DNA of 36,051 nt from IMG/VR virus record IMGVR_UViG_2579778871_000005, one strand, 5' to 3'. The position numbers were made by a program, and so were the translations under genes. The notes under the pieces were generated by a model. That model did not search any database and was not told the origin of the DNA. It saw only the letters and a program-made list of their open reading frames with translations. How positions within the stretch are numbered: the stretch's first letter is position 1; each line of letters begins with the position of its first letter. The DNA comes from a virus (lineage: Duplodnaviria; Heunggongvirae; Uroviricota; Caudoviricetes). Positions 1 to 36,051 of the stretch are shown here, piece after piece.

Positions 1-258
1 TCAGGCGTCCAGATTTTCTTTCACCCATGCAGCAAAATCGGTATAGCCGCCGATATGTTGCTGATCGACAAAAATCTGCGGCACGGTTTCTACGGGTTTA
101 CCTGCCTTTTGTTGTAGATCTTCTTTAGTGATCCCTTCCGCACGAATATCTACATACTGATACTGAAAATCATCGCGTTCATTGCTCAATTTCTCAGCCA
201 GATCTTTTGCACGCACACAGTAAGGGCAACCCGAACGACCAAAAATAACGGTTTGCAT
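1..258 (-). CDS. grxA: Glutaredoxin 1 (host gene flanking the prophage)
   Basis: ORF 1..273 minus; product from the internal Met reads MQTVIFGRSGCPYCVRAKDL... with the CPYC active-site motif and matches my recollection of E. coli GrxA; ATG (plus-strand CAT) at 256-258. Confidence 0.9.
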   Translation of the reverse strand: MQTVIFGRSGCPYCVRAKDLAEKLSNERDDFQYQYVDIRAEGITKEDLQQKAGKPVETVPQIFVDQQHIGGYTDFAAWVKENLDA

Positions 259-498
259 TATTTCTCTCCTCATAGATTTATGCCTGTAATGATCACGCTA
301 AAATGTATTCGCTGAAAGTAGGTTTAACCTGTTGCATTAATTGCTAAAAGCTATAACTGTTAAACACAATACAGTGAAAAGTTTTAGACTGAAGGCTCAC
401 TTTGCAGAGGGAAGCTAAAGCCGCGCGCGATAAATCGGCGCTAAAAACGCAATAAATAGCAGGCGGCTTTCATTTCAGTATGTGTAACAGATTTTCTC

Positions 499-1221
499 TT
501 ATTTAGGGTAAGCCTGAACTCGGAACAACTTACTGTTAAGATGCTGACGCGCACGTTTATCCAAAAAGCGGATATAGCGGAACTGTTTATAACGATGTCT
601 CGTTGCTTTATCCAGATTTGCTCGAAGGTACTCTCCGCGTTTGCCACCACGAACTAGCGCCGTTCTACATATCTCATGGTAAAACTCACCATCCAATTCA
701 TAAAACGTAGAGAAATGGCTACCGATGTAGTCAAAATTTGCAGCCTGATACACTACGCCTGAACGGCCACAACGCTCATCCGCAAATGTTTGAACCCATT
801 TAACTTGTGGATAAAGAATGGAGATGAGCTTCAGTGAGTAAGCTAAGACACGACTTTCAGTATTGCGGGGCTGGCTGTCGTGAATCCACATTCGATTGAG
901 TTCCATATACTCCCGGTTGCCGGTCCCGAGTACCACTCGTGCGCCGCTGTTGGGGTTTAATGCATAACCGAACTGTAATACTCCAACCAAATTTCTCCCC
1001 GCAAATACCCCGAGATGCAAGTAACTGTTGTTAACAAACCGCCTGGAATAATGCTTATCTTGAATAATAGACCTGGCCAGCCAGCAACTGATGGTTTCTA
1101 CACGCAGTTCTGTGCAACCATATCCCACGATATCATTCTGATCCTTGATTACGCCGCGAGGGCTTAATACACGAGAAACCTTTTGAGCCATAATAACCTC
1201 TCGTCTGGCGCTCAAAGGCAC
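499..1221 (-). CDS. mom: Mom-like DNA modification protein (start may be the internal Met at 1191)
   Basis: 240-aa ORF containing [13 protein letters not shown], which matches the Mom motif I recall from phage Mu (..IYKAANFRYLG..); sits immediately downstream of, and overlapping, a Com-like zinc-finger ORF as in the Mu com-mom operon. Confidence 0.7.
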
Positions 1222-1333
1222 TCAATTCGTTTACAAACCCGCAGCGCGGGCATTTTATTTGCACCTCAATAACCTGCCCCTTGAATAGCAGTTTTGAGCA
1301 TTGCGTACATCTGACATGCATTTTGTCTGTCAT
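1133..1333 (-). CDS. com: Com-like zinc-finger translational regulator of mom
   Basis: Sub-ORF of 1133..1501 starting at ATG 1333 ([36 protein letters not shown]...), a CxxC...CxxC zinc ribbon resembling Mu Com (..IRCKNCNKLLFKA..IRCPRCK..); its 3' end overlaps the mom start. Confidence 0.55.
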
Positions 1334-1378
1334 TCTGCAAACCTTTTTCAGTATGTGAAAAACTGATAGGCTTACCGG

Positions 1379-1394
1379 ACTGATGGCCATCAGT
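1379..1394. promoter_or_regulatory. Perfect 16-bp palindrome ACTGATGGCCATCAGT upstream of com (candidate regulator binding site)
   Basis: Read directly from the sequence in the 145-bp gap between the stop at 1479 and the com start at 1333; a second inverted repeat CCAGAGTC..GACTCTGG lies at 1439-1466. Confidence 0.3.
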
Positions 1395-1478
1395 GGCAGC
1401 CTTGGGCGGCTCGCAGGCGCATCCTGCGGGTTAGCTGGCCAGAGTCTGGTTGCAGCCTGACTCTGGTCGCTGTTTTCC

Positions 1479-1931
1479 CTATAACGTCTTATTTTGAACA
1501 CTACTGGCTAGCGCGTGGAGTATGTTAGGTGAGTAACGCCAGCTATCGACCAGTCCGAGGAAATCTGCACAAAACTCACTGCAGAAATACTTATCCTCTC
1601 GCCCACGATTGAAAACAACAAACCCCACAGCACCCAACCAGTCGTATTTCAATTGGTCATTTTGCTGGAAGAACTTCTCAACGCGGGCAGGTGATGCCCT
1701 TGTCAGTATCAAATCCCATTTATCGCGCGGCAGCGGCATTTGCTTGCAGCGCACCCCCTTGTCACGCACCGACGACGAATAACAAACAAACTCACCGTTA
1801 CCCAGGTCAACGGCCAGCTCGCAGTGAGAATACTCACCCCGCGTCACCAGTCGCGTCAGCCAGTCGGAAAGCCGTGCAAACCCATGATGATCTTCTCGCC
1901 CTTTATAGAACGCCAGATACACCTGCTTCAT
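1479..1931 (-). CDS. Permuted papain-like (YiiX/YaeF-type, NlpC/P60 superfamily) protein, putative
   Basis: ORF 1479..1940; likely ATG at 1931 overlapping the upstream stop (ATGA). His-containing motif YSHCELAV early and C-terminal Cys motif KYFCSEFC, the order expected for permuted papain-fold enzymes. Assignment by motif only. Confidence 0.45.
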   Translation of the reverse strand: MKQVYLAFYKGREDHHGFARLSDWLTRLVTRGEYSHCELAVDLGNGEFVCYSSSVRDKGVRCKQMPLPRDKWDLILTRASPARVEKFFQQNDQLKYDWLGAVGFVVFNRGREDKYFCSEFCADFLGLVDSWRYSPNILHALASSVQNKTL

Positions 1932-2554
1932 GGTTGCCACCCCGTGGAGTAGTCATACGCCTGAACTGCCTGGATATCTTCCAGCGCCTCAACGGCGGCA
2001 ATATGCCGCTGGGCATTGGCAAAGAGGCGCATATCGTGATCCATTGTAACGGACTCAAACTGCGCCGCGATTTCATTGGTCAGCTCAAGAAGTCCGAGGT
2101 TTTTGGTCTGCCACATTAAGCCTTTGGGGATTTGCTTTGCCTGTCCCATTTTAGTCAGTGACATCTGCTGGATACGGCTACTGGCATCGCTGTGGAAGTG
2201 GTAGTCACCAATCACAATATAATCGGCAGTGACTTCGTCTCGTTGTGCTTTTATCGCTTGTTTAACTTGCGATTTAGCGTTATTAAGCTCGAGGGCAAAT
2301 CTGGCTACGTCATATACCCATACCTTTCCGTCTAACCGGTAAAAATCCCCTGGGGGTAATGTGGTGGTAAACGTTCTGTCTTCAACATTAACCCAGACAT
2401 ATTCCCCTTGATTGAAATGTTCAAGCCATTGTTGCTCAGTTAATTCAATCAGACTTGTTCTCTCTGGATAACAGAATAACTCGGTATCCATCCAATCCAG
2501 AACACGTAAGGATGCAGGATCGTAGTAAGCATATTTTGACATTATCTTCACCAA
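1928..2554 (-). CDS. Tail fiber assembly protein (Tfa)
   Basis: 208-aa ORF immediately downstream of the tail fiber gene with overlapping start/stop; size, position and C-terminal ..YDYSTGW.. are typical of Tfa chaperones. Confidence 0.6.
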   Translation of the reverse strand: MVKIMSKYAYYDPASLRVLDWMDTELFCYPERTSLIELTEQQWLEHFNQGEYVWVNVEDRTFTTTLPPGDFYRLDGKVWVYDVARFALELNNAKSQVKQAIKAQRDEVTADYIVIGDYHFHSDASSRIQQMSLTKMGQAKQIPKGLMWQTKNLGLLELTNEIAAQFESVTMDHDMRLFANAQRHIAAVEALEDIQAVQAYDYSTGWQP

Positions 2555-4164
2555 TAAATTCTGACGATACCAGAAGAACCATTCGATCCATTATTAAGAA
2601 CCCAGTCACCTAGATACCCCCGGTTACTGGCACTGGAGCTACCACCTGCACCACCTGCACCGAAGCCATTTGCATTAGATGGTAATGAACCAGCTATTAT
2701 CTCTGAACGTTCTAATGTGACATTCCCAGGGATTCCACCTTTACCTAAGATAGAATCACTCCCTCTTAGCCCTAGAGTTACATACTCTTCCTTACGCCCG
2801 CCTCCATTCCCATCAGAGGGGAGAAATCTTATTACATTTCCTCCTGTACACCCTGCTACACCTCCATCACCACCTGGTACATTCAGATATGCAAAAGAGG
2901 ATTGTCCTCCAGCGTTCCCGTTATAACCTATACCTTGTGAGCCGCTGCCTTTCGCACCTCCGCTACCGCCTACACCAACCATTACAGGTATCTGACTTTT
3001 TGGTGCAACATCAACATAACCAGCAATACATCCGGCAGCGATTCCCCCTGTGGAACAAACATTATTTGCTGATGAACCTCCGGCTCCGCCACCACCACCA
3101 CCAACAACCTCAACAAAGATCTGCGTCACCCCATCCGGTACAGTAAAAGTCCCATTAGCCGTAAAAAACTGATAATGGGAGTGGTTGGCTGGAGCTGCCG
3201 CACTTGCCTTGTCATACGCCGCCTTAACTGCGCTCGGCGTCGCCGCTTCCGTCGTGCTGTTACTATTCGTAGAGCTATTAAGCTTCACAACTCCTTTCTG
3301 TGCCGTCGTGGCATCCGGAACGTCGGTAATTTGATTCCAGGGGTGCGAATGATTTCCCGCCGCCTTACCATTCGCCAGGTCATACGCCGCCTTAACAGCA
3401 CTCGGTGTCGCTGCCTCTGTCGTATTGGTACTGTTCGTCGCACTATTAAGCTTCACAACCCCTTTCTGCGCCGTAGTGCCATCCGGCACCCCGGTAATAT
3501 CGCCCCACGGATGTTTATGCGCTTTATCAGCCCCAGCTTTTTCCAGTGCCTCATTCGCCTTATCCATCGCCGCCTTCACCGCCTTCGGCGTTGCTGCCTG
3601 CGTTTCCAGCGTGCTATTGGTTGAGCTGTTAAGCTGCGTAAAGCCTTTCTGCGTCAGCGTCGCGTCCGGGTGATTATGCGATCTTTCGTGCTCTTCAATA
3701 CTGGAGTCCACATAATCTACCGTTGCCATCACCAGTGATGGATCAACCATCAATGTCACAGCCGCCGCGTTCGTCACCTCCATCACCGCACGGATCACAA
3801 TCTGCTTACTGGCCCCGGCAGGCAGCTTCGGCTTATAGGTTTCCGGGAACTTGCCAATGGCGATCAGTACGCCGTCCTTATCCAGCAATCCCACCTCGCG
3901 GATATACCAGCCGCCGACTGATTCCGGCAGTACCGCCTCGGCAATCACCCACGCCGGGTTTTCCGGGGCGATTTTCAGAGTATTCAGTGGCCCGCGCCAG
4001 ACTTCACGCACCACCTTTGTCTGGCTCTCTTTCGGTTCGGCATACTGCCCACCGCCGTCGCCAACGACCATTGTTTGCAGCACTATCTGCTTTTGTTCCG
4101 CCAACGCCGCCGCGATTTTCGCGCGGCCAGCGGCGGTTAAAATGGTAAAAAATTCACTCGCCAT
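2548..4164 (-). CDS. Tail fiber protein
   Basis: 538-aa ORF; N-terminus MASEFFTILTAAGRAKIAAA... resembles the conserved N-terminal domain of Mu S / P2 H-type fibers; three in-frame tandem repeats (..AQKGVVKLNSSTNS..TTEAATPSAVKAAYD..HSHPW..ITDVPD..) and a Gly-rich C-terminal domain. Confidence 0.8.
   Translation of the reverse strand: MASEFFTILTAAGRAKIAAALAEQKQIVLQTMVVGDGGGQYAEPKESQTKVVREVWRGPLNTLKIAPENPAWVIAEAVLPESVGGWYIREVGLLDKDGVLIAIGKFPETYKPKLPAGASKQIVIRAVMEVTNAAAVTLMVDPSLVMATVDYVDSSIEEHERSHNHPDATLTQKGFTQLNSSTNSTLETQAATPKAVKAAMDKANEALEKAGADKAHKHPWGDITGVPDGTTAQKGVVKLNSATNSTNTTEAATPSAVKAAYDLANGKAAGNHSHPWNQITDVPDATTAQKGVVKLNSSTNSNSTTEAATPSAVKAAYDKASAAAPANHSHYQFFTANGTFTVPDGVTQIFVEVVGGGGGGAGGSSANNVCSTGGIAAGCIAGYVDVAPKSQIPVMVGVGGSGGAKGSGSQGIGYNGNAGGQSSFAYLNVPGGDGGVAGCTGGNVIRFLPSDGNGGGRKEEYVTLGLRGSDSILGKGGIPGNVTLERSEIIAGSLPSNANGFGAGGAGGSSSASNRGYLGDWVLNNGSNGSSGIVRIYW
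3169..3663. repeat. Three tandem ~140-bp in-frame repeats inside the tail fiber gene
   Basis: Near-identical DNA blocks (for example gccgccttaac.gc.ctcgg.gtcgc.gc.tc.gtcgt...ctattaagcttcacaac.cctttctg.gccgt) recur at about 3230-3330 and 3375-3480, mirrored by the protein repeats. Confidence 0.7.
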
Positions 4165-4883
4165 TACTCCTCCGGGTAAACAGTGACAAACTCAATACTC
4201 CAGCAGCCCGCTCCAACACTCATAACGCTGGTCTGCTCAACATTGCCATGCAGCGGAGGCAACACCGTTACCACCTCTGCACTCAGACACTCCGTCGCCA
4301 GATAAACCGCAGACGACTGACTCACGCTCTCCGCAATCCACGGCAGAACGGTAGCGATCTCGCCGCCCTGAACCGCGCTGGCGATAACGGGGATCTGGCT
4401 CTGGTTAATCAGCCAGATAGTCAGCATCTCCAGCTTTGAGCGGACGTTCTTGTACTCATGGATCAGCACAATCAGCGCGTTAAATTCATCCTCAGTCAGC
4501 CCGCGCGTCTCAAGCGTCACACCCATGCGGAAAAAGTACGGCTTGCCGCCATACTCAAACCACTCGCTGATATCGCCGTCCAGTGCCAGAATCTTCAGTA
4601 CCTGACGCACAGCCCACGGCGTACCGCGATAGCGGTGCAGCTCAATGGCCTGCTTGATCAGATCGCGTTTCTGCCGCTCATTACGGGCGAACAGCCAGCC
4701 TTCCAGCCCCTGAACATGAAACTGTTCTGCCAGCGACGGTAGCGCCGTGGCGTCCACCAGATCCACTAGGTAAATCAGCAGCACAGTCAGATCGAGTTGT
4801 GCGAAGCGTTCGGCGGCAAGATTTGCCAGCCGGGTAAAGCGTTCATCCCCGGCCAGCGGCGGTTGAAGCGGTAACTTATCCAT
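4164..4883 (-). CDS. Tail/baseplate protein, P2 gpI-like
   Basis: 239-aa ORF between the baseplate J-like and tail fiber genes, the gpI position in P2-type tails; overlapping start/stop with neighbours. Confidence 0.65.
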   Translation of the reverse strand: MDKLPLQPPLAGDERFTRLANLAAERFAQLDLTVLLIYLVDLVDATALPSLAEQFHVQGLEGWLFARNERQKRDLIKQAIELHRYRGTPWAVRQVLKILALDGDISEWFEYGGKPYFFRMGVTLETRGLTEDEFNALIVLIHEYKNVRSKLEMLTIWLINQSQIPVIASAVQGGEIATVLPWIAESVSQSSAVYLATECLSAEVVTVLPPLHGNVEQTSVMSVGAGCWSIEFVTVYPEE

Positions 4884-5991
4884 CGCTCACCCCGGCGATG
4901 GTCACATCAATTGCGGTACACTGCGCCCACTCATGCGCCGCCAGCACTCGTTTGGCAGGCGTTTCCAGCGCCACGTCATAAACTCCCGCCACCTGCAACA
5001 CCTTGATGATTTGATTGGGGACGATATCCAGCCCCAGATGGCGCTCGCGTTCTGCCGTCCAGTCGGCGATGGCCCGCCGCGCGGCAAGCAGGGTTGAGTC
5101 CTGATCGGCTTTAGTGAACAGCGTGAGTTGCGCGTTAATCTGATATGCCACGCGGAGTGGTTTCTTCGCGCTCACCTTATCTGTCAGTGGGCGCTTTTTC
5201 TCTTTGCTGACGTCCTGTACCACCTGTGCGAGCAGTTCGTCTCCGGGCAGGCCGTCCTGCGTCAGCGGGTAAATCTCCACGCAACCTTCATCCAGCCCTT
5301 CATCCGGGCCGAGGATGGCCACGTCGATAATCGCCTGACTGACCGACAACGCATGAAAGCGGTACGCGCCATAACTGCCCGCGTTGCTGAAGCACTCCGG
5401 GGCCAGCCGGATACGCTCACGCAGGGCGTCGTCACCCTCATCGGCACATCCACCGCCTGAAGCAGTAATGTTCGTTACCTGCAAATCCACGCCCGCCACG
5501 CTGTCTACCAGTGCGCTAATCTGCGCCGGTTGCCAGTCATTACCAGGCTCACCAGCGGTGGTACAGGTGGCAGTCACATCCACGCTCAGGCTTCCGGCAG
5601 GCAGCAGCACGTCATCATCGGTGGCAAACATCACGCTGTTAGAGGCGCTGGCGCGGGTTCCCTCCGGGATCAACACATTGCGCTTTTGCGCCTTGGCAAC
5701 GGAGAATTGCAATGTGGTCTGCGCCGCTTGTGCGGGCAGGCGCTTCACACCCACCAGTTCGCCGAGATAATCGAGCATTGGCGCACGGGAAAACGCCACA
5801 AGGTTCTGCTTTGCCGCTTCCTGGATGCCGATGCGTACAAGGTTCTCACGGTAGGCAAAGACGTCTATCAGCAGCCGCTCCGCCTGCGCCGGATAGAGCG
5901 TTTTACCGCTGGCCGCTTCATACTGCGCAATCATCTCGCTGGTAATTTGCGCCGGGTCGCGGTCGATAAAATCGGGTTCATCTAACGCCAT
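4876..5991 (-). CDS. Baseplate protein, P2 gpJ-like
   Basis: 371-aa ORF downstream of the W-like gene; size and synteny (V-W-J-I-H) match a P2-type baseplate; assignment by synteny and general similarity. Confidence 0.7.
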   Translation of the reverse strand: MALDEPDFIDRDPAQITSEMIAQYEAASGKTLYPAQAERLLIDVFAYRENLVRIGIQEAAKQNLVAFSRAPMLDYLGELVGVKRLPAQAAQTTLQFSVAKAQKRNVLIPEGTRASASNSVMFATDDDVLLPAGSLSVDVTATCTTAGEPGNDWQPAQISALVDSVAGVDLQVTNITASGGGCADEGDDALRERIRLAPECFSNAGSYGAYRFHALSVSQAIIDVAILGPDEGLDEGCVEIYPLTQDGLPGDELLAQVVQDVSKEKKRPLTDKVSAKKPLRVAYQINAQLTLFTKADQDSTLLAARRAIADWTAERERHLGLDIVPNQIIKVLQVAGVYDVALETPAKRVLAAHEWAQCTAIDVTIAGVSDG

Positions 5992-6341
5992 ACCACCTCC
6001 GTTTCATTAATGACGCCATCAGCGGCACGCCACTGGATGCGCAGCGTGAGATGTTCGCCGTCCAGTTCCGGCACCACTTTCAGAAATTTGCAGCGCGGCT
6101 CCCATTGACGAATAGCCTCCACCGACTCACGCACCACATGCGGAATCGCCCGTTCAGCAGGCCAGTCGATATAGCGCCACAGGTCGCTGCCGAAAAAGGG
6201 ACGATGGGGATCGCTGCCGCGCGGTGTGCGCAGAATGATGTGAACGGCCTGGCTGATATCATCCAGCCCGCAGACGTATTCGCCGTCGCGTTTCAGGGCC
6301 GGTTGCCAGTGCAGATTTAAAGGATGGGATTGTGTGCTCAT
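5982..6341 (-). CDS. Baseplate wedge protein, P2 gpW / T4 gp25-like
   Basis: 119-aa ORF (MSTQSHPLNLHWQPALKRDGEYVCGLDDISQAVHIILRTPRGSDP...) of the size and position of gpW-family proteins. Confidence 0.65.
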   Translation of the reverse strand: MSTQSHPLNLHWQPALKRDGEYVCGLDDISQAVHIILRTPRGSDPHRPFFGSDLWRYIDWPAERAIPHVVRESVEAIRQWEPRCKFLKVVPELDGEHLTLRIQWRAADGVINETEVVWR

Positions 6342-6386
6342 GGGGGCATTGTCGCCCCCGGTGCTACAGCGCGGTATTAAACCGCT

Positions 6387-6878
6387 TTAATGAGAGTGAT
6401 GGTTGGTATTGCCGCCTGCGTCGATGATAGTGCCTGACGCATTGATATTGCCGTTAACCTGAATATTGCTATTAATCGTGGTCAGCGGTGCGGTAATAGT
6501 GATACTGGTTTTCACCTCAATCACGATTTTTTCAATGCCGCCATTAACGGTAAGTTGGTGCTGTTTGCGATCATACTCAATCGCGGCCTCATCGGAGAAC
6601 CTCACATAGCGCTTGTCTTTGTCAGTCACCGGCGGCGTATCGACCGACGAATAGACAGCCCCCAGCACCACGCCATCCTCGCCGTTATCATCCAGCAGAA
6701 CCTCCACCTGCTCGCCAATATCCGGGAGCCAGTAGTCCTTATTGTCCTGTGTATTGCGTTGCAGGATGGGGAGCCAGTTGGTACGCAGATCGTCGCATTC
6801 CGGCAGGGTGACGCGCACACACACCTTCACTTCGTCGATATCGCTGATAATACCGGTCTGTCGGGTTACGCCTTTCAT
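6387..6878 (-). CDS. Baseplate spike/assembly protein, P2 gpV-like
   Basis: 163-aa ORF upstream of the W-like gene with a beta-rich, repeat-like C-terminus (..ITITAPLTTINSNIQVNGNINASGTIID..) typical of spike proteins. Confidence 0.6.
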   Translation of the reverse strand: MKGVTRQTGIISDIDEVKVCVRVTLPECDDLRTNWLPILQRNTQDNKDYWLPDIGEQVEVLLDDNGEDGVVLGAVYSSVDTPPVTDKDKRYVRFSDEAAIEYDRKQHQLTVNGGIEKIVIEVKTSITITAPLTTINSNIQVNGNINASGTIIDAGGNTNHHSH

Positions 6879-7993
6879 TGTGTCTCCTGCGTTGTTGTAC
6901 CGTCAGGGTGATAAACGGTCAGGGTGTCGGGCTTTTTATTCTTACGTTTGCCGGAGCCAGAGCTGCTGCCCGCCGCCGTTTTCGGGCCGCGTCCAATCTC
7001 GATCTCCGTACTGTACCCTGATGAACGGTCGAACGAATGGCGGGCGCTGGTGATAAGCCACTCCCCGGAGAGCACTCCGAACCCGTCAAGATTGATTTTG
7101 TTCCCGGCGATAAGCTGCGTGTTACCCATCATGGAGAGCGAACCGGTCTGCTGATACTCGTTATGATCATCCAGCGCCGCCTCGGCTTTCACCTGTGCCG
7201 TCCCCTGATCCGCCGCCCGCGCATTGACCTTGAGCGTATCGGCGCTGGTTGATTTACCGCGTGGGGCGGTACTGCTACTGCCATCGGCGTTATAGGTGAT
7301 CAGTTCCTTATCCTTACTCTTCTGATGCGCCACCTTTGCATCCTTATAGATGCGGTTGATGGTATCGCGCAGCGACCATCGCGCCACATCCTGCGGCGTC
7401 AGCGTCGTCACCGGCGCATTGCTGCGCAGCGTGGCCAGATGGGAAAACACCAGCTCATCAGTGGTGACTTTCAGCGCGTAGCCATACTCACCCGCCAGTC
7501 GCTTCAGAAAGCCGACGTCTGTCTCCGCGTATTGCGTCACCCGATCAATAGTAATTGGCTCTATCTGGCCAACCAGCTTCAGGCCGTGCTTCTGTGCGAT
7601 ACGGCTGGCAATCGCATCCAGCGTCGTTTCTTCGTAGCCCTCGCTGGACGCGGTGCGCAGGGCGCTATTGACCGACGTCGCCACGCCGCGAATGGATACC
7701 GTATCCGGCGGTGCGCCCAGCTCAATCTCATCGATGGAGAACGATCCACAGTCCAGCAACGCTTCGCCCTGATAACCTAACTTCAGCATCAGCATATCGC
7801 CTTTGCCCGGATACCAGGCATCCCGCCAGCGCCCGGCAGTGTCTTCCACCTGCACGTCGATTTCATCCGACTCGCTCTTGAGACTGTCGGTATACGTCAC
7901 GCTCAGGACAAAAGGCGCAATATCGTGGGTGATATCTTTCTGCCCGTAAAACAGGGTGAAAACGGGGGTGATAACGGCATTTACCTGAGCCAC
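6875..7993 (-). CDS. Tail protein, P2 gpD-like (baseplate hub / late control D family)
   Basis: 372-aa ORF following the X-like and U-like genes after the tape measure, the P2 T-U-D order. Confidence 0.65.
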   Translation of the reverse strand: MAQVNAVITPVFTLFYGQKDITHDIAPFVLSVTYTDSLKSESDEIDVQVEDTAGRWRDAWYPGKGDMLMLKLGYQGEALLDCGSFSIDEIELGAPPDTVSIRGVATSVNSALRTASSEGYEETTLDAIASRIAQKHGLKLVGQIEPITIDRVTQYAETDVGFLKRLAGEYGYALKVTTDELVFSHLATLRSNAPVTTLTPQDVARWSLRDTINRIYKDAKVAHQKSKDKELITYNADGSSSTAPRGKSTSADTLKVNARAADQGTAQVKAEAALDDHNEYQQTGSLSMMGNTQLIAGNKINLDGFGVLSGEWLITSARHSFDRSSGYSTEIEIGRGPKTAAGSSSGSGKRKNKKPDTLTVYHPDGTTTQETQ

Positions 7994-8199
7994 GGTGGCA
8001 CCTCATCAACATCATGCACCTGCATCGGCCCAATCACCGGGATACGCAGCCGCAGCCCGGAGGCCAGCGTGGGCGTGATCGCAATATGCGGATTAGCGAT
8101 AATGATGCGCTCATAGCCCATCGGATCGCCATAATAGCGGAACGCCAGATTATCCCAGCGTTCACCCTCGGTGGTGATATGTTCAATCCAGCCGCCCAT
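7981..8199 (-). CDS. Tail protein X-like (small LysM-like tail protein)
   Basis: 72-aa ORF (MGGWIEHITTEGERWDNLAFRYYGDPMGYERIIIANP...) of the size and motif pattern of P2 gpX-family proteins. Confidence 0.55.
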   Translation of the reverse strand: MGGWIEHITTEGERWDNLAFRYYGDPMGYERIIIANPHIAITPTLASGLRLRIPVIGPMQVHDVDEVPPWLR

Positions 8200-9182
8200 T
8201 ACACGCTCCTTGTAATGATTGCTGCCGCCAGCCTGCTAACGGCAGGGGAGCACTCTTCCATCAGCGACTGGCCGTTGCGCACAACGTCCAGTGCCTGCGA
8301 AAAAACAGTGGTGAAATTGTCCAGACTGATATCCTCAAACCCGGTCAGGGTGCCGCTGATTTCGTCATAAATCTGCGAGGCGTATTGCCCGACGTCGCCA
8401 AGAACATCTGCAAGTACGCTGCCGTCTGTGATGTCCGTCAGCGTTTGCAGCACATCGTCCAGGGGGGACAATACATCGTCGAGAATATCTTCCAGCGGAG
8501 AGACCACCTCGTCCAGCATCTCCTCCAGCGGTCCCAGTACATCATCAACAAGATCCCCGACTTGTTCCATTGCTTCTCCAATGGCGTCCTCGACCTGTCC
8601 CGCCATATCTTCTGCCCACGACACCGCCTCATCGAACGCCTGCGCAGCGGCATCCAGCGCATCCGATACCTCACCCAGCCCGTCAGTAATATCGCCCAGG
8701 TCTTCGAACATATCGCTGCCAGAAAAACTGTCATCAGCATCGTCAGACCATGAGTCAATATTCGGATCATCCCCGGACACCGCAGGTGGCGTCAGGGGAT
8801 TTTTCGGATCGCCGATGTACTCCTTCAGCGACAGCTCCGCACTTAACGCCTGCACATTGCCGAGGCCATCGGTCTGCTGGCTGGTTGCCCGGATATCGGT
8901 GATCACAAACCAGCCGCGATAGTCACCGTTGCCGAACACCAGCGCCAGCGCCTGATGTGCCACCATCGCGTCACGCAGCCGCGCCAGTTCAACATCCGGC
9001 TGGCAATAGTGTTCGTGGAACACCAGGCTGATACTCACTTCATCCAGCTTTTCGCCGATAAACTGCAACCCCGGCTTACCTTCGATACGTGAGTGCTCGG
9101 CATAATCCATGCCAAACGACGCATCAAAACCGTCCCAGTAGGTCACCACCTCAAACTCAATATCACCCAGTACGGCAAACAT
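8199..9182 (-). CDS. Tail protein, P2 gpU-like N-terminal domain with acidic repeat-rich C-terminus
   Basis: 327-aa ORF immediately downstream of the tape measure gene; C-terminal half made of degenerate acidic repeats (DxxxDVLSPLEDxLDxV). Confidence 0.5.
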   Translation of the reverse strand: MFAVLGDIEFEVVTYWDGFDASFGMDYAEHSRIEGKPGLQFIGEKLDEVSISLVFHEHYCQPDVELARLRDAMVAHQALALVFGNGDYRGWFVITDIRATSQQTDGLGNVQALSAELSLKEYIGDPKNPLTPPAVSGDDPNIDSWSDDADDSFSGSDMFEDLGDITDGLGEVSDALDAAAQAFDEAVSWAEDMAGQVEDAIGEAMEQVGDLVDDVLGPLEEMLDEVVSPLEDILDDVLSPLDDVLQTLTDITDGSVLADVLGDVGQYASQIYDEISGTLTGFEDISLDNFTTVFSQALDVVRNGQSLMEECSPAVSRLAAAIITRSV

Positions 9183-11944
9183 TACGCATACTCCCGGCGT
9201 TCACGACGCGCCATAATCCGCTCCATCATCTTCTCCAGTTCGTGCAGGCTCAGTTTCAGCGCAGAAGTGATTTCGCCTTCGGTAGCCGATGCCGCGCCCT
9301 TGATAGTAATTTGCGGCGCAAAGGTCACATTCACCCCGGATGACTGCCCCGGTACATGCACACTGGCATTGCGCCCTTTGGCGGCAGGAGCATTACTTTT
9401 TGGTAGTTCAGGAACGGCAGGCGCGGCGGCTTTCGGTGGCACTGGCGGAAGCGGTTTGGGGCGGGATAACACTGCGCCCGCTGCTCCGGCCAGCGCCATA
9501 CCCGCCGCAGAGGGCGCAGGCGGTGCGGCTTTCGACAGCAGTGGATTGAACTGGGGAGCGATGACGCCCGTCACTGGCGCAATCTTTGGTATCGGAGCAA
9601 CATCCAGCCCCGGTACGCTGATATCCGGCAGTGGAGGAATTAACGCCGCCGCCATTTGCTGACTGGCGGAAATCGCATCCGGGGCGGTGCGGTTGATACC
9701 AATAGCGGCCCCTTGCGCGATATTATCGCCGAACCCGGCAAAGACCTGGCTGGGGGAGTGAATACCCAGCGTCTCTTTAAACCAGCCGGAAATGGAGTTA
9801 CCAAAATTGACGACCGTCTCTTTCGCGGCGGTCAGCGCATTGCCGATACCGTTCACCAGACCGTTAATCAGATTGCCGCCAAAATCGGTAAAGTTCTTCG
9901 GCATATCGATACCGAAGTATTTCATCACCCCGGCAAAGGCTTTACAGAACAACCCCAGCGGCGACCAGTTCATAATTAATCTGCCGACGCCCGCGATACC
10001 GCCAGAAAACGCGGTCTTAATCTGTGCCCAGATACCGGAGAACCAGCCTGTCACGCCGCTCCAGATACCTTTGATGCCGCTCCATGCCCCGCGAAACGCT
10101 ACCGTGACCTGCGCCCACAGCCGTTTAAAGAAAGCGGATATTGGCCCCCAGTAGCGATAAATCAGATACGCGGCCACGGCGATGCCGGTGATGATTAACC
10201 CGATGGGATTCATCAGCAGCGCACGGCCAAGAAACAATACCGCCCGTCCGGCCATCATCAGACCACGCAGCAGCCCACTGCCCAGAATTTTTGCCAGCTT
10301 TAAAGCGCTACGTCCCAGTGAAGTTAGCATCCGCGTTACCACATGGAATCTGCCCCCTGTCGAAAATGCGACTTTAAGGAACAACCAGCGGGTCCTTAGT
10401 AGTTCAACGGCTTTGATACAGTCAGCAAAGGGAGAAAGCATTAAGTTCAGCGCCAGTTTGCAGCCCACCGTTGCCGCTTTAAAGGCAATAAATCCAGCGA
10501 GTAGTTTGGCAACCGTCGCGACCATCTCCGGGTTTGCCGCGAGCCATTTACTGAACGAATCCAATACGGGTAACAGACTTTCCGATAATTCAACCAGTGC
10601 CGGGCGAAGCGAACTACCTATGCTGATTGCAATTTCATTCATCGCAACTTGAGATTTTCGCCACCGGGCTTCCAGCGTGTTATTTTGTTTACCAAAGTCG
10701 GTATCCAACGCATTTTGCGATCCAGGATCACTCATCTGGGCCTTATTAGACTGATATTTATCCCAGTTCTGCCGCATCGAAAGTAGATGATTGACGGTCT
10801 GAATATCGGTAAACACCTCTGACAGACCGAACGACTCCATCAATTTTTGCTGTGCTTCGCCGTCACCGCTTGCGCCAGCTTCCTGCCACTGCTTAATAAA
10901 TGCATCACCTTTTCCCTTAATAAAGCGATCCGCAATCATCAAGGAAGCTTCATATTGTGAATAACCTTTGGCGACGTAATCCTGCATTGACGCCTCATAG
11001 TCTACGCCCGCTTTTTCATATTTCTTAACGGTGTCACCGCGCGTCATTGCAGCCATCCAGTTAGTCATATTGGTCACAGCTTCTTCTGCTGAACCTGAAC
11101 CTTTTGCTGCCTCAAGAGATGCAACGATCTCCTTAATTGCCTCCGGCCCGGTAATGCCTTTGGCGGCAAAGCTTTTCGCCAGGGTGGGGAGAGCTTTAGC
11201 CATATCCTTTAATTCAAAGGAACCGGTCTTTGCACCGACGGCTGCCATTGCAAAGGCTTCTTCCATCTCCTTACCATCACCAATCTTCAGCGCATCGCTG
11301 AATGCATATGTCATCTTCGCCAGATCGGTCATATCGGCTTTGGTGGCGGTGGCCGTTTTACCGAGTAATTCCACCATGCCAGCTGCTTTTTCAGGATTCA
11401 TACCGTCTGCAACCAGTTGATTCACACCGCCGAGCAGTGTTTCCTGCAGTTGGTTTACCTGGCCCGCGGCCTGACGGATGGCATTACCAATAGCCACTTC
11501 CTGTTTATCATTAAGGTTGCCTGTGACGGCGATATCCCGTAAGCCGGACTCAAATCCTGCGTAGGTCTTAACAGACGATACGAACGGAGCCGACATTGTT
11601 CTTGCAAGGGCATAGGTTTCTGCCCCCTGGGCATACAGATTCATCCGCTGATTGCGTAAGGCCTGACTACGCGCGGCAGATGCTGACAATCTTGCCTGTT
11701 GATTCTGTAACTGCTGGAGAGTGCGTGAAACACGCTGTAAATCAGCGTTCAACCTGTTCGCTACGCTCCCCCCCAAATGACCGTAACGGGCAAGAGCGTC
11801 GTTCAGGGCGTTCTGTTGAGTGCGTAACCGCTGTGTTGATCTGCCTAAATCGGTTAACGCGCTGCGCGTTCCCCCCATTGCAGAACGAAACGCCCCGCTA
11901 ATTGCACCACCAATCAGAACACTAATTGAAAGATCTGCGGCCAC
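9182..11944 (-). CDS. Tail tape measure protein
   Basis: 920-aa ORF, Ala/Gly-rich with coiled-coil-like N-terminus and internal hydrophobic segments, between the tail tube/chaperone and baseplate genes. Confidence 0.85.
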   Translation of the reverse strand: MAADLSISVLIGGAISGAFRSAMGGTRSALTDLGRSTQRLRTQQNALNDALARYGHLGGSVANRLNADLQRVSRTLQQLQNQQARLSASAARSQALRNQRMNLYAQGAETYALARTMSAPFVSSVKTYAGFESGLRDIAVTGNLNDKQEVAIGNAIRQAAGQVNQLQETLLGGVNQLVADGMNPEKAAGMVELLGKTATATKADMTDLAKMTYAFSDALKIGDGKEMEEAFAMAAVGAKTGSFELKDMAKALPTLAKSFAAKGITGPEAIKEIVASLEAAKGSGSAEEAVTNMTNWMAAMTRGDTVKKYEKAGVDYEASMQDYVAKGYSQYEASLMIADRFIKGKGDAFIKQWQEAGASGDGEAQQKLMESFGLSEVFTDIQTVNHLLSMRQNWDKYQSNKAQMSDPGSQNALDTDFGKQNNTLEARWRKSQVAMNEIAISIGSSLRPALVELSESLLPVLDSFSKWLAANPEMVATVAKLLAGFIAFKAATVGCKLALNLMLSPFADCIKAVELLRTRWLFLKVAFSTGGRFHVVTRMLTSLGRSALKLAKILGSGLLRGLMMAGRAVLFLGRALLMNPIGLIITGIAVAAYLIYRYWGPISAFFKRLWAQVTVAFRGAWSGIKGIWSGVTGWFSGIWAQIKTAFSGGIAGVGRLIMNWSPLGLFCKAFAGVMKYFGIDMPKNFTDFGGNLINGLVNGIGNALTAAKETVVNFGNSISGWFKETLGIHSPSQVFAGFGDNIAQGAAIGINRTAPDAISASQQMAAALIPPLPDISVPGLDVAPIPKIAPVTGVIAPQFNPLLSKAAPPAPSAAGMALAGAAGAVLSRPKPLPPVPPKAAAPAVPELPKSNAPAAKGRNASVHVPGQSSGVNVTFAPQITIKGAASATEGEITSALKLSLHELEKMMERIMARRERREYA

Positions 11945-11982
11945 GTTTTACACTCCCGAAAACCACACGAAAAAGAGGCGTT

Positions 11983-12261
11983 ATGAACAACGCATTAGCT
12001 TTGTTTAAAGGACTATTGATCGCTGCGATTGTGGTGGTAGATGGCTGGGCGCTATTTCAGGTGGTCAGCTACACCTTACAGAATTGCCATAATGGACTGG
12101 CGATTGTGTTAATGATTGGTGTGGGCAGCATTGGCGTCCTGTTACTGACAGCCCTGATGGCCTGGGTAATACAGCCCGCCGTTTATTTACTGACTTTCCT
12201 GTTTGCCATTATCGGCGGTATTACCGAATGGGTACTCAACCGCCGCCGCTCTCACGCTTAA
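11983..12261 (+). CDS. Small membrane protein (about 3 TM helices), transcribed antisense to the tail operon
   Basis: ORF 11926..12261 plus; likely ATG at 11983 preceded by AAGAGG (11973-11978); product MNNALALFKGLLIAAIVVVDGWALFQ... is strongly hydrophobic; fills the gap between the chaperone and tape measure genes where no minus-strand ORF of 60 aa or more exists. Confidence 0.45.
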   Translation: MNNALALFKGLLIAAIVVVDGWALFQVVSYTLQNCHNGLAIVLMIGVGSIGVLLLTALMAWVIQPAVYLLTFLFAIIGGITEWVLNRRRSHA

Positions 12262-12335
12262 TCTGGGCGCTGGCCTCATCAAGCCAGCGTTCAAAATCCC
12301 CAACCGCCAGATTGTCAATTTCCCCCGGCTGAAAT

Positions 12336-12653
12336 CTAAACCACCGCGCCAGCAGTGCCATCGCCTGCCACAGTTGCTGCGGATTCGCCGCCCAGCCCAA
12401 GCATGTCCTGAAATCGTTTCTGCAGTGCCTGATAATCAGCCAGATCCATTTCAGCCAGGTCTTCCGGCACCAGCCCGGTCATTGCCGCTAACAGCGGCTC
12501 GTCCCAGTCTTCCGGCTTATCGCTGATACGCCGCGCCGCGCGCATATCTTTCACCTTCAGGCGAGTGAGTTGCAGCTCGTCGATGCGCTGCCCGGAGGGC
12601 GCGGTGAAAGGGTATTGCAGTTTGAAAGTGTTTTTCATGGTGACTGTCCTCAT
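12336..12653 (-). CDS. Tail assembly chaperone (P2 gpE-like), putative; start uncertain
   Basis: 105-aa ORF directly downstream of the tail tube gene, the usual chaperone position; no frameshift-extension ORF detected by eye. Confidence 0.45.
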   Translation of the reverse strand: MRTVTMKNTFKLQYPFTAPSGQRIDELQLTRLKVKDMRAARRISDKPEDWDEPLLAAMTGLVPEDLAEMDLADYQALQKRFQDMLGLGGESAATVAGDGTAGAVV

Positions 12654-12717
12654 CGAATGATGAGGACAGTATTGAGGAGGGAATAAACAAACAGTATTAA
12701 ACGGCTTTAATGAGCGG

Positions 12718-13242
12718 TTAGCCTCCGATATTACTGCGGTAAGTGCTTAATTGATCCACGCCATTCACTTTGAAGATATTCGCCAGATAATCCAGCTCCA
12801 GCAATGTCTCGCCGTCCACCACCTGCTTGATATAGGTGCAGCTAAAGGCACTGGAAAAATCCGGATTCTCATGTTGCTTAAACGTCCCCAGCGGATTCTT
12901 CTTGAACATTACCGTAAGGTGCGTCACCAGCGGGATTTCATCGATACGCCCCGTTGAGTTATAGCGGTCGATAGACGAACGGCACTGCAATGCCAGCGAT
13001 TTATACGGGTTAGCCGCATGACGCATCACCTCACGATAGAAGCTGTTCCACTTGATTTCGCCTTCCAGTTTGTCGAACCCGGCGGGCAACTCAATCTTAC
13101 CCACCATCCCCAGCGCCTTATGCTCCTGCATAATCATGCTGATATCCGGCAGCTTAATCTCCTCCGCGCGGCCCAGCAGGTTATTGCCGTTGATATAGAT
13201 ATTGGCGTTGGTAATACGGTTAACTTCAATTTTTCCGCCCAT
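12718..13242 (-). CDS. Tail tube protein
   Basis: 174-aa ORF immediately downstream of the sheath gene (stop/start overlap at 13242); size and position typical of contractile-tail tube proteins. Confidence 0.7.
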   Translation of the reverse strand: MGGKIEVNRITNANIYINGNNLLGRAEEIKLPDISMIMQEHKALGMVGKIELPAGFDKLEGEIKWNSFYREVMRHAANPYKSLALQCRSSIDRYNSTGRIDEIPLVTHLTVMFKKNPLGTFKQHENPDFSSAFSCTYIKQVVDGETLLELDYLANIFKVNGVDQLSTYRSNIGG

Positions 13243-14651
13243 CAGCGTTTACCTTCCAGATTAACCAGATATTCCGAAGTGATTTCTGTCTCAAACGTCA
13301 GCCGTTCCAGCGGCGGAGGTGGCGTATATTTGTAACTCAGCAACAGATGGCCAGCGGCCAGTTCGGTCTGCTCGTTACGCGCCGGGTCATACCAGCACTC
13401 GAAGCCCAGTAGCGCACCATCGCCAATCAGCTTGCGGCCATAGGCGTTGACCGACTCAGTGAGCGCATCAATTAACGCCTGGTTAATCGGCATATCCAGA
13501 TACTGCTGACTGAAATAGCGGATCGACTCGTTAATTACATCACCGGTACGCCGCACGTTTTCAAAGTTGCGCATATGGGTAACGGTCGGCCACGCGGCGG
13601 TACGGTTGCCCCACAGGCGCATCCCGGTGCCGTAGCTGTTGAAAACGGTGGTGATGCCGTTTTCGTTCAGTTGGTTTACCTCGCTTTGTGGATCGTCAAT
13701 CATCGCCGACAGCGAACGCTCAACGCCAGTGATGCCGAGGATCTCCTGGTTAGAGTTGCTCCACCAGAAACCGTTATCTAAATCCACTTTGGCACGCAGG
13801 CCAGCGGCACGGGAGGAGAGCGGCTCCAGTCGTTCACTGTCGGTGGCCGCATCGTAAACTTTAACGTGCGGATAGCACAGACGGGCGCGTTCGGAGCTGG
13901 TGTTGAAGTTGATAACACCTCTGGCACCACGCCCGGACAATACCTGACTAAACGTAGTACCAATTGGAGCGTCAATATAGGTTATTGCATCCAGCTTCTC
14001 TGCCAGTGCGATCAGTTCTGTACTCACCGATCTTTGAGTACAGAACACCGGTGCAATGAGGATCTTGGCTTTAAACCCGTACAGGCTGTACGTATCCTCA
14101 AGCAACTTCATTCCTGTACGCTGACCTGCAATATTAATTGCACCAATGATATCTGCCGCCGTGACTGCGGATGGATTCAGATAACGATAGCTAATACTCA
14201 GCCCTGCGCCGACCATAAAAGTTGGCAGCGTAATGACCCCCGTGGCGGCGTCAACGCTGTAATCAGTTGCTACAACCACACTTGAACCATTCTTTACCAC
14301 TACATTACTGACAGCCCCCTGGGCTAATCTGATCTGATGATTGCTGTCAACTTTCAACGTGGCATTCGTCACACTATTAGAATGTTTTTCTGGATCAAAA
14401 ACGTTAATCACCACAACCGTTCCCGCACCGTGATCGTAGATCGCATCCAGTGCCTGCGGAATACTAAATCCAGTCAGTTGTGGTCCAAACTGTGCTGCGT
14501 CTTTCTCAGACAGACACAATACCGACTCATTGACCGGACCAACGGGAGCCGTGCCAACAAGACCAATTACCGCTGATTTAACGGTACGTACCGGGCGAGG
14601 GCCGCGCTCGATCTCAATAGTCTCGACGCCGTGCAAATAGTTAGCTGCCAC
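13242..14651 (-). CDS. Tail sheath protein
   Basis: 469-aa ORF at the sheath position, followed by tube, chaperone and tape measure; general resemblance to Mu L / P2 FI-type sheath proteins. Confidence 0.8.
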   Translation of the reverse strand: MAANYLHGVETIEIERGPRPVRTVKSAVIGLVGTAPVGPVNESVLCLSEKDAAQFGPQLTGFSIPQALDAIYDHGAGTVVVINVFDPEKHSNSVTNATLKVDSNHQIRLAQGAVSNVVVKNGSSVVVATDYSVDAATGVITLPTFMVGAGLSISYRYLNPSAVTAADIIGAINIAGQRTGMKLLEDTYSLYGFKAKILIAPVFCTQRSVSTELIALAEKLDAITYIDAPIGTTFSQVLSGRGARGVINFNTSSERARLCYPHVKVYDAATDSERLEPLSSRAAGLRAKVDLDNGFWWSNSNQEILGITGVERSLSAMIDDPQSEVNQLNENGITTVFNSYGTGMRLWGNRTAAWPTVTHMRNFENVRRTGDVINESIRYFSQQYLDMPINQALIDALTESVNAYGRKLIGDGALLGFECWYDPARNEQTELAAGHLLLSYKYTPPPPLERLTFETEITSEYLVNLEGKR

Positions 14652-14877
14652 TGGTTGCCTCCTTCTCTTTCTTACTTTTCAGTGGCTGCGGTTCAGATTC
14701 CGCATCTGCATCCACTGGGCTTTCTACTGTCACCGGCTTCAGATATTTAAGTGCCAATAACGTCTGCACGTAGTCATGTTCTTCCGGCAGTTCCACTTCG
14801 CTTTCCGGCCAGAGCAGCACTTCAGCGCCATCAGCCAGCGTTACGCCGCTGGCCGGGCCGTGGTAAATAAATTTCAT
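14641..14877 (-). CDS. Small hypothetical virion-module protein
   Basis: ORF 14641..15036; ATG at 14877 (MKFIYHGPASG...) overlaps the upstream stop (ATGA), giving a 78-aa acidic protein between the head-completion and sheath genes. Confidence 0.45.
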   Translation of the reverse strand: MKFIYHGPASGVTLADGAEVLLWPESEVELPEEHDYVQTLLALKYLKPVTVESPVDADAESEPQPLKSKKEKEATSGS

Positions 14878-15338
14878 GGTTGTTCCTCGTAGTTCACGGT
14901 AAACAGCAATGGCAGCTCGTCCACGTCGCTGTCCTCTACAAACATCGTTTCGGTGACGAACTCCAGCGCGTATTGCCAGAGTCCCGCCACTTCGCCAATA
15001 AAGGTGTCCTGCTTCAGCCGTATCGGGCGGTGACAATTCACCGGACGCCAGCCGCCGAGCGCACGGCGCACCAGTTCAAGTACCGCTACTGCCCCACCGC
15101 GCCCGTTCAACTGGCGCATGATGACCGTGGCGCACAGCGTGACGGTCTGCGCCTGAACCACCGCGCAGGTGTCATCCGGCAAGGCGTACTTCGAGCTGAT
15201 ATAACTCACCAGTACCGCGCCAGCCGGGTGGTTGAGCCGGAACTCTTCCGGCTTCTCCGGGAAATATTCCACCTGTAGCGCCGGGAGTTTGGTACGCAGC
15301 CGCGCCACCACGTCATCGACGATGGTCAATGTGTCCAT
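14874..15338 (-). CDS. Mu gp37-like head-tail joining protein, putative
   Basis: 154-aa ORF in the position of the uncharacterised Mu genes between major capsid and sheath; coupled start/stop with neighbours. Confidence 0.5.
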   Translation of the reverse strand: MDTLTIVDDVVARLRTKLPALQVEYFPEKPEEFRLNHPAGAVLVSYISSKYALPDDTCAVVQAQTVTLCATVIMRQLNGRGGAVAVLELVRRALGGWRPVNCHRPIRLKQDTFIGEVAGLWQYALEFVTETMFVEDSDVDELPLLFTVNYEEQP

Positions 15339-15781
15339 CAGTATTTCTCCAGCAGGCCGTTAGCGCCGCCAAACGTTGCCGCTCGCGCTCGCACCCGAAA
15401 CTCACCGGATTCCGGTACATCAGCTTCGGTGGATGGCAGGCCGAGCGTCATTTTGTTATCGCGGATATCCGCCAGTTGCTTCAGGGCGTCTTTGTAGTCG
15501 TCCTTTACCGCATCGGGCAGTGCGCCCTCCGGGCGGCGGGCATACAGGCGGTAACGGGTAATCGACACGGCTACGTCATGGATCACTGTTGGCACTTCCG
15601 GTAGCGGCAGCGTGTAGCGCCCGCGCAGGTAGGCATCGATGCGTTCCTGCGCATGGCGTATTGCTTCCTGCACCACGGCCTCATTCACCGTGGTCGCCGT
15701 GGCATCCTCATTCGACAGCCAGACCAGCGTCTGCCACGGCAGCGAAAGGGTGAGTTCGTCCAGGGTGCAGTAGTCCATCAT
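15338..15781 (-). CDS. Mu gp36-like (DUF1320-type) head completion protein, putative
   Basis: 147-aa ORF downstream of the capsid region; synteny with Mu-like head modules. Confidence 0.5.
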   Translation of the reverse strand: MMDYCTLDELTLSLPWQTLVWLSNEDATATTVNEAVVQEAIRHAQERIDAYLRGRYTLPLPEVPTVIHDVAVSITRYRLYARRPEGALPDAVKDDYKDALKQLADIRDNKMTLGLPSTEADVPESGEFRVRARAATFGGANGLLEKY

Positions 15782-16122
15782 CAGGCCCCGCGCAGAATGC
15801 GCACCGTATCGCCCGCCTGCGTTGCCGCATCCAGCGCGATTCCGGCGACAGCATTGCTGCCCGTTTTCGCAATGGCGCGGCCTCCAGCGTCGGACTGGAC
15901 GGATGCACCGGCTTCAATCGCTGCGCCTGCTTCAACAGCAATAATCCCCAGCACATTGACGCCAACGGCGTCCTCTGCGTTGGCATCGGTTTCCGCGACG
16001 CCGAGAACGGCTTTACCCGCCGCGCAGACCTTGCCGTCGAAGCCGACAAAGTGCTGCTGGAGAATGATGTCAACGGCAACGACAGTGGTGGTCAGAATGA
16101 CCTGTTGAGTGACGGCCATCAT
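15781..16122 (-). CDS. Ala/Gly/Val-rich small protein after the major capsid gene
   Basis: 113-aa ORF whose start overlaps the capsid stop (ATGA at 16119-16122). Confidence 0.45.
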   Translation of the reverse strand: MMAVTQQVILTTTVVAVDIILQQHFVGFDGKVCAAGKAVLGVAETDANAEDAVGVNVLGIIAVEAGAAIEAGASVQSDAGGRAIAKTGSNAVAGIALDAATQAGDTVRILRGA

Positions 16123-17057
16123 GCACCTCCTTTGAGGCCAGAGAGCAGGAACCCGGCGTCAGAACCAACCACGACCACCTTATAGATATCGGTATAACGA
16201 CAGTGATGGACTTTACCGCCCACTGCGTCGTACTGATCGATAACAGGCATCCCCTTGCGGCGGAAGGTATAGCCGAACGACGGCTCATTCTCATCAGCCG
16301 ACGTCGCGCCCCCCTGCGGCGGCGTGACGTAGTGGCCCATCAGGTTGTCTTTCCAGAGGTCTGCGGTTTTGCCGTCTTTACCCAGCGATACCGGGTTACC
16401 GACTACGATTTCATCCACACCGAACAGTTCTTTGAGGATATCGGTGGTAATAATCTTGCGTTCGTTCGCGCCGATAGCAGCCTGAATCACCGGGTGGAAT
16501 TTCAGCAGCGTCATCACCGATGCGCCCATCGTGATAATGTTCGGGCGCAGGCCTACGTTATTACGCACTGCATCCATATGGGTCTCAACGTCGCGCAGCG
16601 GGTCGCCGTGACCGTTAGCCCAGCAGTCCGCCGCAGTGAAAGCCTTTTTCGCATTGGACTTGTAAATCTTCGCATCCTGCGCCAGCGCAGCCGCATAAAC
16701 TTCACGGCGCAGCAGGATGCCATTGGTGGCGCGGCGGGTAGCTTTTGCCTCTTCGTCGAAGATACTCTCCGCGCTCTCGCGATAATCCACCGGCACGGCC
16801 AGATCGTGTTCATCCAGCACAATATCCACCGAACCGGTCTTCTCGCGGATCATGACGTTACTGTCAGCCCCCACGGCGCGTTTCGTCTCATAGACCGCAA
16901 ACACGCCGTTGCCAAACGTCGGCACCGTTGCACCTTCTTTCTCCATTTCCACAATCGGGAAAATCTTCTCCCCGATAAACGCCGCGTTCTTATAACCACG
17001 CGCAACGGTGGTCAGAATAGGGTTAACGACGCGTTTACCCTGTAAATGATTTGGCAT
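16119..17057 (-). CDS. Major capsid protein, Mu gpT-like
   Basis: 312-aa ORF following the protease/scaffold gene; size, position and general composition match Mu-type major head subunits. Confidence 0.75.
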   Translation of the reverse strand: MPNHLQGKRVVNPILTTVARGYKNAAFIGEKIFPIVEMEKEGATVPTFGNGVFAVYETKRAVGADSNVMIREKTGSVDIVLDEHDLAVPVDYRESAESIFDEEAKATRRATNGILLRREVYAAALAQDAKIYKSNAKKAFTAADCWANGHGDPLRDVETHMDAVRNNVGLRPNIITMGASVMTLLKFHPVIQAAIGANERKIITTDILKELFGVDEIVVGNPVSLGKDGKTADLWKDNLMGHYVTPPQGGATSADENEPSFGYTFRRKGMPVIDQYDAVGGKVHHCRYTDIYKVVVVGSDAGFLLSGLKGGA

Positions 17058-17068
17058 TCTTTTCTCCT

Positions 17069-18160
17069 TTATAAGCAGCGTTTAACGGCGGCTTCGTAGC
17101 TGATGCCTTCCGCTTTCGCCAGCGCCACGGCCTTGTTATGCACCGCCAGTTGCTCCGGGTCGGCATCGGCAAAATCGACGGTGCGCACGGTATCGCGGCT
17201 GGCGCGGTCTTTGCTGGCAACTTCGCCGAAGTCCAATACCGGCGCAGCACTCGTCAGCAGTTCTTTAAACGCCGTCGCCAGCGGTTTCTTCACATCGCCC
17301 TCGGCGAACTCCACCGGCGCATCGCCTTTGCTTACTTCATCCAGCAGCGCGACGACCACGCCTTTAGCCGCAGGCGTCAACTTGCCGCCGGTCACCAGTT
17401 CCTCGGCAAAGGAAACATTGGTGGTGTGCAGTTCGTCGGCACGGCGTTTTACATCAGCTTTCGCGCGGTCAGCAGCGTCGGCTTTCAGGCGGGCGTTCTC
17501 TTCGCGCATCGCCTTAATTTCTTCTTCAGTCACGGATTTCTCCTTTGGTTCAGGTTTTGGCTCACTGAAAGCCGGGTCGGGTTTGGGGTCATCACGCTGC
17601 GCCTCATCGCGTAGCGCATCGATTTGCCAGGACGGCAAAACGCTGTCGGCCTCGTCGAGGCTGAACTTGCTGATCAGGAAATCGCGCAGGCGGGCAAACA
17701 TCCCTGCGCTGGTTGAAAGTCCCCAGTCGGCGAACTCGACCACGCCTTCCTCCTGCTCGCTGAACTCGACGGGTTTTAAGCCTTTTACGGCAGGCGGTTG
17801 TGCGCCAAGAAAGCCAACATGGCGCAGATACAACGAACCGGGCTTCGGGTTATTGGGCGAATCAGGCAAATAGAACGAGGCCGAAATTTTCTTGTAGCGC
17901 CCGGCTCCAACCAGTTCGACGAACGCCGGATCTACCTGGTCAGGCTCGGCCTGCAAATCATCCTGCGAGGCGGTTAACGACTTCACCCAGCCATAAGCCG
18001 GGGCGTCATGCGTCGGATGGCCGATAACCAGCGGCGCTTCATGTACCGCCGGATCATAAGCGGCTGCACAAGCAGCCAGCTCAGCCGATGTGAACGGCAT
18101 CCGCTTACCGTTCATCGCGGTATGCGTGCCGGATTTAAAGATATGAATGGATGCGGGCAT
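17069..18160 (-). CDS. Head protease/scaffold protein, Mu gpI-like
   Basis: 363-aa ORF upstream of the capsid gene; N-terminal domain followed by a charged coiled-coil/Pro-rich linker (..KPDPAFSEPKPEPKEKSVTEEEIKAMREENARLKADAADRAKADVKRRADE..). Confidence 0.65.
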   Translation of the reverse strand: MPASIHIFKSGTHTAMNGKRMPFTSAELAACAAAYDPAVHEAPLVIGHPTHDAPAYGWVKSLTASQDDLQAEPDQVDPAFVELVGAGRYKKISASFYLPDSPNNPKPGSLYLRHVGFLGAQPPAVKGLKPVEFSEQEEGVVEFADWGLSTSAGMFARLRDFLISKFSLDEADSVLPSWQIDALRDEAQRDDPKPDPAFSEPKPEPKEKSVTEEEIKAMREENARLKADAADRAKADVKRRADELHTTNVSFAEELVTGGKLTPAAKGVVVALLDEVSKGDAPVEFAEGDVKKPLATAFKELLTSAAPVLDFGEVASKDRASRDTVRTVDFADADPEQLAVHNKAVALAKAEGISYEAAVKRCL

Positions 18161-18338
18161 ATTCCCTCCGTAGTACGTCAGGGAATAGCTTTATAAAAAC
18201 GGGCGAAAATCGCTTTTAAAGCGCTTTAATCACTGCGGGGAAGTAGAGGATAAAAAGCGGGGCGTAAAGGGCTTTATAAATCTTTATAAAGCGGGTCAGG
18301 CGATCAGACCGGGCATTCGCCCGGCCTGGAGAAACATC
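18161..18338 (-). promoter_or_regulatory. Candidate late promoter/activator-binding region upstream of the protease-capsid operon
   Basis: Only sizeable gap in the head cluster; five copies of a GCTTTWWAA-type motif (CTTTATAAA at 18189-18197, 18272-18280, 18282-18290; related copies near 18212-18230) plus palindrome TTAAAGCGCTTTAA; GGAGGG ribosome-binding site before the ATG at 18160 on the minus strand. Confidence 0.4.
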
Positions 18339-18788
18339 TTATCTACGTGCCGCTGATTCGAGATGACGCAGAATAGTATCTAAAACCGACAGTTTGGCCT
18401 CGACAGACAGCTCACCCTGTTCATCAACCGGCAGATAGGGGCGAGCGGGTAGCGTTACAGCGCGTTTACGTCCAGCCTTACCACCTTTCTGGTGAATGGC
18501 CGCATAAGCCAGGTTGCTACCAATAGCAACATGCGATTCTCCGTAATCGGTGGTGACGGATCTCGCCAGATGCCCGCTATCCTGGAGAGTCTGACCACCG
18601 CGTGCCTGCGCTGCCAGTGAGGGGGGCCACGGTGGGTTACCCTCATCTTCGAAGTTGTACTGCGTCTCTGCCAGCAATGCCCCGGCTATTTTACGCATCG
18701 CAGGGGTTAAATCCTGACAGGACATTTCCAGGCTATGTAAGGCGCTCTGTAGAGCGCGGTCATCAAAACTGATGGCATTCATCGTCAT
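18339..18788 (-). CDS. Virion morphogenesis protein, Mu G-like
   Basis: 149-aa ORF downstream of the F-like gene with coupled start/stop; size and position as Mu G. Confidence 0.55.
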   Translation of the reverse strand: MTMNAISFDDRALQSALHSLEMSCQDLTPAMRKIAGALLAETQYNFEDEGNPPWPPSLAAQARGGQTLQDSGHLARSVTTDYGESHVAIGSNLAYAAIHQKGGKAGRKRAVTLPARPYLPVDEQGELSVEAKLSVLDTILRHLESAARR

Positions 18789-19603
18789 GGTACTAATTCC
18801 TGTTGTGCCAGTGCCGCCAAATCGCCGCCATATTTTGCCAGATCCGGGCGATATGCCGCGCCCGGAGAATAACTCCAGCCAATGTCGGGACTGACTACAA
18901 TCCCGGTTGGTGTAACAAAGGCCGCTACCGAGTCTATAGCCATATCAGAAACACGTTTTGCAATATACCCCAGCGAGTCCCCTGAACTGGTCACAGTAAC
19001 TTTCCTCCGGGTAATATCACGCTCGCTCATCGCCACGACTGAACAACGACAACCCCAACCATTGGGCGGATAGAATGCCTCCCAAAAGGGATCGTCGTAG
19101 CGCATGACTGTGCCGTGCAGTGCCTCATGAGTCTTACGGGTACGGTTATCCTGTATAGCGGTATATTTCCAGTAGGGGCGATCATCAACGTTTTCCATCT
19201 GTTCAGCCCAGCGCCCGGCACTGTAAACAACCGTCATATTGGTGCGGTAGATAGTGTCGAGCCGCCATGTGCTGCCTTGCTGGATGATGGTCACTTCCCC
19301 GGTGTCCGGGTCGGTGATTTCTTTCTCGCCCCACCAACCTTTCTCTTTCAGCACAGGTTCAAGTTCCTTACGAAACCATGCCGCCGTCCTGCCTTCGTCC
19401 AGTGCCTGCTGTAACTTACGGCGGATATCTTCCAGTATGTCCAGCCGGGTAACTTTAGCGACGGTAAAAGCGCGGGCGTGCTCTTCCTCCCACACATCAC
19501 GCCAGTCATGCGACAGGACGTATCCCTTCGACTCCAGATAGCCAATCGCCCTCTCTGGCGGGAGCGTCAAACTATACGCCAGCTCACTGCTCGTCACGCT
19601 CAT
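18785..19603 (-). CDS. Head morphogenesis protein, Mu F (gp30)-like
   Basis: ORF 18785..19630 (first codon TTG); likely ATG at 19603 (MSVTSSELAY...); follows the portal gene as in Mu; contains ..GWGCRCSV.. near the C-terminus. Confidence 0.7.
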   Translation of the reverse strand: MSVTSSELAYSLTLPPERAIGYLESKGYVLSHDWRDVWEEEHARAFTVAKVTRLDILEDIRRKLQQALDEGRTAAWFRKELEPVLKEKGWWGEKEITDPDTGEVTIIQQGSTWRLDTIYRTNMTVVYSAGRWAEQMENVDDRPYWKYTAIQDNRTRKTHEALHGTVMRYDDPFWEAFYPPNGWGCRCSVVAMSERDITRRKVTVTSSGDSLGYIAKRVSDMAIDSVAAFVTPTGIVVSPDIGWSYSPGAAYRPDLAKYGGDLAALAQQELVP

Positions 19604-21062
19604 TGAGCCGCCCCCAGATATTCGCCACAAACAACAGACGCGCCAGCCGTTCTGTCAGGTCGTCGGTGTTCATCTGCGGGTACAGCTCCGCCAGTTCGCC
19701 CATCAACACCGCTGGCGCGACGCCGTTTTGTACCCGCGCAAACAATGGAGCCAGCACCGGCGTCAGCGTATCGTCCAGCTTGCCATTGGTCATCAGTTCA
19801 TCCAGCGCCGCATCCAGCAGTTCCTGCGCAGCAACATCGGCGGCTACTGCCTCAGCAAATGCCACCGGCGCAGGTGACGGGGTTTCGTCGATATCGCCAT
19901 CCTGTAACTGATACTCGCGCTTCCAGTACTGTGGGGTGAACTTGACGCCTGACTGCGACAGTTTCTGGTCGCGTCCGGCCTGCACTTCATCAACCGTTTT
20001 CTGCTCCCACATACGGAACACAGGGCAGTCCACCGCACCGAAGTTCAGTTCCACAATCCAGCGGATAAGCTGGTTAAACGCGCTGGTTACAATGGATGCA
20101 TCACCGTCACGGATATCATCCGTCACCTCCAGCCCGGCCTGCGCCGATGCTTTGTTGGCGCTGGCTTCAGTGGTCTGATTCTGCCCCAGCAGCGCAATAG
20201 AAATCTCACCGCGCGACAGGGTGATCAGATTCTGATAAATATCGCTGGAATCCGCTTTGCCCGCCGCCTCTTTGATATCTACAGAAGAATCGTCCGGGAT
20301 AGCGGCCACCGCATCCTCAATCATCGCCTCCAGAGAATCCAGCAACTGGTTAATCTCGCCCTGCGACGTACCGCGCGGATGCTTGCCAACAACCCACGGC
20401 GAGCCGTACTTCTCGGCAAAGCGCACCCAGAACTTCATGCCACCTTTCTTGAAGGTGACGGGCCAGAAGCACATCGACAGATCCGGGAAGCCATACGGGT
20501 TATCGTAGGTCGCATCCTGACGCGGCAGCAGGAATTTATACGGCGGCGTCAGCTCGCCCTCCAGGCCTGCATTGCGGGCGCGAAAGCGCAGGCGGTTTTC
20601 CATATCGAACTGAAACCATTCCGGGGGCTTGCCCACAACATCGGTCACGGCCCACGATTTGCCGTCGCGTGACCACATCAGTTCACACGGCTGATAGCCG
20701 TAGAGCACAGCGTCGGTCATCTCGCCCGTAATGCGTGAAATATCCAGATCATCAAACAGATCACGCACAAAGCGGAACACCCGCGCCGTGGCATTGCCAC
20801 GTTCGACGCCGTTCTCCAGCGCCTTCACCGCCGCCTTGCGCCGACGAATACAGCCGCCGACCAGCGGATCAGAACGCAGTTCGCGGTAGATCTTAATATC
20901 GCGCCCTTGTGCTTTGAGGATAGGATCGGGATTGGGCAGGTACATCCCCAGCCCGTAGAAATCAATGGAGCGCGAACGAACGGCGATTTGATCCGACAGA
21001 CTTTTGGTCGTCTCGCTGAATGAAACGAACTCGGTGGGGGTAACGTAAATTCCGCGTGGCAT
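19584..21062 (-). CDS. Portal protein, Mu gp29-like
   Basis: 492-aa ORF immediately after the large terminase gene with overlapping start/stop. Confidence 0.8.
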   Translation of the reverse strand: MPRGIYVTPTEFVSFSETTKSLSDQIAVRSRSIDFYGLGMYLPNPDPILKAQGRDIKIYRELRSDPLVGGCIRRRKAAVKALENGVERGNATARVFRFVRDLFDDLDISRITGEMTDAVLYGYQPCELMWSRDGKSWAVTDVVGKPPEWFQFDMENRLRFRARNAGLEGELTPPYKFLLPRQDATYDNPYGFPDLSMCFWPVTFKKGGMKFWVRFAEKYGSPWVVGKHPRGTSQGEINQLLDSLEAMIEDAVAAIPDDSSVDIKEAAGKADSSDIYQNLITLSRGEISIALLGQNQTTEASANKASAQAGLEVTDDIRDGDASIVTSAFNQLIRWIVELNFGAVDCPVFRMWEQKTVDEVQAGRDQKLSQSGVKFTPQYWKREYQLQDGDIDETPSPAPVAFAEAVAADVAAQELLDAALDELMTNGKLDDTLTPVLAPLFARVQNGVAPAVLMGELAELYPQMNTDDLTERLARLLFVANIWGRLNERDEQ

Positions 21063-22378
21063 TAATAGCCCTCCAGCAGACGCACCGACGAACGACGGCG
21101 GCGCGAGTTAACGGTGACAGGCCCGGACGGGCCATCGGAGGCGTTGACCGCCAGAAAACAAGCCCATGTCTGATCCGCATGACCGCTGCTGTCGCTCTCG
21201 GCCACAAAACGCGGTACACCGGTTGGCCCGGTAATCTTTTGCAGTTTATGTAGATCGCCACGTAACGCCTGATCACCCAGCGGAATACGGATATGCCGAT
21301 CCTGAAAGACTTCTTTACCGCGCGTGGCCAGCGTCAGCTTACTGGCCGCACTAAATATCACACCCTCAACCCGGCTGCTGCCGTGGCGGTACTTCGCATC
21401 TTCCACCGGCTTTTCGCCCATCCCGGTCTGATCCATACAGCAACGCAGTACCCGATAGCGGAAAAATACATCATCCAGCAGCGCGTCCTGTTCGGCGAAA
21501 GTGGCGCGCTTACGGAGAATAATTTCCCGCGTCCAGTAAACGTCGCCCACCTGTTCCAGCACCCAGATAACAAACAGGTCGTGACGAATGCCGATATCGA
21601 CACCGACAAAGCACGGGCCACCGCTGTAGTGTTCCGGCAGTCCGGCATGGTCATGCTCCACGCCGTCAATCAGTTCAAAGGAGAGCCACGCACTGGCCTC
21701 ATCCAGCCACTGCAATTCAAACTCCTGCGCCCAGGCGTCATCGTCATTGAGCGCTAGTCGCATCTCTTCCACATTACGCGGCAGACCGCCGCGTACCGCC
21801 TGGTGAATATCCACGGTATGCCGCGACCAGATATCCGCCAGCTTTTTGTCGGTCATCAGTTCGTAGAATTTATTGCCCTTACCGTTAGGCGTGGAGGTGA
21901 TGCGCAGCTTCCAGCCGTTGGAGATCACCGGAAACAGCGCCGCCCAGATTTTGCGGCTGTCGGCGTGGAAGGCAAACTCATCAAGATACACGTTGGCAGA
22001 GAAACCACGCGCAGTATCCGGGTTGGCAGGCAGCGCGGTGATGCGTGAACCGCCCGGTAAGACTGCCTCCAGTTTGGTATAACGCTCGCCGGAATCGCCT
22101 TTCAGTTCGCCTTCAATAACCTGAATCGCCATATTGTAGGCGCGGCAGTGTTTGATCACGCCTTCTTCCATCGCTTCCCGCGCCTGGCGCTCGCCGCGCG
22201 ACAAAATCACCCAGCGGGCGCGACCTCCGGCTACCTCGGTTTCAAAGGAATCGTCCACCAGTTCCAGCGTGGTGGTGAAGGTTTTCCCGGTCTGGCGGGC
22301 GAACATCCCAATCTTGAATCTGGCCCGGTCCATAAACCACGCCTTCTGGTAGTCATGCAGTTCAATGGCGGCGCTCAT
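21062..22378 (-). CDS. Terminase large subunit, Mu gp28-like
   Basis: 438-aa ORF with Walker A-like motif (..MFARQTGKTF..) near the N-terminus and nuclease-sized C-terminal half; follows the small terminase-like gene. Confidence 0.85.
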   Translation of the reverse strand: MSAAIELHDYQKAWFMDRARFKIGMFARQTGKTFTTTLELVDDSFETEVAGGRARWVILSRGERQAREAMEEGVIKHCRAYNMAIQVIEGELKGDSGERYTKLEAVLPGGSRITALPANPDTARGFSANVYLDEFAFHADSRKIWAALFPVISNGWKLRITSTPNGKGNKFYELMTDKKLADIWSRHTVDIHQAVRGGLPRNVEEMRLALNDDDAWAQEFELQWLDEASAWLSFELIDGVEHDHAGLPEHYSGGPCFVGVDIGIRHDLFVIWVLEQVGDVYWTREIILRKRATFAEQDALLDDVFFRYRVLRCCMDQTGMGEKPVEDAKYRHGSSRVEGVIFSAASKLTLATRGKEVFQDRHIRIPLGDQALRGDLHKLQKITGPTGVPRFVAESDSSGHADQTWACFLAVNASDGPSGPVTVNSRRRRSSVRLLEGY

Positions 22379-22926
22379 TTGACGATCCCGTAGATTTCCT
22401 CGCGCACCCGGCGCAACGTTTCTGCGTCAATGCGCCCGGAGCCGGATTTCGATTCGGCCTCCAGCGAGTCCATTTTCGCGGCAATTTTCTCGCGCAGCTC
22501 CTGCTGAAACTTCTTCAGGTTGACGCTGGCGCGGCTCAACGTCGCCACGTTCTTTGCCACCTTCGACAGCAGCGCCACACGCTCCTGCGGGTCAATCTCG
22601 CCGACCTCCGCCTCCTGTAACTGGACGATGGACTCAAACAATTCAGTCTGGATCAGCGCAATCACCGCCTCCGAACGGGCGTCCTGATCGTCGGCGGCTC
22701 CTTCCGTCAGCATCCGCGCCGCTTCGGTAGCCGCGCGGATGGCAGTAAAGCGGCGCTCAATCTTCTGGCCGTAACGGTGAATGGCGCTGCGGCTGATAAG
22801 GTAGCCCTTATCACGCATCAGTTCTTCCAGTTCGGCATAACCGCTGAAACCACTGTCTGTCAGCGCCCGTTCCAGCCAGCGGCGCACATCCTCCGGAAGT
22901 TTGTCGATAGTGCTGCGGCGGGCCAT
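22375..22926 (-). CDS. Terminase small subunit-like protein, Mu gp27-like (DUF3486-type)
   Basis: ORF 22375..23001; ATG at 22926 gives MARRSTIDKLPEDVRRWLERALTDSGFSGYAELEELMRDKGYLISRSAIHRYGQKIE..., matching the N-terminal pattern I recall for Mu gp27-family proteins. Confidence 0.6.
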   Translation of the reverse strand: MARRSTIDKLPEDVRRWLERALTDSGFSGYAELEELMRDKGYLISRSAIHRYGQKIERRFTAIRAATEAARMLTEGAADDQDARSEAVIALIQTELFESIVQLQEAEVGEIDPQERVALLSKVAKNVATLSRASVNLKKFQQELREKIAAKMDSLEAESKSGSGRIDAETLRRVREEIYGIVK

Positions 22927-22927
22927 G

Positions 22928-23233
22928 TCATTCACTCCAGTACTTTTGCGGGCGGGCAATGCCGGGGCCACAGTCCACGGTGTACTCGACCACATCAACA
23001 CCGAGACGGGTCAAATCACCGAACCAGGTGCCGGACGGTTCCTTCACCAGTTCCACCATCCGGCGGTCAGCCAGATAGTCCAGCTCACGCCTAAGCTCCA
23101 GCGCGGTGGCATCCGGGTAAATCGCCTGCATCACCGCCAGTAAAAACCGTTCATTGCTGGTATAGGGCCGCGCCTTGTTCAGCGCCAGCATCAAATTCCA
23201 GCGCATCGACTCACGACGAATTTTATCCATCAT
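22928..23233 (-). CDS. Hypothetical protein (Mu gp26 position)
   Basis: 101-aa ORF with ATGA-type coupling to the upstream gene; no recognisable motif. Confidence 0.45.
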   Translation of the reverse strand: MMDKIRRESMRWNLMLALNKARPYTSNERFLLAVMQAIYPDATALELRRELDYLADRRMVELVKEPSGTWFGDLTRLGVDVVEYTVDCGPGIARPQKYWSE

Positions 23234-23544
23234 CTGCCACCCCCTTGCGACAGTTCGATTTTGTTATACAGCGCATCCAGTTTGGCTTCGATAACCGTCT
23301 GGCCCCGGATGTAGTCCTCGCGCCGCACGTAGTTCAATGGCATATCGGCGCGGAACTCCAGGAACTCGCGCTCCAGCCGTGACCAGCCTGACTCTGAATC
23401 TTTACGCGCCGCCTCCAGTGCCTCAAAGCGTTCATTTAGTCGCTTCTCAATCTGGGTTAACAGCATCTTACCGGCGGCAAACATTACCCCCAGAAACGAC
23501 AGCAGCATGGAAACCACTTCCCAGAAATCAACCTGCAACATCAT
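23230..23544 (-). CDS. Hypothetical membrane-anchored coiled-coil protein
   Basis: ORF 23230..23604; ATG at 23544 (MMLQVDFWEVVSMLLSFLGVMFAAG...) overlaps the Rz stop; one N-terminal hydrophobic helix. Confidence 0.45.
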   Translation of the reverse strand: MMLQVDFWEVVSMLLSFLGVMFAAGKMLLTQIEKRLNERFEALEAARKDSESGWSRLEREFLEFRADMPLNYVRREDYIRGQTVIEAKLDALYNKIELSQGGGR

Positions 23545-24111
23545 CGTGACACCTCTCTGATGTACTGCTGTAACCCATGTACCTGTGCCTTCAGTTGCTG
23601 GCACTGTTTTCCGTTGTCAGCAATGCTGGCGAGGACGTCGCGCTGGTTGATACCGGATGCGCGTAACCGGGTGTCAGCGCCCGGAACGACTGCGGCGGTT
23701 GCGCCAGCGTCGCGGGAAGCGGCGGCAATGTCCGGGGCGGACACACCGAAGGCGGCGTTGTACTGCTGCACGAAGCCGCGAGTAAACACGCAATCGACAG
23801 GGTGAGCCTTGCCGCGTTCGTCAATGTAATGATGCGTAACATCGTTAATTTTCCTTTGAAGTTCGGCGTTACGGGCGGTCAGCTCTTCCGTCCGGGTGAG
23901 ATACGTCTGTTCATGTTGGCGAATGTTAATAAGCTGCTGCTGGCTACGGTTCATCTCTTCCTGCAAAGCCCGCTGGCTGGCCTCAGCCTGCTGTTTTTGC
24001 AGGCGCAGGCATTCGGTCTGTGCCTTCTCATAGCCCGCCTTATGACCTTGCAGCCAGGCGAAATACCCACCCAATGCAAAGGCAAGCGTGATGGCTAACC
24101 CTTTATTGAAC
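23541..24111 (-). CDS. Rz-like inner-membrane spanin (i-spanin)
   Basis: ORF 23541..24215; probable GTG start at 24111 preceded by GGGGAGGGG; product has an N-terminal TM helix (LAITLAFALGGYFAWL) then a long coiled coil; directly downstream of the transglycosylase. Confidence 0.6.
23591..23842 (-). CDS. Rz1-like outer-membrane lipoprotein spanin (o-spanin), embedded out of frame in Rz
   Basis: 83-aa ORF wholly inside the Rz gene in another frame; lipobox-like LLAASC followed by a Pro-rich segment (TTPPSVCPPRTLPPLPATLAQPP), the hallmark of embedded Rz1 genes. Confidence 0.55.
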   Translation of the reverse strand: MLRIITLTNAARLTLSIACLLAASCSSTTPPSVCPPRTLPPLPATLAQPPQSFRALTPGYAHPVSTSATSSPALLTTENSASN

Positions 24112-24837
24112 ACAGGTAGCCCCTCCCCATGACAGGTAGCGCGGTGCGTTCTGGTAGAGGATGCGCTGCGGATAACCCCGGTTCTCGCGCCAGTTCGCCG
24201 CACTACGCCCGGCATTGACCGTGGCTACAACATCGAACCAGACGCCTGCATCCAGCCCGCGCTGCGTCGCCAGCTTCTTGTCGCGGTTAACCCAGCCTAA
24301 GCCGCCGTTATAGGCGCTTAAGGTGAATGCCATCCGCTGGCAACCATCGCGGGCGCTGACGCGCTGCCACAACCACAGGTCGTATTGCACCAGCGCCCGG
24401 ATGGCCCACGACGGGTTAAACGGTTCGCGGGCGCGGAGTTCGGGAAACAGTTGGCTGATCCAGTCGCTGGTGGAGGGCATAAACTGCGCCATCCCCTGTG
24501 CGCCAACGGGCGAGCGGGCAGAAGGGTTCCAGCCGGATTCCTGCTGGAACTGCCCGGCGAAATCCGCCACCGGCGCATCCATACCCCACACAGCGCGGGC
24601 GTTGCGAACCAGTTCAGCGCGGTAGGGTTTGGCGGCGGCGGGTGGTTCGGCAGCGTTAGCCTGGCTGAAAAAGCCGCCGCACCAGAGCAGCCAGCCTGCA
24701 ATCAGTACCGCCAGCGACTGATACCAGAAATTGTGTTTATCGGTGCGTGGTTGCCCGTGACGCGCCAGCGCCATTCCCATCCCCAGCAGTGCCGCCACAG
24801 ACCAGACAACCTGCGGCCAGTACATATGCAGCGTCAT
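24103..24837 (-). CDS. Lytic transglycosylase endolysin with N-terminal hydrophobic anchor
   Basis: ORF 24103..24867; ATG at 24837 (MTLHMYWPQVVWSVAALLGMGMALA...); contains a transglycosylase-like motif with catalytic Glu (..FAGQFQQESGWNPSARSPVGAQGMAQFMP..); two N-terminal hydrophobic segments. Confidence 0.75.
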   Translation of the reverse strand: MTLHMYWPQVVWSVAALLGMGMALARHGQPRTDKHNFWYQSLAVLIAGWLLWCGGFFSQANAAEPPAAAKPYRAELVRNARAVWGMDAPVADFAGQFQQESGWNPSARSPVGAQGMAQFMPSTSDWISQLFPELRAREPFNPSWAIRALVQYDLWLWQRVSARDGCQRMAFTLSAYNGGLGWVNRDKKLATQRGLDAGVWFDVVATVNAGRSAANWRENRGYPQRILYQNAPRYLSWGGATCVQ

Positions 24838-24839
24838 GG

Positions 24840-25130
24840 CTACAGCCCCATCGCCACGGACAGACACACCGCCGCGACAATCACGGCCCGGCGTAGCATC
24901 GCGGCGGAAAAGAGACGTTGTTCATCTTCCGCTGACTGAAAATAATTGGGCCGCGCATAGGGAAACAGGCTGCGATCCAGCCAGTAACCCAGCACCGCCG
25001 CCAGTGAAATCAGGCTTAGTTTGTAGATGACAACCGGGAGTTGCTGCGGGGAAATCAGGGCAATCAGTGCGAACAGCACCACCGATGCCACCAGCCAGCC
25101 GGATAAACGCGGGAAAAGAGAATTTTTCAT
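24840..25130 (-). CDS. Holin candidate (small protein with three hydrophobic segments)
   Basis: ORF 24840..25142; ATG at 25130 preceded by GGAGG; 96 aa; directly upstream of and abutting the endolysin gene. Confidence 0.5.
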   Translation of the reverse strand: MKNSLFPRLSGWLVASVVLFALIALISPQQLPVVIYKLSLISLAAVLGYWLDRSLFPYARPNYFQSAEDEQRLFSAAMLRRAVIVAAVCLSVAMGL

Positions 25131-25195
25131 AAGTGCCTCCATTGGGTGATGAAGGCAGTGTGGGGGATGGCTGGCAGGAAGGCTTTTAAAGGGGT

Positions 25196-26404
25196 TTAAG
25201 GAGTGGGCTTATTGCTCAAGTGATGCCACCATGACATCACTTTTGTAACCAAGGTATTCCATGTTTCAGGGTATGTGCAGTATAGGTAAATTAATCCTGT
25301 CGATATAATAGCGACAACAAGGAACATAATGATAAACCAGAACGCAATAACCTGACGGCAAAGACGTTTACGTACAGAGCAAAAGATACTATCAATGTCA
25401 TTTTTTATTGATGCATACTTTTTATCAACCTGAGTCTTTTTATGTCGAAGTTCTTCTTTGATAGCGGTTAACGTCTGTAACTGGTTGAACAAAGTCAACA
25501 TAACCAACGTAGCAAAAACAAAGGCCCCTAAAAAAACTGCGCTATTGATAATGGTTTGATAGACATCACCACTTGCTTTCTTGATTTGTGTCGCGACGAT
25601 AATGGTTGCGACTGGGATACCCAGTATCTGGTTTTGGATATCTGAAAAGACTTTGTGGATACGTCCCATTTCTTCAACTTTGGCGGTTCTAAGTTCATCC
25701 AGAACCTTTTCGTATGAGAACCCAGAAGTGAAGAGGCGATAACCCTTATCGAACTCAACTTTTAATTTTTCAATGTTCTTCAGTGCATACTCAAAGACTT
25801 TATTGTTTTCCGTTTCCTGACCGATTAACTGGATGCTTTCAATTAAAAGGGAGAGTTTCTGCTCTTTGTGTGTGTCGTCAGAAAACTGCTGAATGAGTTC
25901 ATCGAGTGTCGTTTTATCAAGATTTTCTACGGTTTCTGCACTGTAACGTATAGGTAATTTAAATACATCGGCACGGAAAAAAACGCATTCATATGCTCTG
26001 GTATCAAAGTATGCCGACTTTTCTTTAAGCAGGCGCAGAAATGTTAAGATAGTGCGGTAGTTTTCAATTACGGATGTTGGCGCATCCGAACTATAAAATT
26101 GGCTGTCGATCAGGTAGTATCGGGAAGGTTCCTCGCTTTGGTGTTTTGGCGACTTTAACAAAGCCGCCAAATTACGGCATAGCAGACCTAGCTTTGTCTT
26201 TGGGGCGTTCACAAATAGCGACACCTGCTGACCAGGTTCTACTTCGCCTTGTGCCAGAGAGATCCCATATGTATCAGTGTCCTCAAGCAAGGTGTTGAGC
26301 AACTCGCAGGATTCTGGGGTAAGCACCAGCGTACCTTCGGCCATATCGTTACCGAAAGTAATCTGCCTGTACAATCCCACCAGCTGCTCAAAACTGATAC
26401 TCAC
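25196..26404 (-). CDS. Cargo protein of unknown function with ~330-aa soluble N-terminal region and two C-terminal TM helices
   Basis: 402-aa ORF; its start overlaps the stop of the NdpA-like gene (ATGA at 26401-26404); C-terminal hydrophobic helices (..TIINSAVFLGAFVFATLVMLTLF.. and ..VIAFWFIIMFLVVAIISTGLIYLY..); AT-richer than the phage backbone by eye. Confidence 0.75.
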   Translation of the reverse strand: MSISFEQLVGLYRQITFGNDMAEGTLVLTPESCELLNTLLEDTDTYGISLAQGEVEPGQQVSLFVNAPKTKLGLLCRNLAALLKSPKHQSEEPSRYYLIDSQFYSSDAPTSVIENYRTILTFLRLLKEKSAYFDTRAYECVFFRADVFKLPIRYSAETVENLDKTTLDELIQQFSDDTHKEQKLSLLIESIQLIGQETENNKVFEYALKNIEKLKVEFDKGYRLFTSGFSYEKVLDELRTAKVEEMGRIHKVFSDIQNQILGIPVATIIVATQIKKASGDVYQTIINSAVFLGAFVFATLVMLTLFNQLQTLTAIKEELRHKKTQVDKKYASIKNDIDSIFCSVRKRLCRQVIAFWFIIMFLVVAIISTGLIYLYCTYPETWNTLVTKVMSWWHHLSNKPTP

Positions 26405-27432
26405 TCCTCAACCTCATCCAGTATCTCTTCCCTGAAGCTATCAGGAATATTCCTTAGAATGATTACATCCTGATCACGATTATACTCAATTGAACCATCT
26501 ACAAGACCGACACGATCAAACTTTAGTTCCCAATAATTAGACTTTCCTTTAAAGGAAATGATTCCTTTTAGTACGCGTCCATCAGGGACAAAACCATCCG
26601 ACAGTTCCAGTTCTTGGTTGGCTAGTTTAGTCGAGAGTAGTTCTGGTTCTTGTGGCCAGACCGCATTCACAAAGGTTGTCAGATCTACAGGCTCACCATC
26701 TTTGCTCAGTTGCTTCAAATGGTCATGTGCAGTTTGCAGAAAAGCCTCTCGATGTGCGGGGTCAAGCCCTTGCTCAGTCGCAAATTCTTTCAACGCATCC
26801 CGCAATTTCTCCGTTTCACGCTTGGCGATCAAAACATCGTTACAGCCCAGGAATTGCTTAAAGTAACCAGATACAGCATTACTCCCCTTCAGGAAACTTA
26901 TATAACGTTCGGCACCTGATTGCCAGGACGTAATGTCAATACGCCCCGCCACACGTAGCTTGTCGATATCAAGGTAGACACTTTCTTGGATAGCAAAGGC
27001 ATCGTTAACCGCAGTACCCGTCGTGGGACTTAACATGGCAACTAAAATATGCTCGTGTTGATTCATCGTAATGTGGGCGAATAGAACATAGCCACCAGTA
27101 GCGAGTGGTGTTGTTTGAATTCGAGATTCCAAATGACGAATCATACGGCAGGAGCTACGGTAAAAATTATCAGGATGCTCCTGAGCTAAATAGTCTGATA
27201 CAATTGTTTGCATCGGGTAATTATCTGGGTCATCTTCAAAATGGCCATAGCCTTTCCCCATTCGCCCTGCATATTTCCCACAGATATCATCGATTAAGCG
27301 TTGTGATGCTGCGGTGACACCGCTCTCTGTTGGACTTAGCTGTAAGGATGTCACCCCATGCGGTTCTTTATCTAAAAGATGAACAACCACATGATTTACA
27401 ACGATTGCATTTGCAGGTTCATTTGCTGGCAT
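26401..27432 (-). CDS. NdpA/YejK-like nucleoid-associated protein homolog (diverged)
   Basis: ORF 26401..27483 (first codon GTG); likely ATG at 27432. Segment GGYVLFAHITMNQHEHILVAMLSP...RIDITSWQSGAERYISFLKGSNAVSGYFKQFLG aligns with E. coli YejK as I recall it ([24 protein letters not shown]...[37 protein letters not shown]). Confidence 0.65.
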   Translation of the reverse strand: MPANEPANAIVVNHVVVHLLDKEPHGVTSLQLSPTESGVTAASQRLIDDICGKYAGRMGKGYGHFEDDPDNYPMQTIVSDYLAQEHPDNFYRSSCRMIRHLESRIQTTPLATGGYVLFAHITMNQHEHILVAMLSPTTGTAVNDAFAIQESVYLDIDKLRVAGRIDITSWQSGAERYISFLKGSNAVSGYFKQFLGCNDVLIAKRETEKLRDALKEFATEQGLDPAHREAFLQTAHDHLKQLSKDGEPVDLTTFVNAVWPQEPELLSTKLANQELELSDGFVPDGRVLKGIISFKGKSNYWELKFDRVGLVDGSIEYNRDQDVIILRNIPDSFREEILDEVEE

Positions 27433-27509
27433 AGAATCTGAAACCTTCAGTAGAGTTAGATAGTAAATGCATGCTGTCTGCACGCTTTTTGGTTTTGTTT
27501 ACAACATGT

Positions 27510-28031
27510 TTAATCTTGCCTTGGACACATCCAGTAATCCTCATCCGGCTCTGGCGAGTAAACCATCAGGCACCCTTCGCGCGGCGGCTTCTTATCAGAA
27601 GTCATAGGAACTTTTTCTTTATCCAGTTTCACAACCAGATCCCCACCCGGTACATCCGCTTTATCGAAGCAGACAGACTGGCAGGCAGATTTTGAAATCT
27701 TTACTTCGTGGGTATTATTGGAGATGAAAAGGAAGCAGGTATGACCGGAGGCAGTGTAATTACCTGGTATGTCGTTTTTATCTTTTACGTGAAACTCGAC
27801 CGTCGTAACGGGACGTTGGCTATCATCGTAGACCTTGAACGAATCGAAGTTTGTCGCGTACTTATCCAGACCTGGGCACTGTTGACGAATAAACGGCAGT
27901 TCACGTTTTACTACCGGATTATCGGACTCAACCTTAAATGTAGTAGGGACAGGAGATGGTGCGGCATTATCATCACCACACCCAACCATTAGCAGAGCAC
28001 TTACCCCCAGAGGTAAAAGAAAGTGCTTCAT
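27510..28031 (-). CDS. Cys-rich lipoprotein of unknown function (possible exclusion protein)
   Basis: 173-aa ORF with signal peptide and lipobox (MKHFLLPLGVSALLMVGC); AAGGA ribosome-binding site before the ATG at 28031; same strand as and downstream of the repressor. Confidence 0.7.
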   Translation of the reverse strand: MKHFLLPLGVSALLMVGCGDDNAAPSPVPTTFKVESDNPVVKRELPFIRQQCPGLDKYATNFDSFKVYDDSQRPVTTVEFHVKDKNDIPGNYTASGHTCFLFISNNTHEVKISKSACQSVCFDKADVPGGDLVVKLDKEKVPMTSDKKPPREGCLMVYSPEPDEDYWMCPRQD

Positions 28032-28143
28032 AAAACATCCTTATCTAAAGAAACTCCGTCAACTCTGACAGCAGGTCTCTGGTGACAGAGATAACCAACA
28101 GACCTTTTGAGGCTTTAACCAGGTGCGTAATACCACTACGTTA

Positions 28144-28494
28144 CTATCCGGCTTGTTTATCGGGTCGGGCCTGCGTGAGCAATCGGCCCATTTCAAGAAT
28201 CGCCCTCCGTTGTTCGGCGCTCATATCGTCAAAGGCCTCTAACAACCTTTGTTTTTCTGGTGAAAAATTTTCTACCTTTTCTGCAACCATTGATGGATTA
28301 CGTTGCCCAGTAACTACATAGAGAACATCTAATCCAACCTTTGCCCAAGCCTCTAAAACCGCACTATTAGGGAACGAAGCGCCTTTTTCCCAATTGATTT
28401 GGGAGTGCTTACCTGCGCTAGCCAAAGCAGCGAAATCAGTCTGGTTGTAACCCAACCGTTCACGTTCCTTTTTAATGCGTTCACCTTGGTTCAT
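28144..28494 (-). CDS. Prophage repressor, XRE-family helix-turn-helix protein
   Basis: 116-aa ORF with N-terminal HTH-like segment (..IKKERERLGYNQTDFAALASAGKHSQINWEKG..); divergent from the early operon across a repeat-containing intergenic region; no peptidase domain. Confidence 0.7.
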   Translation of the reverse strand: MNQGERIKKERERLGYNQTDFAALASAGKHSQINWEKGASFPNSAVLEAWAKVGLDVLYVVTGQRNPSMVAEKVENFSPEKQRLLEAFDDMSAEQRRAILEMGRLLTQARPDKQAG

Positions 28495-28589
28495 TTTTTT
28501 CTACTTTTACATTGAAAGGTTGAAAATTTTCTACCATAATCTACCACACATAAACCAAACATCATTGCATCAAACAAGGAGCCAGAACC
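28495..28589. promoter_or_regulatory. Divergent repressor/early promoter-operator region
   Basis: Candidate rightward sigma70 promoter: -35 TTGAAA (28512-28517), 17-bp spacer, -10 CATAAT (28535-28540); repeated TTTTCTAC(C) at 28497-28504 and 28527-28535 and TCTACCA at 28540-28546; AAGGA before the ATG at 28590. Confidence 0.45.
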
Positions 28590-28775
28590 ATGACAACCGA
28601 TCAGGTCAAAGCCCTCTTTCGTCAGCGCGGCGTTACCTTTACCCGCTGGGCAGAAGATAACGGTTACACCCGCAATGAGGTGTATCGCGTGCTTAATGGT
28701 CAGTCAAAAGCCAACTACGGAAAGGCGCATGAGATTGCCGTCAAACTTGGCCTTAAGTCCGGCATCGCCGCCTAG
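28590..28775 (+). CDS. Ner/Cro-like small DNA-binding protein (first early gene)
   Basis: 61-aa ORF opening the rightward operon opposite the repressor; HTH-like pattern (..RQRGVTFTRWAEDNGYTRNEVYRVLNG..). Confidence 0.5.
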   Translation: MTTDQVKALFRQRGVTFTRWAEDNGYTRNEVYRVLNGQSKANYGKAHEIAVKLGLKSGIAA

Positions 28776-28836
28776 ATTTTACAGTAAGTGTAACAGCGTT
28801 TCACATACAGAAAAGAGGCAACACAGGATAATCGTT

Positions 28837-29076
28837 ATGAAACCTACCGATTTAACCCCCGGCCAGCGCGTACTGATTACACCAGAGCTTGGCCCGAAAA
28901 CCCCGCTTCACGGTACTTTTCTCCGCCGCGTTCCGCGCCAGTGTGGTCGGGCGGCTTACAGCGTTTTTCGCATTGATGAATTTGTCGAGCAGAACGGGCC
29001 AGACGATAAAGGAGACACCCCGATGTCGGATTCCTGCATTTCCCGTCGGGTACAACCACTGGAGGTGCGTACATGA
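28837..29076 (+). CDS. Hypothetical early protein
   Basis: ORF 28675..29076; likely ATG at 28837 (MKPTDLTPGQRVLITPELGP...); stop overlaps the next start. Confidence 0.4.
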   Translation: MKPTDLTPGQRVLITPELGPKTPLHGTFLRRVPRQCGRAAYSVFRIDEFVEQNGPDDKGDTPMSDSCISRRVQPLEVRT

Positions 29077-29369
29077 AGGCTTCTACCTCCGGCGCACGCA
29101 TCCTTCGCGTACTCAAAGCCCTGAAAGGCTACTCGCTCACCGGGCTGTCCAATGGCGAACTAGCGGCGGCGTTGCATGAATCCCCGGCCAATATCACTCG
29201 TGCCGCTGACACTCTGATCGAAGAGGGCCTGGTACAACGGCTGGAAAATGGGCGCTTTGCCATGAGCATGGCGATGCTACAAATCGCCCACGCTCATGCG
29301 ACAGAAGTCACCCGCGCTCAGGACAGACTAAAAGAAATGAATCAACGCCTGCTGGCTGGCAGTCGATAA
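29073..29369 (+). CDS. Winged-helix DNA-binding protein, putative early regulator
   Basis: 98-aa ORF (..ILRVLKALKGYSLTGLSNGELAAALHESPANITRAADTLIEEGLVQR..), a pattern typical of winged-helix transcription factors. Confidence 0.45.
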   Translation: MKASTSGARILRVLKALKGYSLTGLSNGELAAALHESPANITRAADTLIEEGLVQRLENGRFAMSMAMLQIAHAHATEVTRAQDRLKEMNQRLLAGSR

Positions 29370-29379
29370 GGAGTAAGCA

Positions 29380-30330
29380 ATGGCACGTCAAAAATCACAA
29401 CCCGCCGAACTGGTGCCGGATGCGCCGCTGGACGCCGAACTGAACGTCGGACTGAATGCGCTGGCGGAACACCGCATTGAGATTATGCAACAGTTCGGTG
29501 ACGGCCTGCCGTATGAGCGTGACCGCGTGGTGCATGAGGCACGGTTTTATATGTCGCAGAGCGCCGAGGCAATGCTGGAAGCGGGTAAGCGGCTGGTGAT
29601 ACTGAAAGAGAATGAACCGCATGGGGAGTTCACGGCAATTGTCACTGAACAGTTGGGGCTAGGTGACCGGGCTGCACGCCGTATGATGCAGGCGTCTATT
29701 AAGTACCTTTCACCTACGCTTGAGTCAAAACGGCCAACGTTGGCCGTTTTGGGTAAGGCTAAATTATTTGAACTGGTATCAGAGGATGACGAAGACCTTA
29801 CAGCATTAGCCGAAGGCGGCACCGTCGCTGGCCTGACACTGGACGACGTAGATCGCATGAGCTGCCGCGAACTCCGCGCCGCTCTGCGTGAAGCCCGCGA
29901 GGACGCCGACGCCCAGCGCCGCGTTCTGTCCGATAAGAATGACAAAATTGACAAACTCTCCACCCTGCTCGCCAAAAAGTCCCGAATCGCGCCGCCGCCC
30001 CCGGATGTAGAGGACGAGCAGTTGCGTAAGGAAGTCATGGCTATCGCCTTCGAAGCTGAAGCCATTATTCGCGGCAAGCTCTATGAGGCCTTCACCGTAT
30101 TGAATCAGCATCATTCGGAACTGGTTCAGACGCATCCCTACGCCTTTATGACGGGCCTGCTGTGTCAGATTGACAGCGCCACCACCTATCTGCGCGAAGA
30201 GTTTGGCCTTGCTGCTGAACCACGCAGTGACGCCGCGCCGGAGTGGGTAACAGACCCCACGCCAGAGATTGATCGCCCGGAATGGATGAATGCTTCAGAT
30301 TCAGAACCTGTTCAGGCGGATTGTATATGA
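29380..30330 (+). CDS. DUF3102-like early protein
   Basis: 316-aa ORF directly upstream of the transposase; motif ..GKRLVILKENEPHGEFTAIVTEQLGLGDRAARRMMQAS.. matches the pattern I associate with DUF3102 proteins of Mu-like phages. Confidence 0.55.
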   Translation: MARQKSQPAELVPDAPLDAELNVGLNALAEHRIEIMQQFGDGLPYERDRVVHEARFYMSQSAEAMLEAGKRLVILKENEPHGEFTAIVTEQLGLGDRAARRMMQASIKYLSPTLESKRPTLAVLGKAKLFELVSEDDEDLTALAEGGTVAGLTLDDVDRMSCRELRAALREAREDADAQRRVLSDKNDKIDKLSTLLAKKSRIAPPPPDVEDEQLRKEVMAIAFEAEAIIRGKLYEAFTVLNQHHSELVQTHPYAFMTGLLCQIDSATTYLREEFGLAAEPRSDAAPEWVTDPTPEIDRPEWMNASDSEPVQADCI

Positions 30331-32072
30331 GCGCCGTCATGACCGAACGCTTAGTTGCTTTTGCTCAGGCTGCGCGGCAGGCCGGGCATGGTACACGAGG
30401 CGCAATCTATGCTGCCGCCTGCGCGGAGTTGGGCCTTTCCCGCGCCACGCTGTTACGCAAAATCAAGGAAGTCGCCGTGACTGATAATCGTAAGCGCAGA
30501 ACAGACGCAGGGAAAACCGCGCTGACCCGCGACGAGGCGGTGATGATATCCGCGACACTGATGGAAGCCACTCGTAAGAACGGCAAGCGCCTGTATTCCG
30601 TCGCCGACGCCGTGGAAATGTTACGCGCCAACAACGAAATTGACGCCGGGCGACTGGATGAAGAATCCGGTGAATGGATGCCGTTGTCGGAAAGCACCAT
30701 TATCCGGGCGCTACGCGGCTACGGCCTGCACCCGGATCAGCTCAGTCAGCCCGCGCCGGTGACGGAACTCGCCAGCCTGCACCCCAATCACGTCTGGGAA
30801 ATCGACGCCTCGCTCTGCACGTTGTACTACCTCAGCAATGGACAGCATGGCTTACAGGTGATGGACAGTTCGAAGTTCTACAAGAACAAGCCGAAGAATC
30901 TGCAACGTATCGCCAGTGACCGGGTATGGAGTTACGAACTGACCGACCACACCAGCGGCTGGATCTACGTTGAATACGTGATGGGCGCGGAGTCTGGCGA
31001 GAATCTTTGCTCAGTGCTGATAAACGCCATGCAGGAGCGCGGCGGCGCGGATGTGCTTCACGGCGTACCGCATATGCTGTATCTCGACCCCGGCTCGGCT
31101 AACACCGCGGCCATGACCAAAAACCTCTGCCGTTCGCTGGGCATTGACGTGGTAGCACATAAAGCCCACAACGCCCGCGCCACCGGGCAGGTGGAAAAGG
31201 CGCGTGACATTATCGAGCGCCGCTTTGAACCGGGGCTGAAGTTCCAACCGGTTCATAGTCTGGAGGAACTGAACGCCAAAGCGAAGCTGTGGCGGCAGCA
31301 CTTCAACGCCACCGCCATTCACACTCGCCACGGCAAGTCGCGTAGTAACGTCTGGATGACCATCACCACGCAACAGCTTATCAAAGCGCCATCGGTGGAT
31401 GTATGCCGCGAACTGGCCGTTGCCGCGCCGGAAAGCCGCAAGGTAACACCAAAGCTGCGCGTCTCCTTCCGGGGCGCTGAATATGATGTGTCGTCGGTGC
31501 CGGGTGTGATGGTGGGTGAGAAACTGATGATCACCCGCAATCCGTGGCGCACTGACGCTGCGCAGGTAGTTCTTATCGGCGACGATGGCCATGAGTATTT
31601 TCATCTGGTGGAAGAAGTTCGTAAGAATGAATACGGCTTTGCCCAGGATGCTGCGGTACTGGGCCAGAACCATAAGCGCCACGCCGATACACCAGCGCAG
31701 ACTGCTGCTAAACAAATTGAGCAGATTGTTACCGAAACGGATAACGAGACTGACGCAGCCGCTGCGCGTAAAGCGAAGGCGCTGCCGTTCGGCGGCAGGC
31801 TCGACCCGTACAAACCGATCACCGACAGCGAACTCCCCGCGTTCCTACCGCGTCGCGGCCAGGATTCTCTGGTACGCGCCCCACGTATTGAGGAAAGGCT
31901 TTTAACTCACGTTGAAGCTGCGAAGGCGCTGAAAGCGCGTCTGCCGGAATGGAGCGTAGCAGTGTATCAGGAACTGGTGAAACGCTGGCCAGAAGGCGTG
32001 GCGGAAGAAGAACTGGACGCCGCCGCGCAGCAGCTTACCGCCCGAGTGCAACTGAACGTAGTCGGTGGTTAA
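30327..32072 (+). CDS. DDE transposase (Mu A-like function, integrase-core fold)
   Basis: ORF 30282..32072; ATG at 30327 overlaps the upstream stop (ATGA); candidate catalytic residues in ..VWEIDASLC.., ..LYLDPGSANT.. and a downstream Glu; followed by an AAA+ ATPase gene, the transposase/ATPase pairing of Mu, IS21 and Tn7-type elements. Confidence 0.8.
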   Translation: MSAVMTERLVAFAQAARQAGHGTRGAIYAAACAELGLSRATLLRKIKEVAVTDNRKRRTDAGKTALTRDEAVMISATLMEATRKNGKRLYSVADAVEMLRANNEIDAGRLDEESGEWMPLSESTIIRALRGYGLHPDQLSQPAPVTELASLHPNHVWEIDASLCTLYYLSNGQHGLQVMDSSKFYKNKPKNLQRIASDRVWSYELTDHTSGWIYVEYVMGAESGENLCSVLINAMQERGGADVLHGVPHMLYLDPGSANTAAMTKNLCRSLGIDVVAHKAHNARATGQVEKARDIIERRFEPGLKFQPVHSLEELNAKAKLWRQHFNATAIHTRHGKSRSNVWMTITTQQLIKAPSVDVCRELAVAAPESRKVTPKLRVSFRGAEYDVSSVPGVMVGEKLMITRNPWRTDAAQVVLIGDDGHEYFHLVEEVRKNEYGFAQDAAVLGQNHKRHADTPAQTAAKQIEQIVTETDNETDAAAARKAKALPFGGRLDPYKPITDSELPAFLPRRGQDSLVRAPRIEERLLTHVEAAKALKARLPEWSVAVYQELVKRWPEGVAEEELDAAAQQLTARVQLNVVGG

Positions 32073-32081
32073 GGGGGAGTT

Positions 32082-33206
32082 ATGCAGATTAAACAACAGT
32101 TGCGCCAGCGTGGCATCACTCAGGCAGCAGTAGCACAGGCTACCGGGGTTTCCGCAGCGGTTATCGCGCAGATGGTTAATCACGGCCTGTGGCCGAAAAC
32201 AGAAGAACTACGGGAGCGCATCAGCGCATTTTTGGCAGAAAAAGGTATTGAACTGAAAGTGGGACAGGCAGCGGCCACTGCCTGCCCCGATACCGCATCC
32301 ACAAGGGACGAAAATATGTTACTGGCAAAACAGGTATTAAATCCAGCGGCGAAGAAACATTTTGGGCTGTTCCGCGACCCGTTCGCTGATGAAGTCATGC
32401 AGAGCGCGGACGATGTATTCACCACGCCGGATATCCGTTATGTGCGCGAGGCGCTGTACCAGACTGCGCGTCACGGCGGGTTTATTGCGGTGACAGGTGA
32501 ATCCGGCGCAGGGAAAACCACGCTGCGCCGTGACCTGGCTGACCGCATCAACCGCGAAAACGCGCCCGTTATCATCATCGAGCCGTATATCATCGCGATG
32601 GAAGACAACGACGCAAAGGGTAAAACCCTGAAAGCTGCCGCCATAGCAGAAGCCATCATCAACACCATCGCGCCGCTGGAGAACGTCAAACGCTCGCAGG
32701 AGGCGCGTTATCGCCAGTTGCACCGGGTGCTAAAGGAATCGGCCCGTGCCGGGTTCTCACATTGCCTTGTTATCGAAGAGGCGCACTCGCTGCCGGTGCC
32801 GACGCTCAAGCACCTGAAACGCTTCTTTGAGCTGGAAGATGGCTTTAAGAAACTGCTGTCGATAGTGCTGATTGGTCAGCCTGAACTGAAGCTGAAACTG
32901 TCCGAACGTAATCAGGAAGTGCGTGAAGTGGTTCAACGTTGCGAGGTTGTCGAACTGCTGCCGCTGGACAACTATCTGGAATCGTTTCTGGCGTTTAAAT
33001 TTCAGCGTGCCGGAAAAGGAGTTTCAGAGGTGCTGGATGATAGCGCCGCCGATGCTATCCGCGCCCGGCTGTGCAATTCATCCCGACGCGGTGACGTCAG
33101 TCTGCTGTACCCGCTGGCGCTGGGGAATCTGGTTATCGCTGCAATGAATCTGGCTGCTGATATCGGCGTACCCGTAGTGAATGCCGATGTGATTAAAGGA
33201 GTGTGA
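32082..33206 (+). CDS. Transposition ATPase (Mu B-like AAA+ protein) with N-terminal HTH
   Basis: 374-aa ORF; Walker A ..VTGESGAGKTTL.. and Walker B-like ..HCLVIEEAHSL..; N-terminal HTH-like segment (..LRQRGITQAAVAQATGVSAAVIAQMVN..). Confidence 0.8.
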   Translation: MQIKQQLRQRGITQAAVAQATGVSAAVIAQMVNHGLWPKTEELRERISAFLAEKGIELKVGQAAATACPDTASTRDENMLLAKQVLNPAAKKHFGLFRDPFADEVMQSADDVFTTPDIRYVREALYQTARHGGFIAVTGESGAGKTTLRRDLADRINRENAPVIIIEPYIIAMEDNDAKGKTLKAAAIAEAIINTIAPLENVKRSQEARYRQLHRVLKESARAGFSHCLVIEEAHSLPVPTLKHLKRFFELEDGFKKLLSIVLIGQPELKLKLSERNQEVREVVQRCEVVELLPLDNYLESFLAFKFQRAGKGVSEVLDDSAADAIRARLCNSSRRGDVSLLYPLALGNLVIAAMNLAADIGVPVVNADVIKGV

Positions 33207-33208
33207 AA

Positions 33209-33337
33209 ATGGTATTTCACAAATTAACCGGAAAGGACGTGATGCAATACCGCAAGATATCGCTGGCTGACCGTTTTGTATTATGGGCCAGCGCTATAAC
33301 TACACTGATTTTTATATTCATAGCCTTATTTAATTAA
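33209..33337 (+). CDS. Possible 42-aa single-TM peptide (below the ORF-track size cutoff)
   Basis: ATG at 33209 preceded by AAGGAG (33196-33201); translation MVFHKLTGKDVMQYRKISLADRFVLWASAITTLIFIFIALFN; lies in the 200-bp gap after the ATPase gene. Hand-translated. Confidence 0.3.
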   Translation: MVFHKLTGKDVMQYRKISLADRFVLWASAITTLIFIFIALFN

Positions 33338-33408
33338 TTCAGGTCGCAGAAAAATGCCGTCAACCCGGCAGGCTTCGCACACCCTGAAATCACCCTGGAG
33401 ACTATTTT

Positions 33409-34026
33409 ATGACTGAAAAAACTATCCCCGCAGGTTACTGGCAGGACGCCAAAGGTTGTCTGGTTCCCGAGTCTATGATCAAGCCCATTGACCGCGCACG
33501 CGATGCGCTGGTGAAGGAGATCGTCGCCGACGCAATGAAAATGAATGCTGAATTACTTGAGTTTAAAAACCGCTGTTTTGGCGATATACAGGCGTTTATT
33601 GATTTGTCCGTTGAACAATATGATGCCCGCCCCGGAGGCAAGAAAGGCAACATCACCCTGCATTCATTTGATGGTCGCTACAAGATCCAGCGCCAGATTG
33701 CCGAAAACATCGCCTTTGATGAACGGTTACAAGCCGCCCGTAACTTGATTGATGAGTGCCTGCATGAGTGGACGGCACAGGCCACGCCAGAGCTGAAGGT
33801 CATTGTGGAGAAAGCATTCGCAGAAGATAAAGAGGGCAACATCTCCACCGGGCGCGTACTGGCGCTGCGCCGCTATGAAATCACCGACCCGCGCTGGCTG
33901 AAGGCGATGGAGGCCATTGGCGAGTCGGTACAGGTGGTGAACTCAACAAGTTACGTGCGGGTTTATCAGCGCATCGGTGATAGCGATAAATACCAGCCCG
34001 TCGTGCTGAATATTGCGGGGGTGTGA
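33409..34026 (+). CDS. DUF3164-like early protein
   Basis: 205-aa ORF in the semi-essential early region; size and position match the DUF3164 proteins common in Mu-like phages; assignment by recollection. Confidence 0.5.
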   Translation: MTEKTIPAGYWQDAKGCLVPESMIKPIDRARDALVKEIVADAMKMNAELLEFKNRCFGDIQAFIDLSVEQYDARPGGKKGNITLHSFDGRYKIQRQIAENIAFDERLQAARNLIDECLHEWTAQATPELKVIVEKAFAEDKEGNISTGRVLALRRYEITDPRWLKAMEAIGESVQVVNSTSYVRVYQRIGDSDKYQPVVLNIAGV

Positions 34027-34027
34027 G

Positions 34028-34222
34028 ATGGCGACGATTAAATGTGTGTACTGCAAAAAAGAAGTCACTGAACTGGATTTTCAGCAGGCCAGCTTATTTC
34101 AGACTGATGAATATAAGGAGTGGTGTGTAAATTTAATTTTGCTCTGTCCGCACTGCGAGCAGGCTTATAACGCCTTTATTCCCACGATGGAATTAACCCC
34201 GGCAACGGAGGTAGGCGCATGA
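34028..34222 (+). CDS. Small zinc-ribbon protein
   Basis: ORF 34013..34222 (first codon TTG); ATG at 34028 gives MATIKCVYCKK...LLCPHCEQAY with a CxxC...CxxC arrangement. Confidence 0.45.
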   Translation: MATIKCVYCKKEVTELDFQQASLFQTDEYKEWCVNLILLCPHCEQAYNAFIPTMELTPATEVGA

Positions 34223-34497
34223 AAACGCTTATCTACCGTGCAGCCTTACTCAAGTGGGGGCCGGAGAAACAACTGGCGAAGCTGGCCGAGGAAGCAGCCG
34301 AACTCAGCGCCGCAGCCGCGCGTGGTTTGACAGGCTTCTGTGATGAAGCTGTGCTGGCGGAGGAGATTGCCGATGTGGAAATCATGATCGAACAGTTCCG
34401 GCAGAACGGTATGGACAAGCTAATCGATTATCGAAAAGCGAAAAAGCTGGCGCGGCTGGCAGAATGGTTGGGAGTAGTAAATGATGATGTTTGTTAA
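34219..34497 (+). CDS. MazG-like nucleotide pyrophosphohydrolase, putative
   Basis: 92-aa ORF with EExxE-type acidic motifs (..LAEEAAELSAAAARG.., ..EEIADVEIMIEQ..) characteristic of small all-alpha MazG-family proteins. Confidence 0.55.
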   Translation: MKTLIYRAALLKWGPEKQLAKLAEEAAELSAAAARGLTGFCDEAVLAEEIADVEIMIEQFRQNGMDKLIDYRKAKKLARLAEWLGVVNDDVC

Positions 34498-34774
34498 ATG
34501 CCCAGCCTGCGGGAAATATGCCGAGAAAGAAGTACCGTTTCGCATTGGCGACAAAGTGAGTTTTGCCTGGCAGCAAGTATCTATGAGCGCTCGTAACACT
34601 CGCATCAGAATAACGACAAAAACAGGGAAAATAACCAGCGTCAATAATGATTCAGCGGTTGTCCGTTCCCGTGGCAAGGATTACTGCCTCGATAAAAGCT
34701 GCATATCTCCAGCAAATGAACCATCGGTATTAACCGTAAGGATGGTTGGGATCTGCCAGTGTGCTGACGTGTAG
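34481..34774 (+). CDS. Hypothetical early protein with N-terminal CxxC
   Basis: 97-aa ORF (MMMFVKCPACGKYAEKEVPF...) overlapping the end of the MazG-like gene. Confidence 0.4.
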   Translation: MMMFVKCPACGKYAEKEVPFRIGDKVSFAWQQVSMSARNTRIRITTKTGKITSVNNDSAVVRSRGKDYCLDKSCISPANEPSVLTVRMVGICQCADV

Positions 34775-34828
34775 CCACATTGATCATCCGGCGGTTGTGC
34801 CTGTCATAACCGCCTCACGGAGGAATGA

Positions 34829-35233
34829 ATGAACAGAGCACAATTATTGCGGGTTATCCATGTTGCCCGGCGAGAGCTGCGACTGGATGAGGCTACGTAT
34901 CGACAATTACTCAAAACACACTGCGGCGGGGAATCATTACGGGTAATGAGCGACTCACAACTGGCTAAGGCTTTCGCTGTGATGAAAAAACAGGGCTTCA
35001 AAGTCACATCTAAAGAGCCTCCTTCCTATGATAAGCAGTCTGCGATGATCCGCGCATTATGGAAGGAACTGGCGTCCAGCGGTACGGTTAGAGATGGCAG
35101 TTTGTCAGCGTTAAATAAGTTCGTACAGCGCCAGACAGGTGTCGCCCGGCTTGAGTGGCTGAATAATCAACAGGCTAGCCAGGTGATTGAACAACTGAAA
35201 AAATGGCTGGCGCGTGTCGGGAGGAGAAGATGA
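34829..35233 (+). CDS. GemA-like protein (Mu gp16 family)
   Basis: 134-aa ORF; ..LLRVIHVARRELRLDEATYRQLLK..., the pattern I recall for GemA-family proteins, located immediately upstream of mor as in Mu; GGAGG before the ATG. Confidence 0.55.
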   Translation: MNRAQLLRVIHVARRELRLDEATYRQLLKTHCGGESLRVMSDSQLAKAFAVMKKQGFKVTSKEPPSYDKQSAMIRALWKELASSGTVRDGSLSALNKFVQRQTGVARLEWLNNQQASQVIEQLKKWLARVGRRR

Positions 35234-35610
35234 AAGAACCGCAACAGCCAGAAATCTTTGCTGACCTTGCGCACCATGTCGCGAGCACGTTGCAAGAAAT
35301 GGTTGGAATGGAAGATGATATAGCTGAACAAATTGCTGTAGCTGTTGCTAACCGCATGATGCAAGCATGGGGCGGGCAAACCATCTACCTGCCCAAAGGC
35401 ATGGTCTTCATGACATCGGCGCGGGACTACAAAATCTGGCAGGAGTGTGATGGACGCAACTACCGCGAACTGGCGAAGAAGTACAACCTGACTTTGCAGT
35501 GGATCTACAAAGTAGTGAAAAAGATCCAGCGTTCTGAAAGCGCCCGCCGACAACTCCCATTATTCTCTATCACTGATGAACCTGAAGCAGTAAAATCAAC
35601 CCTGAAGTGA
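35230..35610 (+). CDS. mor: Mor-like transcriptional activator (Mor/C family)
   Basis: ORF 35203..35610; ATG at 35230 overlaps the gemA-like stop (ATGA), preceded by GAGGAG; C-terminal ..RDYKIWQECDGRNYRELAKKYNLTLQWIYKVVKK.. matches the Mor/C-family HTH region. Confidence 0.65.
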   Translation: MKEPQQPEIFADLAHHVASTLQEMVGMEDDIAEQIAVAVANRMMQAWGGQTIYLPKGMVFMTSARDYKIWQECDGRNYRELAKKYNLTLQWIYKVVKKIQRSESARRQLPLFSITDEPEAVKSTLK

Positions 35611-35614
35611 TTAA

Positions 35615-35649
35615 TGAAACGAGGTCGTAATGATGTTGGCCTCGTTTCA
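35615..35649. repeat. Inverted repeat (10-bp arms TGAAACGAGG / CCTCGTTTCA, 15-bp spacer) at the prophage right end
   Basis: Read directly from the sequence; starts 5 nt after the mor stop; the right arm ends in CA at 35649 and overlaps the 9-bp word TTTCAGTAT also present at 473-481. Confidence 0.5.
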
Positions 35650-35763
35650 GTATCTGAAAAGCAATTACAGAAACCGTCCCGTTAAAACTCACCTCACCCC
35701 ATCTAATCCCATAATTATCGTGCAGATGATGGTGGGTTTATCTCACTTCTGATTAGGAAGCGT

Positions 35764-36051
35764 ATGCGCGCGATCGGTAAATTGCCTAAAGGCGTGTTGA
35801 TACTGGAATTTATCGGAATGATGCTACTGGCGGTGGCGCTGCTGTCGGTAAGCGACTCCCTGTCGCTGCCTGAGCCATTTTCTCGGCCAGAAGTGCAGAT
35901 TCTGATGATTTTTCTCGGTGTTTTGCTCATGCTTCCCGCTGCGGTGGTGGTTATTCTTCAGGTGGCAAAACGTCTTGCCCCACAGCTGATGAACCGTCCA
36001 CCGCAATATTCACGTTCAGAAAGAGAAAAAGATAATGACGCCAACCATTGA
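35764..36051 (+). CDS. ybjC: Small inner-membrane protein, host gene flanking the prophage (ybjC-like)
   Basis: 95-aa ORF with two hydrophobic helices, divergent from grxA as in the E. coli K-12 grxA/ybjC arrangement as I recall it; AGGAAG before the ATG. Confidence 0.65.
   Translation: MRAIGKLPKGVLILEFIGMMLLAVALLSVSDSLSLPEPFSRPEVQILMIFLGVLLMLPAAVVVILQVAKRLAPQLMNRPPQYSRSEREKDNDANH

Follow-up and report, generated by a model that had tools for sequence, protein, structure and literature searches.

A BcepMu-type transposable prophage with TA tips in the grxA-ybjC intergenic region of Escherichia coli

Introduction

In Escherichia coli K-12, grxA and ybjC are divergent neighbours with a spacing of 159 bp. 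In the 36,051-nucleotide stretch analysed here (the window; IMG/VR record IMGVR_UViG_2579778871_000005), 35,340 bp of phage DNA separates them, raising the questions of what the insert is, where it ends and how it came to lie there. A first-pass annotation had proposed a phage insertion between the two divergent host genes, and alignment with the unoccupied K-12 locus, where they are adjacent, bears this out. Judged from its sequence, the insert is very probably a complete prophage belonging to the BcepMu family, a group of transposable (Mu-like) phages.

Insertion site and mode of entry

The window is E. coli chromosomal DNA and matches E. coli OkiPb01694 and A35 at 100% identity. K-12 aligns without mismatch to positions 1-415 and 35756-36051; the insert is therefore 416-35755. 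The following features define the site.

1-258, minus: host grxA (glutaredoxin 1; PGAP annotation, identical to K-12)
410-415, no strand: target-site duplication GGAAGC, left copy, 6 bp
416-35755, no strand: BcepMu-type transposable prophage, 35,340 bp (empty K-12 site; end sequences lacking in 5,424 E. coli; in-register match to BcepMu termini)
35756-35761, no strand: target-site duplication GGAAGC, right copy (K-12 comparison)
35764-36051, plus: host ybjC, first gene of the ybjC-nfsA operon (PGAP annotation, K-12 comparison)

The sequence GGAAGC occurs once in K-12 (GAGGGAAGCGTATG) and twice here, flanking an insert whose GC content is 54% against 45% in the flanks. Sequences 416-520 and 35611-35756 are confined to two prophage-carrying genomes among 5,426, absent from the 5,424 other E. 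coli, and are thus element DNA rather than host. Identical junctions in five independent assemblies show that they are not an assembly artefact. The first-pass annotation had placed the element at 483-35649, apparently because these ends read TG...CA; the K-12 empty site, the distribution of the end sequences and alignment with BcepMu move the ends to 416 and 35755, where the tips are TA...TA.

The insertion leaves 157 bp of the grxA upstream region intact. On the other side, a gap of 2 bp separates the duplication from the ybjC start codon, and its right copy still provides the ybjC ribosome-binding site. The ybjC-nfsA operon is separated by the insertion from its SoxS promoter, which is now 35.3 kb away.

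The exact phage was found in two complete genomes, one metagenome contig and 24 other assemblies, in every case at the grxA-ybjC site. This single location, together with P2-like tail genes, would suit a conventional temperate P2-like myovirus whose tyrosine or serine integrase recognised a specific att site in the grxA-ybjC interval. Such a phage is hardly conceivable given the rest of the locus: PGAP annotates no integrase gene in the window, the annotation and gene comparison yielded no excisionase, P2 head, cos or P2 replication genes, and a transposase and ATPase pair is present. No tRNA was found at the junction, the duplication is just 6 bp with no longer att core repeat, and relatives are scattered within unrelated genes. 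Two E. coli relatives lie inside gadC and adiA, with 6-bp duplications CGTTGC and GTAGCT; the family duplication size of 6 bp comes from junction analyses of three elements and a partial fourth. The missing integrase, the 6-bp duplication, the varied sites of relatives (gadC, adiA, an SLC13 permease gene) and the different flanks at all of 53 IMG/VR ends of this type indicate transposition rather than site-specific integration, in agreement with the transposable prophage proposed at first pass. The insert entered the intergenic region through DDE transposition, not site-specific recombination, a staggered target cut producing the GGAAGC duplication.

Early region and transposition genes

Early genes (28590-35610) run on the plus strand, while the repressor, cargo, lysis, head, tail and com-mom genes (499-28494) run on the minus strand, matching the strand layout first described. 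About 40 of 50 phage genes have BcepMu homologues in conserved order and orientation, and the homologues span essentially the full length of nearly every gene. This homology and synteny substantiate the BcepMu-type resemblance suggested at first pass. All of the roughly 50 genes are intact. The switch and early region comprises the following features.

28144-28494, minus: Cro/CI-type (DicA-like) repressor (Pfam HTH_19, NCBIfam DicA; 39% to BcepMu gp17)
28495-28589, no strand: putative divergent switch region with a candidate early promoter, TTGAAA-17-CATAAT (28512-28540, plus; consensus scan)
28590-30330, plus: start of the early operon (36-46% to BcepMu gp16, gp12 and gp10)
28590-28775, plus: small DNA-binding protein, followed by a 79-aa protein
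29073-29369, plus: MarR/IclR-like regulator
29380-30330, plus: DUF3102 protein (Pfam DUF3102)
30327-32072, plus: transposase TnpA with an rve-type DDE core, D160, D254, E290 (Pfam, NCBIfam, PHROG 310, BcepMu homology)
32082-33206, plus: AAA+ transposition ATPase, MuB/IstB-like partner (Pfam AAA_22, E=1e-20; PHROG 296 'DNA transposition protein', E=2e-90; 60% to BcepMu gp08)
33409-35610, plus: remainder of the early/middle operon, with DUF3164, small proteins, MazG-like pyrophosphatase, GemA and Mor (PGAP; 44-65% to BcepMu gp05, gp02 and gp01)
34829-35233, plus: GemA (PGAP annotation)
35230-35610, plus: Mor late activator (PGAP annotation)
35612-35652, plus: 13-bp inverted repeat right after mor, a possible terminator with no T-run (repeat search), which did not fit the terminator consensus

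The predicted pairing of an integrase-core DDE transposase with an adjacent AAA+ ATPase is present. TnpA shares 68.6% identity with BcepMu gp09 and 74-77% with its counterparts in Escherichia phage PhiKM and Klebsiella KP12 clone 2. It matches Pfam rve at E=8e-7 (29.7 bits, slightly under the gathering score of 32.6), NCBIfam IS481/IS21 transposase models and PHROG 310 (E=8e-132). Its D160/D254/E290 triad is invariant in 24 relatives, and the gene has no stop codons.

The "inverted early arm" of the first-pass annotation implies a Mu that has been rearranged; the layout is instead standard for the BcepMu family, which is separate from Mu, and tblastn detected no similarity of TnpA to MuA. A true Mu relative (Muvirus) whose early arm had been inverted by rearrangement is highly improbable. 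Mom is 72% identical to Mu Mom, and GemA, Mor, TerS, portal, F and G have Mu homologues at 24-41%, yet tblastn found no similarity to MuB or the Mu tail genes either, the divergent layout is common to BcepMu, PhiKM, KP12 and hundreds of prophages, and the duplication measures 6 bp against 5 bp in Mu.

As in BcepMu, the repressor gene faces the rightward early operon (regulators, TnpA, ATPase, GemA, Mor), with cargo, lysis, Mu-like head, P2-like tail and com-mom in the leftward block. For a BcepMu-type prophage, family biology suggests the following cycle. After induction, TnpA and the ATPase would insert copies of the genome at many sites through replicative transposition, Mor would turn on the late genes, and a headful terminase would package integrated copies with flanking host DNA.

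Late region

The late block carries the following features.

22928-25130, minus: lysis cassette, including two small conserved proteins (PGAP; 28-63% to BcepMu gp21-gp26)
24840-25130, minus: holin
24103-24825, minus: SLT transglycosylase endolysin
23541-24113, minus: Rz-like protein
14641-22926, minus: Mu-like head/packaging module (most 43-69% to BcepMu gp27-gp38; PHROGs 1005 and 976)
4164-14651, minus: P2-like contractile tail module with I, J, W, V, D, X, U-like, tape measure, E/E', tube and sheath (41-69% to BcepMu gp39-gp51)
1479-4164, minus: tail-fibre region (PGAP annotation)
2548-4164, minus: tail fibre H (N-terminal half 47% to P2 gpH)
1928-2542, minus: DUF4376 tail-fibre assembly protein (PGAP annotation)
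1479-1931, minus: 150-aa conserved moron (PHROG 1128 match)

The Mu-like head and P2-like tail of the first reading are upheld by gene-by-gene homology to Mu and P2. The head module encodes gp38-, gp37- and gp36-like proteins, DUF2190, major head protein, protease/scaffold, Mu G, Mu F, portal (DUF935), TerL and TerS (DUF3486); TerS, TerL, portal, F, G and gp36 are 24-41% identical to Mu proteins. TerL (21062-22378) is 27% identical to its BcepMu counterpart and 65% to that of Pasteurella phage AFS-2018a, and the large terminase evidently derives from another Mu-like lineage.

Tail proteins FI, FII, D, V, W, J and I are 29-38% identical to P2 (29-47% across sheath, tube, D, V, W, J, I and the N-terminal half of H), and the U-like ORF at 8199-9182 is a full-length match to PHROG 788. 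The P2 gene order claimed for the tail holds within FI-FII-E-E'-T-U..D and within V-W-J-I-H-tfa; these F and V blocks stand in the opposite relative order in P2, and X lies elsewhere. The element lacks P2 head, lysis, replication, integrase and cos functions.

Modification and cargo genes

Two further minus-strand modules lie at the tail-fibre end and between the repressor and the holin.

499-1390, minus: com-mom DNA-modification module at the tail-fibre end (Pfam Mom, E=6e-71)
499-1191, minus: mom
1133-1390 as annotated, minus: com (32% to Mu Com; zinc-finger CxxC...CxxC retained)
25196-27432, minus: low-GC cargo operon, two genes overlapping by 4 bp (Pfam, NCBIfam, hydropathy)
26401-27432, minus: YejK/NA37 nucleoid-associated protein (Pfam NA37, E=5e-73)
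25196-26404, minus: 402-aa protein with two C-terminal transmembrane helices (hydropathy)
27510-28031, minus: 173-aa protein with a lipoprotein-type signal, ..LLMVGC (translation; 66% to KP12_283)

The true com start is likely 1333, because similarity to relatives ends there. In phage Mu, com and mom likewise overlap and lie at the tail-fibre end; three GATC sites are found upstream of com there, whereas the window has none.

The cargo cassette of nucleoid protein and membrane protein resembles the "type II PANGU" anti-phage systems in gene organisation and domain make-up. Common to it and type II PANGU/DS1 is a two-gene operon of a YejK/NA37-type nucleoid-associated protein and a partner whose N-terminal domain is soluble and whose C terminus is anchored in the membrane. 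The cassette matches NCBIfam anti-phage models DS1_1 and DS1_2 (E=4e-18 and 1e-20) with 66 and 74 bits, far under the cut-offs of 330 and 315, and PADLOC v2 returned no match for it. No homologues of the operon were found in BcepMu, PhiKM or KP12.

Termini

The two ends of the insert line up with the BcepMu termini in the same register, and each has a pair of site repeats.

416-460, plus: left end, terminus 5'-TAAAGCC, site repeats GCGATAAATC (427-436) and CGCAATAAATAGC (448-460); matches the BcepMu right end and the left ends of relatives L008, L329 and L370
473-490, plus: subterminal quasi-palindrome TTTCAGTATGTGTAACAG, second copy at 35645-35661 (read directly from the sequence)
35708-35755, plus: right end, site repeats CCCATAATTATCGTGC (35708-35723) and GGTTTATCTCAC (35735-35746), terminus ...TTCTGATTA-3' (column-for-column alignment)

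The right end matches the Mor-side ends of relatives column by column, with flanks diverging beyond. Each end carries two ATAAAT/GATAA-type motifs, roughly 11-21 and 33-45 bp in from the tip and in opposite orientation at the two ends; these are the presumed TnpA binding sites. A motif akin to the quasi-palindrome, CACATACTG(T/A)AA, is found near the ends of relatives.

The tips read 5'-TA...TA-3' (3'-TA at both ends), against 5'-TG...CA-3' in the family. CA tips occur at 53 of 53 IMG/VR ends of BcepMu type, whose flanks all differ, and at about 27 of 29 genome ends, and 3'-CA has been described as characteristic of BcepMu-related elements (PMC2628397). The near-universality of CA, like the occurrence of every known copy at one site, could mean that a C-to-T change in each terminal CA abolished transposition, leaving the prophage to vertical inheritance only. 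A frameshifted tnpA in one TA-ended relative and another TTA end with a degenerate terminal site in Brenneria alni (L014) point the same way. Such a grounded prophage is nevertheless unlikely: random decay would not give the same substitution at both tips beside otherwise conserved sites, and every gene is intact with the DDE triad conserved. Moreover, close relatives with TA tips are present at two or more other insertion sites, which means that such ends have undergone transposition.

Because two close relatives at other insertion sites share them, the TA tips look native rather than decayed. L329, with tail genes 91% identical in nucleotide sequence, ends in ...GGCTTTA joined directly to the E. 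coli SLC13-permease gene next to nagE, a junction confirmed by comparison with about 1,000 empty sites. IMGVR_UViG_2571042289_000005 has one end reading ...GATTA|TTATCA and the other TCA|TAAAGCC, a pattern that fits a third insertion site with the 6-bp duplication TTATCA. Most likely, a small subclade has the TA tips as its native, working ends.

Relationship to known phages

BcepMu (Bcepmuvirus; NC_005882) shares the divergent early/late layout, Mu-like head, P2-like tail and in-register two-site terminal repeats. It differs in its TG...CA tips, in carrying acyltransferase gp53 where the E. coli element has com-mom, in its distant TerL and in other cargo between repressor and holin. Average protein identity to BcepMu of only about 40-70% suggests a different species, probably a different genus.

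The closest deposited phages are PhiKM (classified in Bcepmuvirus), KP12 clone 2 and a common E. coli BcepMu-like prophage, with most structural proteins at 55-80% and the same layout and 6-bp duplication. They differ in having TG...CA tips, TerL of another type, an invertase and alternative fibre genes in place of com-mom, and a Dam methylase rather than the nucleoid-protein cassette in the cargo slot. About 525 complete E. coli genomes match the right third of the window at 60-80%; prophage and insertion site were checked in two of these (L008 and L009).

The TA-ended IMG/VR relatives 2654587726_000019, 2579778940_000019 and 2571042289_000005 show 85-91% nucleotide identity in the tail genes and have the same terminal sequences, TA tips included. 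One of their TnpA proteins shares 95% identity; the other, which is frameshifted, reaches 88% over its best segment. These relatives differ in their insertion in the SLC13 permease gene next to nagE and at the TTATCA target, and in a Dam-like methylase at the com-mom position. Phage Mu would share the transposable-phage lifestyle and has homologous Mor, GemA, TerS, portal, F and G; its transposase and ATPase are unrelated in sequence, its genes run in one direction and its tail genes are its own.

The BcepMu-type group is already described, and the element is an ordinary member of it save for the TA tips in itself and its closest relatives. The 3'-CA is reportedly important for cleavage and joining of Mu ends; given this role, the TA tips could lower transposition activity.

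Insertion locus and element boundaries

The prophage lies inside the grxA-ybjC region, as the first-pass annotation had placed it, in the following arrangement (PGAP annotation of E. coli OkiPb01694):

1-258, minus strand: grxA
between grxA and ybjC: about 50 phage genes
35764-36051, plus strand: ybjC, then nfsA and rimK

No tRNA gene is found in the window. Alignment with E. coli K-12 MG1655 confirms that grxA and ybjC are adjacent, divergent neighbours at the empty locus, 159 bp apart, and the flanks match K-12 with zero mismatches over 1-415 and 35756-36051. The empty K-12 site, ...CAGAGGGAAGCGTATG(ybjC), holds a single GGAAGC, whereas the window holds it twice (410-415 and 35756-35761); the insert is therefore 416-35755 (35,340 bp, 54% GC), bounded by a 6-bp direct duplication. 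The same junctions are seen in five independent assemblies. A 5-bp, Mu-like duplication (GAAGC) was considered and dropped, because six bases are duplicated and the right tip falls in register with all relatives; clean 6-bp duplications in two relatives also oppose it. Ends at 483 and 35649, proposed in the first-pass annotation, prove to be too far inside: 416-482 and 35650-35755 are absent from all other E. coli genomes searched and are thus element DNA, and this DNA aligns with the BcepMu termini, putting the true ends at 416 and 35755. Had TG...CA ends been presumed, the boundaries would be off by 67 and 106 bp.

Both outer thirds of the window are 100% identical to E. coli OkiPb01694 (bovine, Japan) and A35 (rat), and of 5,426 complete E. 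coli genomes these two alone carry the insert, both in the same place. IMG/VR contig IMGVR_UViG_2728369607_000010 has the same sequence as the window. A look-up of the exact Mor protein returns 24 contigs, every one at ybjC; a search for other insertion sites with the right-end sequence gave no IMG/VR match beyond the window, and a single metagenome contig has that sequence, at the same site. All copies found of the exact phage thus occupy grxA-ybjC, a single site. Relatives are found in gadC, in adiA, in a gene for an SLC13 permease and at over 50 other flanks, and a 6-bp duplication is seen in the window and in relatives.

Family assignment and gene layout

The element is a new member of the known family of BcepMu-like transposable phages, not a new kind of system. 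The nearest deposited phage has a transposase about 75% identical to that of the window (TnpA). TnpA shares 68.6% identity with BcepMu gp09 over its full length and 69% with phiE255. Against Klebsiella KP12 clone 2, Phi06_2974 B and Escherichia phage PhiKM, which is classified in Bcepmuvirus, identity rises to 74-77%; against Pseudomonas phages of the B3 type it falls to 57-59%. Gene-by-gene tblastn finds BcepMu homologues, in conserved order, for about 40 of 50 genes, the window map being the BcepMu map in reverse complement; the resemblance put forward in the first-pass annotation was correct. Early genes (28590-35610, plus strand) and late genes (499-25130, minus strand) form divergent clusters. 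The "inverted early arm" described earlier is the normal design of the BcepMu family and not a rearranged Mu. Another trait of this family is virion DNA with variable host sequence at its ends, which comes from headful packaging of integrated copies.

Mu-like head and packaging genes are joined to P2-like tail genes, as the tblastn table and PHROG matches bear out. Matches to Mu are limited to Mom, Com, GemA, Mor, TerS, TerL, the portal, F, G, gp36, a baseplate protein and part of the tail fibre; no tblastn match to MuA or MuB turns up among the window genes. Muvirus also differs in its one-directional gene order and 5-bp duplication, against divergent clusters and 6 bp here. P2 matches are confined to tail proteins (sheath, tube, D, V, W, J, I and the N-terminal half of H) at 29-47% identity. 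The marks of Peduoviridae, namely a tyrosine integrase with attP, cos ends and capsid and replication genes of P2 type, are not seen: P2 similarity is found only in tail genes, and no integrase is annotated. The tail had been said to follow P2 gene order. This holds within the F block and within the V block, but P2 has the two blocks the other way round relative to each other.

Transposase and ATPase

The pairing of a DDE integrase-core transposase with an AAA+ ATPase stands, on the catalytic triad, the rve-type models and the AAA_22 match. A homologue of the BcepMu rve-type (Tn552/IS1604-like) transposase is followed by a gp08-type AAA+ ATPase. The Pfam rve match of TnpA is weak (E=8e-7; 29.7 bits, gathering score 32.6); TnpA also matches the NCBIfam transposase models for IS481 and IS21, and PHROG 310 "transposase" (E=8e-132). 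Across 24 aligned relatives, BcepMu among them, D160, D254 and E290 do not vary, the spacing of D254 and E290 is that of a DD(35)E enzyme, and no stop codons interrupt the window tnpA. The ATPase belongs to AAA_22 (Pfam) and PHROG 296 "DNA transposition protein", with 60% full-length identity to BcepMu gp08. Sequence searches for solved structures close to TnpA or the ATPase returned nothing significant.

Terminal sequences and TA tips

The window termini were compared in register with the deposited BcepMu termini:

BcepMu left end: TGAAGAGAGGTGAGATATTTCC...CGCGATATTTCC
Window right end (reverse complement from 35755): TAATCAGAAGTGAGATAAACCC...CACGATAATTATGG
BcepMu right end (reverse complement): TGAAGCGCGGCGCGATATTTCA...CGCGATAAATTC
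Window left end (from 416): TAAAGCCGCGCGCGATAAATCGG...CGCAATAAATAGC

The termini are imperfect inverted repeats. Each contains a pair of site repeats, presumably TnpA binding sites, that stand in register with those of both BcepMu ends. When five Mor-side ends are aligned, the shared sequence stops at one column, beyond which the flanks diverge. Two related E. coli prophages give clean junctions (slashes mark element boundaries):

CFS3292, in gadC: ...CGTTGC/TGATGCGCC...TCTAATCA/CGTTGC
AW1.7, in adiA: GTAGCT/TGATTAG...GCGCATCA/GTAGCT

Both have 6-bp duplications and TG...CA tips, which fits the statement that TG...CA is characteristic of BcepMu-related elements (PMC2628397). These two copies of the common E. 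coli BcepMu-like prophage, the pair examined, break the acid-resistance genes gadC and adiA and would abolish those functions.

The window tips are 5'-TAAAG...GATTA-3', that is, TA at both ends, and the TG...CA feature of the family is absent. At each end the transferred-strand 3'-CA is changed to 3'-TA, with the adjacent site repeats kept. Among species-representative genomes, about 27 of 29 Mor-side ends carry CA. Degenerate end-motif scans (15 specified bases) of IMG/VR gave mostly chance matches and were filtered by the presence of the second site repeat; all 53 genuine two-site ends carry CA, every one with a different flank. A scan for the R2 site gave chance matches only, within a coding region.

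The non-CA exceptions fall into two groups: a Brenneria alni prophage and a few elements closely related to the window phage. The B. alni prophage (locus L014, ~13820-13992) ends in ...TTTTGATTA, and its terminal site is partly degenerate. The closest species-representative relative, in Lelliottia wanjuensis (locus L010, 13215-13400; TnpA 86%), ends in ...GGGATCA with a heavily mutated terminal site. Both of these copies may be decaying. The close relatives present TA tips at other sites. IMGVR_UViG_2571042289_000005 (76-87% nucleotide identity) has the Mor-side junction ...CTTCTGATTA/TTATCAGAAT and the opposite junction TCA/TAAAGCCGCG..., which together fit a 6-bp duplication, TTATCA, at a different site. 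IMG/VR contig 2654587726_000019 (91% identity in tail genes) ends in ...CGCGCGGCTTTA and runs straight into the SLC13-permease gene that neighbours nagE in E. coli; its flank is matched, from exactly the next base, in about 1,000 E. coli genomes. TA-tipped elements have thus inserted at no fewer than three sites. We take TA to be the native end of the window subclade and not a product of decay.

The tnpA gene of the 2571042289_000005 relative (locus L469, 6001-7745) is split into ORFs of 204 and 364 aa, which may reflect a frameshift or sequencing error, and the copy may be defective. A search for TnpA residues that track TA versus CA tips found nothing convincing, the comparison being spoiled by this frameshifted TA-clade tnpA.

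A quasi-palindromic motif occurs at 473-490 (TTTCAGTATGTGTAACAG) and 35645-35661 (TTTCAGTATCTGAAAAG), 58-111 bp inside each terminus, with both copies in the same orientation on the plus strand. Relatives carry CACATACTGTAAG near the Mor end, and the motif recurs about 20 nt ahead of the methylase gene that fills their end slot. Its role may be that of a late-promoter element, or of a third site for the transposase or a host factor.

The com-mom slot

The slot at the tail-fibre (left) end is occupied by a Mu-type modification module:

499-1390, minus strand: com-mom, at the tail-fibre end

The Mom proteins of the window and Mu share 72% identity, and com overlaps mom in both. The annotated com ORF spans 1133-1390 (85 aa). 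The com start is probably at 1333 (MTDKMHVRC...), exactly where the similarity of the TA-ended relatives to the window stops. Mu has three GATC sites upstream of com (Mu 35600-35780), which are absent in the window; the only GATC within 1000-1700 lies in the com-mom overlap, at 1140, and the window phage therefore probably lacks Dam/OxyR-type control of mom. The slot is filled differently elsewhere: BcepMu has an acyltransferase, PhiKM-type phages an invertase with alternative fibres, and the TA-ended relatives a gene for a Dam-like DNA methyltransferase (locus L370, 12600-13372; L329, 6970-7742; L330, 12730-13503). The occurrence of com-mom or a Dam-like methylase in one slot indicates that the slot swaps between DNA-modification genes. 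Between the tail-fibre assembly gene and com, a 150-aa protein (1479-1931, minus strand) matches PHROG 1128 (moron category, E=2e-55) and no Pfam family; it is kept in the TA-ended relatives.

Terminase, tail genes and cargo

The large terminase departs from its neighbours:

21062-22378, minus strand: TerL, with complete Terminase_6N and 6C domains

TerL is only 25-28% identical to the TerL proteins of BcepMu (gp28, 27%), PhiKM and KP12, whereas TerS and the portal, on either side, keep to the BcepMu lineage at 61-76% identity to their BcepMu, PhiKM and KP12 counterparts. Its best matches are in Mu-like phages (Pasteurella AFS-2018a, 65%; Alteromonadaceae, 63.5%; Rhodovulum, 60%), with 60-63% identity to marine Mu-like phages. 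Judged from these identities, the large terminase has evidently been swapped in from another Mu-like lineage.

In the tail module, a 327-aa ORF (8199-9182, minus strand) is full length against PHROG 788 (E=7e-93) and the gpU-like proteins of PhiKM and KP12, so the PGAP call of a truncated 'phage tail protein' pseudogene, covering only 8745-9182, looks like an annotation artefact. An overlapping tail-chaperone pair (12236-12638, minus strand) encodes an E-like protein of 100 aa and an E'-like protein of 41 aa. The E' reading frame stays open as far back as 12478, which is what a programmed frameshift would predict; a search for a canonical slippery heptamer for the E/E' frameshift found none.

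A cassette not present in BcepMu, PhiKM or KP12 lies between the late genes and the repressor:

25196-27432, minus strand: two cargo genes of low GC (0.41-0.46)

The genes overlap by 4 bp and encode an NA37/YejK-type nucleoid-associated protein and a 402-aa protein with two C-terminal transmembrane helices. Both proteins belong to strong PHROG families and match the NCBIfam DS1_1/DS1_2 anti-phage models below cut-off; PADLOC v2 gave no match for either gene. Type II PANGU combines a nucleoid-protein sensor with a membrane effector bearing an N-terminal DNA-mimic domain (bioRxiv 10.64898/2026.04.06.716658), and the DefensePredictor work validated a YejK domain in defence. The window cargo shares the type II PANGU architecture, with an NA37/YejK-type predicted sensor and a membrane-anchored predicted effector in one operon, and by this analogy may have a PANGU/DS1-like anti-phage function. 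If the cargo resembles such nucleoid-protein-sensor (PANGU/DS1) systems, it would be a prophage-borne defence.

Predicted regulation and effects on the host

The early genes face a repressor:

28144-28494, minus strand: predicted DicA/CI-type repressor, opposite a small DNA-binding protein gene (28590, plus strand) across a 95-bp gap

The gap contains a 10/12 sigma-70 match at 28512-28540, a candidate early promoter in what would be a divergent switch region.

NfsA is the main nitrofuran-activating reductase. The insertion is upstream of both neighbours, 157 bp from the start of grxA and 2 bp from that of ybjC (ATG), and the right GGAAGC copy would keep the ybjC ribosome-binding site. In the summary of Paterson et al. 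carried by PMC11936445, the ybjC-nfsA promoter is described as SoxS-dependent. That promoter, of SoxS class I, would now stand 35.3 kb from ybjC-nfsA(-rimK). No sigma-70 consensus promoter or canonical terminator was found in 35300-35800, including the 455 bp of phage DNA that adjoin ybjC. With ybjC-nfsA cut from the SoxS promoter and no consensus promoter in the phage end, a reasonable prediction is that nfsA expression in lysogens is lower or SoxS-independent. Lysogens may accordingly have altered NfsA levels and nitrofuran susceptibility.

Implications

For phage genomics, the element is mainly a fully delimited BcepMu-type example in E. coli, with exact ends, a duplication and a gene-by-gene map. 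It is also mosaic, with a Mu-type com-mom, a large terminase of another Mu-like lineage and a cassette for a nucleoid protein and a membrane protein.

3'-CA ends are common to the rest of the BcepMu family, Mu and other CA-ended rve-type elements. We read the TA tips as a subclade variant that leaves the working of the element unchanged. We lean towards the view that the window phage belongs, with its closest relatives, to a small, still mobile enterobacterial subclade whose rve-type transposase naturally cleaves and joins 3'-TA ends. Such a subclade would depart from the conserved CA rule in nature while remaining mobile, and would provide a matched CA/TA transposase-end pair for asking about the role of the dinucleotide. 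With this rare TA-tipped subclade, nature may thereby supply a test of what the terminal dinucleotide does in DDE transposition.

Follow-up and report, generated by a model that had tools for sequence, protein, structure and literature searches.

Does a transposable prophage that departs from Mu in several of its modules carry a working com-mom operon, and how would such an operon be controlled where the GATC sites known from Mu are lacking? The question is raised by one end of a 36,051-nt stretch of viral DNA (hereafter the window), where an earlier note, made from the sequence alone, had placed a Mu-like com-mom DNA-modification module. Few enzymes hypermodify adenine in DNA; Mom belongs to them, and how it works chemically was established only in 2026. 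The enzyme has been described as a Gly-tRNA-dependent glycyl transferase (PMC13219725). We consider it likely, with a probability of roughly 0.8, that positions 499-1333 hold a working com-mom operon, which forms the last cargo of the prophage, encodes a Mu-like Mom, is gated by Com at a helix around the mom start, and is transcribed from a palindrome- and Mor-dependent promoter without Dam/OxyR control. The gene pair as such is ordinary and its regulation only mildly new; the automatic annotation of NCBI already names both com and mom, so that for annotation purposes the locus is already explained, and the regulatory findings do not alter the identity of the genes.

The com-mom gene pair and its carrier

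Formal alignment bears out the proposed Mom homolog. The open reading frame called mechanically at 499-1221 on the minus strand, which includes the 13-residue motif named in the earlier note, encodes a protein with 72% identity to Mu Mom over 228 amino acids (E = 1e-129); it matches the Pfam family PF25680 over profile positions 1-202 of 202 (E = 7.2e-71), PHROG 1384 (E = 4.7e-69) and PDB entry 8BV8 (E = 1e-112), and NCBIfam has no model that matches Mom or the product of the neighbouring gene ORF153. The Com-like zinc-finger frame, which had been drawn at 1133-1501 with 122 amino acids, does contain Com, but only in its last 62 to 66 residues. This portion matches PF10122 (E = 1.7e-11, residues 62-96 of the mechanical frame) as well as PHROGs 6417 and 13819, is 38% identical to Mu Com (E = 4e-10) with all four cysteines and the KLLFK stretch kept, and forms a CxxC-N(16-17)-CxxC zinc ribbon of 62 to 66 amino acids compared with 62 in Mu. 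Two start codons come into question: the leader shared with prophages that carry a Dam-type cargo ends exactly at ATG 1333, and ATG 1321 yields the length of Mu Com and the -10-to-ATG distance of Mu, 29 nt. The start at 1390 chosen by the NCBI pipeline (PGAP) is probably too far upstream.

Table 1. Position of genes, control elements and prophage end in the window
Feature	Position	Strand	Description
mom	499..1191	-	230 aa; likely start ATG 1191, stop 501-499; GNAT-fold Mom, by homology a Gly-tRNA-dependent adenine N6 modifier
com	1133..1333 (or 1133-1321)	-	66 aa from ATG 1333 (SD AAGG, 1345-1342) or 62 aa from ATG 1321
Leader (control cassette)	1334..1478	-	145 nt between ORF153 and com; conserved, highly structured
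Palindrome ACTGATGGCCATCAGT	1379..1394	.	Perfect, 16 bp; putative target of the Mor/C-family activator of the phage
15-bp motif TTTCAGTATGTGAAA	1346..1360	.	One copy, in the com leader; four more at 473-487, 28779-28793, 28799-28813 and 35645-35659
GC-rich hairpin	1439..1466	-	Without U tract; just 3' of the ORF153 stop
Com operator UGAGUGCCUUUGAGCGCCAG	1205..1224	-	Hairpin GUGC[CUUUGA]GCGC at 1221-1208, within the 3' part of com
Predicted inhibitory long-range helix	1179..1219	-	Arm 1219-1210 (GCCUUUGAGC) pairs with arm 1188-1179 (GCUCAAAAGG)
Cargo-side prophage terminus	416..498	.	Carries one copy of the 15-bp motif and, on the + strand, two end repeats of the ATTTATYGCG type (427-435 and 448-456)

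The arrangement is that of Mu and its relatives D108 and SfMu (Muvirus), which encode the same two proteins: com overlaps the start of mom, a Com target hairpin lies 5' of the mom start, and the gene pair is the last before the phage terminus. The overlap, counted from the mom ATG to the com stop codon (1135-1133), measures 59 nt, and the corresponding overlap in Mu is 50 nt by coordinate arithmetic. Mom translation starts at AUG here and at GUG in Mu. At the nucleotide level, alignment to Mu-type loci is limited to the part of mom beyond the com stop, and a megablast search with the region as query gave no match among 50,697 phage records. The homology search with Com found a single close relative, in Salmonella, which is about 95% identical at the DNA level and is therefore too similar for an analysis of covariation.

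The carrier is an intact 35.3-kb BcepMu-type transposable prophage at 416-35755, which is inserted in E. coli between grxA and ybjC and is flanked by the 6-bp duplication GGAAGC; its termini are exact, and the junction at 416 was defined by comparison with an empty grxA-ybjC site. The terminal sequence ...CGCGCGGCTTTA is found identically in four independent insertions and resembles the right ends of BcepMu and Mu. A 20-bp similarity to host sequence considered for the right junction proved to be a BcepMu-like phage terminus. The placement of the module at the prophage end is confirmed by the distance of only 83 bp between the mom stop and position 416. The window contains no tRNA genes.

The earlier statement that the other modules of the phage differ from those of Mu applies to some of them only. 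The transposase has no match to Mu transposase and is 69-76% identical to the transposases of BcepMu, KP12 and PhiKM, the tail is P2-like and the early region is inverted; Mu-like genes are nevertheless present, namely Mor, a gp16-family (GemA-like) gene, an ExeA-family gene where Mu has B, a portal of the DUF935 type and morphogenesis proteins resembling F and G. The BcepMu type is recognised by a Tn552/rve-type transposase that is paired with an ExeA-family protein, an inverted early arm with Mor at its end, a head like that of Mu, a tail like that of P2, and insertion that creates a short duplication. All of these are found here, and despite its non-Mu modules the prophage is a transposable phage and Mu-like in the broad sense, although it belongs to another genus-level group than Mu. 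Burkholderia phages BcepMu and phiE255, Klebsiella KP12 and Escherichia PhiKM and Phi06_2974 B share its backbone and layout, with an early operon at one end, in which Mor comes last, and lysis, head and P2-like tail genes running toward the other, a portal of 60-73% identity in addition to the similar transposase, and similar terminal repeats. In the annotated records examined, their cargo after the tail fibres differs: BcepMu has an acyltransferase there, KP12 an invertible segment with an invertase. None of these five phages is among the 40 Mom matches listed. This copy shows the complete com-mom unit, RNA operator included, transferred like a cassette to the backbone of an unrelated transposable phage and lacking the Dam/OxyR control of Mu.

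Transcriptional control of com

It had been noted by eye that the gap upstream of com lacks GATC sites and that Dam-dependent control as in Mu may not apply, and both statements hold: there is no GATC between 1144 and 1888. A GATC-free gap of 745 bp is unremarkable in itself, as it is expected by chance in about 9% of cases at the density of the window; however, every enterobacterial Mu-type com locus examined has two or three GATC sites at -76 to -120, the sites of Dam/OxyR-type control. Their absence is a clear departure from, and exceptional among, the enterobacterial Mu-type com loci. Transcription of com-mom would hence proceed without the Dam/OxyR switch of Mu.

The palindrome upstream of com, previously put forward as a candidate control site, remains a candidate but gains support from its place in a leader that is conserved among prophages with different cargo and from its spacing to a weak -10 hexamer. 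Perfect 16-bp palindromes occur three times in the window, where about 0.55 are expected, and the one in question is invariant in all four distinct copies of the leader; a repeated search with a different conserved 20-mer, which served to test this conservation, returned the same five contigs and added nothing. The distance from its centre to the -10-like hexamer CATACT (1355-1350), which was chosen after the fact among several weak candidates, is 31.5 nt and equals that between the C dyad and the -10 element of Mu Pmom, and the 29 nt from this hexamer to ATG 1321 also equal those of Pmom. Furthermore, a run of five T at 1362-1358 parallels the T6 spacer of Mu Pmom (PMC4461284). The sequence of the dyad, in contrast, is unrelated to the Mu C site TTAT-N6-ATAA. 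A single gene of the Mor family (35203-35610) is encoded in the prophage (PF08765, E = 5e-39). We infer that com-mom transcription most likely starts at a weak promoter which lacks a -35 element and uses CATACT as its -10 element, and that its late activation would depend on the Mor/C-family protein binding to the palindrome. Transcription starting about 7 nt past CATACT would leave a leader of only 10 nt before ATG 1333. A consensus promoter scan, unlike this choice, prefers the pair TTCACA/CAGAAT, which is not conserved in the copies upstream of Dam-type cargo. The use of the palindrome as a shared late-promoter site was rejected: the window holds no second copy within three mismatches, the palindrome is absent upstream of other late genes, and other intergenic palindromes are unrelated. 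The octamer CYATCAGT is enriched (7 copies, 1.5 expected), its extra copies lying inside genes. A comparison of words shared between intergenic regions likewise gave no link of the palindrome to late promoters and revealed instead the separate 15-bp motif TTTCAGTATGTGAAA, which is present five times where 0.65 copies are expected, a number reached in none of 100 shuffles.

The leader as a whole differs from its Salmonella counterpart (locus L079) at about four positions, against a dS of 0.19 for mom, and on this comparison it changes at well below the synonymous rate. The same leader is also found in two sister prophages (L089 and L083), where it precedes a D12 (Dam-type) adenine methyltransferase instead of com-mom, so that the terminal slot represents a natural swap experiment for anti-restriction cargo. 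More distant homologs of ORF153 lie in other contexts and lack the leader, with one exception (L101), where a weakly similar leader precedes another D12 methyltransferase. It is tempting to speculate, though we hold this tentatively and at somewhat less than even odds, that the leader is a portable, cargo-independent cassette which times the DNA-modification gene of the terminal slot, be it com-mom or Dam-type, in place of Dam/OxyR, and that Com acts on mom through the competition of two mutually exclusive helices. Such a cassette may comprise the palindrome, the T run, the weak -10 element and the 15-bp motif, and its users may be BcepMu-type phages of enterobacteria. Alternative anti-restriction genes in this slot have a precedent in the Mu-like elements FluMu of Haemophilus and Pnme1 of Neisseria, which encode a DNA adenine methyltransferase in the position of mom (PMC3299994); here, in contrast, the exchange occurs within a single enterobacterial BcepMu-type lineage and one control cassette is kept.

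The leader may also act as RNA. It is conceivable, if rather unlikely, that com-mom has no promoter of its own and is transcribed by read-through from the tail-fibre genes and ORF153, the spacer being a stack of RNA hairpins that has a stabilising or insulating effect on the message and masks the ribosome site of com. The palindrome would then be one of these hairpins and not a protein-binding DNA site; however, it does not form a hairpin of its own in the minimum free energy fold, and a perfect palindrome of 16 bp is more typical of a dimeric DNA-binding protein. The leader does fold far better than shuffled sequences (z = -3.75; 0 of 200 shuffles as good), the differences among its four copies lie mostly in predicted loops, and one stem change from G-C to G-U keeps the pairing in RNA only, but compensatory double changes are missing from the four sequences. 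In the last of the predicted hairpins, GCCU is base-paired to the Shine-Dalgarno sequence of com. Read-through is also favoured by the nearest com relative outside the lineage (L017), in which com directly follows the upstream gene after about 24 nt, leaving no room for a promoter there, and by the hairpin after ORF153 without a U tract, whose stem has one mismatch that is repaired in three sister copies and which may terminate the tail-fibre transcript or stabilise the RNA. What argues for a promoter of its own is the spacing of dyad, T run and -10 element, which is exactly that of Mu Pmom. Read-through and the promoter-based reading are compatible with each other.

It is less probable, and in our view unlikely, that the palindrome and the 15-bp motif are operators for the phage repressor (28144-28494) or a Ner-like protein, which would silence a toxic cargo in the lysogen, instead of activator sites. 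The motif recurs as an inverted pair just 3' of the ner-like gene and near both phage ends, but the copy at the right end overlaps a terminator arm and may be incidental. Its copy in the leader overlaps the proposed -10 and start region of com and is conserved in all copies of the leader, and Salmonella (L079) likewise has the two copies on either side of com-mom; however, the prophages with Dam-type cargo have no copy downstream of that cargo, and the motif is linked to no protein.

The Com operator and the start site of mom

Since Mom is toxic, translation of mom would be gated. Com binds an RNA motif that was derived by SELEX as NGAGNNCC(N)2-3GAGNNCCNN (PMC6483171). The hairpin at 1221-1208 fits this motif exactly and is its only match in the window; its CC(N)3GAG hexaloop and its position 5' of the mom start are as in Mu, and the distance from the operator (start of a 24-nt segment) to the mom start codon is 33 nt in both. 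Across 25 distinct loci, 99% of the cells of the hairpin alignment pair, and the outer pairs covary (AU/GC/GU and UA/GC/CG/UG/GU), with a score that was reached in none of 500 shuffles. Rfam has no family in this region.

Examination of the RNA structure around the mom start, as proposed earlier, revealed both this operator hairpin and a predicted alternative helix of 10 bp, whose 3' arm (1188-1179) corresponds to mom codons 2-5 and which encloses the mom Shine-Dalgarno sequence GAGAGG (1202-1197) and the AUG (1191-1189). The helix is part of the minimum free energy structure, which is 4.9 kcal/mol more stable than the conformer with the operator hairpin. As the 3' arm occurs in different registers across lineages, a single alignment was abandoned in favour of duplex energies of each operator with its own and with other start sites. 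The operator and the start site of the window rank first of 15 as partners for each other, whichever of the two is taken as the reference (-14.1 kcal/mol, mean -7.5), and the overall permutation test gave 0 of 20000. Mu and D108-type loci showed no preference for their own partner in this test, which fits their design of adjacent hairpins. Both helix arms are unchanged in the Salmonella copy, and 3 of the 21 enclosed loop bases differ. Fold z-scores of the switch region alone are modest (-2.35 over 111 nt, -1.07 over 71 nt).

The alternation of partners of the operator 5' half suggests, on the basis of these predictions, an either/or switch operated by Com. The start region would be closed by the 10-bp helix; Com, translated first from the same mRNA, would bind the hexaloop of the 1221-1208 hairpin, and because the closing helix needs bases of this hairpin for its 5' arm, binding would release the ribosome site of mom. 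In the predicted closed form, Shine-Dalgarno sequence and AUG are unpaired in a 21-nt loop and codons 2-5 alone are paired, so that inhibition is not as evident as in Mu, whose GUG start is part of a stem. The inhibitory helix shares its bases with the Com hairpin here, whereas Mu has two adjacent hairpins. Similar sharing is seen in com-mom loci of Desulfovibrio-type and other non-enterobacterial Mu-like prophages (e.g., L069, L067, L011 and L017), in which, like in the window, the variable hexaloop triplet is complementary to bases in or beside the start codon and a GATC cluster is lacking; however, their Mom is only about 50% identical, their 3' arm covers the start codon and they possess a strong inner anti-Shine-Dalgarno hairpin, whereas in the window the arm lies just past the AUG and the Shine-Dalgarno sequence is largely unpaired. 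How Com opens the mom start was left unresolved for Mu (PMC6483171). A switch made of overlapping helices offers a directly testable answer to this question, and if the competition of helices is real, the locus would be a clearer model than Mu.

Activity of Mom and integrity of the prophage

By analogy to Mu Mom, the homolog would transfer glycine from host Gly-tRNA(Gly) to the N6 of adenines in double-stranded phage DNA, where the glycyl group would rearrange to N6-carbamoylmethyl-adenine and thereby block many restriction enzymes. Nine residues of Mu Mom have been linked to activity, W48, H58, Y59, R111, S124, D149, R151, Y159 and W181 (PMC13219725). The first eight are kept in the homolog; the ninth, which is important in Mu Mom, is changed to phenylalanine (W181F), so that an aromatic residue is retained. 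This substitution is among the 28% of residues that differ from Mu Mom, and the N-terminal 20 residues, which are implicated in tRNA binding, are divergent; an active enzyme with another donor, e.g., a different aminoacyl-tRNA, or with other modified DNA sites is nonetheless improbable, given that the essential and near-essential residues are retained, that the HTH-like insertion (175-209) is preserved with 57% identity to that of Mu, and that an overall identity of 72% is more than would be expected if the substrate had changed.

That the module is silent or decaying, a remnant within a defective prophage, is the most improbable reading, for although gpD, the tape measure gene and the ExeA-family gene are disrupted by frameshifts or stops in the copy of strain A35 and the element is present in only 2 of 5426 complete E. 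coli genomes, these three and the other structural and transposition reading frames are intact in the window, com and mom are intact in both E. coli and Salmonella, the regulatory RNA elements are unchanged between the two, and a dN/dS of 0.10-0.13 against the Salmonella copy indicates that mom is under purifying selection. A search of E. coli genomes with the leader as query returned the same two genomes only.

Identity and earlier annotation of the com-mom pair

The com-mom pair described in the earlier note is real, its core reading is correct, and it is already annotated: in the two complete E. coli genomes that contain the module, the NCBI pipeline labels the products 'Mom family adenine methylcarbamoylation protein' and 'Com family' protein. 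Mining of viral metagenomes, IMG/VR among them, has yielded more than 8000 Mom homologs (PMC13219725), the window contig is itself an IMG/VR entry, and other Mu-like prophages with a methyltransferase in the mom position are known (PMC3299994); the gene pair is therefore already explained. Modestly new are the BcepMu-type carrier, a control cassette common to swapped cargoes and a proposed overlapping-helix form of the Com switch; no description of com-mom in BcepMu-type phages was found in the open-access literature.

Formal alignment upholds the claimed Mom homolog, with 164 of 228 residues identical to Mu Mom (72%, E 1e-129). The protein matches the full PF25680 profile (E 7.2e-71), PHROG 1384 and the Mu Mom structure PDB 8BV8 (E 1e-112). 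Mu Mom uses Gly-tRNA(Gly) to glycylate adenines at N6 in double-stranded DNA, and the glycyl group then rearranges to N6-carbamoylmethyl-adenine; W48, H58, Y59, R111, S124, D149, R151, Y159, W181 and an HTH-like insertion are important (PMC13219725, 2026). The protein in the window shares eight of these nine residues, has F in place of W181 and keeps the insertion, and by homology it would function as in Mu. The window contains no tRNA gene, so the glycyl donor would be the host's. Compared with the Salmonella copy L079, which was reached via Com, mom has a dS of 0.19 and a dN/dS of 0.10-0.13.

Features of the com-mom module and related repeats
Feature	Coordinates	Strand	Remarks
mom ORF	499..1221 (mechanical ORF)	minus	start ATG 1191, GAGAGG 5' of ATG; carries the motif quoted in the earlier note
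com ORF	1133..1501 (mechanical ORF)	minus	stop 1135-1133; CxxC…CxxC peptide at end
Com operator (predicted)	1224-1205	minus	UGAGUGCCUUUGAGCGCCAG, exact fit to selected Com motif
Palindrome	1379-1394		in com leader
Sister contigs with D12 cargo	L089:3656-5037; L083:6362-7743; also L080, L091		keep DUF4376 gene, ORF153 and 145-nt leader
TTTCAGTATGTGAAA copies	473-487, 1346-1360, 28779-28793, 28799-28813, 35645-35659

The Com-like zinc finger, said to overlap the mom start, likewise aligns with its Mu counterpart (18/47 identical, 38%, E 4e-10), retaining all four cysteines and KLLFK, and matches PF10122 (Zn_ribbon_Com, E 1.7e-11) and two Com-named PHROGs. The overlap is 59 nt, and 50 nt in Mu by coordinate arithmetic. 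The actual com is short, with two candidate in-frame starts: ATG 1333 (66 aa) has an AAGG Shine-Dalgarno (SD) sequence 8 nt upstream and coincides exactly with the leader end in the sister prophages, while ATG 1321 (62 aa) gives the length of Mu Com and the same distance to the -10 element. NCBI (NZ_CP028740.1) starts com at 1390, at an ATG inside the palindrome, yielding an 85-aa product; this start probably lies too far 5' and would add an N-terminal extension found in no other Com. Contrary to the label 'DNA-binding transcriptional regulator' in that record, Com is an RNA-binding translational activator. Its only match among solved structures is the zinc ribbon of the acetyl-CoA carboxylase subunit AccD (PDB 9m70, E 0.002). 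The AccD zinc ribbon, like Com another zinc ribbon, has been reported to bind its own mRNA.

The prophage carrier and other genomic settings of mom

By its gene content, the carrier is a BcepMu-type transposable phage, in partial agreement with the earlier remark that its other modules differ from Mu. The rve transposase does not match Mu; it shares 69% identity with the BcepMu enzyme and 75-76% with the Klebsiella KP12 and Escherichia PhiKM/Phi06_2974 B enzymes. One arm encodes an ExeA-family partner, DUF3164, a gp16-family protein and Mor; the other carries lysis genes, a DUF935 portal (60% to BcepMu), F/G-like morphogenesis proteins and a P2-like tail. E. coli grxA and the spacer that follows it make up the first 415 bases, and the left junction, set by comparison with an unoccupied grxA-ybjC site, is at 415/416. 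On the right, the prophage ends with the final base of ...CTGATTA (35755), and a 6-bp duplication, GGAAGC, flanks it. The cargo-side terminus ...ATTTATCGCGCGCGGCTTTA is identical at four independent insertions and resembles the BcepMu and Mu right ends. The termini (416-440, 35730-35755) read 5'-TAA…TTA-3', where Mu and BcepMu have TG…CA. Among 5426 complete E. coli genomes, only 2 contain the module with grxA-side flanks. The window copy has intact ORFs for gpD, the tape measure and the ExeA-family protein at the Mu B position (window 6875-7993, 9182-11944 and 32082-33206), whereas all three are broken by frameshifts or a stop in the E. coli A35 copy (L001).

As in Mu, mom is the terminal gene, here 83 bp from the prophage end, and gene order, overlap and operator also match the Mu module. 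In BcepMu, an acyltransferase follows the tail fibre, and KP12 has an invertible segment and invertase as cargo; BcepMu, KP12, PhiKM and Phi06_2974 B are not among the 40 Mom matches listed. Viral contigs of about 33 kb (L053, L043, L059, L061) carry mom directly after a tail-fibre assembly gene, with neither com nor operator, and thus Com control of Mom is not universal. A com-less mom, 73% identical, also occurs in an Enterobacteriaceae assembly (MAG Hs463_bin3, L003:3331-4699), directly 3' of a Gin-like invertase and beside a PAPS-reductase-like ORF resembling DndC and a large ORF resembling DndB; it may be a Mu remnant within a DNA-modification island.

The conserved 153-aa protein ORF153 (1479-1940, minus strand) has the Cys/His motifs YSHCE and KYFCSEF and no Pfam or NCBIfam match; its PHROG 1128 label 'enoyl-CoA hydratase-like' looks doubtful. 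It precedes the modification cargo in the window's lineage and tail-sheath genes in more distant phages.

Com operator and RNA structure at the mom start

The Com site known from in-vitro selection is NGAGNNCC(N)2-3GAGNNCCNN, in which CC(N)2-3GAG lies within a hexaloop (PMC6483171). The predicted operator is the sole exact fit in the 36-kb window and is able to fold as the hairpin GUGC[CUUUGA]GCGC. Among com-mom loci gathered from genome and viral collections, 25 distinct operators form the four stem pairs in 99% of cells, with covariation at the two outer pairs (AU/GC/GU and UA/GC/CG/UG/GU). Neither slid registers nor any of 500 shuffles approached the observed score, and the regular expression used to collect sites fixed only the inner GCC…GAGC, leaving the covarying positions free.

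In Mu, the GUG start lies within a hairpin, CCCACGG…UUGUGGG, adjoining the Com hairpin. In the predicted minimum-energy fold of the window, GCCUUUGAGC (1219-1210), the 5' half and loop of the Com hairpin, pairs with GCUCAAAAGG (1188-1179), mom codons 2-5, enclosing the mom SD and AUG in a 21-nt loop; this closed form is predicted to be 4.9 kcal/mol more stable than the Com-hairpin form. The either/or design recurs in L017 (IMGVR_UViG_3300036772_000566) and Desulfovibrio-type loci, in which the variable triplet of the loop can pair with bases in or next to the start codon (ACA/UGU, AUA/UAU, CCC/GGG; in the window UUU/AAA). In a duplex-energy comparison of own and other pairs across 15 loci, the window's operator half binds its own start region at -14.1 versus a mean of -7.5 kcal/mol, ranking 1/15 in both directions. 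The mean own-pair energy was better than 20000/20000 permutations, a figure inflated by related loci, and the preference is absent in Mu and D108-type loci. Between E. coli and Salmonella, both helix arms are identical and 3 of the 21 loop bases are changed. The window would thus represent the known Com mechanism with a variant geometry, in which the helices may act as a switch; however, the mom SD and AUG are predicted to be unpaired, a caveat on inhibition, and fold z-scores around the mom start are modest.

L017 (5314-6696) encodes the closest Mom outside the window's lineage (80% identical), in the order com, phage-lysozyme-like ORF (PF00959), mom. Com-type operator hairpins precede both the lysozyme-like start and mom, the second with a perfect anti-helix, GCGCCCCC with GGGGGCGC, and Com may control two genes there.

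The com leader

The earlier note had seen no GATC upstream and doubted Dam-dependent control. Indeed, 1144-1888 is free of GATC, while every enterobacterial Mu-type locus examined carries 2 or 3 upstream of com (-76 to -120) and then a TTAT-N6-ATAA-like dyad. No such GATC sites occur in the window or in the non-enterobacterial loci compared. The window therefore lacks the GATC/OxyR region, a defining feature of the Mu circuit, and Mu-style Dam/OxyR control is not applicable.

The palindrome flagged as a candidate control site was located in the 145-nt spacer between ORF153 and com, which is unusually conserved, with about 4 differences from Salmonella L079, where mom dS is 0.19. An exact palindrome search of viral contigs retrieved four further prophage contigs that share the tail-fibre assembly gene, ORF153 and the leader, but in which a D12 N6-adenine methyltransferase, rather than com-mom, follows the leader; the sequences diverge exactly at the ATG. 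Palindrome invariance in these four is by construction, but independent in L079, which was found through Com.

The leader can be read in two ways. It may act at the DNA level, through palindrome and promoter: a -10-like CATACT follows the palindrome centre at 31.5 nt, across a T5 run, just as in Mu the Pmom -10 TAAGAT follows the centre of the C-protein dyad at 31.5 nt, across a T6 run (the T-run in the Mu Pmom spacer is noted in PMC4461284), the distance from -10 to ATG is 29 nt in both (counted to ATG 1321 in the window), and the phage has one Mor/C-family gene. The -10 hexamer was, however, chosen after the fact, so part of the spacing match may be chance. Alternatively, the leader may act as RNA, since it folds far better than shuffles (z -3.75), differences among copies lie mainly in loops, one change within a stem turns G-C into G-U, and GCCU in the final hairpin is paired to the com SD; compensatory double changes, however, are absent among the copies.

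The 15-bp quasi-palindrome TTTCAGTATGTGAAA occurs in 5 copies in the window (0.65 expected), with one copy close to each phage end, one in the com leader and an inverted pair downstream of the ner-like gene; a role as transposase end repeat was rejected. Other long perfect palindromes lie at 29727-29750, 26543-26558, 12645-12668 and 18271-18292, among them the 24-bp AAAACGGCCAACGTTGGCCGTTTT within an early gene, TTTCCTTTAAAGGAAA, and two located in spacers between late genes.

Follow-up and report, generated by a model that had tools for sequence, protein, structure and literature searches.

The window analysed here, the whole 36,051-nucleotide stretch of DNA and an IMG/VR contig, was identical in sequence to the chromosome in 2 of 5,426 complete E. 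coli genomes. In both chromosomes, an element of ~35 kb is inserted between grxA and ybjC; host sequence ends at position 415 of the window and returns at 35756, with a target-site duplication, (G)GAAGC. As transposition genes (rve transposase, MuB-like ATPase, DUF3164, GemA and Mor) lie at one end of the element and com/mom at the other, the element is a transposable Mu-type prophage of E. coli. The minus-strand gene order is baseplate V-W-J-I, tail fibre, DUF4376 protein, a predicted cysteine enzyme (hereafter the enzyme), an 88-bp spacer, com and mom (Table 1).

Table 1. Features around the enzyme gene, numbered from the first nucleotide of the window
Feature	Position	Strand	Remarks
Tail-fibre gene, 538 aa	2548..4164	-	Collar N-terminus, fibre repeats, glycine-rich C-terminus; Phage_tail_fib E 7e-58, Phage_fiber_2 E 1e-50
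DUF4376 tail-fibre chaperone-type gene, 204 aa	1928..2542	-	Pfam DUF4376 E 3e-11
ATGA start/stop overlap of the enzyme gene with the upstream chaperone gene	1928..1931	-	Probable translational coupling; like overlap (1-14 nt) in ~129/164 related loci
Permuted papain-like (NlpC/P60 superfamily, YiiX/YaeF-like) cysteine enzyme, 150 aa	1479..1931	-	Predicted catalytic His36, Cys117, Tyr96; no signal peptide
Intergenic spacer, enzyme stop codon to RefSeq com start (1390)	1391..1478	-	88 bp
com (Zn-ribbon translational regulator) and mom (adenine-modification)	499..1390	-	Separate downstream unit at the prophage end

Translation of the window gave 150 codons followed by a TAA stop for the enzyme gene. 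The original prediction, made from the sequence alone, had proposed a gene here without stating its strand; the gene is real and lies on the minus strand. Its start was said to overlap the stop of a tail fibre assembly gene, and this was borne out. Plus-strand positions 1928-1931 read 'tcat', which is ATGA on the coding strand, so that the ATG of the enzyme gene (1931-1929) and the TGA that ends the 204-aa ORF upstream (1930-1928) overlap, and RefSeq annotates both CDSs with the identical overlap in E. coli A35. The DUF4376 domain of the upstream product is that of gp27 of Alteromonas phage V22, which was experimentally shown to be an intermolecular tail-fibre chaperone (PMC7289586); the name tail fibre assembly gene is therefore reasonable for this ORF. 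Plus-strand ORFs at 1609-1782, 1691-2119 and 1740-1952 lie antisense at the enzyme locus. Protein conservation and low dN/dS (see below) support the predicted minus-strand frame over these antisense ORFs.

By a crude consensus scan, no promoter-like or terminator-like site was found between the chaperone and enzyme genes, no sigma-70-like promoter within the 3' portion of the former, and no terminator flanking the latter. The next promoter-like site (1359-1332) lies within the RefSeq-annotated com ORF, upstream of an ATG at 1330. As this site is located further downstream, the enzyme gene was regarded as the last gene of the fibre operon. The GC content of the enzyme gene (0.53-0.545) equals that of the phage backbone, and the block formed by the 3' half of the chaperone gene and the enzyme gene is likewise backbone-like; the fibre tip and the chaperone N-terminus form a low-GC (0.40-0.43) swapped module. 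A DNA block of ~70% identity was present in 210 of the 5,426 E. coli genomes; it runs from the 3' half of the chaperone gene into the enzyme gene, of which it covers a large part, the 5' half in most matches.

The enzyme sequence alone generated no hit in Pfam at E <= 1 and none in NCBIfam, phmmer against the PDB returned noise, and no PADLOC defence model matched at E <= 10. A deep search yielded 212 homologues, and 56 sequences, down to 42% identity, were aligned. The profile of this alignment matched PDB 3KW0 (BcPPNE, a permuted papain-like enzyme) with E 1.7e-4, and both the 'SH' strand and the 'CSEF' helix were aligned in the match. In the AF2 model of the enzyme (pLDDT 80, pTM 0.78, with low confidence around residues 11-30 and 100-115), C117 begins helix 117-124 and H36 lies within strand 34-42; Foldseek with this model retrieved 3KW0 with a probability of 1.0. 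The predicted catalytic Cys lies at the N-terminus of a helix that packs on an antiparallel sheet, as in the papain-like alpha/beta core, and the predicted catalytic His precedes it in the sequence, which is the permuted order; the two residues are aligned to the His and Cys of 3KW0. The permuted papain-like (NlpC/P60) fold of the enzyme, which the original prediction had proposed from the order of the His and Cys motifs, is thus well supported. The two motifs themselves read Y34-S-H36-C-E-L-A-V41 and K114-Y-F-C117-S-E-F-C121.

The residues H36, Y96 and C117 were paired by hhalign with His49, Tyr115 and Cys128 of YiiX, whose roles have been described (PMC3142127). The 'KYDW' stretch of the enzyme aligns with the YiiX 'PYDF' stretch that contains Tyr115, and by this alignment only, Y96 is the candidate fourth catalytic (oxyanion) residue. 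The column of the third triad residue, Glu64 in both YiiX and BcPPNE, is occupied by Ser53, or Ala in some homologues, in the HMMER alignment and by Tyr51 in the hhalign alignment. The invariant E38, S52/S54 and D57 could replace this third residue in orienting His36. In all 56 aligned sequences, H36, E38, S54, R56, D57, G59, V60, R61, W72, Y96 and D97, and in the C-terminal part F116, C117, S118, E119 and P135, are invariant; given this invariance, the motifs around H36 and C117 are more than chance resemblances. The dN/dS of the enzyme gene was 0.06-0.18 (about 0.1) for pairs with unsaturated dS, ratios that show purifying selection.

At 50% identity, the family comprised 3,096 clusters in an exhaustive HMM search with E <= 1e-3; of these, 1,356 reached E <= 1e-10. 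The best 150 of the 3,096 matches consisted almost entirely of stand-alone proteins of about 135-190 aa, and the family has no Pfam or NCBIfam model. Among 50,697 phage records, 24 carry the enzyme gene. The gene is accessory, being missing from most phages and, as we take it, from Mu and P2. As these two phages presumably do without it, as so few phage records carry it, and as DUF4376-assisted fibre maturation runs without the enzyme, the enzyme is not essential for fibre assembly.

The genetic context was surveyed in 160 related loci, the closest of the family, from species-representative genomes and IMG/VR. The order tail fibre, chaperone, enzyme was seen in about 160 loci, and hundreds of other phages carry the enzyme gene at this location. 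In about 80% of loci (~129 of 164), the enzyme gene begins before an upstream ORF of about 200-260 aa on the same strand has ended; the overlap measures 1-14 nt, most often 4 nt (69 loci) or 8 nt (38), less often 11 nt (11) or 1 nt (8). The gene at position -1 encodes a DUF4376 protein in 63 of 138 unique upstream proteins and a Caudo_TAP fibre-assembly protein in 22, and the C-termini of these chaperones fall into at least three unrelated classes; the gene at position -2 is a tail fibre gene in at least 70 of 99 unique loci. What follows at position +1 varies between loci: DNA methyltransferase genes at Mu-like right ends, a tail sheath gene in P2-like phages, lysis genes, unknown genes and genes on the opposite strand were all found, with DNA methylases downstream in 26 of 115 loci. 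The trio of fibre, chaperone and enzyme genes occurs in Haemophilus SuMu, Moraxella Mcat phages and Pasteurella Pm86, and also in a Pseudomonas siphovirus, in a P2-like and another myovirus prophage of E. coli, and in metagenomic phages. No description of the tail-fibre association of the family was found in the searchable literature, and the SuMu homologue, gp51, goes unmentioned where the text of the SuMu genome and proteome paper names the proteins identified in virions or lysate. The protein might, according to the original prediction, have turned out to be a conserved fibre chaperone in related phages. It is conserved beside fibres, yet its predicted catalytic set is intact; it has no Pfam homology to the tail-fibre chaperone families (Caudo_TAP, DUF4376), and the chaperone is a separate upstream gene.

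Two further associations were considered and rejected. A specific partnership with DUF4376 proteins does not hold as a general rule: the enzyme follows chaperones of at least three unrelated classes, and DUF4376 chaperones occur and function without it. A functional link to com/mom or to the downstream methylases was judged to be positional and typical of Mu-like right ends; many loci have unrelated downstream genes, and Mu, we assume, has Mom without the enzyme gene.

On balance, the enzyme is probably an accessory, late-operon, cytoplasmic acyl hydrolase or transferase of the permuted papain-like type, with a substrate class that would by analogy be lipid-type. Membership of the late cassette is backed by the ATGA overlap, the absence of intervening signals, the backbone GC and the conserved gene order; a role in the lytic cycle is backed by copies on a T4-like contig and in Ralstonia jumbo phages. 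From the gene layout, the enzyme would be co-expressed with the late fibre operon and is most likely produced together with the chaperone during lytic growth, via the overlapping stop and start codons. Taking superfamily chemistry as a guide, we infer that His36 on its beta-strand would activate Cys117 at the helix N-terminus, and that Cys117 would attack an acyl ester or amide to give a thioester intermediate, which Tyr96 may stabilise. This intermediate would then be resolved by water, if the enzyme is a hydrolase, or by an acceptor, if it is an acyltransferase. As fibres and chaperones are highly variable and of several unrelated families and the enzyme is well conserved, the substrate would more likely be something that is conserved among infected Gram-negative cells than any single fibre or chaperone.

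To our knowledge, all characterised permuted relatives act on acyl chains, LRAT/PLAAT, RID and CLN5 among them, and for this reason an acyl or lipid-type substrate is our best guess; candidates would be phospholipids of the membrane, lipoproteins and precursors of LPS/LOS. The YiiX crystal structure contains a fatty acid, bound in the hydrophobic S1 pocket (PMC3142127), Tox-Act1 and TseH are phospholipases (PMC12994826), and lipoprotein N-acylation requires LnsA (PMC7387801). Several points weigh against the acyl hydrolase or transferase. From the cytoplasm, targets in the envelope are difficult to reach, and the predicted active site differs from that of the C92 family at the third-triad position. 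The scarcity of the gene among phage records and its presumed absence from Mu and P2 are equally compatible with a dispensable cargo gene, and a few family members are not adjacent to fibres: the copy in the jumbo phage RP12 is solitary, one follows a gpD-like gene, and one lies near MuB.

The gene could instead be a lysogenic-conversion cargo gene (moron), expressed from the prophage and altering a host envelope lipid, lipoprotein or receptor, with superinfection exclusion or a changed host phenotype as the outcome; we regard this as rather unlikely, although it has the most to recommend it after the lytic-cycle acyl enzyme. Most carriers are temperate phages or prophages, the distribution is accessory, and the gene marks the border of the fibre module, beyond which the content varies. 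In one P2-like prophage of E. coli, the enzyme gene and a Dam methylase gene lie between the fibre chaperone gene and the sheath gene FI, which we take to be the Z/fun site of P2. The enzyme gene thus shares with morons of the Z/fun type, Z/fun itself presumably being a moron at the equivalent position in P2, both this location in P2-like prophages and the accessory distribution. A moron is, however, defined by its own promoter and terminator, by atypical composition and by expression in the lysogen, whereas the enzyme gene has no flanking consensus signals by the crude scan, is not foreign in GC, and starts within the stop of a late gene in most loci. Copies also occur in phages with no lysogeny genes nearby: on a 146-kb T4-like metagenomic contig, the enzyme gene overlaps a small ORF following an 898-aa protein, with prohead protease and capsid genes adjoining, and further copies are found in Ralstonia jumbo phages. 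Given the start overlap, the backbone GC, the lack of a detectable promoter or terminator of its own and the occurrence in lytic-type phages, we consider the gene more probably an integral member of the late cassette than a moron. The 'classic cargo position' of the original prediction therefore stands in so far as the gene is accessory; across lineages, its behaviour is that of a built-in gene at the 3' end of the late fibre cassette more than that of a strain-specific moron.

The close placement beside fibre and chaperone genes, with the overlap, across loci would also fit a peptidase or isopeptidase directed at the fibre, which might process the chaperone or free it, acylate or deacylate its target, or defeat Bil-type defence by stripping tail proteins of a ubiquitin-like tag attached by the host; Bil systems reportedly conjugate a ubiquitin-like protein to the phage tail fibre. 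The 3' half of the chaperone gene travelling with the enzyme gene as one DNA block in E. coli genomes points the same way, as does one possible in-frame fusion of chaperone and enzyme (locus L044, from a MAG). Other fusion candidates were discarded: the long 'fusion' ORFs of L110 and L112 arise artefactually, by in-frame read-through from upstream, and P0129 and P0247 have unrelated or chimeric N-termini. We hold a fibre-directed enzyme to be unlikely. At least three unrelated families supply the partner chaperones, the fibres differ widely, and no common substrate motif is evident; some copies lie away from fibres, and Mu and P2 presumably lack the gene. The closest structures are the lipid-pocket proteins YiiX and BcPPNE, not deconjugases, and DUF4376-assisted fibre maturation in V22 needs no such enzyme (PMC7289586).

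There is a slim chance that the enzyme works specifically for the tail-fibre module. It might edit the fibre or the chaperone after translation, for instance by acylation, deacylation or removal of a Bil-attached ubiquitin-like tag, or it might edit a precursor of the fibre's receptor (lipid A-core/LOS) on the cytoplasmic side of the membrane, which would keep new fibres and progeny from being trapped. Either kind of editing, if true, would be an undescribed enzymatic step in the host-recognition biology of phages.

A peptidoglycan endopeptidase or amidase, the classical NlpC/P60 role, serving lysis or penetration of the cell wall by the virion, seems very improbable. It would be in keeping with superfamily membership, with the tail-associated NlpC/P60 peptidases known in phages (PMC7824862), and with the position of the enzyme gene directly before lysis genes in some phages. 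Against this, the topology is permuted, and the hydrophobic S1 pockets of the closest relatives, a feature described for YiiX, BcPPNE and PPPDE1, are considered unsuited to peptides (PMC3142127); moreover, the enzyme has no signal peptide, cell-wall-binding domain or fusion to a structural tail protein, and the canonical NLPC_P60 Pfam model is silent on it. The label 'enoyl-CoA hydratase/carnithine racemase-like', under which PHROGs places the enzyme in phrog_1128 and which the SuMu, Pm86 and RP12 records share, has only this inherited annotation text behind it and is refuted, as fold and profile point to a permuted papain-like protein with no crotonase structure among the fold matches, no crotonase-family Pfam or NCBIfam model matches even at permissive E-values, and 150 aa is far shorter than crotonases.

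No part of phage genomes is engineered more heavily or studied more closely than the tail-fibre cassettes, as they control host range and the retargeting of phage therapy and of tailocins, and they are thought to comprise a fibre and a chaperone. The loci described here show that a third, enzymatic gene travels with fibre-chaperone pairs in many temperate phages of Enterobacterales, Pasteurellales, Neisseriales and Moraxellales, and in some lytic-type phages. The family is strongly conserved with its predicted catalytic set intact, is mislabelled, and has about 3,100 clusters without a curated model; it thus merits correct annotation and a profile model. Should host lipids, lipoproteins or LPS precursors be the target of the enzyme, this would represent a new step in phage-host interaction; if it acts on fibres, the understanding of fibre maturation would have to be revised.

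Among known systems, the T6SS effectors TseH and Tox-Act1 are secreted, act in the periplasm and have cognate immunity genes, whereas the enzyme has no adjacent immunity-like partner or secretion context, and its structural similarity to them is far below that to YiiX. LRAT/PLAAT (H-RAS-like suppressor) proteins and the picornavirus 2A H-box/NC proteins are distant relatives only: the enzyme has FCSEF in place of their NCEHF motif and lacks a C-terminal membrane anchor. LnsA of S. aureus, a YiiX-like permuted NlpC/P60 enzyme with genetically proven, partner-dependent acyl transfer (PMC7387801), offers a functional analogy for the enzyme and the product of its neighbour. The two are likened by function and not by sequence, and LnsA, unlike the enzyme, acts on the outer face of the Gram-positive membrane with a CPBP-family partner.

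The nearest relatives of the enzyme are the proteins of the YaeF/YiiX group (PF05708; YiiX, PDB 2IF6; BcPPNE, PDB 3KW0). The enzyme has the same permuted core, with the His in an early strand, the Tyr in the middle and the Cys helix near the C-terminus, and shares with the YiiX/YaeF family the motifs 'SH', 'xYD', '[FY]CSE' and 'DGVR'. To this extent the 'YiiX/YaeF-type' of the original prediction was correct; it does not extend to formal membership of PF05708, to the Glu as third residue or to an export signal. The Peptidase_C92 model PF05708 misses the enzyme, whereas YiiX and YaeF, used as controls, scored 167.8 and 44.6 bits against a cut-off of 27. At 150 aa, the enzyme is about 30-50 residues shorter than the members of the group (180-202 aa), and Ser/Ala or Tyr in its family take the place of Glu64 of the YiiX/BcPPNE triad. 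YiiX and YaeF have hydrophobic, export-type N-termini, whereas the enzyme has neither a signal peptide nor a lipobox and, for want of such an N-terminus, should remain cytoplasmic. Unlike YiiX and YaeF, it is phage-encoded and tied to fibre-chaperone cassettes. The enzyme therefore fits best in a separate clade, carried by phages, within the permuted NlpC/P60 group and is no formal Peptidase_C92 member; what is new in it is the combination of a compact, predicted cytoplasmic, phage-specific form with an apparently modified third catalytic position and a systematic association with tail-fibre and chaperone genes.

Host DNA extends on the grxA side up to position 415 of the window and resumes at 35756, and the hexamer GGAAGC is present at both junctions (410-415 and 35756-35761), which amounts to a target-site duplication of 5-6 bp, the kind that transposition typically leaves. 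The element enclosed by these junctions has the termini 5'-TAAAGCC...TGATTA-3', and lies just ahead of ybjC, 2-3 bp before its start codon at 35764. The prophage occupies the ybjC site in only 2 of the 5,426 complete E. coli genomes. The features of the element are listed in the table.

Features of the prophage in window coordinates
Feature	Position	Strand	Remark
Prophage element	416-35755		Flanked by E. coli host sequence
mom	499-1191	-	
com ORF, RefSeq annotation	1133-1390	-	Start at 1390
Late-region genes examined (baseplate, fibre, chaperone, enzyme) and com/mom	499-~29000	-	Towards the left end
Early genes (DUF3102, rve transposase, MuB-like AAA ATPase, DUF3164, GemA, Mor)	29380-35610	+	Towards the right end

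The com and mom ORFs overlap by 59 bp. As homology to the Com zinc-ribbon begins only downstream of an ATG at 1330, and a sigma-70-like site (1359-1332) falls within the com ORF annotated in RefSeq, this ATG may be the true start of com, and the promoter-like site may be the equivalent of Pmom.

The GC content between 2200 and 2800 was 0.40-0.43, versus 0.55-0.60 in the phage backbone. This low-GC patch spans the sequence for the C-terminal tip of the tail fibre and for the N-terminal half of the chaperone (DUF4376), and looks like a host-range module swapped by recombination. A separate DNA block, consisting of the 3' half of the chaperone gene and much of the gene for the papain-like enzyme, was found at ~70% identity in 208 other E. 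coli genomes. The gpD-like gene (phage late control D family protein; ~6875-7994, minus strand) is a frameshifted pseudogene according to the RefSeq annotation of the identical prophage in E. coli A35; tail assembly may therefore be defective in this prophage.

The enzyme family comprises ~3,100 clusters at 50% identity, and has no curated model in Pfam or NCBIfam. The label "enoyl-CoA hydratase/carnithine racemase-like" is widespread for the family in phage and bacterial records, including PHROG 1128 and the GenBank entries for SuMu gp51, Pm86 ORF70, and RP12 ORF176; neither profile nor fold results gave any support for it. DNA methyltransferase genes were the commonest downstream neighbours of the enzyme gene overall (26/115 loci). 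In a P2-like prophage of E. coli L725 (locus L170, 6212-7410), a gene for a DNA adenine methylase comes next after the enzyme gene, with a 4-nt overlap, and the pair is inserted between the fibre chaperone and sheath genes. Three separate fibre-chaperone-enzyme trios were present in Bergeriella denitrificans (L024, L025, L045) and likewise in Spirabiliibacterium pneumoniae (L015, L038, L053), the copies within a genome apparently sitting in different prophages. An uncultured Kingella MAG (L044, 5509-6531) contains a 340-aa ORF in which a DUF4376-type C-terminal domain (...NAERHKAAMLKAENPLEYDYSSGW...) is joined in the same frame to the enzyme; this ORF is either a fusion of chaperone and enzyme that occurs in nature or an artefact of assembly or of a frameshift.

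Whereas all genes of phage Mu run in one direction, the early genes and the examined late-region genes of the window prophage are divergent, a layout that probably resembles that of BcepMu-type transposable phages.

Follow-up and report, generated by a model that had tools for sequence, protein, structure and literature searches.

We propose that the gene at positions 2548 to 4164 on the minus strand of the 36,051-nucleotide stretch of DNA analyzed here (the window) codes for the only tail fiber attached to the baseplate in a BcepMu-like transposable prophage whose tail is of the P2 type, that this fiber ends in a folded tip of the type found in the fiber of cyanophage Pam3, and that its host range changes by exchange of cassettes; taken as a whole, we consider this reading likely to be right. 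The gene, identified by its open reading frame, by Pfam matches to PF12571, PF03406 (three times) and PF21722 and by PGAP annotation, specifies 538 amino acids (aa) plus a stop codon and is labeled "phage tail protein" (WP_032217798.1) by PGAP in Escherichia coli A35. An earlier note had placed the fiber at 2548-3663; this interval holds the tip and all but 6 nucleotides (nt) of the repeats and omits the N-terminal third.

The N-terminal domain (aa 1-149; 3718 to 4164, minus strand) is a baseplate-attachment domain of the P2 gpH/tail-collar fiber type and matched Phage_tail_fib (PF12571) with an E value of 7.3e-58 over profile positions 1-149 of 150. It is about 50% identical to the N-terminus of gpH of P2 and P2-like phages and 79-97% identical among related prophages. 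Phage_fiber_2 (PF03406) matched three stretches, with a whole-protein E value of 1.1e-50, and Gly_rich_2 (PF21722) matched aa 336-538 at 1.9e-7, scoring 31.7 bits where the cut-off is 24.3 and covering profile positions 2-225 of 226. For all three domains the Pfam scores are far above the chance level. Directly upstream of the fiber is the gene for a gpI-type baseplate protein (4164 to 4883, minus strand; PF09684, Tail_P2_I, E = 3e-34), whose stop codon is overlapped by the start of the fiber gene, and upstream of that is a Baseplate_J gene, as assigned by Pfam. Baseplate_J, Tail_P2_I, the fiber and a DUF4376 gene are thus consecutive on the minus strand, an order also kept in related loci L003-L019 and L022-L030. 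These gpI and gpJ neighbors fix the gene as that of a baseplate-attached fiber, and the ORF list and PGAP annotation contained no further fiber or spike gene downstream of the baseplate genes. Judged by both domain content and gene order, the protein is a member of the P2 gpH/tail-collar type of baseplate fibers; the tail fiber assignment of the earlier note was therefore sound.

Three tandem repeats, bounded by four HxH motifs (HNH at aa 163, HKH at 216, and HSH at 272 and 328), make up the middle of the protein. Unit 1 (aa 166-218, 53 aa; 3511 to 3669, minus strand), delimited by HxH spacing and Pfam, is preceded by the HNH at aa 163-165 (window positions 3670-3678) and ends in HKH; its best Phage_fiber_2 stretch is aa 169-210, and it aligns with residues 109-191 of Mu fiber S (5yvq) at an E value of 4.7e-7. 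Units 2 (aa 219-274; 3343 to 3510, minus strand) and 3 (aa 275-330; 3175 to 3342, minus strand), delimited by HxH spacing, are 56 aa each and end in HSH, that of unit 3 lying directly before the tip. By their profile matches the repeats are tandem members of Phage_fiber_2, and HxH motifs recur at unit boundaries in the relatives that were aligned or inspected. The repeats had been described as three near-identical units of about 46 aa; the number holds, but the lengths are 53, 56, and 56 aa when taken between HxH motifs (the Phage_fiber_2 repeat model itself being 42 aa), and the units are far from identical. Protein identity is 62-65% for unit 1 versus unit 2 or 3 and 77% for unit 2 versus unit 3, and DNA identity is 67-74%, with a longest identical run of 18 nt. 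The direct DNA repeat D1 (3201-3368 versus 3369-3536) is 73% identical. Tandem Repeats Finder, run on positions 2000-4500, reported short 9-, 10-, and 3-nt tracts but no repeat array, because the fiber repeats are too diverged as DNA. Efficient RecA-dependent exchange in E. coli usually needs roughly 23-27 bp, and with at most 18 identical nt the repeats were rejected as efficient present-day recombination substrates within the fiber gene. Of the proposal that they serve as such substrates, what survives is a role as an evolutionary boundary of exchange; the evidence supports the view that they are poor substrates for homologous recombination today.

The C-terminal domain (aa 331-538; 2551 to 3174, minus strand), recognized by PF21722, AlphaFold2 (AF2) and Foldseek, is a TNF-like plus glycine-rich (Gly_rich_2) domain and the presumed receptor-binding tip. 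Its glycine richness had been noted before, with a length of about 180 aa; glycine indeed accounts for 26-27% of the C-terminal 204-208 aa, and the domain is about 208 aa long. The AF2 model of the tip had a pLDDT of 84.2 and a pTM of 0.81, with 126 of 213 residues at or above 90 and low-confidence blocks at residues 121-140, 161-170, and 181-200 of the modeled segment; strands were placed at its two ends, and extended stretches of high confidence contained neither helix nor strand. The best Foldseek match in the PDB was the Pam3 fiber (7ypx_A; E = 8e-8, TM 0.60, with a large rmsd), and other top matches were the Bxb1 tail tip and the glycine-rich domains of ALK/LTK. At the sequence level, phmmer with the fiber matched the Pam3 fiber at an E value of 1e-4, and a profile of the tip family matched it in the PDB at 2e-15 over the full length of the domain, down to its final strand, and Bxb1 gp33 at 5e-8. 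We conclude that the tip and the receptor-binding domain of Pam3 gp24, which is TNF-like plus glycine-rich, are homologs. Its score above the Pfam cut-off and its predicted fold, which is similar to that of the Pam3 domain, place it in the Gly_rich_2/Pam3 gp24 type. The earlier likening of this region to glycine-rich receptor-binding adhesins was thus well chosen, the closest solved relative being Pam3 gp24 rather than T-even gp38. When the tip was used as a query, a word-indexed protein search gave 20 matches and was swamped by low complexity; an exhaustive protein search gave 388 matches at E <=1e-3, with only one cluster representative above 50% identity. Among 50,697 phage records, tblastn with the tip found only a 29-aa match at the domain start in a partial Salmonella phage record, none of the isolated phages of that collection carrying this tip, and megablast with window positions 1400-4900 found no match.

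A C-terminus with 27% glycine, runs like GGGGGG, a modest Pfam score (31.7 bits) and three stretches of low AF2 confidence, might instead be a flexible or disordered tail of low complexity that binds nothing specifically, recognition residing elsewhere. We regard this explanation as highly improbable. The overall AF2 confidence and the whole-length homology to a solved domain argue against it, as does the lack of another fiber or spike gene downstream of the baseplate genes in which recognition could reside. Glycine positions, moreover, were 85% conserved versus 32% elsewhere when the tip was compared with the 46%-identical tip of P0021. The tip is therefore predicted to be folded, and disorder, which the earlier note had held would count against it, was not what the structure prediction returned. 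From the glycine conservation we infer that the glycine motifs may stack as extended segments into a multi-layer lattice. The receptor-binding domain of Pam3 gp24 is of the TNF-like plus glycine-rich type, and this fiber requires the chaperone gp25 (PMC9608196). In Klebsiella phages, LPS is bound by gp24-like fibers, and mutations that alter host range are located in their glycine-rich domain (PMC12671077). By analogy with Pam3 and with Klebsiella phage SCNJ1-Y, the tip would be the part of the fiber that binds the receptor.

Directly downstream of the fiber, a gene at 1928 to 2542 on the minus strand encodes a 204-aa DUF4376 protein (PF14301; phrog_1807 and phrog_2837, both of the category "tail"). 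Its N-terminal 60-85 aa or so vary with tip type, and its C-terminal DUF4376 domain is conserved. Pfam found DUF4376 only, with no match to Caudo_TAP (PF02413), in the window protein; syntenic proteins in loci L012, L003, and L019 matched Caudo_TAP (E = 7e-6 to 1e-4) as well as DUF4376. In relatives, proteins with both domains accompany Collar/HxH-needle tips, and all loci examined with a glycine-rich tip carry the form of about 200 aa without a Caudo_TAP match. By its C-terminal domain, the window protein is related to the Caudo_TAP-bearing proteins and is not itself a Caudo_TAP member. Its gene position, the Caudo_TAP matches in relatives and its covariation with tip type form the basis on which we consider it probably the assembly chaperone of the fiber. 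AF2 modeled it with a pLDDT of 91.9, and the model had no fold match in the PDB, Pam3 gp25 and Mu Tfa included; phmmer against the PDB found nothing for this protein or for a 153-aa protein. Tentatively, and with somewhat less than even confidence, we suggest that the DUF4376 proteins of about 200 aa that always accompany Gly_rich_2 tips in enterobacterial prophages may form a chaperone class not yet described, one that is specific for TNF-like/polyglycine tips and unrelated to Mu Tfa and Pam3 gp25 in fold, and that tip and chaperone N-domain might together form a plug-in host-range cassette for P2-type tails.

The strict covariation of the DUF4376 N-terminal part with tip type would also be expected if this protein stayed on the fiber tip and took on all or part of receptor binding in the manner of Mu Tfa and T-even gp38, the glycine-rich domain being mainly a docking platform. 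The chaperones of Mu and Ur-lambda are indeed reported to be present in mature phages (PMC9608196). However, virions of Pam3 lack gp25, which sits over the distal loops of the fiber and so must leave before infection (PMC9608196), the host-range mutations of Klebsiella phage SCNJ1-Y fall within the fiber itself, in its glycine-rich domain (PMC12671077), and the DUF4376 model did not match the fold of Mu Tfa. We therefore think this alternative unlikely and prefer a chaperone that serves a receptor-binding tip.

Comparison of fiber C-termini in related prophages, which had been suggested earlier, showed that tip and chaperone N-terminal part are replaced together. In 100-nt intervals, identity to locus L010 was 92-100% above position 3400 or so, 17-69% over approximately 3365-2300, and 89-97% at approximately 2165-1865. 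The exchanged cassette, with approximate limits of 2300 to 3365 on the minus strand as read from this identity profile, consists of repeat 3, the glycine-rich tip and the N-terminal part of the chaperone, and is flanked by the fiber repeats on one side and by the conserved DUF4376 domain on the other. The GC content is 0.46 at positions 2001-3000 versus 0.55-0.60 in the other tail genes. Relative to the window, loci L010 and L022 have exactly one extra 56-aa unit directly after unit 3, and fibers sharing the same N-terminus have between 0 and 4 repeats. Since tip and chaperone N-part are replaced as one cassette in relatives, we infer that host range changes by cassette exchange: relatives appear to vary it by swapping the tip and part of the helper gene rather than by DNA inversion. 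The statement that host range is fixed holds only for programmed switching and not over evolutionary time, as relatives 92-100% identical in the flanks carry a replaced tip cassette.

The prophage is a BcepMu-like transposable prophage of E. coli. Its transposase is 69-76% identical to those of BcepMu-like phages (BcepMu and phiE255; Escherichia phage PhiKM and Klebsiella phage KP12), its early and late genes lie in divergent clusters, and its tail cassette is P2-like. As BcepMu and its group are reported to lack a fiber inversion system (PMC2771037), a missing invertase is expected here, and the contrast with Mu drawn in the earlier note was the wrong comparison. The absence itself was borne out. 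PGAP annotated no recombinase anywhere in the prophage, and none of the downstream or hypothetical ORFs matched a resolvase in Pfam. In tblastn searches with an approximate Gin query, no match was better than E = 0.09 in the window and none reached 1e-4 in loci L003-L021; as this query serves as a lead only, the no-invertase result is that of Pfam and PGAP. No inverted repeats of at least 20 nt flank window positions 1900-3700, and tblastn with the fiber, the repeats or the tip found the fiber gene only in the window, with no second fiber segment. The fiber is thus not part of an invertible system of the Mu G-segment/Gin type. In the A35 copy of the prophage, other tail genes contain frameshifts and an internal stop, and particles may not form.

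A programmed switch of specificity could in principle operate without a Gin-type invertase, either by recombination between repeats, given that relatives differ by exactly one repeat unit, or by slippage in the (CCA)5 tract on the plus strand at 3089-3103, read as (GGT)5 and encoding a GGGGG run. We find this scarcely credible: the identical runs of the repeats fall below the length for RecA-dependent exchange given above, five triplets are a short tract in which slippage would remain in frame, and the fiber region shows 100% identity in both complete E. coli genomes that carry it. Exchange of whole cassettes between relatives remains our preferred reading.

On this reading, the N-terminal domain would dock a trimeric fiber on the gpI/gpJ wedge and the repeats would build its trimeric shaft. 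In the pyocin and T4 gp37 fibers, iron is bound by six histidines contributed by HxH motifs (PMC6116203), and here each HxH in the trimer would likewise give six histidines for a buried site holding Fe or Zn. In the tip, the conserved glycine stretches would pack as a lattice, with the variable residues in between touching the host receptor; by analogy with the Klebsiella phages that have gp24-like fibers, LPS is its most plausible identity. The variable N-terminal domain of the DUF4376 chaperone would hold the tip while its conserved C-terminal domain drives assembly. Host range would shift through homologous exchange of the cassette, the conserved sequence on either side being provided by the fiber repeats and the DUF4376 domain, and the shaft would lengthen or shorten as entire repeat units are gained or lost.

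The fiber is ordinary for its kind, its type of glycine-rich tip having already been solved in Pam3, and current understanding of phage fibers is not overturned. What the analysis adds is that, in prophages of E. coli and Salmonella, a fiber of the classic P2/Mu type carries a Pam3-type glycine-rich tip, so that the cyanophage structure and the Klebsiella LPS data can guide predictions for enterobacterial fibers. The approximate boundaries of the tip-plus-chaperone cassette are usable for host-range engineering of P2-type phages and tailocins, and the DUF4376 family gains a testable role.

Among known systems, one likeness is to the TNF-like plus glycine-rich domain of the eukaryotic cytokine receptors ALK and LTK, which Foldseek matched at E values of 2e-4 to 1e-2 (probability 0.9-1.0, TM 0.25-0.35). 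The tip family profile had no sequence-level match to these receptors, and the relation is at the fold level only; the authors of the Pam3 study also stated the similarity of the glycine-rich domain to ALK/LTK (PMC9608196). The T-even gp38 adhesin (Salmonella phage S16, 6F45) is a separate protein on the gp37 tip. Membership in that family was considered and rejected, the family profile giving no match at E values up to 10 and gp38 being absent among the 50 Foldseek matches listed; the resemblance of the tip to gp38 is one of design and not demonstrated homology. With BcepMu-like phages the prophage has in common, besides the transposase, the divergent early and late clusters, the P2-like tail cassette and the absence of an inversion system, whereas Mu has a G segment and Gin, neither of which is present here. 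P2 gpH and Mu S (chaperones gpG and U) share with this fiber the PF12571 N-terminal domain and the place after gpJ and gpI with a helper gene next, and Mu S also has the Phage_fiber_2 repeat (5yvq). In related prophages of the classic type, however, the fiber combines a Collar domain with an HxH-needle tip whose last residues are NIAFNYIVRLA, and its chaperone matches Caudo_TAP; the tip of the fiber described here is glycine-rich instead. The tip finds its closest counterpart in Pam3 gp24 (7ypx, 7yfw), with which it is homologous along the whole length of the C-terminal TNF-like plus glycine-rich domain, sharing the start signature FT.sGTFTVP.GV...GGGGGG and the end strand G.V.I.W. The hosts differ (E. 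coli here and a cyanobacterium for Pam3), and the DUF4376 protein has no detectable sequence or fold similarity to Pam3 gp25, yet in both a small gene for a two-part helper lies directly downstream of the fiber. Pam3 gp24 is a minimal chain of 280-289 aa with an alpha-helical N-terminal shaft, whereas here the same kind of tip is carried on a P2 gpH-type N-terminus followed by three Phage_fiber_2 repeats with HxH motifs.

The tail fiber gene is a single open reading frame (window 2548-4164, minus strand) that encodes 538 aa and whose start overlaps the stop codon of the preceding gpI-type baseplate gene, with Baseplate_J farther upstream; in E. coli A35, which carries a copy of this prophage, PGAP names it 'phage tail protein'. 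Pfam assigned aa 1-149 to Phage_tail_fib (E 7e-58), three stretches to the Phage_fiber_2 repeat (E 1e-50), and aa 336-538 to Gly_rich_2 (31.7 bits, above the curated threshold of 24.3), and we conclude that the product is a tail fiber assembled from three modules, all already catalogued. An earlier note on this DNA had interpreted the gene largely correctly, but the repeat length, the repeat identity and the phrase 'fixed host range' needed correction. The fiber repeats are genuine, with high significance in protein comparisons. Four HxH motifs (HNH at aa 163, HKH at aa 216, and HSH at aa 272 and 328) delimit units of 53, 56 and 56 aa (window 3511-3669, 3343-3510 and 3175-3342, all minus strand) rather than three of ~46 aa, and these are not near-identical: protein identity is 77% between units 2 and 3 and 62-65% between unit 1 and each of these, and the DNA of the three is 67-74% identical, with no perfect match longer than 18 nt. 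The same unit pairs were recovered by a repeat finder at 73-74%; Tandem Repeats Finder found no array for them. In the solved fiber S of Mu, residues 109-191 align with one unit (E 4.7e-7). The HxH motifs were found again at the unit boundaries of the relatives aligned or inspected, except in the related prophage loci L010 and L022, where the final unit preceding the tip has none. By analogy with the R-pyocin and T4 gp37 fibers, in which such motifs build buried six-histidine iron sites (PMC6116203), it is reasonable to infer a putative metal site at every unit boundary.

The C-terminal domain, or tip, has a glycine content of 26-27% over the final 204-208 aa of the fiber. Its AF2 model, built with a 19-sequence alignment, gave a pLDDT of 84.2 (at least 90 at 126 of 213 residues) and a pTM of 0.81, with beta strands at both ends and long confident stretches having neither helix nor strand. 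Because AF2 predicts a folded domain, the disorder that the earlier note had allowed for as an objection to its reading is not borne out. In a Foldseek search of the PDB the top match was the cyanophage Pam3 fiber (7ypx_A, E 8e-8, TM 0.60), followed by mycobacteriophage Bxb1 tail-tip proteins and then by ALK and LTK, through their glycine-rich ligand-binding domains. The Pam3 fiber was also found by sequence alone (E 1e-4), and a tip family profile matched it over the whole domain (E 2e-15) and matched Bxb1 gp33 (E 5e-8); S16 gp38 and ALK gave no sequence match to the tip at E up to 10. Pam3 gp24 is thus the nearest solved relative. The authors of its structure describe the tip domain as a TNF-like beta-sandwich with a four-layer lattice, built from 12 glycine-rich motifs, whose distal end is variable; they propose that this end binds the receptor, and they showed that the fiber requires a dedicated chaperone, gp25 (PMC9608196). 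The gp24-like fiber of Klebsiella phage SCNJ1-Y has LPS as its ligand, and mutations that alter host range map to the glycine-rich domain (PMC12671077). Relative to a 46%-identical tip (P0021), glycine was kept at 47 of 55 positions and other residues at 49 of 152, a sequence pattern that fits a conserved glycine scaffold bearing variable residues. At window 3089-3103, most of the GGGGGG run that opens the domain is encoded by a triplet tract, (GGT)5 in the coding direction and (CCA)5 on the plus strand; slippage there would gain or lose one glycine with the frame kept.

We recovered 18 related loci for comparison. Fibers of L009-L011 are 97% identical to that of the window in the N-terminus and 87% in the repeats; they contain four Phage_fiber_2 stretches, and their Gly_rich_2 tip differs, being 36% identical. 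The window fiber aligned as exactly one 56-aa unit short of L010 and L022. In nine others (L003, L004, L012-L017 and L019) an N-terminus 79-86% identical is joined to a Collar domain, with 0-2 repeats, and to an HxH-needle tip whose last residues are NIAFNYIVRLA. In a 100-nt profile against L010, identity was 92-100% from the baseplate genes down to ~3400, 17-69% over ~3365-2300, and again 89-97% at ~2165-1865; the replaced cassette thus runs from the last repeat through the tip into the N-terminal part of the gene that follows. This region is also poorer in GC (0.46 at window 2001-3000 versus 0.55-0.60 in other tail genes). Host range is accordingly not switchable inside one lysogen, yet within the lineage it can clearly be exchanged. 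The repeats, put forward earlier as recombination substrates, do mark one of the exchange boundaries, but 18 identical nucleotides are under the usual length for efficient exchange by RecA, which makes frequent rearrangement inside the gene unlikely.

The gene next to the fiber (window 1928-2542, minus strand) encodes a 204-aa DUF4376 protein whose C-terminal ~145 aa are 63-71% identical to their counterparts in every related locus. In Collar/needle-tip loci the protein additionally matches Caudo_TAP, a tail fiber assembly family; the window and all other Gly-tip loci examined (L009-L011, L022-L025, L026, L027, L028 and L029/L030) have a ~200-aa form with a different N-terminus. The confident AF2 model (pLDDT 91.9) is rich in beta structure in its N-terminal part and mixed, mostly helical, in its C-terminal part. 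Gene position, the match of relatives to Caudo_TAP and covariation with tip type point to a putative fiber chaperone with a tip-specific N-terminal domain, the only lead here that is mildly novel. Directly after it lies a gene for a 153-aa protein (window 1479-1940, minus strand) that has no Pfam or PDB match, belongs to phrog_1128 ('enoyl-CoA hydratase/carnithine racemase-like' moron), and is present in 15 of 15 related loci reaching that far, 55-86% identical irrespective of tip type. Just beyond the fiber module, related prophages whose fibers are Gly-rich differ in gene content: E. albertii-type loci (L029/L030, 4178-5320) have a GT4 glycosyltransferase there, and E. coli loci (L022, 7072-8996) have RlaP together with a Band_7 protein. 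These genes may be lysogenic-conversion or defence cargo.

Of 5,426 complete E. coli genomes, only A35 and OkiPb01694 are 100% identical to window 1-4900, fiber gene included, and this particular tip is as rare (2/5,426); a related tip type occurs in 6/5,426. The match of the ~5,400 others to the 4.9-kb query was confined to its ~449-nt grxA flank, and the fiber region is therefore absent from them. The architecture itself is met repeatedly, in both Escherichia and Salmonella; the ~200-aa DUF4376 form is found also in Enterobacter, Superficieibacter and Scandinavium. The prophage (~416-35755) is inserted between grxA and ybjC; strain GF4-3, in which the site is empty, has a single 6-bp GGAAGC there, and the prophage has one copy at each junction (window 410-415 and 35756-35761), a duplication that agrees with insertion by transposition. 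In A35, PGAP reports a frameshifted gpD-like gene, a tape measure gene with an internal stop and one partial tail gene, corresponding to window 6875-7993, 8199-9182 and 9182-11944 (coordinates shifted 2-8 nt); the window ORFs are uninterrupted there, and the two copies thus differ in intactness. Between the repressor and lysis genes, a low-GC block (window 25196-28031, minus strand; 0.41-0.47 versus 0.55-0.62 elsewhere) holds 402-aa and 173-aa ORFs without a Pfam match and an NA37 nucleoid-associated protein, and may be cargo or moron genes.

The absence of an invertase and of an alternative fiber segment was upheld: PGAP annotated a DDE transposase and no recombinase in the A35 copy, Pfam detected no resolvase among the genes downstream of the fiber or ten further ORFs, tblastn with the fiber, repeats or tip matched the fiber gene alone, and no inverted repeats flanking the tip were found. 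Mu, with which the earlier note had contrasted this absence, was the wrong yardstick. The transposase of the prophage shares 68.6% identity with BcepMu gp09 and 75-76% with its counterparts in Escherichia phage PhiKM and Klebsiella phage KP12. The proper comparison is BcepMu, which is reported to lack a fiber inversion system (PMC2771037), and the missing invertase is unremarkable and expected for the phage group. The genes form divergent clusters, early at window 28144-35610 (plus strand) and late at 499-25142 (minus strand), in a phage that is BcepMu-like, not Mu-like, and nonetheless carries a Mu-type Com/Mom module at its end (window 499-1390).

What the first reader, a model, noticed from the sequence alone, without database searches (positions are those of the whole stretch)
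11945..12335. Antisense small membrane-protein gene in the chaperone-to-tape-measure gap; no frameshift extension visible
P2-type tails normally place a programmed-frameshift extension of the chaperone between the tube and tape measure genes. Here the 390-bp gap has no minus-strand ORF of 60 aa or more. Instead a plus-strand ORF (11983-12261, AAGAGG site, about three TM helices) runs against the late operon. It may be lysogeny-expressed cargo, or the frameshift product may be short or the chaperone call wrong.
Basis: seen in the sequence. Interest (0 to 1): 0.55.

Follow-up and report, generated by a model that had tools for sequence, protein, structure and literature searches.

The report
Antisense membrane-protein gene beside frameshifted tail chaperone
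The gap between the tail-chaperone and tape-measure genes of this Mu-like E. coli prophage holds a normal frameshift extension in an unusual (+1) frame, plus a real, fast-evolving backwards-facing gene for a small membrane protein that probably helps the lysogen exclude other phages, though that function is untested.

Summary
The plus-strand ORF is confirmed. It runs 11983-12261 and encodes 92 aa with an AAGAGG ribosome-binding site and three hydrophobic segments. It is a real gene: dN/dS is 0.10-0.29 against Salmonella orthologues, and homologues down to 33% identity sit at the same antisense position.

"No frameshift extension visible" is wrong. The E' extension lies on the minus strand at 12412-12236. 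It is in the +1 frame of the chaperone, not the -1 frame used by P2. It matches phrog_8286 (E=1.8e-20), and RefSeq annotates it as a GpE-family protein. An in-frame UUU_C (here CGA_UUU_C, 12416-12410) is present in every relative examined. I infer a +1 slip there.

The window is a BcepMu-like transposable prophage. Many relatives have only 3-110 nt between E' and the tape-measure gene, so the antisense gene is dispensable. Of 62 evaluable species-representative loci, 21 carry an antisense hydrophobic ORF in this slot. BcepMu itself has one, and its annotated sense-strand "gp43" looks like a shadow ORF.

The small protein is the fastest-diverging gene locally. In one pair of near-identical backbones, about 210 nt inside it drop to 33-60% identity. 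The closest analogue is the HK97 gp15 exclusion moron. The function is inferred only.

The parts
11983..12261 (+). Gene for a 92-aa polytopic small membrane protein (RefSeq WP_032217816.1, 'hypothetical protein'), antisense to the late tail operon
   Evidence: ORF and translation. dN/dS 0.10-0.29. Homologues at the same position. Hydropathy profile. No hit in Pfam, NCBIfam, PADLOC or Rfam.
11973..11978 (+). Shine-Dalgarno AAGAGG, 4 nt upstream of the ATG
   Evidence: A purine-rich SD is conserved in relatives.
11926..11954 (+). Sigma-70-like promoter candidate TTGAAA-17-TACACT. The -35 lies in tape-measure codons 4-6 and the -10 lies in the tape-measure SD-to-start spacer.
   Evidence: Consensus scan. 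T[TG]GA[AG]A-17-TAnnnT is kept in 14 diverse enterobacterial loci. Function is not shown, and the conservation is confounded by tape-measure coding and RBS constraints.
12336..12638 (-). Tail assembly chaperone E (100 aa from ATG 12638; an upstream ATG at 12653 gives 105 aa)
   Evidence: PF10109 Phage_TAC_7, E=7.8e-21. phrog_166. PGAP annotation.
12410..12416 (-). CGA_UUU_C, the inferred +1 programmed-frameshift site (tRNA-Phe re-pairs UUU to UUC)
   Evidence: Coordinates. An in-frame TTT_C is present in all 76 loci examined and in PhiKM, KP12, BcepMu and SARB27. Selection switches frame just downstream. TTT is kept even where TTC dominates. The slip itself is not demonstrated.
12236..12412 (-). 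E' extension in the +1 frame. The predicted fusion E+E' is 133 aa. PGAP calls 12236-12361 a 'GpE family phage tail protein'.
   Evidence: phrog_8286 E=1.8e-20. PF06528 sub-threshold, 14.5 bits, covering profile positions 1-35 of 37. BLASTP against P2 E' gives E=0.002.
12236..12261 (.). 26-nt overlap of the convergent 3' ends of E' and the small gene. The basic tail NRRRSHA is encoded opposite ...RESGGG*.
   Evidence: The same overlap of about 25-28 nt is seen in the enterobacterial relatives.
9182..11944 (-). Tape measure protein gene (920 aa, GTG start)
   Evidence: PF10145. ORF.

Best explanation
Two separate things fill the chaperone-to-tape-measure gap.

(1) An ordinary chaperone pair. E (12638-12336) is extended to E+E' (133 aa, ending at 12236) by a programmed shift into the +1 frame. 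The most likely site is a +1 slip of tRNA-Phe on CGA_UUU_C (12416-12410).

(2) An independent accessory gene on the opposite strand (11983-12261). It encodes a 92-aa inner-membrane protein with three hydrophobic segments and a basic C-terminal tail. The late-operon mRNA cannot express it. It is most likely transcribed from its own sigma-70-type promoter, which is embedded in the tape-measure start region. That would happen in the lysogen, when the late operon is silent. Convergent late transcription would then shut it off during lytic growth.

The most likely role is a prophage-encoded membrane-level exclusion or defence function, like HK97 gp15. It would interfere with inner-membrane passage of DNA from related incoming phages.

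Shown: gene reality, position, dispensability, rapid divergence, and the presence and frame of E'. Inferred: the promoter, the timing of expression, membrane topology (N-out/C-in by the positive-inside rule), the exclusion function and the slip mechanism.

The confidence of 0.6 is for the whole statement. The structural parts (a real antisense gene plus a +1-frame E') are about 0.9. The exclusion function specifically is about 0.4.
For: E':
- The +1-frame ORF matches phrog_8286 at E=1.8e-20.
- PF06528 aligns over its whole length at sub-threshold score.
- PGAP annotates it as a GpE-family CDS.
- All four substitutions downstream of GGCGGCGAA among the Salmonella orthologues are synonymous in the +1 frame and non-synonymous in frame 0.
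- UUU_C is found in 76 of 76 loci plus four phage or prophage records.

Small gene:
- dN/dS is 0.10-0.29 and indels are in frame only.
- A profile search of 1.84 billion representatives finds only homologues of about 90 aa. All with enough flanking sequence to judge lie antisense between E' and the tape-measure gene.
- No minus-strand ORF lies opposite it.
- It is absent from close relatives, where the gap is 76-110 nt: SARB27, PhiKM and KP12. It is decayed in two Brenneria loci.
- A promoter-like T[TG]GA[AG]A-17-TAnnnT is conserved upstream.
- It diverges far faster than its neighbours: 38-83% identity against 92-99% for tube, E and E'. A 210-nt hypervariable block sits in an otherwise 93-100% identical backbone.

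HK97 gene 15 lies at the equivalent chaperone/tape-measure junction and encodes an inner-membrane exclusion protein (PMC3594210).
Against: - There are no expression data.
- The promoter match is only 9 of 12 positions, and its conservation is confounded by tape-measure coding and RBS constraints.
- No canonical terminator follows the ORF.
- GC content does not differ from the flanks.
- There is no sequence similarity to gp15/YebO, any Sie protein or any PADLOC model.
- The slot is occupied in beta- and gamma-proteobacterial phages alike. That looks more like an old resident than a recent moron.
- The AlphaFold model is uninformative (pTM 0.30).
Confidence: 0.6

Rival explanations
1. The small protein is a membrane-damaging toxin or holin-like protein, of the abortive-infection or type-I-toxin kind. 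The fully complementary late-operon transcript would limit its mRNA. It would kill or permeabilise the cell under particular conditions rather than block entry.
For: It has three hydrophobic segments plus a charged C-terminal tail, which resembles class I holins. There is a weak holin PHROG hit, phrog_1350 at E=0.028. The gene is fully antisense to a strongly transcribed operon.
Against: The holin hit is not significant. The prophage has its own holin and transglycosylase cassette elsewhere. At 92 aa it is larger than typical type I toxins (my own knowledge). A constitutive-looking promoter and a strong SD are odd for a toxin. Stable carriage is seen in hundreds of contigs.
Confidence: 0.12
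2. The element matters mainly as antisense transcription. A promoter firing against the late operon would damp leaky tail-gene expression in lysogens, or tune the chaperone to tape-measure ratio. The peptide would be secondary.
For: The promoter overlaps the tape-measure RBS and start. The transcript would be complementary to E'/E. Position and orientation are conserved across groups with no detectable sequence similarity.
Against: Strong purifying selection acts on the amino-acid sequence. Hydrophobic character, length and the basic tail are kept across divergent versions. Many relatives manage without the element.
Confidence: 0.1
3. The protein acts in the phage's own lytic cycle or infection. 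It could be a membrane factor aiding tail assembly, tape-measure handling or genome delivery.
For: It is tightly embedded between E' and the tape-measure gene, overlapping E' by 26 nt. The slot is conserved across a wide host range.
Against: The orientation is opposite to the late operon. It is absent or decayed in many otherwise intact relatives, including isolated phages PhiKM and KP12. It diverges much faster than the structural genes.
Confidence: 0.08
4. The plus-strand ORF is a chance or shadow ORF, and the gap is just a spacer.
For: It has no family annotation and no expression data.
Against: dN/dS is 0.10-0.29 with dS up to 0.9, and indels are in frame. The ORF is kept at 33-42% identity in distant relatives. 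The opposite strand is closed in all three frames.
Confidence: 0.02

Closest known systems
HK97 gene 15 moron (gp15 superinfection-exclusion protein; Cumby et al. 2012, summarised in PMC3594210)
   Same: A small inner-membrane protein gene sits in the tail operon exactly between the frameshifted tail-assembly-chaperone genes and the tape-measure gene. It is absent from close relatives and is expressed independently of the late operon.
   Different: HK97 is a siphovirus. gp15 is predicted to have a single N-terminal TM helix (my recollection of Cumby et al. 2012) and is YebO-related. Here there are three hydrophobic segments, no YebO or any Pfam similarity, antisense orientation, an overlap with the E' stop, no clear terminator and no GC deviation. 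No function has been tested.
P2 E / E+E' tail chaperone pair (PF10109 + PF06528; -1 frameshift at T_TTT_TTG)
   Same: The position between tube and tape-measure genes is the same. The TAC_7 domain is present. The extension is distantly homologous to P2 E'.
   Different: Here E' is in the +1 frame, with a conserved CGA_UUU_C and no heptamer. In P2 it is -1, and E' overlaps the start of T with no gap.
Phage Mu gp41 chaperone with a -2 frameshift (Xu et al. 2004, as cited in PMC5009743 and PMC2628397)
   Same: The extension is reached in the +1 reading frame. The head and transposition genes of the window prophage are Mu-like.
   Different: Mu has CGG_GGG_CGA, where a -2 re-pairing on the G run is possible. 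The UUU_C site here offers no -2 re-pairing, so a +1 slip is inferred.
Burkholderia phage BcepMu gp41-gp44 region (Bcepmuvirus)
   Same: The tail module and E/E' arrangement are the same. An antisense hydrophobic ORF of about 80 aa with a basic tail lies between E' and the tape-measure gene. The equivalent ORF is annotated as a hypothetical protein in Burkholderia phage vB_E427 and Pseudomonas phage Bise.
   Different: Homology to the enterobacterial protein is not demonstrable (hhalign probability 24.5%). The BcepMu record annotates a sense-strand 'gp43' there instead. Its codon-position GC (0.86/0.47/0.56) is the mirror of the antisense ORF's gene-like pattern (0.59/0.46/0.93).

Membership tests
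P2-type E/E+E' frameshifted tail chaperone | Phage_TAC_7 (PF10109) chaperone domain between the tube and tape-measure genes | tested here: met
   E=7.8e-21, 74 bits against a cut-off of 25. Gene order is sheath-tube-E-T-U-X-D.
P2-type E/E+E' frameshifted tail chaperone | An overlapping extension ORF homologous to GpE (PF06528) | tested here: inconclusive
   PF06528 scores 14.5 bits against a cut-off of 23 but aligns to profile positions 1-35 of 37. phrog_8286 E=1.8e-20. BLASTP against P2 E' gives E=0.002. PGAP names it GpE family.
P2-type E/E+E' frameshifted tail chaperone | A -1 frameshift on an X_XXY_YYZ heptamer | tested here: not met
   The extension is in the +1 frame (12653-12400 = 253, which is 1 mod 3). 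This holds in all relatives. The conserved site is UUU_C.
Moron (an element inserted between genes that are adjacent in related phages, with its own promoter and terminator and deviant GC; definition in PMC3594210) | Present between genes that are adjacent in related phages | tested here: met
   The gap is 291 nt here, against 76-110 nt in SARB27, PhiKM and KP12, and 3-110 nt in 26 of 62 evaluable loci.
Moron | Own promoter | tested here: inconclusive
   TTGAAA-17-TACACT matches 9 of 12 positions. The pattern is conserved in 14 loci, but that conservation is confounded by the tape-measure RBS and codons.
Moron | Own terminator | tested here: not met
   No terminator-like site lies downstream on the plus strand. 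There is an 8-bp hairpin without a U tract, z = -2.35.
Moron | GC content different from the flanks | tested here: not met
   GC is 0.48-0.52 over the ORF and 0.50-0.61 in the flanks.
Moron | Expressed from the repressed prophage | not testable with these tools
   Needs RNA-seq or a reporter in a lysogen.
HK97 gp15 / YebO-type exclusion protein | Sequence similarity to YebO/gp15 | tested here: not met
   No Pfam family at E<=0.1 in 12 family members.
HK97 gp15 / YebO-type exclusion protein | Blocks DNA entry of superinfecting phage | not testable with these tools
   Needs plating and DNA-entry assays.
Holin (class I) | Significant similarity to a holin family and a position next to an endolysin | tested here: not met
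   phrog_1350 reaches only E=0.028. The prophage's holin and SLT transglycosylase lie elsewhere.
Known anti-phage defence proteins (PADLOC-DB) | Match to a defence-system model | tested here: not met
   No hits for the window protein or the BcepMu analogue.

The most novel reading that the evidence does not exclude
The E'-to-tape-measure junction of BcepMu-type tail operons is an old, dedicated antisense 'exclusion cassette' slot. It would hold a lysogeny-expressed small membrane protein whose hypervariable transmembrane core sets which related phages are blocked at inner-membrane DNA entry. The cassette is physically locked to the tail operon, because its 3' end overlaps the E' stop and its promoter overlaps the tape-measure RBS. 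Alleles could therefore be swapped by recombination within otherwise identical tail modules, in the manner of an immunity-type specificity system.
Probability: 0.2. Interest if true: 0.7.

Novelty: new variant of a known kind. Interest (0 to 1): 0.45.

Why it matters
This gives a compact, testable candidate for prophage-encoded exclusion in contractile-tailed Mu-like/P2-tailed phages. It parallels the single well-studied siphovirus example, HK97 gp15, at the same operon junction. A natural allelic series is available to map specificity: near-identical backbones with 38%-identical cassettes.

It also corrects annotation. The frameshifted chaperone of this whole phage group uses the +1 frame with a conserved UUU_C, whereas pipelines annotate two separate genes. 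BcepMu 'gp43' is probably a shadow of an unannotated antisense gene.

None of this overturns current understanding.

Tried and rejected
- A -1-frame extension. That frame is open for 82 codons but has no family hit in Pfam, NCBIfam or PHROGs, and substitutions do not favour it. It is a chance open frame.
- GGG_C (12397-12394) as the slip site. It is not conserved in SARB27.
- A -2 slip as in Mu. UUU_C allows no re-pairing, whereas Mu has a G run.
- My first automatic frame assignment called 7 loci '-1'. Homology-based rechecking showed all are +1.
- Megablast and tblastn against INPHARED phages found nothing for the DNA or the enterobacterial small protein.
- The AlphaFold2 model has pLDDT 72.7 and pTM 0.30 and shows only long helices. 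No fold search was run, because matches would be meaningless.
- The search for related loci with the divergent small-protein alignment failed for lack of a conserved stretch. I surveyed with E' instead.
- hhalign between the enterobacterial family and the beta-proteobacterial positional analogues gave probability 24.5% over the C-terminal 24 columns only, a region confounded by the E' overlap. Common ancestry is therefore not claimed.
- Rfam shows nothing in the gap.
- The Pectobacterium gaps of about 215 nt hold no homologue, only hairpins.

Full report
**What the window is.** The region is 100% identical to prophages in two of 5,426 complete E. coli genomes. In strain A35 the prophage lies next to grxA. 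It carries Mom/Com, a DDE transposase, a DUF935 portal and Mu-type head genes, joined to a P2-type tail module. Related isolated phages are classified as Bcepmuvirus. The late operon runs on the minus strand:
- sheath, 14651-13242
- tube, 13242-12718 (PF04985)
- chaperone, 12653/12638-12336 (PF10109, E=7.8e-21)
- tape measure, 11944-9182 (PF10145)
- gpU, gpX and gpD homologues

**Checking the observation.**
- The gap 11945-12335 is as described and holds no minus-strand ORF of 60 aa or more.
- The plus-strand ORF (ATG 11983 to TAA 12261, 92 aa) and its AAGAGG (11973-11978) are real.
- Hydropathy shows three hydrophobic segments and a basic tail NRRRSHA.
- The claim that no frameshift extension is visible does not hold.

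**The frameshift extension exists.**
- The +1 frame of the chaperone is open from 12478 to a TGA at 12238-12236.
- Its product matches phrog_8286 at E=1.8e-20.
- It aligns end to end with Pfam Phage_P2_GpE at a sub-threshold 14.5 bits.
- It is 27% identical to P2 E' (E=0.002).
- RefSeq annotates it as a separate 41-aa 'GpE family phage tail protein'.
- Among Salmonella orthologues, every substitution downstream of GGCGGCGAA is synonymous in the +1 frame and non-synonymous in frame 0. Upstream of CAGAAACGATTT, the synonymous changes are in frame 0. Selection therefore switches frame between those points.
- The -1 frame is also open for 82 codons, but it has no family hit.

**Where the shift happens (inferred).**
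- I collected 70 loci encoding E' from species-representative genomes and added the earlier loci. E' is in the +1 frame in every case where both frames could be assigned. Seven loci that my first heuristic called '-1' are +1 by homology.
- All 76 loci have exactly one in-frame TTT followed by C, 19-40 nt upstream of the E' homology. It is usually CGA_TTT_CAG. In beta-proteobacteria and BcepMu it is GCC/TCC_TTT_CGC.
- TTT is kept even in genomes where TTC is the majority Phe codon. The naive joint probability is about 10^-15, but this ignores shared ancestry among the loci.
- tRNA-Phe can re-pair perfectly from UUU to UUC. No -2 re-pairing is available.
- P2 uses -1 at T_TTT_TTG.
- Mu reaches its +1-frame extension at CGG_GGG_CGA. 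The literature reports this as -2 (PMC5009743 and PMC2628397).
- I therefore infer a +1 slip at 12416-12410, giving a 133-aa E+E'. This is not demonstrated.

**The antisense ORF is a gene.**
- Against four Salmonella orthologues, dN/dS is 0.10-0.29 at dS 0.47-0.93, and the only indels are 3 or 6 nt.
- The opposite strand is closed in all frames across the ORF's central part.
- A word-indexed search found 13 clusters, all from E. coli or Salmonella where a source name is given, at 70-100% identity.
- A full HMM scan of 1.84 billion representatives added five more proteins of 89-93 aa at 33-42% identity.
- Wherever enough flanking sequence exists, the gene lies antisense between E' and the tape-measure gene, with its 3' end overlapping the E' stop by about 25-28 nt. 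Two short contigs for P0015 could not be judged.
- No Pfam, NCBIfam, PADLOC or Rfam family matches.

**The gene is dispensable and fast-evolving.**
- Close relatives lack it. SARB27 (75% identity to the window over the fused E+E' query), PhiKM and KP12 have 76-110 nt with a hairpin between E' and the tape-measure gene.
- Two Brenneria loci hold frameshifted remnants.
- Compared with the window, tube, E and E' are 92-99% identical in the Salmonella-type loci, while the small protein is 70-83%. In L016 it is 38%.
- L005 and L016 are 93-100% identical on both sides. About 210 nt, from the E' stop to codon 13 of the small gene, drop to 33-60% identity. This is a sharply bounded hypervariable cassette.

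**The slot is conserved more widely.**
- Of the 62 evaluable species-representative loci, 26 have gaps under 120 nt, 21 have larger gaps containing an antisense hydrophobic ORF, and 15 have larger gaps without one. The last group is mainly a Pectobacterium clade with an unrelated spacer of about 215 nt.
- The beta-proteobacterial versions also end in a basic tail: RSRA, RSRV or RSRP.
- BcepMu, Burkholderia phage vB_E427, Ralstonia phage YO107_2 and Pseudomonas phage Bise each have such an ORF.
- Homology between these and the enterobacterial family is not demonstrable (hhalign probability 24.5%). I treat them as positional analogues.
- In BcepMu the antisense ORF has gene-like codon-position GC (0.59/0.46/0.93; the tube gene is 0.59/0.35/0.86). 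The annotated sense-strand 'gp43' shows the mirror pattern (0.86/0.47/0.56). It is probably a shadow ORF.

**How it probably works.**
- The gene cannot be expressed from the late transcript.
- A sigma-70-like TTGAAA-17-TACACT sits at 11926-11954. The pattern T[TG]GA[AG]A-17-TAnnnT recurs in 14 diverse loci. The tape-measure codons and RBS spacer that it overlaps could explain part of that conservation.
- No clear terminator follows the ORF, and its GC content is not deviant.
- The most economical reading is a lysogen-expressed inner-membrane protein that is silenced by convergent late transcription.
- Three things point to a role in phage-phage conflict: the position, the membrane location and the hypervariability. 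HK97 gp15 is the direct precedent. It is an inner-membrane exclusion protein encoded between the chaperone and tape-measure genes (PMC3594210).
- The gene fails the sequence-membership test for gp15/YebO and for holins. The comparison is 'works like', not 'is a member of'.
- Rivals are a toxin or holin-like protein, a primarily antisense-RNA regulator, and a lytic-cycle accessory factor. Each is less well supported (see the rivals section).

**Verdict.** Novelty is modest. The gene is already annotated as hypothetical, and its likely kind is known. The antisense slot, its cassette-like hypervariability and the uniform +1-frame UUU_C chaperone shift do not appear in the papers I searched.

Noticed in passing
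window 12643-12670 (minus strand): A 12-bp perfect hairpin (ACUGUCCUCAUC-AUUC-GAUGAGGACAGU) lies between the tube and chaperone genes. Its 3' arm contains the chaperone's GAGGA Shine-Dalgarno. Folding gives z = -4.56, with 0 of 200 shuffles as stable. The stem is conserved and the loop differs in the Salmonella relatives. It may limit chaperone translation or stabilise the mRNA.
   Followed up: partly
L009 (BcepMu AY539836) 1864-2250 (+) versus 1951-2193 (-): The annotated sense-strand gp43 ('alternative gene42 C-terminus by ribosomal slippage') has codon-position GC of 0.86/0.47/0.56. The unannotated antisense 80-aa hydrophobic ORF has the gene-like 0.59/0.46/0.93. gp43 is probably a shadow ORF. 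The real chaperone frameshift is gp41 into gp42, in the +1 frame, at UCC_UUU_CGC.
   Followed up: partly
window 8199-9182 (minus strand): The gpU homologue is 327 aa. PF06995 covers only residues 6-123. The rest is a long, acidic, repeat-like extension rich in D/E-x-L motifs. P2 gpU is 159 aa. PGAP marks the A35 copy as a partial pseudogene. The long form is kept at 294-327 aa in relatives.
   Followed up: no
window 9182-11944 versus L001 15383-18145: The tape-measure gene is intact here (920 aa). It differs by a single base from the A35 copy, which PGAP flags as having an internal stop. The A35 prophage also has a frameshifted gpD.
   Followed up: partly
L053 and L057 (Brenneria), E'-to-tape-measure gap: These gaps hold frameshifted, truncated remnants of the small membrane-protein gene. 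tblastn gives E of 1e-11 to 1e-14, split over two frames. The gene has decayed in place.
   Followed up: yes
L029-L041 and L045 (Pectobacterium and Samsonia), gap after E': The gap is about 215 nt, is unrelated to the small gene, and has no hydrophobic ORF. It contains a strong terminator-like hairpin (CCGGCCAGCG...CGCTGGCCGTTTTGC) directly after E' and a second GC hairpin.
   Followed up: no
L007 1104-1385 and L008 1103-1384; L013 1354-1677: PhiKM and KP12 carry an extra sense-strand 93-aa hypothetical gene between tube and chaperone. One metagenomic relative has a non-hydrophobic antisense ORF there. The tube-chaperone junction may be a second insertion point.
   Followed up: no
window 12187-12318 (minus strand, -1 frame of the chaperone): The -1 frame is also open for 82 codons across the chaperone stop. 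It has no family match. It could mislead a search for a canonical -1 extension.
   Followed up: yes

Follow-up and report, generated by a model that had tools for sequence, protein, structure and literature searches.

The gap between the G and I homologues of the prophage described here (18161-18338, 178 bp, read on the minus strand) is most likely the activator-dependent promoter of the capsid genes, the counterpart of P_I in a Mu-type prophage. We regard this assignment as highly probable because the composite of palindrome, spacer and hexamer that is found in the gap has a geometry matching that of the mapped Mu late promoters. The AT-rich CTTTATAAA-type repeats that share the gap with the palindrome are, to judge from their distribution among relatives, a separate conserved element and not a shared late signal.

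The window, by which we mean the whole 36,051-nt stretch of DNA that was analysed, is recognizable as a BcepMu-type (Mu-like) transposable prophage of E. coli. Pfam matches are obtained for Mu F, G, portal, gp27, gp36 and GemA homologues, for a DDE transposase and for one Mor-family protein, and the DNA is identical to that of a prophage lying between ybjC and grxA in two complete E. coli genomes. Klebsiella KP12 and Escherichia PhiKM are the nearest phages, with Burkholderia BcepMu more distant; a search of IMG/VR for closer relatives returned only the window itself and one distant short contig (42% identity), and no closer relative. The prophage has its ends at ∼333 and ∼35669 and its centre near 18000. 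An early operon on the plus strand (∼28675-35610) encodes the DDE transposase, a MuB-like ATPase, GemA and the Mor-family protein, and the lysis, head and tail genes are all on the minus strand, from the holin (∼25130) down to com/mom (∼1330-497), a divergent arrangement of early and late genes that is also that of BcepMu. PADLOC, run on the low-GC cargo genes, gave 0 matches.

The G homologue (virion morphogenesis, 18339-18788, minus strand; Pfam Phage_tail_S, E 5.8e-29; 'phage virion morphogenesis protein' in PGAP) is the final gene of the upstream lysis/head-assembly block. The gene I homologue (protease/scaffold, 17069-18160, minus strand), which is 51-66% identical to its counterparts in KP12, PhiKM and BcepMu (gp32, 'Mu I equivalent'), is the first of the capsid block and is followed on its 3' side by the major capsid gene (16119-17057, minus strand, Pfam match). 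As with Mu mor, the Mor-family gene closes the early operon (35203-35610, plus strand; Pfam Mor PF08765, E 4.8e-39), and according to both Pfam and PGAP it is the sole member of its family in the prophage. The protein is about equally similar to Mu Mor (28% identity, BLASTP 5e-17) and to Mu C (29%, 9e-14), is 44% identical to BcepMu gp01, and is presumed to be the trans-acting partner of the late palindromes described below.

A sequence-only reading of this DNA had described five related copies of a 9-bp AT-rich motif and a palindrome in the only gap of the head gene cluster, and had proposed that a late promoter and its activator site are located there. The gap is indeed the sole sizeable non-coding stretch from the holin (∼25130) to the sheath gene (14651), and the palindrome, TTAAAGCGCTTTAA, is present in exact form at 18216-18229. 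As for the repeats, three copies of TTTATAAAG are exact (18290-18282, 18280-18272 and 18197-18189, minus strand), with no other exact copy among the 36,051 bases, and a count of five is reached only when degenerate relatives are included, namely CTTTAC at 18270-18265, CTTTTTATC near 18257 and the palindrome halves TTAAAG/CTTTAA. The copies lie 29-132 bp 5' of the ATG at 18160, and the first two form a 10-bp tandem repeat that creates the near-palindrome GCTTTATAAAGATTTATAAAGC (18292-18271). With up to one mismatch allowed the window has 14 matches to TTTATAAAG versus 5.6 expected, a number that was reached in 0 of 100 shuffles.

Of the two elements it is the palindrome that recurs. Exact TTAA-N6-TTAA is found 4 times in the window versus 0.32 times expected (4 reached in none of 100 shuffles), at 25186-25199, 18216-18229, 12697-12710 and 6377-6390, all of which are in late intergenic gaps of the minus strand, 5' of the holin, the protease-scaffold gene I, the tail chaperone and baseplate W, respectively. 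At each of the four sites a spacer of exactly 23 nt separates the dyad from a downstream hexamer whose second base is A and whose sixth is T (CACACT, AAAGCT, AATACT and GACAAT). The dyad in the G-I gap, which we call Box B, is one of these four exact sites and the predicted binding site of the Mor/C-family activator. The equivalent of P_lys (25157-25199, minus strand) has the dyad TTAAACCCCTTTAA (25199-25186), 23 nt and CACACT (25162-25157). A first putative tail promoter, in the gap between the tube and chaperone genes (12668-12710, minus strand), consists of TTAAAGCCGTTTAA, 23 nt and AATACT, and a second, 5' of baseplate W (6339-6390, minus strand), of TTAAAGCGGTTTAA, 23 nt and GACAAT (6353-6348), with an ATG (6341) only 6 nt beyond. 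The hexamer of the latter is flanked by GGGGGC and GCCCCC, and the mRNA is predicted to be leaderless; BcepMu has this second tail arrangement 5' of gp49.

This distribution bears directly on what had been anticipated, namely that related motifs might be found at the lysis, tail and mom blocks. The palindrome does recur, once at the lysis block and twice in the tail region; none of these places has the 9-mer, and mom has neither element. Of the places that had been suggested for a motif search, the area of 25131-25195 contains the palindrome (25186-25199) and lacks the 9-mer, whereas upstream of 14651, where there is no gap before the sheath gene, and in 1334-1478, 5' of com/mom, no comparable dyad exists in the window, the latter region having a different palindrome. 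The recurrence of a motif at other late operon starts therefore holds for the palindrome, the CTTTATAAA-type 9-mer being confined to the gap, and it is the palindrome and not the AT-rich repeat that is, by this comparison, the signal common to the late operons. The tail palindromes at 12697-12710 (tube to chaperone) and 6377-6390 (V to W) are at sites that the earlier reading had not named.

The composite was also followed in relatives, using 26 G-homologue loci from species-representative genomes together with KP12, PhiKM, Phi06_2974B, BcepMu and Mu; the G-I gap is ∼200 bp in all of the relatives that were fetched. When 22 loci (477 kb) were searched for a dyad with at most one mismatch, 23 nt and nAnnnT, 72 composites were located on the late-gene strand and 12 on the opposite strand. 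Nearly every relative has a composite 5' of the holin, in the G-I gap and in the tube-chaperone gap, and BcepMu has an additional one 5' of W, so that the composite is seen at equivalent positions in ∼20 relatives ranging from Burkholderia to Photorhabdus. When the gap was aligned for 11 lineages, ranging from E. coli to Burkholderia and Neisseriaceae, invariance was limited to the blocks TTTATAAAG(..TT) and TAA..TTAAAA and to two hexamer bases, the A and the T. The dyad of the G-I gap is imperfect in most relatives, reading CTAAAGCAGATTAA or GTAAAGCCGATTAA, a point against the P_I reading. A literature search for the motifs found no relevant description.

In Mu, the binding sites of Mor and C are imperfect 16-bp dyads with their centre at -43.5, in promoters that have a -10 and no -35 element (PMC2582627, PMC4287176), and at Pm dimeric Mor is bound to a 16-bp dyad extending from -51 to -36, with neither a -35 nor an extended -10 (PMC4287176). 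Oligonucleotides published for the Mu promoters P_lys, P_I and P_P extend to 20 nt past the S1-mapped starts (PMC4461284), and from these we read ATAAY followed by 23 nt and TAGACT, CAAACT or TATCCT, with +1 at 7-8 nt past the hexamer. The right edge of the dyad is thus exactly 23 nt from a weak hexamer of the nAnnCT type in these Mu promoters as in those of the present family, where relatives have CAGACT, CAAACT, GATGCT and CATACT and where it is the enteric relatives that share this hexamer type with Mu, and in both cases several late operons share the module. The centre of the dyad in the window is 30.5 bp 5' of the first base of the hexamer, equal to the distance in the Mu late promoters. 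The predicted gap promoter has in common with Mu P_I its position between G and I, a Mor/C-family activator, a dyad that replaces the -35 and a T-tract in the spacer; the Mu annotation does place a late promoter between these genes, in agreement with the sequence-only reading. Its proposal of a late promoter with an activator site is thus upheld as far as the position and the dyad recurring at late operon starts are concerned, and fails in taking the 9-mer as the signal for the activator.

There are differences from Mu as well. The half-sites are those of TTAA-N6-TTAA here and of a GTTA/ATAAC-type C box in Mu. The late units are also placed differently, in that the tail chaperone and W each have a predicted promoter in front of them but mom has no recognizable one, with the proviso that the Mu promoters have been mapped and those of the window are predicted from sequence. 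No such dyad stands before com/mom, whereas the Mu mom promoter is C-dependent, an observation that runs against the P_I reading. Mu Mor drives one middle operon, which encodes C, while the Mor-like protein of the window seems to be the direct activator of four promoters of structural and lysis genes; as there is one Mor/C protein here, there is probably no separate middle step.

The spacing identical to that in Mu, the sole Mor-family protein and the position of Mu P_I together lead us to interpret the palindrome as the site of the activator. In the mechanism that we propose, the single Mor/C-family protein would, late in infection, bind as a dimer to the 14-bp dyad TTAAAGCGCTTTAA (18229-18216), which would occupy the place of a -35 element, centred ∼43.5 bp 5' of the predicted start. 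The activator would then enable sigma-70 RNA polymerase to use the weak -10 that is 23 bp downstream (AAAGCT or the overlapping TATAAA), with transcription expected to begin ∼8 nt further on, near 18179. The same dyad-23 bp-nAnnnT module would also head the lysis, tail chaperone/tape measure and baseplate units.

The core promoter (18187-18197, minus strand) comprises the T-tract and the third copy of TTTATAAAG, and the A and T of its hexamer are the invariant columns of the alignment. The existence of this third copy can be attributed to the conserved T-tract of the spacer running into an A-rich hexamer, which yields TATAAA. In the register of the family the -10 hexamer is AAAGCT at 18192-18187, 23 nt from the dyad, a poor match to TATAAT (2/6), whereas TATAAA at 18195-18190, 3 nt nearer the dyad, is the best -10-like hexamer in the gap; because this better hexamer is 3 bp closer, the geometry of P_I in the window may differ from that of the other three promoters. 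By analogy with Mu P_lys, P_I and P_P the predicted start falls within 18178-18183 (minus strand), at ∼18179 with AAAGCT or at ∼18182-18183 with TATAAA, and with 18179 we infer that the dyad is centred at approximately -43.5 (or -42.5 should the start be one base nearer the hexamer). A consensus scan of 17900-18600 found no sigma-70-type promoter with -35 and -10 elements.

The gap promoter would be a new addition to the well-known Mor/C class, and TTAA-N6-TTAA + 23 bp + nAnnnT would provide a late-promoter signature for the whole BcepMu group, whose prophages are common in Enterobacterales, Burkholderia and relatives. With it, late operons can be annotated and predictions made as to which cargo genes are exempt from late control. 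A single Mor/C protein also suggests a cascade of two steps, from early to late, as opposed to the three of Mu.

We turn now to the AT-rich repeat, Box A (18264-18292), which in the window is a 10-bp tandem duplication, GCTTTATAAAG-ATTTATAAAG-CC-CTTTAC, at the apex of a hairpin. The family element is yTTTATAAAG-(1-4 nt)-TTTAC, and TTTATAAAG followed by 1-4 nt and TTTAC is found once in the G-I gap of every relative, 48-91 nt past the stop of G in nearly all of them. TTTATAAAG is almost unique within each 20-kb locus, with a few relatives having one extra copy elsewhere, and the two tandem copies of the window are, on this evidence, a lineage-specific duplication of a single-copy Box A that is invariant in the family. 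An exact 16-mer search of IMG/VR for Box A gave at least 120 matches, 58 of which are in a G-I context, the others being in coding or AT-rich DNA and chance-like. Box A stands at the tip of an imperfect palindrome, and from one lineage to another the tip is constant and the outer arms change, the outer stems being GGGGCTGTA/TACAGCCCC in KP12 and CCCGTAAAG/CTTTACGGG, followed by TTTGGTT, in BcepMu. Three lineages have acquired ORFs between Box A and Box B, and in two of these an intact Box A is also preceded by a small ORF with a strong terminator. Since Box A persists despite inserts on both sides, its retention would seem to depend on neither neighbour, and a role as no more than the terminator of the G transcript is unlikely. 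Closer to G is a further inverted repeat, the hairpin H1 (18305-18328, minus strand), CAGGCCGGGC-GAAT-GCCCGGTCTG, which starts 11 nt past the G stop, is part of the MFE fold and has no U tract; enteric relatives have CGGGTGATT or CGGGCGATT at the same position, and CGGG[CT]GA[AT]T is found 15-16 nt past the G stop in 40 of 59 unique gaps. An Rfam scan of 17800-18700 gave no covariance-model match with E up to 1.

Several candidate roles for Box A were tried and rejected. It is not a promoter of the Box B class, since in relatives neither strand has a hexamer at the 23-nt distance, and the one arrangement of this kind in the window, TTATAAAGATTTAT + 23 nt + TATCCT, is a match with 2 mismatches, one among 35 such. 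As a constitutive sigma-70 promoter, TTTACA-N17-TTTAAT/TCTAAT of Erwinia and Photorhabdus is without A2 in the -10, a sigma-70 -10 at Box A is absent from KP12-type members, PhiKM, the window and the Burkholderia members, and the scans were empty. An IHF site is suggested by TATAAAGGCTTTA, which matches WATCAANNNNTTR at 8 of 9 positions, but this reading was rejected because the distance separating the halves varies from lineage to lineage by 1-3 nt. Box A bears no similarity to the terminal inverted repeats (TAATTGCT...), and was for this reason not taken to be an end-binding site of the transposase.

Of the roles that survive, a binding site for a protein that tunes P_I is the one we entertain first, as a tentative possibility. 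This might be the Mor-like activator bound in a different geometry, some other product of the phage or a nucleoid protein of the host, and Box A would then be an upstream site, auxiliary or repressing, of the late operon that is expressed most heavily. Nine bases are invariant and TTTAC is nearly so, even though the flanking proteins are 45-60% identical, and it is the apex and not the outer stems that is held constant between lineages. Box A and Box B have the sub-motifs TAAAG(C) and T(A/T)TAAAG in common, the GTAAAGYTTTATAA of beta-proteobacterial members is a near copy of GTAAAGCCGATTAA, and the 10-mer GCTTTATAAA of Box A is found again at the core promoter of the window. Against this reading, a -10-like hexamer 23 nt past Box A is lacking on both strands, and the variation of 1-3 nt between TTTATAAAG and TTTAC spoils an IHF-like match. 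The distance between Box A and Box B is 63-119 bp, with whole ORFs insertable between them, and such variability argues against a fixed cooperative geometry.

That Box A acts as RNA, as a terminator, 3'-end or processing hairpin that would end, stabilise or process the lysis/head-assembly transcript and split it from that of the capsid genes, we consider rather unlikely. Box A is always the apex of a palindrome whose outer stem changes in sequence from lineage to lineage, the RNA of the gap folds better than shuffled sequences (z -4.3), Mu has a predicted terminator in the same interval, and in the tube-chaperone gap of enteric relatives a canonical terminator is positioned directly 5' of the dyad. 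However, no terminator-like site is present in 17900-18600 of the window or in the Erwinia and Photorhabdus gaps, and the U tract is missing in most members; both H1 and the Box A hairpin lack it in the window, and TTTGGTT follows Box A in BcepMu-like members only. A plain hairpin would not need an invariant apex, TTTAC is conserved though its pairing partners differ by lineage, and two lineages (L116 and L132) already have a strong intrinsic terminator ∼50 nt 5' of an intact Box A.

Another role, which we likewise judge to be improbable, is that Box A and the GC-rich H1 make up a central topological site, the functional counterpart of the Mu strong gyrase site (SGS), alongside which the promoter would occupy the I-proximal half of the gap. 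In Mu and FluMu a gyrase site is located between G and I, near the centre of the genome (PMC10052514, PMC2628397), and the Mu annotation puts the cut site 20 nt past the G stop, upstream of P_I. The function envisaged is gyrase binding, or a bend at the tip of a supercoiled loop, that joins the prophage ends for replicative transposition. The G-I gap of the window is near the centre of a ∼36-kb transposable prophage, 160-340 bp from it, and BcepMu Box A is at 18739 of 36748, although such a central position may simply follow from conserved gene order. The layout of H1 and then Box A resembles that of the Mu SGS, where the cut ∼20 nt past the G stop is followed, towards I, by AT-rich palindromes flanked by GC runs. 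Box A is single-copy, palindromic as DNA and invariant across hosts, and has been kept where ORFs and a strong terminator were inserted on either side, but it is unlike known gyrase cleavage cores. Enteric relatives have GCGGGTGATTT 16 nt past the G stop, a 10/11 match to the Mu cut-site core GCGGCTGATTT; the match is inverted, at chance level and absent from beta-proteobacterial members, and as local alignments of the Mu G-I region with the window, KP12-type and BcepMu gaps are not significant (p 0.08-0.97) we take it as a lead only, there being no significant sequence similarity to the Mu SGS. The gaps of the window, of KP12-type members and of Erwinia, like that of Mu, have an A/T periodicity of 10-11.5 bp; in the window the period is 11.5 with p 0.001, a value obtained against a weak null of mononucleotide shuffles only, and for PhiKM, Xenorhabdus, Burkholderia and Neisseriaceae significance was not reached. 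Use of the W/S pattern of a published 133-bp gyrase consensus on Mu, BcepMu and the window left the Mu SGS outside the top matches, so that the positive control failed. That Box A, perhaps with H1, is a new cis-acting 'centre site' of BcepMu-type phages, an unrelated sequence that does the job of the SGS independently of the adjoining P_I, is a speculation to which we give little credence; were it true, Box A would organise the prophage as a supercoiled loop. An invariant element of 9-16 bp, at the centre of the genome and set apart from the promoter, does make a clear experimental target.

Finally, that the CTTTATAAA-type repeats are themselves the activator sites, with the promoter using the TATAAA of the third copy and the palindrome incidental, is very improbable: all three exact copies are in the gap and TATAAA (18195-18190) is its best -10-like hexamer, but the 9-mer is absent from the other late operon starts of the window, is single-copy in relatives and so cannot be a common late signal, its tandem pair is ∼90-110 bp 5' of the start, too far for a site of the Mor/C type, and recurrence, fixed spacing and conservation across the family all belong to the palindrome.

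For the gap as the P_I equivalent, with Box B as the predicted activator site, there is one further feature of note, a hairpin over the ribosome-binding site of gene I, TATTCCCT-N12-AGGGAATA (18160-18187, minus strand), in which TATTCCCT (18187-18180) pairs with AGGGAATA (18167-18160) at 8 of 8 positions. The 3' arm extends over GGAGGG (18169-18164), the Shine-Dalgarno sequence, and over the first base of the ATG. The 5' arm is placed past the -10 hexamer and ahead of the predicted start, and in every case it overlaps the last part of the hexamer together with the segment that leads up to that start. The equivalent hairpin in relatives is 96.6% paired, with 4 pairs changed on both sides, and its covariation score was reached in 0 of 500 shuffles, slid controls being 33-54% paired. 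In folding calculations on long and short RNAs, the RNA that is read in from upstream forms the hairpin (-11 to -24 kcal/mol), whereas RNA that is started at the promoter cannot. Because the 5' arm precedes the start point, the hairpin is expected to form solely on RNA read in from upstream. We infer that it would mask the ribosome-binding site on read-through RNA and that RNA started at the promoter would be open to translation.

A comparable hairpin fold is found at the lysis and tail promoters of the window and at Mu P_I, where the 5' arm also spans the start site. At the P_lys equivalent the hairpin GCCTTC/GGAGGC is over the Shine-Dalgarno sequence of the holin gene (ATG 25130), and at the first tail promoter the composite is followed by a 12-bp hairpin, again over a Shine-Dalgarno sequence (ATG 12638). 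The T4 lysozyme gene e and similar genes have a late promoter that starts inside a hairpin masking the ribosome-binding site. The likeness is that the hairpin on read-through RNA hides the ribosome-binding site, whereas RNA from the gene's own promoter is without the 5' arm and is translated, a scheme that for the present prophage is read from the sequence; phage, polymerase specificity and sequences all differ between the two cases. Unlike in T4, the design is repeated in enteric members at the first three late promoters (lysis, I and tail chaperone). Repetition of this kind suggests that the first gene of a late operon may be untranslatable from read-through RNA, which would bear on the silence of holin and capsid genes in prophages. 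In beta-proteobacterial members, and at the W promoter of the window, the hexamer is bracketed by inverted repeats and stands 6-7 nt ahead of the ATG, from which leaderless mRNAs are predicted for these promoters.

At the lysis, tail-chaperone and I promoters of the window a hairpin can be drawn around the predicted transcription start (minus strand, 25130-25162, 12636-12673 and 18160-18192, respectively), and one is also found at the P_I promoter of Mu (719-755 of the compared Mu locus). At all of these promoters and at the equivalent sites of the enteric relatives, including the KP12-type locus L012 and loci L014 and L018, the 5' arm of the hairpin falls after the -10 hexamer and before the predicted start, and the 3' arm lies over or beside the Shine-Dalgarno sequence. 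Judged from this placement, the structure could form solely on read-through RNA, and translation of the holin, capsid and tail genes may be prevented by it unless transcription starts from their own promoter.

The W promoter region of the window (6339-6353, minus strand) contains the hexamer GACAAT and an ATG that follows it by only 6-7 nt, and beta-proteobacterial relatives show the same short distance at their lysis, I and W promoters (for example L033, 30811-30825 and 18849-18866, as well as L024, a Chromobacterium prophage, L025 and L026). Because the ATG is so close to the hexamer, leaderless mRNAs are predicted both for W in the window and for the beta-proteobacterial lysis, I and W genes; in that case the start annotated for BcepMu gp32 (MMGAM...) would lie 12 nt further upstream than it should. 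At the W promoter of the window and at the beta-proteobacterial promoters inverted repeats are found on either side of the hexamer, as in GGGGGC-GACAAT-GCCCCC; a second example is CATGCCGCC-cGAAGAT-GGCGGCATG.

The TTAA-N6-TTAA dyad was not found upstream of com/mom in the window (1350-1394, minus strand). What precedes these genes is a perfect 16-bp palindrome, ACTGATGGCCATCAGT, at 1394-1379 on the minus strand. A T-tract and CATACT(G) come 23 nt after it, and the hexamer CATACT is of the type seen at enteric tail promoters. From the sequence, this could be a mom promoter under the control of a different or additional regulator. The com start given by PGAP, an ATG at 1388, falls within the palindrome, and the true start probably lies further downstream.

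In the enteric BcepMu-type prophages (loci L009-L022, position 10451) GCGGGTGATTT is fixed at 16 nt past the G stop, with CGGGCGAAT as its counterpart in the window (18320-18312), and the gyrase cut site of Mu, GCGGCTGATTT, is on the opposite strand, 20 nt past the Mu G stop (Mu 17875-17885); by unbiased alignment the match is not significant. In the KP12-type relatives (L012, 10419-10444) a hairpin that resembles a terminator and has AGTTTTGTCT as its tail overlaps the last codons and stop of G, and the window has no equivalent of it. The Chromobacterium prophage (L024, 10600-11000) and IMG/VR contigs L116 and L132 have additional ORFs (morons) inserted between Box A, the single-copy element of the G-I gap, and Box B, the dyad; in the two contigs a small membrane-peptide ORF with a strong terminator is also present after the G stop and ahead of Box A. 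In all three loci Box A is intact.

Between the repressor and holin genes lies a block of low GC content (25196-28031, 37-47% vs about 57%), on the same minus strand as the late genes and probably cargo. It encodes an NdpA-like nucleoid-associated protein (26401-27483, minus strand) and two further proteins, of 402 and 173 aa, that have no matches in Pfam or PADLOC; the 402-aa gene has a stop codon that overlaps the lysis-promoter dyad.

The probable ends of the prophage, which is inserted between grxA and ybjC, are at about 333 and about 35669, where the inverted terminal sequence TAATTGCT / AGCAATTA is found. Several genes are annotated as frameshifted or interrupted in the E. coli A35 copy (B-like ATPase, tape measure gene, gpD). 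The sole plus-strand gene within the late region of the window is an ORF at 11926-12261, between the tail-chaperone and tape-measure genes, which PGAP annotates as a 92-aa hypothetical protein.

Follow-up and report, generated by a model that had tools for sequence, protein, structure and literature searches.

The lysis cassette of the Burkholderia phage BcepMu, which was reportedly described in 2004, consists of a holin (gp21), an SLT endolysin (gp22), the spanins Rz and Rz1 (gp23 and gp24), and gp25. The endolysin gp22 carries one short N-terminal signal (MRVLIAFVVALLGAAAPVAA↓QVP, where the arrow marks the junction). The Pseudomonas B3-like phages (B3 ORF24-28; Fc02 gp21-gp26) also have a Holin_2-3 holin, an SLT endolysin, and an Rz-like spanin. 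The B3 endolysin, ORF25, has a fused two-helix leader that ends in GGFFSSAKA↓DE. In Fc02 and Young, however, the leader is a separate 52-aa gene with WWGGFFG at the end of its product, and a signal of its own (MKRLLTLGLLGLLSACQPAFA↓TD) is carried by the endolysin. The leader-module gene of Fc02 sits between the holin and the endolysin.

Two other groups of exported endolysins are relevant by analogy. The signal-anchor-release (SAR) endolysins, such as P1 Lyz, phage 21 R, and Mu gp22 with its partner gp25, are exported by Sec before lysis through a weakly hydrophobic N-terminal segment. This segment is a single helix, and the enzymes are muramidases. Mu has no holin, and the gene for a membrane-tethered cytoplasmic coiled-coil protein lies a few genes downstream of the Mu-type endolysin (PMC9239132). 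In Lys44 of the Oenococcus phage fOg44 and in the lactococcal LysP335, an N-terminal hydrophobic segment is followed by a signal peptidase I (SPase I) site. Lys44 is cited, in a passage of PMC2628397, as a secreted, signal-peptidase-processed endolysin. LysP335 combines a TMD with an SPase I site, and its activity depends on removal of the segment, as the enzyme works only when the TMD is absent (PMC9371310). Both are single-segment signals in Gram-positive hosts, whereas the endolysin described below has the second helix of a borrowed module and a Gram-negative host.

We analyzed a 36,051-nucleotide stretch of phage DNA, here called the window. The window is a BcepMu-like (Bcepmuvirus-like) transposable prophage of E. 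coli, and over the cassette it is identical to the prophages of two E. coli genomes. An earlier note had placed here a holin, an exported lytic transglycosylase, and an Rz gene with embedded Rz1. The minus-strand open reading frames confirm this gene set, with matches to curated families that are far above chance. Judged by sequence, the cassette is the direct counterpart of BcepMu gp21-gp24. The gene order and all five families, including that of gp25, are common to the two phages, the endolysin and holin are 57 to 62% identical, Rz1 is embedded in both, and the packaging genes gp26-gp27 come next. The genes in the slot upstream of the holin differ. In the window, this slot adjoins a cargo island, as the note had stated. 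The island is real, since GC content by position is 0.39 to 0.46 over 25201-28800, compared with 0.58 to 0.63 in the cassette. PADLOC found no known defense systems in the cargo genes. The lysis gene set is ordinary in kind, and the cassette itself is textbook, except for the two-helix membrane leader of the endolysin. The swapping of leaders and the link to the family phrog_5479, both described below, go beyond the BcepMu description.

The first gene of the cassette (24840..25130, minus strand) encodes a 96-aa protein (MKNSLFPRL...) that is a candidate holin by its small size, its possession of at least one TMD, its endolysin neighbor, and its Holin_2-3 profile. It matches PF13272 (Holin_2-3) with 114.3 bits (cut-off 27; E=4e-33) and phrog_1528 ("holin") with E=9.6e-40, and it is 62 to 69% identical to BcepMu gp21 and the holins of PhiKM and KP12. 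Three membrane segments had been proposed for it. Two TMDs are clear in the hydropathy profile, at about residues 9 to 27 and 31 to 51, but the third segment is short, with about 15 hydrophobic residues that follow an Arg-Arg pair and reach the C terminus. We therefore count "2 or 3 TMDs," in line with the Pfam name. The N terminus is predicted to be cytoplasmic. The start at ATG 25130 is preceded, 5 nt upstream, by a GGAGG Shine-Dalgarno sequence (25136-25140) and is identical to the PGAP start. We considered a dual-start holin (MEAL-MKNS) and rejected it. The upstream ATG falls within the Shine-Dalgarno sequence that serves the second one, and the extension, which relatives lack, brings in no positive charge. 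In a search of the literature, we found no published experiments on PF13272 holins or the endolysin family of the window.

The endolysin gene (24103..24837, minus strand) follows directly, as had been noted. Its most likely start is ATG 24837, 2 nt after the holin stop codon, which gives a 244-aa precursor beginning MTLHMYWPQ; the alternative is ATG 24825, as called by PGAP. The GTG at 24867 is probably not used. Matches to phrog_669 and PF01464 and homology to BcepMu gp22 identify the product as a two-helix leader joined to an SLT domain. The assignment as a lytic transglycosylase holds. PF01464 (SLT) covers residues 98 to 192 with 53.1 bits (cut-off 21.3; E=2.8e-14), and the match to phrog_669 ("endolysin") has E=1.8e-63. 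We collected 1,892 homologues (E≤1e-10). In a phmmer alignment with E. coli Slt70, QQE100S lies over RQE478S, so that E100-S101 corresponds to E478-S479. Glu100 (codon 24538-24540) is thus the predicted catalytic residue. The ES, GxxQ, and AYNGG motifs (E100, Q118, and Y176-N177-G178-G179) are invariant in 40 homologues, and so are Cys166 and Cys242, a pair that fits a periplasmic enzyme. On the basis of the Slt70 alignment and the motifs, residues 63 to 244 (24106..24651, minus strand) form the predicted mature periplasmic SLT domain (GH23, family-1 lytic transglycosylase). The AlphaFold2 model of the endolysin has a mean pLDDT of 65.7, with values below 50 in the active-site stretch. A Foldseek search with this low-confidence model ranked MltF, MltE, and MltC best, with E values of only 0.04 to 10. 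The active-site region of the model is too weak for any statement on autoinhibition by the leader.

The leader comprises residues 1 to 62 (24652..24837, minus strand), as delimited by a phrog_5479 match, the AlphaFold2 helices, and a charge bias. Two hydrophobic segments had been noticed in the N-terminal 60 or so residues, and the hydropathy profile indeed peaks at residues 7 to 25 and 42 to 60. AlphaFold2 predicts helices at residues 7 to 25 and 37 to 53, a break at GGFF, and then a disordered linker. In our feature assignment, all on the minus strand, an uncharged N-tail precedes helix 1 (residues 7 to 25; nt 24763-24819), and the basic loop RHGQPRTDKHN (nt 24730-24762) leads to helix 2 (residues 37 to 57; nt 24667-24729). 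Helix 2 ends in WLLWCGGFF and is followed by the c-region SQANA, with A-N-A at nt 24652-24660. Both helices are weakly hydrophobic, with Kyte-Doolittle values of 1.39 and 1.58.

Residues 5 to 58 of the endolysin match phrog_5479 over profile positions 1 to 53 of 53 (E=4.9e-13). A profile built from 34 fused leaders retrieved 1,768 representative clusters, mostly stand-alone proteins of 52 to 66 aa, and the stand-alone members so retrieved all match phrog_5479 in return. By these reciprocal profile matches, the leader is borrowed from a widespread family of phage membrane proteins. Members such as Fc02 gp22, Mica gp37, and BcepB1A gp72 share with the leader the pattern WPQI...GLG...HG.P.TG..NF...LLW.GGFF, the length, and the two helices. 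However, they are free-standing (52 to 66 aa) or tandem duplicates, they end directly after GGFF, and they often lie in replication modules, whereas the module in the window runs on into an A-x-A linker and the catalytic domain. A role for phrog_5479 as a dedicated lysis protein is made less likely by the stand-alone copies in early or replication modules (Mica, FoX5, RHph_TM3_3_14B, BcepB1A, and IMG/VR contigs). When the stand-alone proteins were scanned against Pfam and NCBIfam, only noise was returned. A search for related loci with a narrow alignment recovered mostly fused forms. Across 79 fused and 93 stand-alone members, basic residues (K plus R) average about 0.1 per sequence in the N-tail and about 2.0 per sequence in the loop. 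Conservation of the WLLWCGGFF motif far exceeds that of usual signal-peptide cores. Because the fusion requires a periplasmic C terminus, the leader would give a defined topology and an experimentally tractable context to this family of proteins of about 55 residues, for which Pfam and NCBIfam have no model.

The leader ends in A-x-A↓A(E/Q)PP. In the window, the site is A60-N61-A62↓A63, with a GG pair at -8/-7 and a residue other than Pro at +1. Among 91 distinct homologue junctions, position -3 is A in 82, V in 4, T in 2, Q in 2, and S in 1, and position -1 is A in 89 and S in the other 2. Position -2 is free, with 11 different residues (N, H, R, S, A, D, Q, Y, L, C, and E). This pattern fits the (-3,-1) rule of SPase I. 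The same junction also follows unrelated leaders, including textbook short signal peptides (MWRKYAGLSCTIFIFSTEA↓AEPP and MRHLLITLLVSPMLFSATVCA↓DTIP), and is carried by homologues with signals of only 19 to 22 residues. One Salmonella variant carries the sequence MTRKRQRPDKEDSW. In B3 and the window, the fused module replaces the h-region of the Fc02/Young-type endolysin signal, and the A-x-A c-region is retained. Helix 2 therefore takes the place of a signal peptide, which implies that its C-terminal end is periplasmic. The leader does not match a classical N-terminal Sec signal, because the basic stretch is an internal loop behind helix 1 and the h-region has about 17 to 21 residues rather than 7 to 15. 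It would be an internal signal instead. The N terminus had been read as a possible SAR domain, as opposed to a cleavable signal peptide with no anchor. The weakly hydrophobic export leader agrees with the SAR reading, but the two-helix phrog_5479 module with its SPase I-type end does not; a cleavable signal is indicated, but with an extra membrane helix upstream of it.

Our best model, to which we give a little better than an even chance, is that the leader is exported by Sec as an N-out/loop-in/C-out hairpin and cleaved after Ala62, and that the holin triggers lysis. We predict cleavage from the (-3,-1) rule and from conservation among homologues. In this model, transcription of the cassette would be confined to the late phase, driven by a Mor-dependent promoter in the short gap that follows the cargo genes, and the holin would build up in the inner membrane. 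The endolysin would not be held in the cytoplasm. Instead, residues 1 to 62 would insert as a helical hairpin, with the short uncharged N-tail and the end of helix 2 on the periplasmic side and the basic loop on the cytoplasmic side, and the SLT domain would be threaded into the periplasm through Sec. Helix 2 and the c-region SQANA would then act as an internal signal peptide, and host SPase I would cut ANA↓AEPP after Ala62. The products would be a soluble lytic transglycosylase of about 20 kDa and a 62-residue two-helix peptide left in the membrane. Holin triggering, with depolarization of the membrane, would determine when the pre-exported enzyme breaks down the wall, and Rz and Rz1 would act last, fusing or disrupting the outer membrane.

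Several observations run counter to cleavage. Positions +1 to +4 (A-E/Q-P-P) are conserved equally with -3/-1, so part of what is conserved could be a linker with a structural role, or a junction created by recombination, and not a peptidase site. The h-region of helix 2, at about 17 to 21 residues, exceeds that of typical cleaved signals, and this can favor an uncleaved anchor. The weakly hydrophobic helices may leave room for a SAR-like exit from the membrane. A soluble periplasmic transglycosylase must also stay harmless until the holin triggers, and the model gives no account of how. A precedent speaks for cleavage: the N-terminal segment of T4 RI was long regarded as a SAR domain but turned out to be a signal peptide that is cleaved (PMC8385771), so that the distinction between cleaved and SAR-released proteins has been overturned once already.

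Control of the SAR type would mean that the endolysin stays uncleaved and inactive on the periplasmic face and is freed when the holin, acting as a pinholin, depolarizes the membrane, perhaps aided by the downstream gp25-position protein as a releasin. We regard this as unlikely, although it has points in its favor. The hydrophobicity of the two helices is within the range of the experimentally proven SAR domain of Mu gp22, related Pseudomonas transglycosylases of the Fc02 type were classed by Chamblee et al. as SAR endolysins paired with DUF2730 proteins (PMC9239132), and the releasin slot is filled by a membrane-tethered coiled-coil protein. However, a SAR domain is a single N-in/C-out helix rich in Gly, Ala, and Ser, whereas the window leader is two helices with a basic cytoplasmic loop. 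Release would drag this loop, with about two K/R residues, and the second helix across the membrane, and in Mu two cytoplasmic lysines suffice to block spontaneous release (PMC9239132). The conserved A-x-A site is foreign to SAR domains. The window also differs from the SAR systems in its transglycosylase, in having a holin where Mu has none, and in a downstream protein with no detectable DUF2730 homology. The G/A/S/T fraction of each leader helix is 0.37, near that of Mu gp22 (0.42) but lower than in the SAR domains of P1 and phage 21 (0.53 to 0.63). As a test of SAR domain versus anchor, hydrophobicity and G/A/S/T content do not discriminate, because the true anchor of Rz scores below proven SAR domains.

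If instead the leader were neither cleaved nor released, the enzyme would be tethered to the inner membrane by a permanent signal anchor and gated only by its expression level and by holin-induced loss of the proton motive force. The long h-region of helix 2 and the helix before it, which disfavor access by the peptidase, and the conservation of WLLWCGGFF, which suggests a lasting role in the membrane, speak for such an anchor. Against it, the 19- to 22-residue signals of close homologues cannot anchor stably, yet their junction is identical; the module is absent altogether from BcepMu and many relatives; and a tethered enzyme would be limited to the inner face of the wall. We consider this arrangement quite improbable. 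We give very little credence to a canonical holin-dependent endolysin, with an N-in/C-in hairpin and a cytoplasmic SLT domain that crosses only through holin lesions. The holin gene is directly upstream, with near-coupled stop and start codons, but the positive-inside bias puts the loop rather than the termini in the cytoplasm, ordinary signal peptides occur at the same junction in homologues, and the mature domain has the invariant Cys pair. It is also conceivable, but rather unlikely, that the endolysin gene codes for a small polyprotein from which SPase I would yield both the soluble transglycosylase and a functional 62-residue phrog_5479 microprotein. If so, the microprotein may tune holin triggering, restrain the enzyme, or share the early function of the free-standing members, and the fused (window, B3) and split (Fc02) forms would be two routes to the same pair of products.

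The family shows natural swapping of export leaders before one conserved junction: a short signal peptide, a long charged signal, or a borrowed two-helix module. It offers a clean system for comparing cleaved with SAR-released Gram-negative phage transglycosylases. Hydrophobicity alone is not enough to annotate such proteins as "SAR endolysin."

Two genes after the endolysin lies a gene for a 104-aa membrane-tethered coiled-coil protein (23230..23544, minus strand), in the slot of the Mu releasin gp25. It is the equivalent of BcepMu gp25, matches phrog_462 (E=1.1e-34), and has a TMD at residues 10 to 28, with the C-terminal part predicted to be cytoplasmic. We rejected it as a member of the DUF2730 releasins. 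A Pfam scan gave no match to DUF2730 (PF10805), even at E≤10, BLASTP found no match to Mu gp25 or Fc02 gp26, and hhalign (26 versus 38 sequences) gave a probability of 0.3%. Among 726 homologues, we found no Pfam domains. The equivalent slot of Fc02, in contrast, holds a true DUF2730 protein. Position alone should not earn the window protein the name releasin.

The Rz-type i-spanin gene (23541..24113, minus strand) overlaps the 3' end of the endolysin gene by 11 nt. It encodes 190 aa from a GTG start, and its boundaries are those of the PGAP CDS. The protein matches phrog_1403 (Rz-like spanin; E=2.4e-49), has an N-terminal TMD (peak at residues 4 to 22) and a periplasmic coiled coil, and is syntenic with BcepMu gp23. 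Wholly within this gene (24113-23541), in another frame, lies an Rz1-type o-spanin gene (23591..23842, minus strand) that PGAP did not annotate, so the embedded Rz1 that had been claimed is present at 23842-23591. The 83-aa precursor has a lipobox-like LLAAS↓C, slightly atypical in having Ala at -3, and its mature part is rich in proline. With BcepMu gp24, which is annotated as Rz1, the precursor shares 41% identity as well as Cys and Pro positions.

The gap upstream of the holin, 25131-25195, is 65 bp long rather than 54 bp. The earlier note had called for a terminator or a late promoter here to keep the lysis genes silent in the lysogen. A consensus scan of 22800-29200 found neither a canonical intrinsic terminator nor a sigma-70 promoter in the gap. 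Promoter-like matches in the scanned region numbered 6 (5.8 expected from shuffles) and terminator-like matches 15 (6.6 expected), none of either kind within the gap, and the RNA folding z-score of the gap region is only -1.4. However, a late promoter is plausible. A conserved block (TTAAACCCCTTTAAAAGCCTTCC; 25177..25199, minus strand) begins at the stop codon of the cargo gene and may serve the lysis-packaging operon as a late promoter that depends on an activator, or as an operator. In BcepMu, PhiKM, KP12, and many IMG/VR relatives, in which the upstream genes are unrelated, the sequence TTAAACCCCTTTAAAAGCC keeps its spacing to the holin start. Its -10-like TAAAAG lacks the invariant final T, and the block occurs once in the window, with no further copies of the kind expected of a shared late-promoter motif. 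At the end of the early operon, the window encodes a Mor-family transcription activator (35203..35610, plus strand; PF08765, E=4.8e-39). By analogy with Mu biology and with the related phage Fc02, whose holin-endolysin cluster was shown by RNA-seq to be silent in lysogens and turned on late (PMC9936078), this protein probably activates the putative promoter ahead of the holin gene. The conserved block, the Mor gene, and the Fc02 RNA-seq together make a late promoter in the gap plausible.

Closer to the holin start, a hairpin (UGCCUUCAU-CACCCA-AUGGAGGCA; 25134..25157, minus strand) is predicted to pair the holin Shine-Dalgarno sequence GGAGG. It is found in the minimum free energy fold as well as in the centroid fold. 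Relatives of the PhiKM/KP12 type have another stem (GUCUCC/GGAGAC) in the equivalent position.

The lysis cassette proposed in the earlier note, with a holin, a transglycosylase, and Rz with an embedded Rz1, was borne out by the ORFs and by Pfam and PHROG matches. Genes were called from an ORF listing and by reading the sequence, and families were taken from the profile matches, by which the assignments of the holin, the endolysin, and Rz are unambiguous. The holin (25130 to 24840, minus strand) is a 96-aa membrane protein that starts at an ATG with GGAGG upstream and matches PF13272 (Holin_2-3, E = 4e-33) and phrog_1528 ("holin"). A 100-aa version starting at the ATG at 25142 is unlikely, as the Shine-Dalgarno sequence itself contains that codon. 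The 244-aa endolysin (24837 to 24103, minus strand) starts at an ATG 2 nt past the holin stop codon and matches PF01464 (SLT, E = 2.8e-14) and phrog_669 ("endolysin," E = 1.8e-63). The 190-aa Rz-type spanin (24113 to 23541, minus strand; phrog_1403, "Rz-like spanin," E = 2.4e-49) has a GTG start, and its gene overlaps the endolysin gene by 11 nt. Entirely within it, in another frame, is an 83-aa Rz1-type ORF (23842 to 23591, minus strand) with a lipobox-like LLAAS↓C ahead of a mature part rich in proline. This ORF is 41% identical to BcepMu gp24, annotated as Rz1. The family matches and this likeness therefore confirm the gene set, but the previously given endolysin start, gap size (65 bp, 25131 to 25195), and strength of the third holin segment needed small corrections.

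The cassette is of a known kind, the BcepMu type. The order of BcepMu gp21 to gp28 is matched one for one by window genes, and the cassette DNA is about 70% identical to the E. coli/Klebsiella phages PhiKM and KP12 and to the Burkholderia phage BcepMu. By gene content, the window is identified as a Bcepmuvirus-like transposable prophage, because its opposite strand encodes a transposase, a MuB-like ATPase, GemA, and Mor. It corresponds to the IMG/VR contig IMGVR_UViG_2728369607_000010. Among 5,426 complete E. coli genomes, two carry prophages whose cassette is 100% identical. The RefSeq (PGAP) annotation of such an identical prophage leaves out the embedded Rz1 gene (23591 to 23842) and gives only "hypothetical protein" for Rz, for the gp25-position gene, and for the gp26 homologue.

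The C-terminal 180 residues of the endolysin align to the catalytic domain of E. coli Slt70, with Glu100-Ser101 on the catalytic Glu478-Ser479. E100, the GxxQ and AYNGG motifs, and cysteines C166 and C242 are invariant across 40 homologues. The AlphaFold2 model has only moderate confidence (mean pLDDT 65.7), and its nearest structures are MltF, MltE, and MltC.

The leader (residues 1 to 62) has two weakly hydrophobic stretches, modeled by AlphaFold2 as helices 7 to 25 and 37 to 53. Unexpectedly, residues 5 to 58 match phrog_5479 (53 positions, function not assigned; E = 4.9e-13), as did every family member tested; no Pfam or NCBIfam model was found for this family. Its pattern is WPQI(T/V)W, a helix, (K/R)HG.P(K/R)TG..NF, a second helix, and LLW.GGFF. 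A profile built on 34 leaders and run against 1.84 billion representative proteins retrieved 1,768 clusters at E ≤ 0.001. Of the 150 that scored best, 97 were free-standing proteins of at most 66 aa ending a few residues from the GGFF motif, 38 were tandem duplicates of 101 to 135 aa, and only 2 exceeded 200 aa. The module is fused to the enzyme in B3, PhiKM, and KP12, as in the window. In the Pseudomonas phages Fc02 and Young, however, it is a separate 52-aa gene between holin and endolysin, and the endolysin brings a signal of its own, MKRLLTLGLLGLLSACQPAFA↓TD. The module is absent from BcepMu and from many holin-linked relatives.

Free-standing copies in Mica, FoX5, RHph_TM3_3_14B, BcepB1A, and IMG/VR contigs are found within early or replication modules (for example, between an AAA-type ATPase and DUF669) and not in lysis cassettes. 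This argues against a dedicated lysis factor and identifies the module, as judged from its genomic settings, as a general small phage membrane protein recruited to the endolysin. Free-standing genes repeatedly adjoin DUF669 and AAA-type ATPase genes (related loci L092, 2501 to 2665; L156, 2498 to 2662; L159, 2501 to 2659), a setting that hints at a role in the membrane during the early phase, apart from lysis. Tandem duplicates with four helices (about 105 to 121 aa) are frequent, and one 277-aa protein combines two modules with another TMD and an extended coiled coil (representatives P0124, P0125, P0127, P0128, and P0136 for both kinds).

The fused leader gives a first topological handle on this family. 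Over 79 fused and 93 stand-alone members, K+R averaged 0.1 in the N-terminal tail versus 2.0 in the loop joining the helices. As the fused arrangement shows when set beside the split one, helix 2 is able to replace the endolysin's own signal, which places its C-terminal end in the periplasm. From the charge bias and this replacement, we infer an N-out, loop-in, C-out topology, which is that of E. coli leader peptidase.

The earlier note had read the endolysin N terminus as a possible signal-anchor-release (SAR) domain; the hydrophobic stretches stood, but release is disfavored by what follows them. The leader ends in SQA-N-A↓AEPP. Across 91 distinct junctions in homologues, position -3 was Ala in 82, Val in 4, Thr in 2, Gln in 2, and Ser in 1. 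Position -1 was Ala in 89, with Ser in the other 2, whereas 11 residue types, including His, Arg, Asp, and Tyr, occurred at position -2. By its sequence, the junction has the (-3, -1) pattern of signal peptidase I. The same junction type follows unrelated leaders: a Salmonella signal that is long and charged (MTRKRQRPDKEDSWLLALAVFILLVAFGFAVSLSPANA↓AEPP), another two-helix leader (ending in STTAHA↓AEPP), and textbook signals of 19 to 22 residues (e.g., MWRKYAGLSCTIFIFSTEA↓AEPP and MRHLLITLLVSPMLFSATVCA↓DTIP), which cannot be anchors because their hydrophobic cores are too short.

SAR-like release would require the basic loop and the second helix to be pulled through the membrane, and in Mu two cytoplasmic lysines suffice to stop spontaneous release (PMC9239132). 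However, the Fc02-type enzyme was listed as SAR by Chamblee et al. (PMC9239132), positions +1 to +4 are as conserved as -3 and -1, and the h-region is long for a cleaved signal. Hydrophobicity and G/A/S/T measures did not discriminate a SAR domain from an anchor. Two precedents advise caution over SAR calls from sequence alone: the supposed SAR domain of T4 RI is really a cleaved signal peptide (PMC8385771), and the lactococcal endolysin LysP335, which combines a TMD with an SPase I site, shows activity only when the TMD is absent (PMC9371310). Given the (-3, -1) pattern, the unrelated leaders, the loop problem, and these precedents, we favor, with moderate confidence, cleavage after Ala62 and consider SAR-like release unlikely. 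The family is a natural test case for SAR versus cleavage. We found no description in the literature of an exported transglycosylase with a recruited two-helix micro-protein leader and a conserved signal-peptidase motif. Overall interest is moderate, and its main value lies in this test case and the phrog_5479 topology. The signal of Fc02 gp23 (MKRLLTLGLLGLLSAC; Fc02 locus, 1866 to 2495) has a lipobox-like LSAC with an AFA↓T site downstream, and the Fc02 endolysin could be a lipoprotein rather than SAR or soluble.

A 104-aa protein with a TMD at its N terminus and a coiled-coil tail (23544 to 23230, minus strand) occupies the slot of the Mu releasin gene (gp25, DUF2730), followed by homologues of Mu gp26 and gp27 (TerS, PF11985). 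A Pfam search of this protein and its 726 homologues gave no domain, BLASTP gave no match to Mu gp25 or Fc02 gp26, and profile-profile comparison with DUF2730 (26 versus 38 sequences) gave a probability of 0.3%. On these comparisons, it is a releasin analogue by position and architecture only. Among B3-like Pseudomonas phages, the post-spanin slot carries a bona fide DUF2730 protein in Fc02, whereas B3 and Young have phrog_462, like the window. With the same architecture and no sequence relation, this looks like non-homologous replacement. The slot loci compared were 23230 to 23544 in the window, 3320 to 3640 in Fc02, and 3744 to 4133 in the related locus L007.

Upstream of the holin is a low-GC cargo slot (25196 to 28031, minus strand), whose three genes have a GC content of 0.39 to 0.46 versus 0.58 to 0.63 in the cassette. 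One gene is a 173-aa ORF, another encodes an NA37/NdpA-like nucleoid-associated protein (PF04245, E = 6e-73), and the remaining one encodes a 402-aa protein (phrog_5023) with C-terminal membrane segments. PADLOC matched none of the three to a known defense system. Relatives fill the slot with other genes, e.g., a Dam methylase or BcepMu gp18 to gp20.

A terminator or late promoter had been expected in the gap between cargo and holin. Scanning 25131 to 25195 gave neither a sigma-70-like promoter nor an intrinsic terminator. A conserved block, TTAAACCCCTTTAAAAGCC (25177 to 25199, minus strand), starts at the cargo gene's stop codon and is single copy in the window. Relatives with unrelated sequences upstream, among them BcepMu, PhiKM, KP12, and many in IMG/VR, have it at an equal distance from the start of the holin gene. 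The window also has a Mor-family activator gene (35203 to 35610), and Fc02 RNA-seq found the holin-endolysin-packaging cluster off in the lysogen and on late (PMC9936078). Together, these make an activator-dependent late promoter within the gap the most likely arrangement.

Within the final 20 codons of the 402-aa cargo gene is a strong hairpin (about 25222 to 25246, minus strand) with an 11-bp stem and a 3-nt loop, GUGAUGUCAU-GGU-GGCAUCAC. It has no U tract and is preserved in a 95%-identical relative, although the loop differs. It could be a processing or termination site at the cargo/lysis boundary. RNA folding also gave a 9-bp hairpin that pairs the holin Shine-Dalgarno sequence (25134 to 25157, minus strand). 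PhiKM/KP12-type relatives retain a hairpin at the same place with a different stem (GUCUCC/GGAGAC), which hints at conserved translational damping of the holin.
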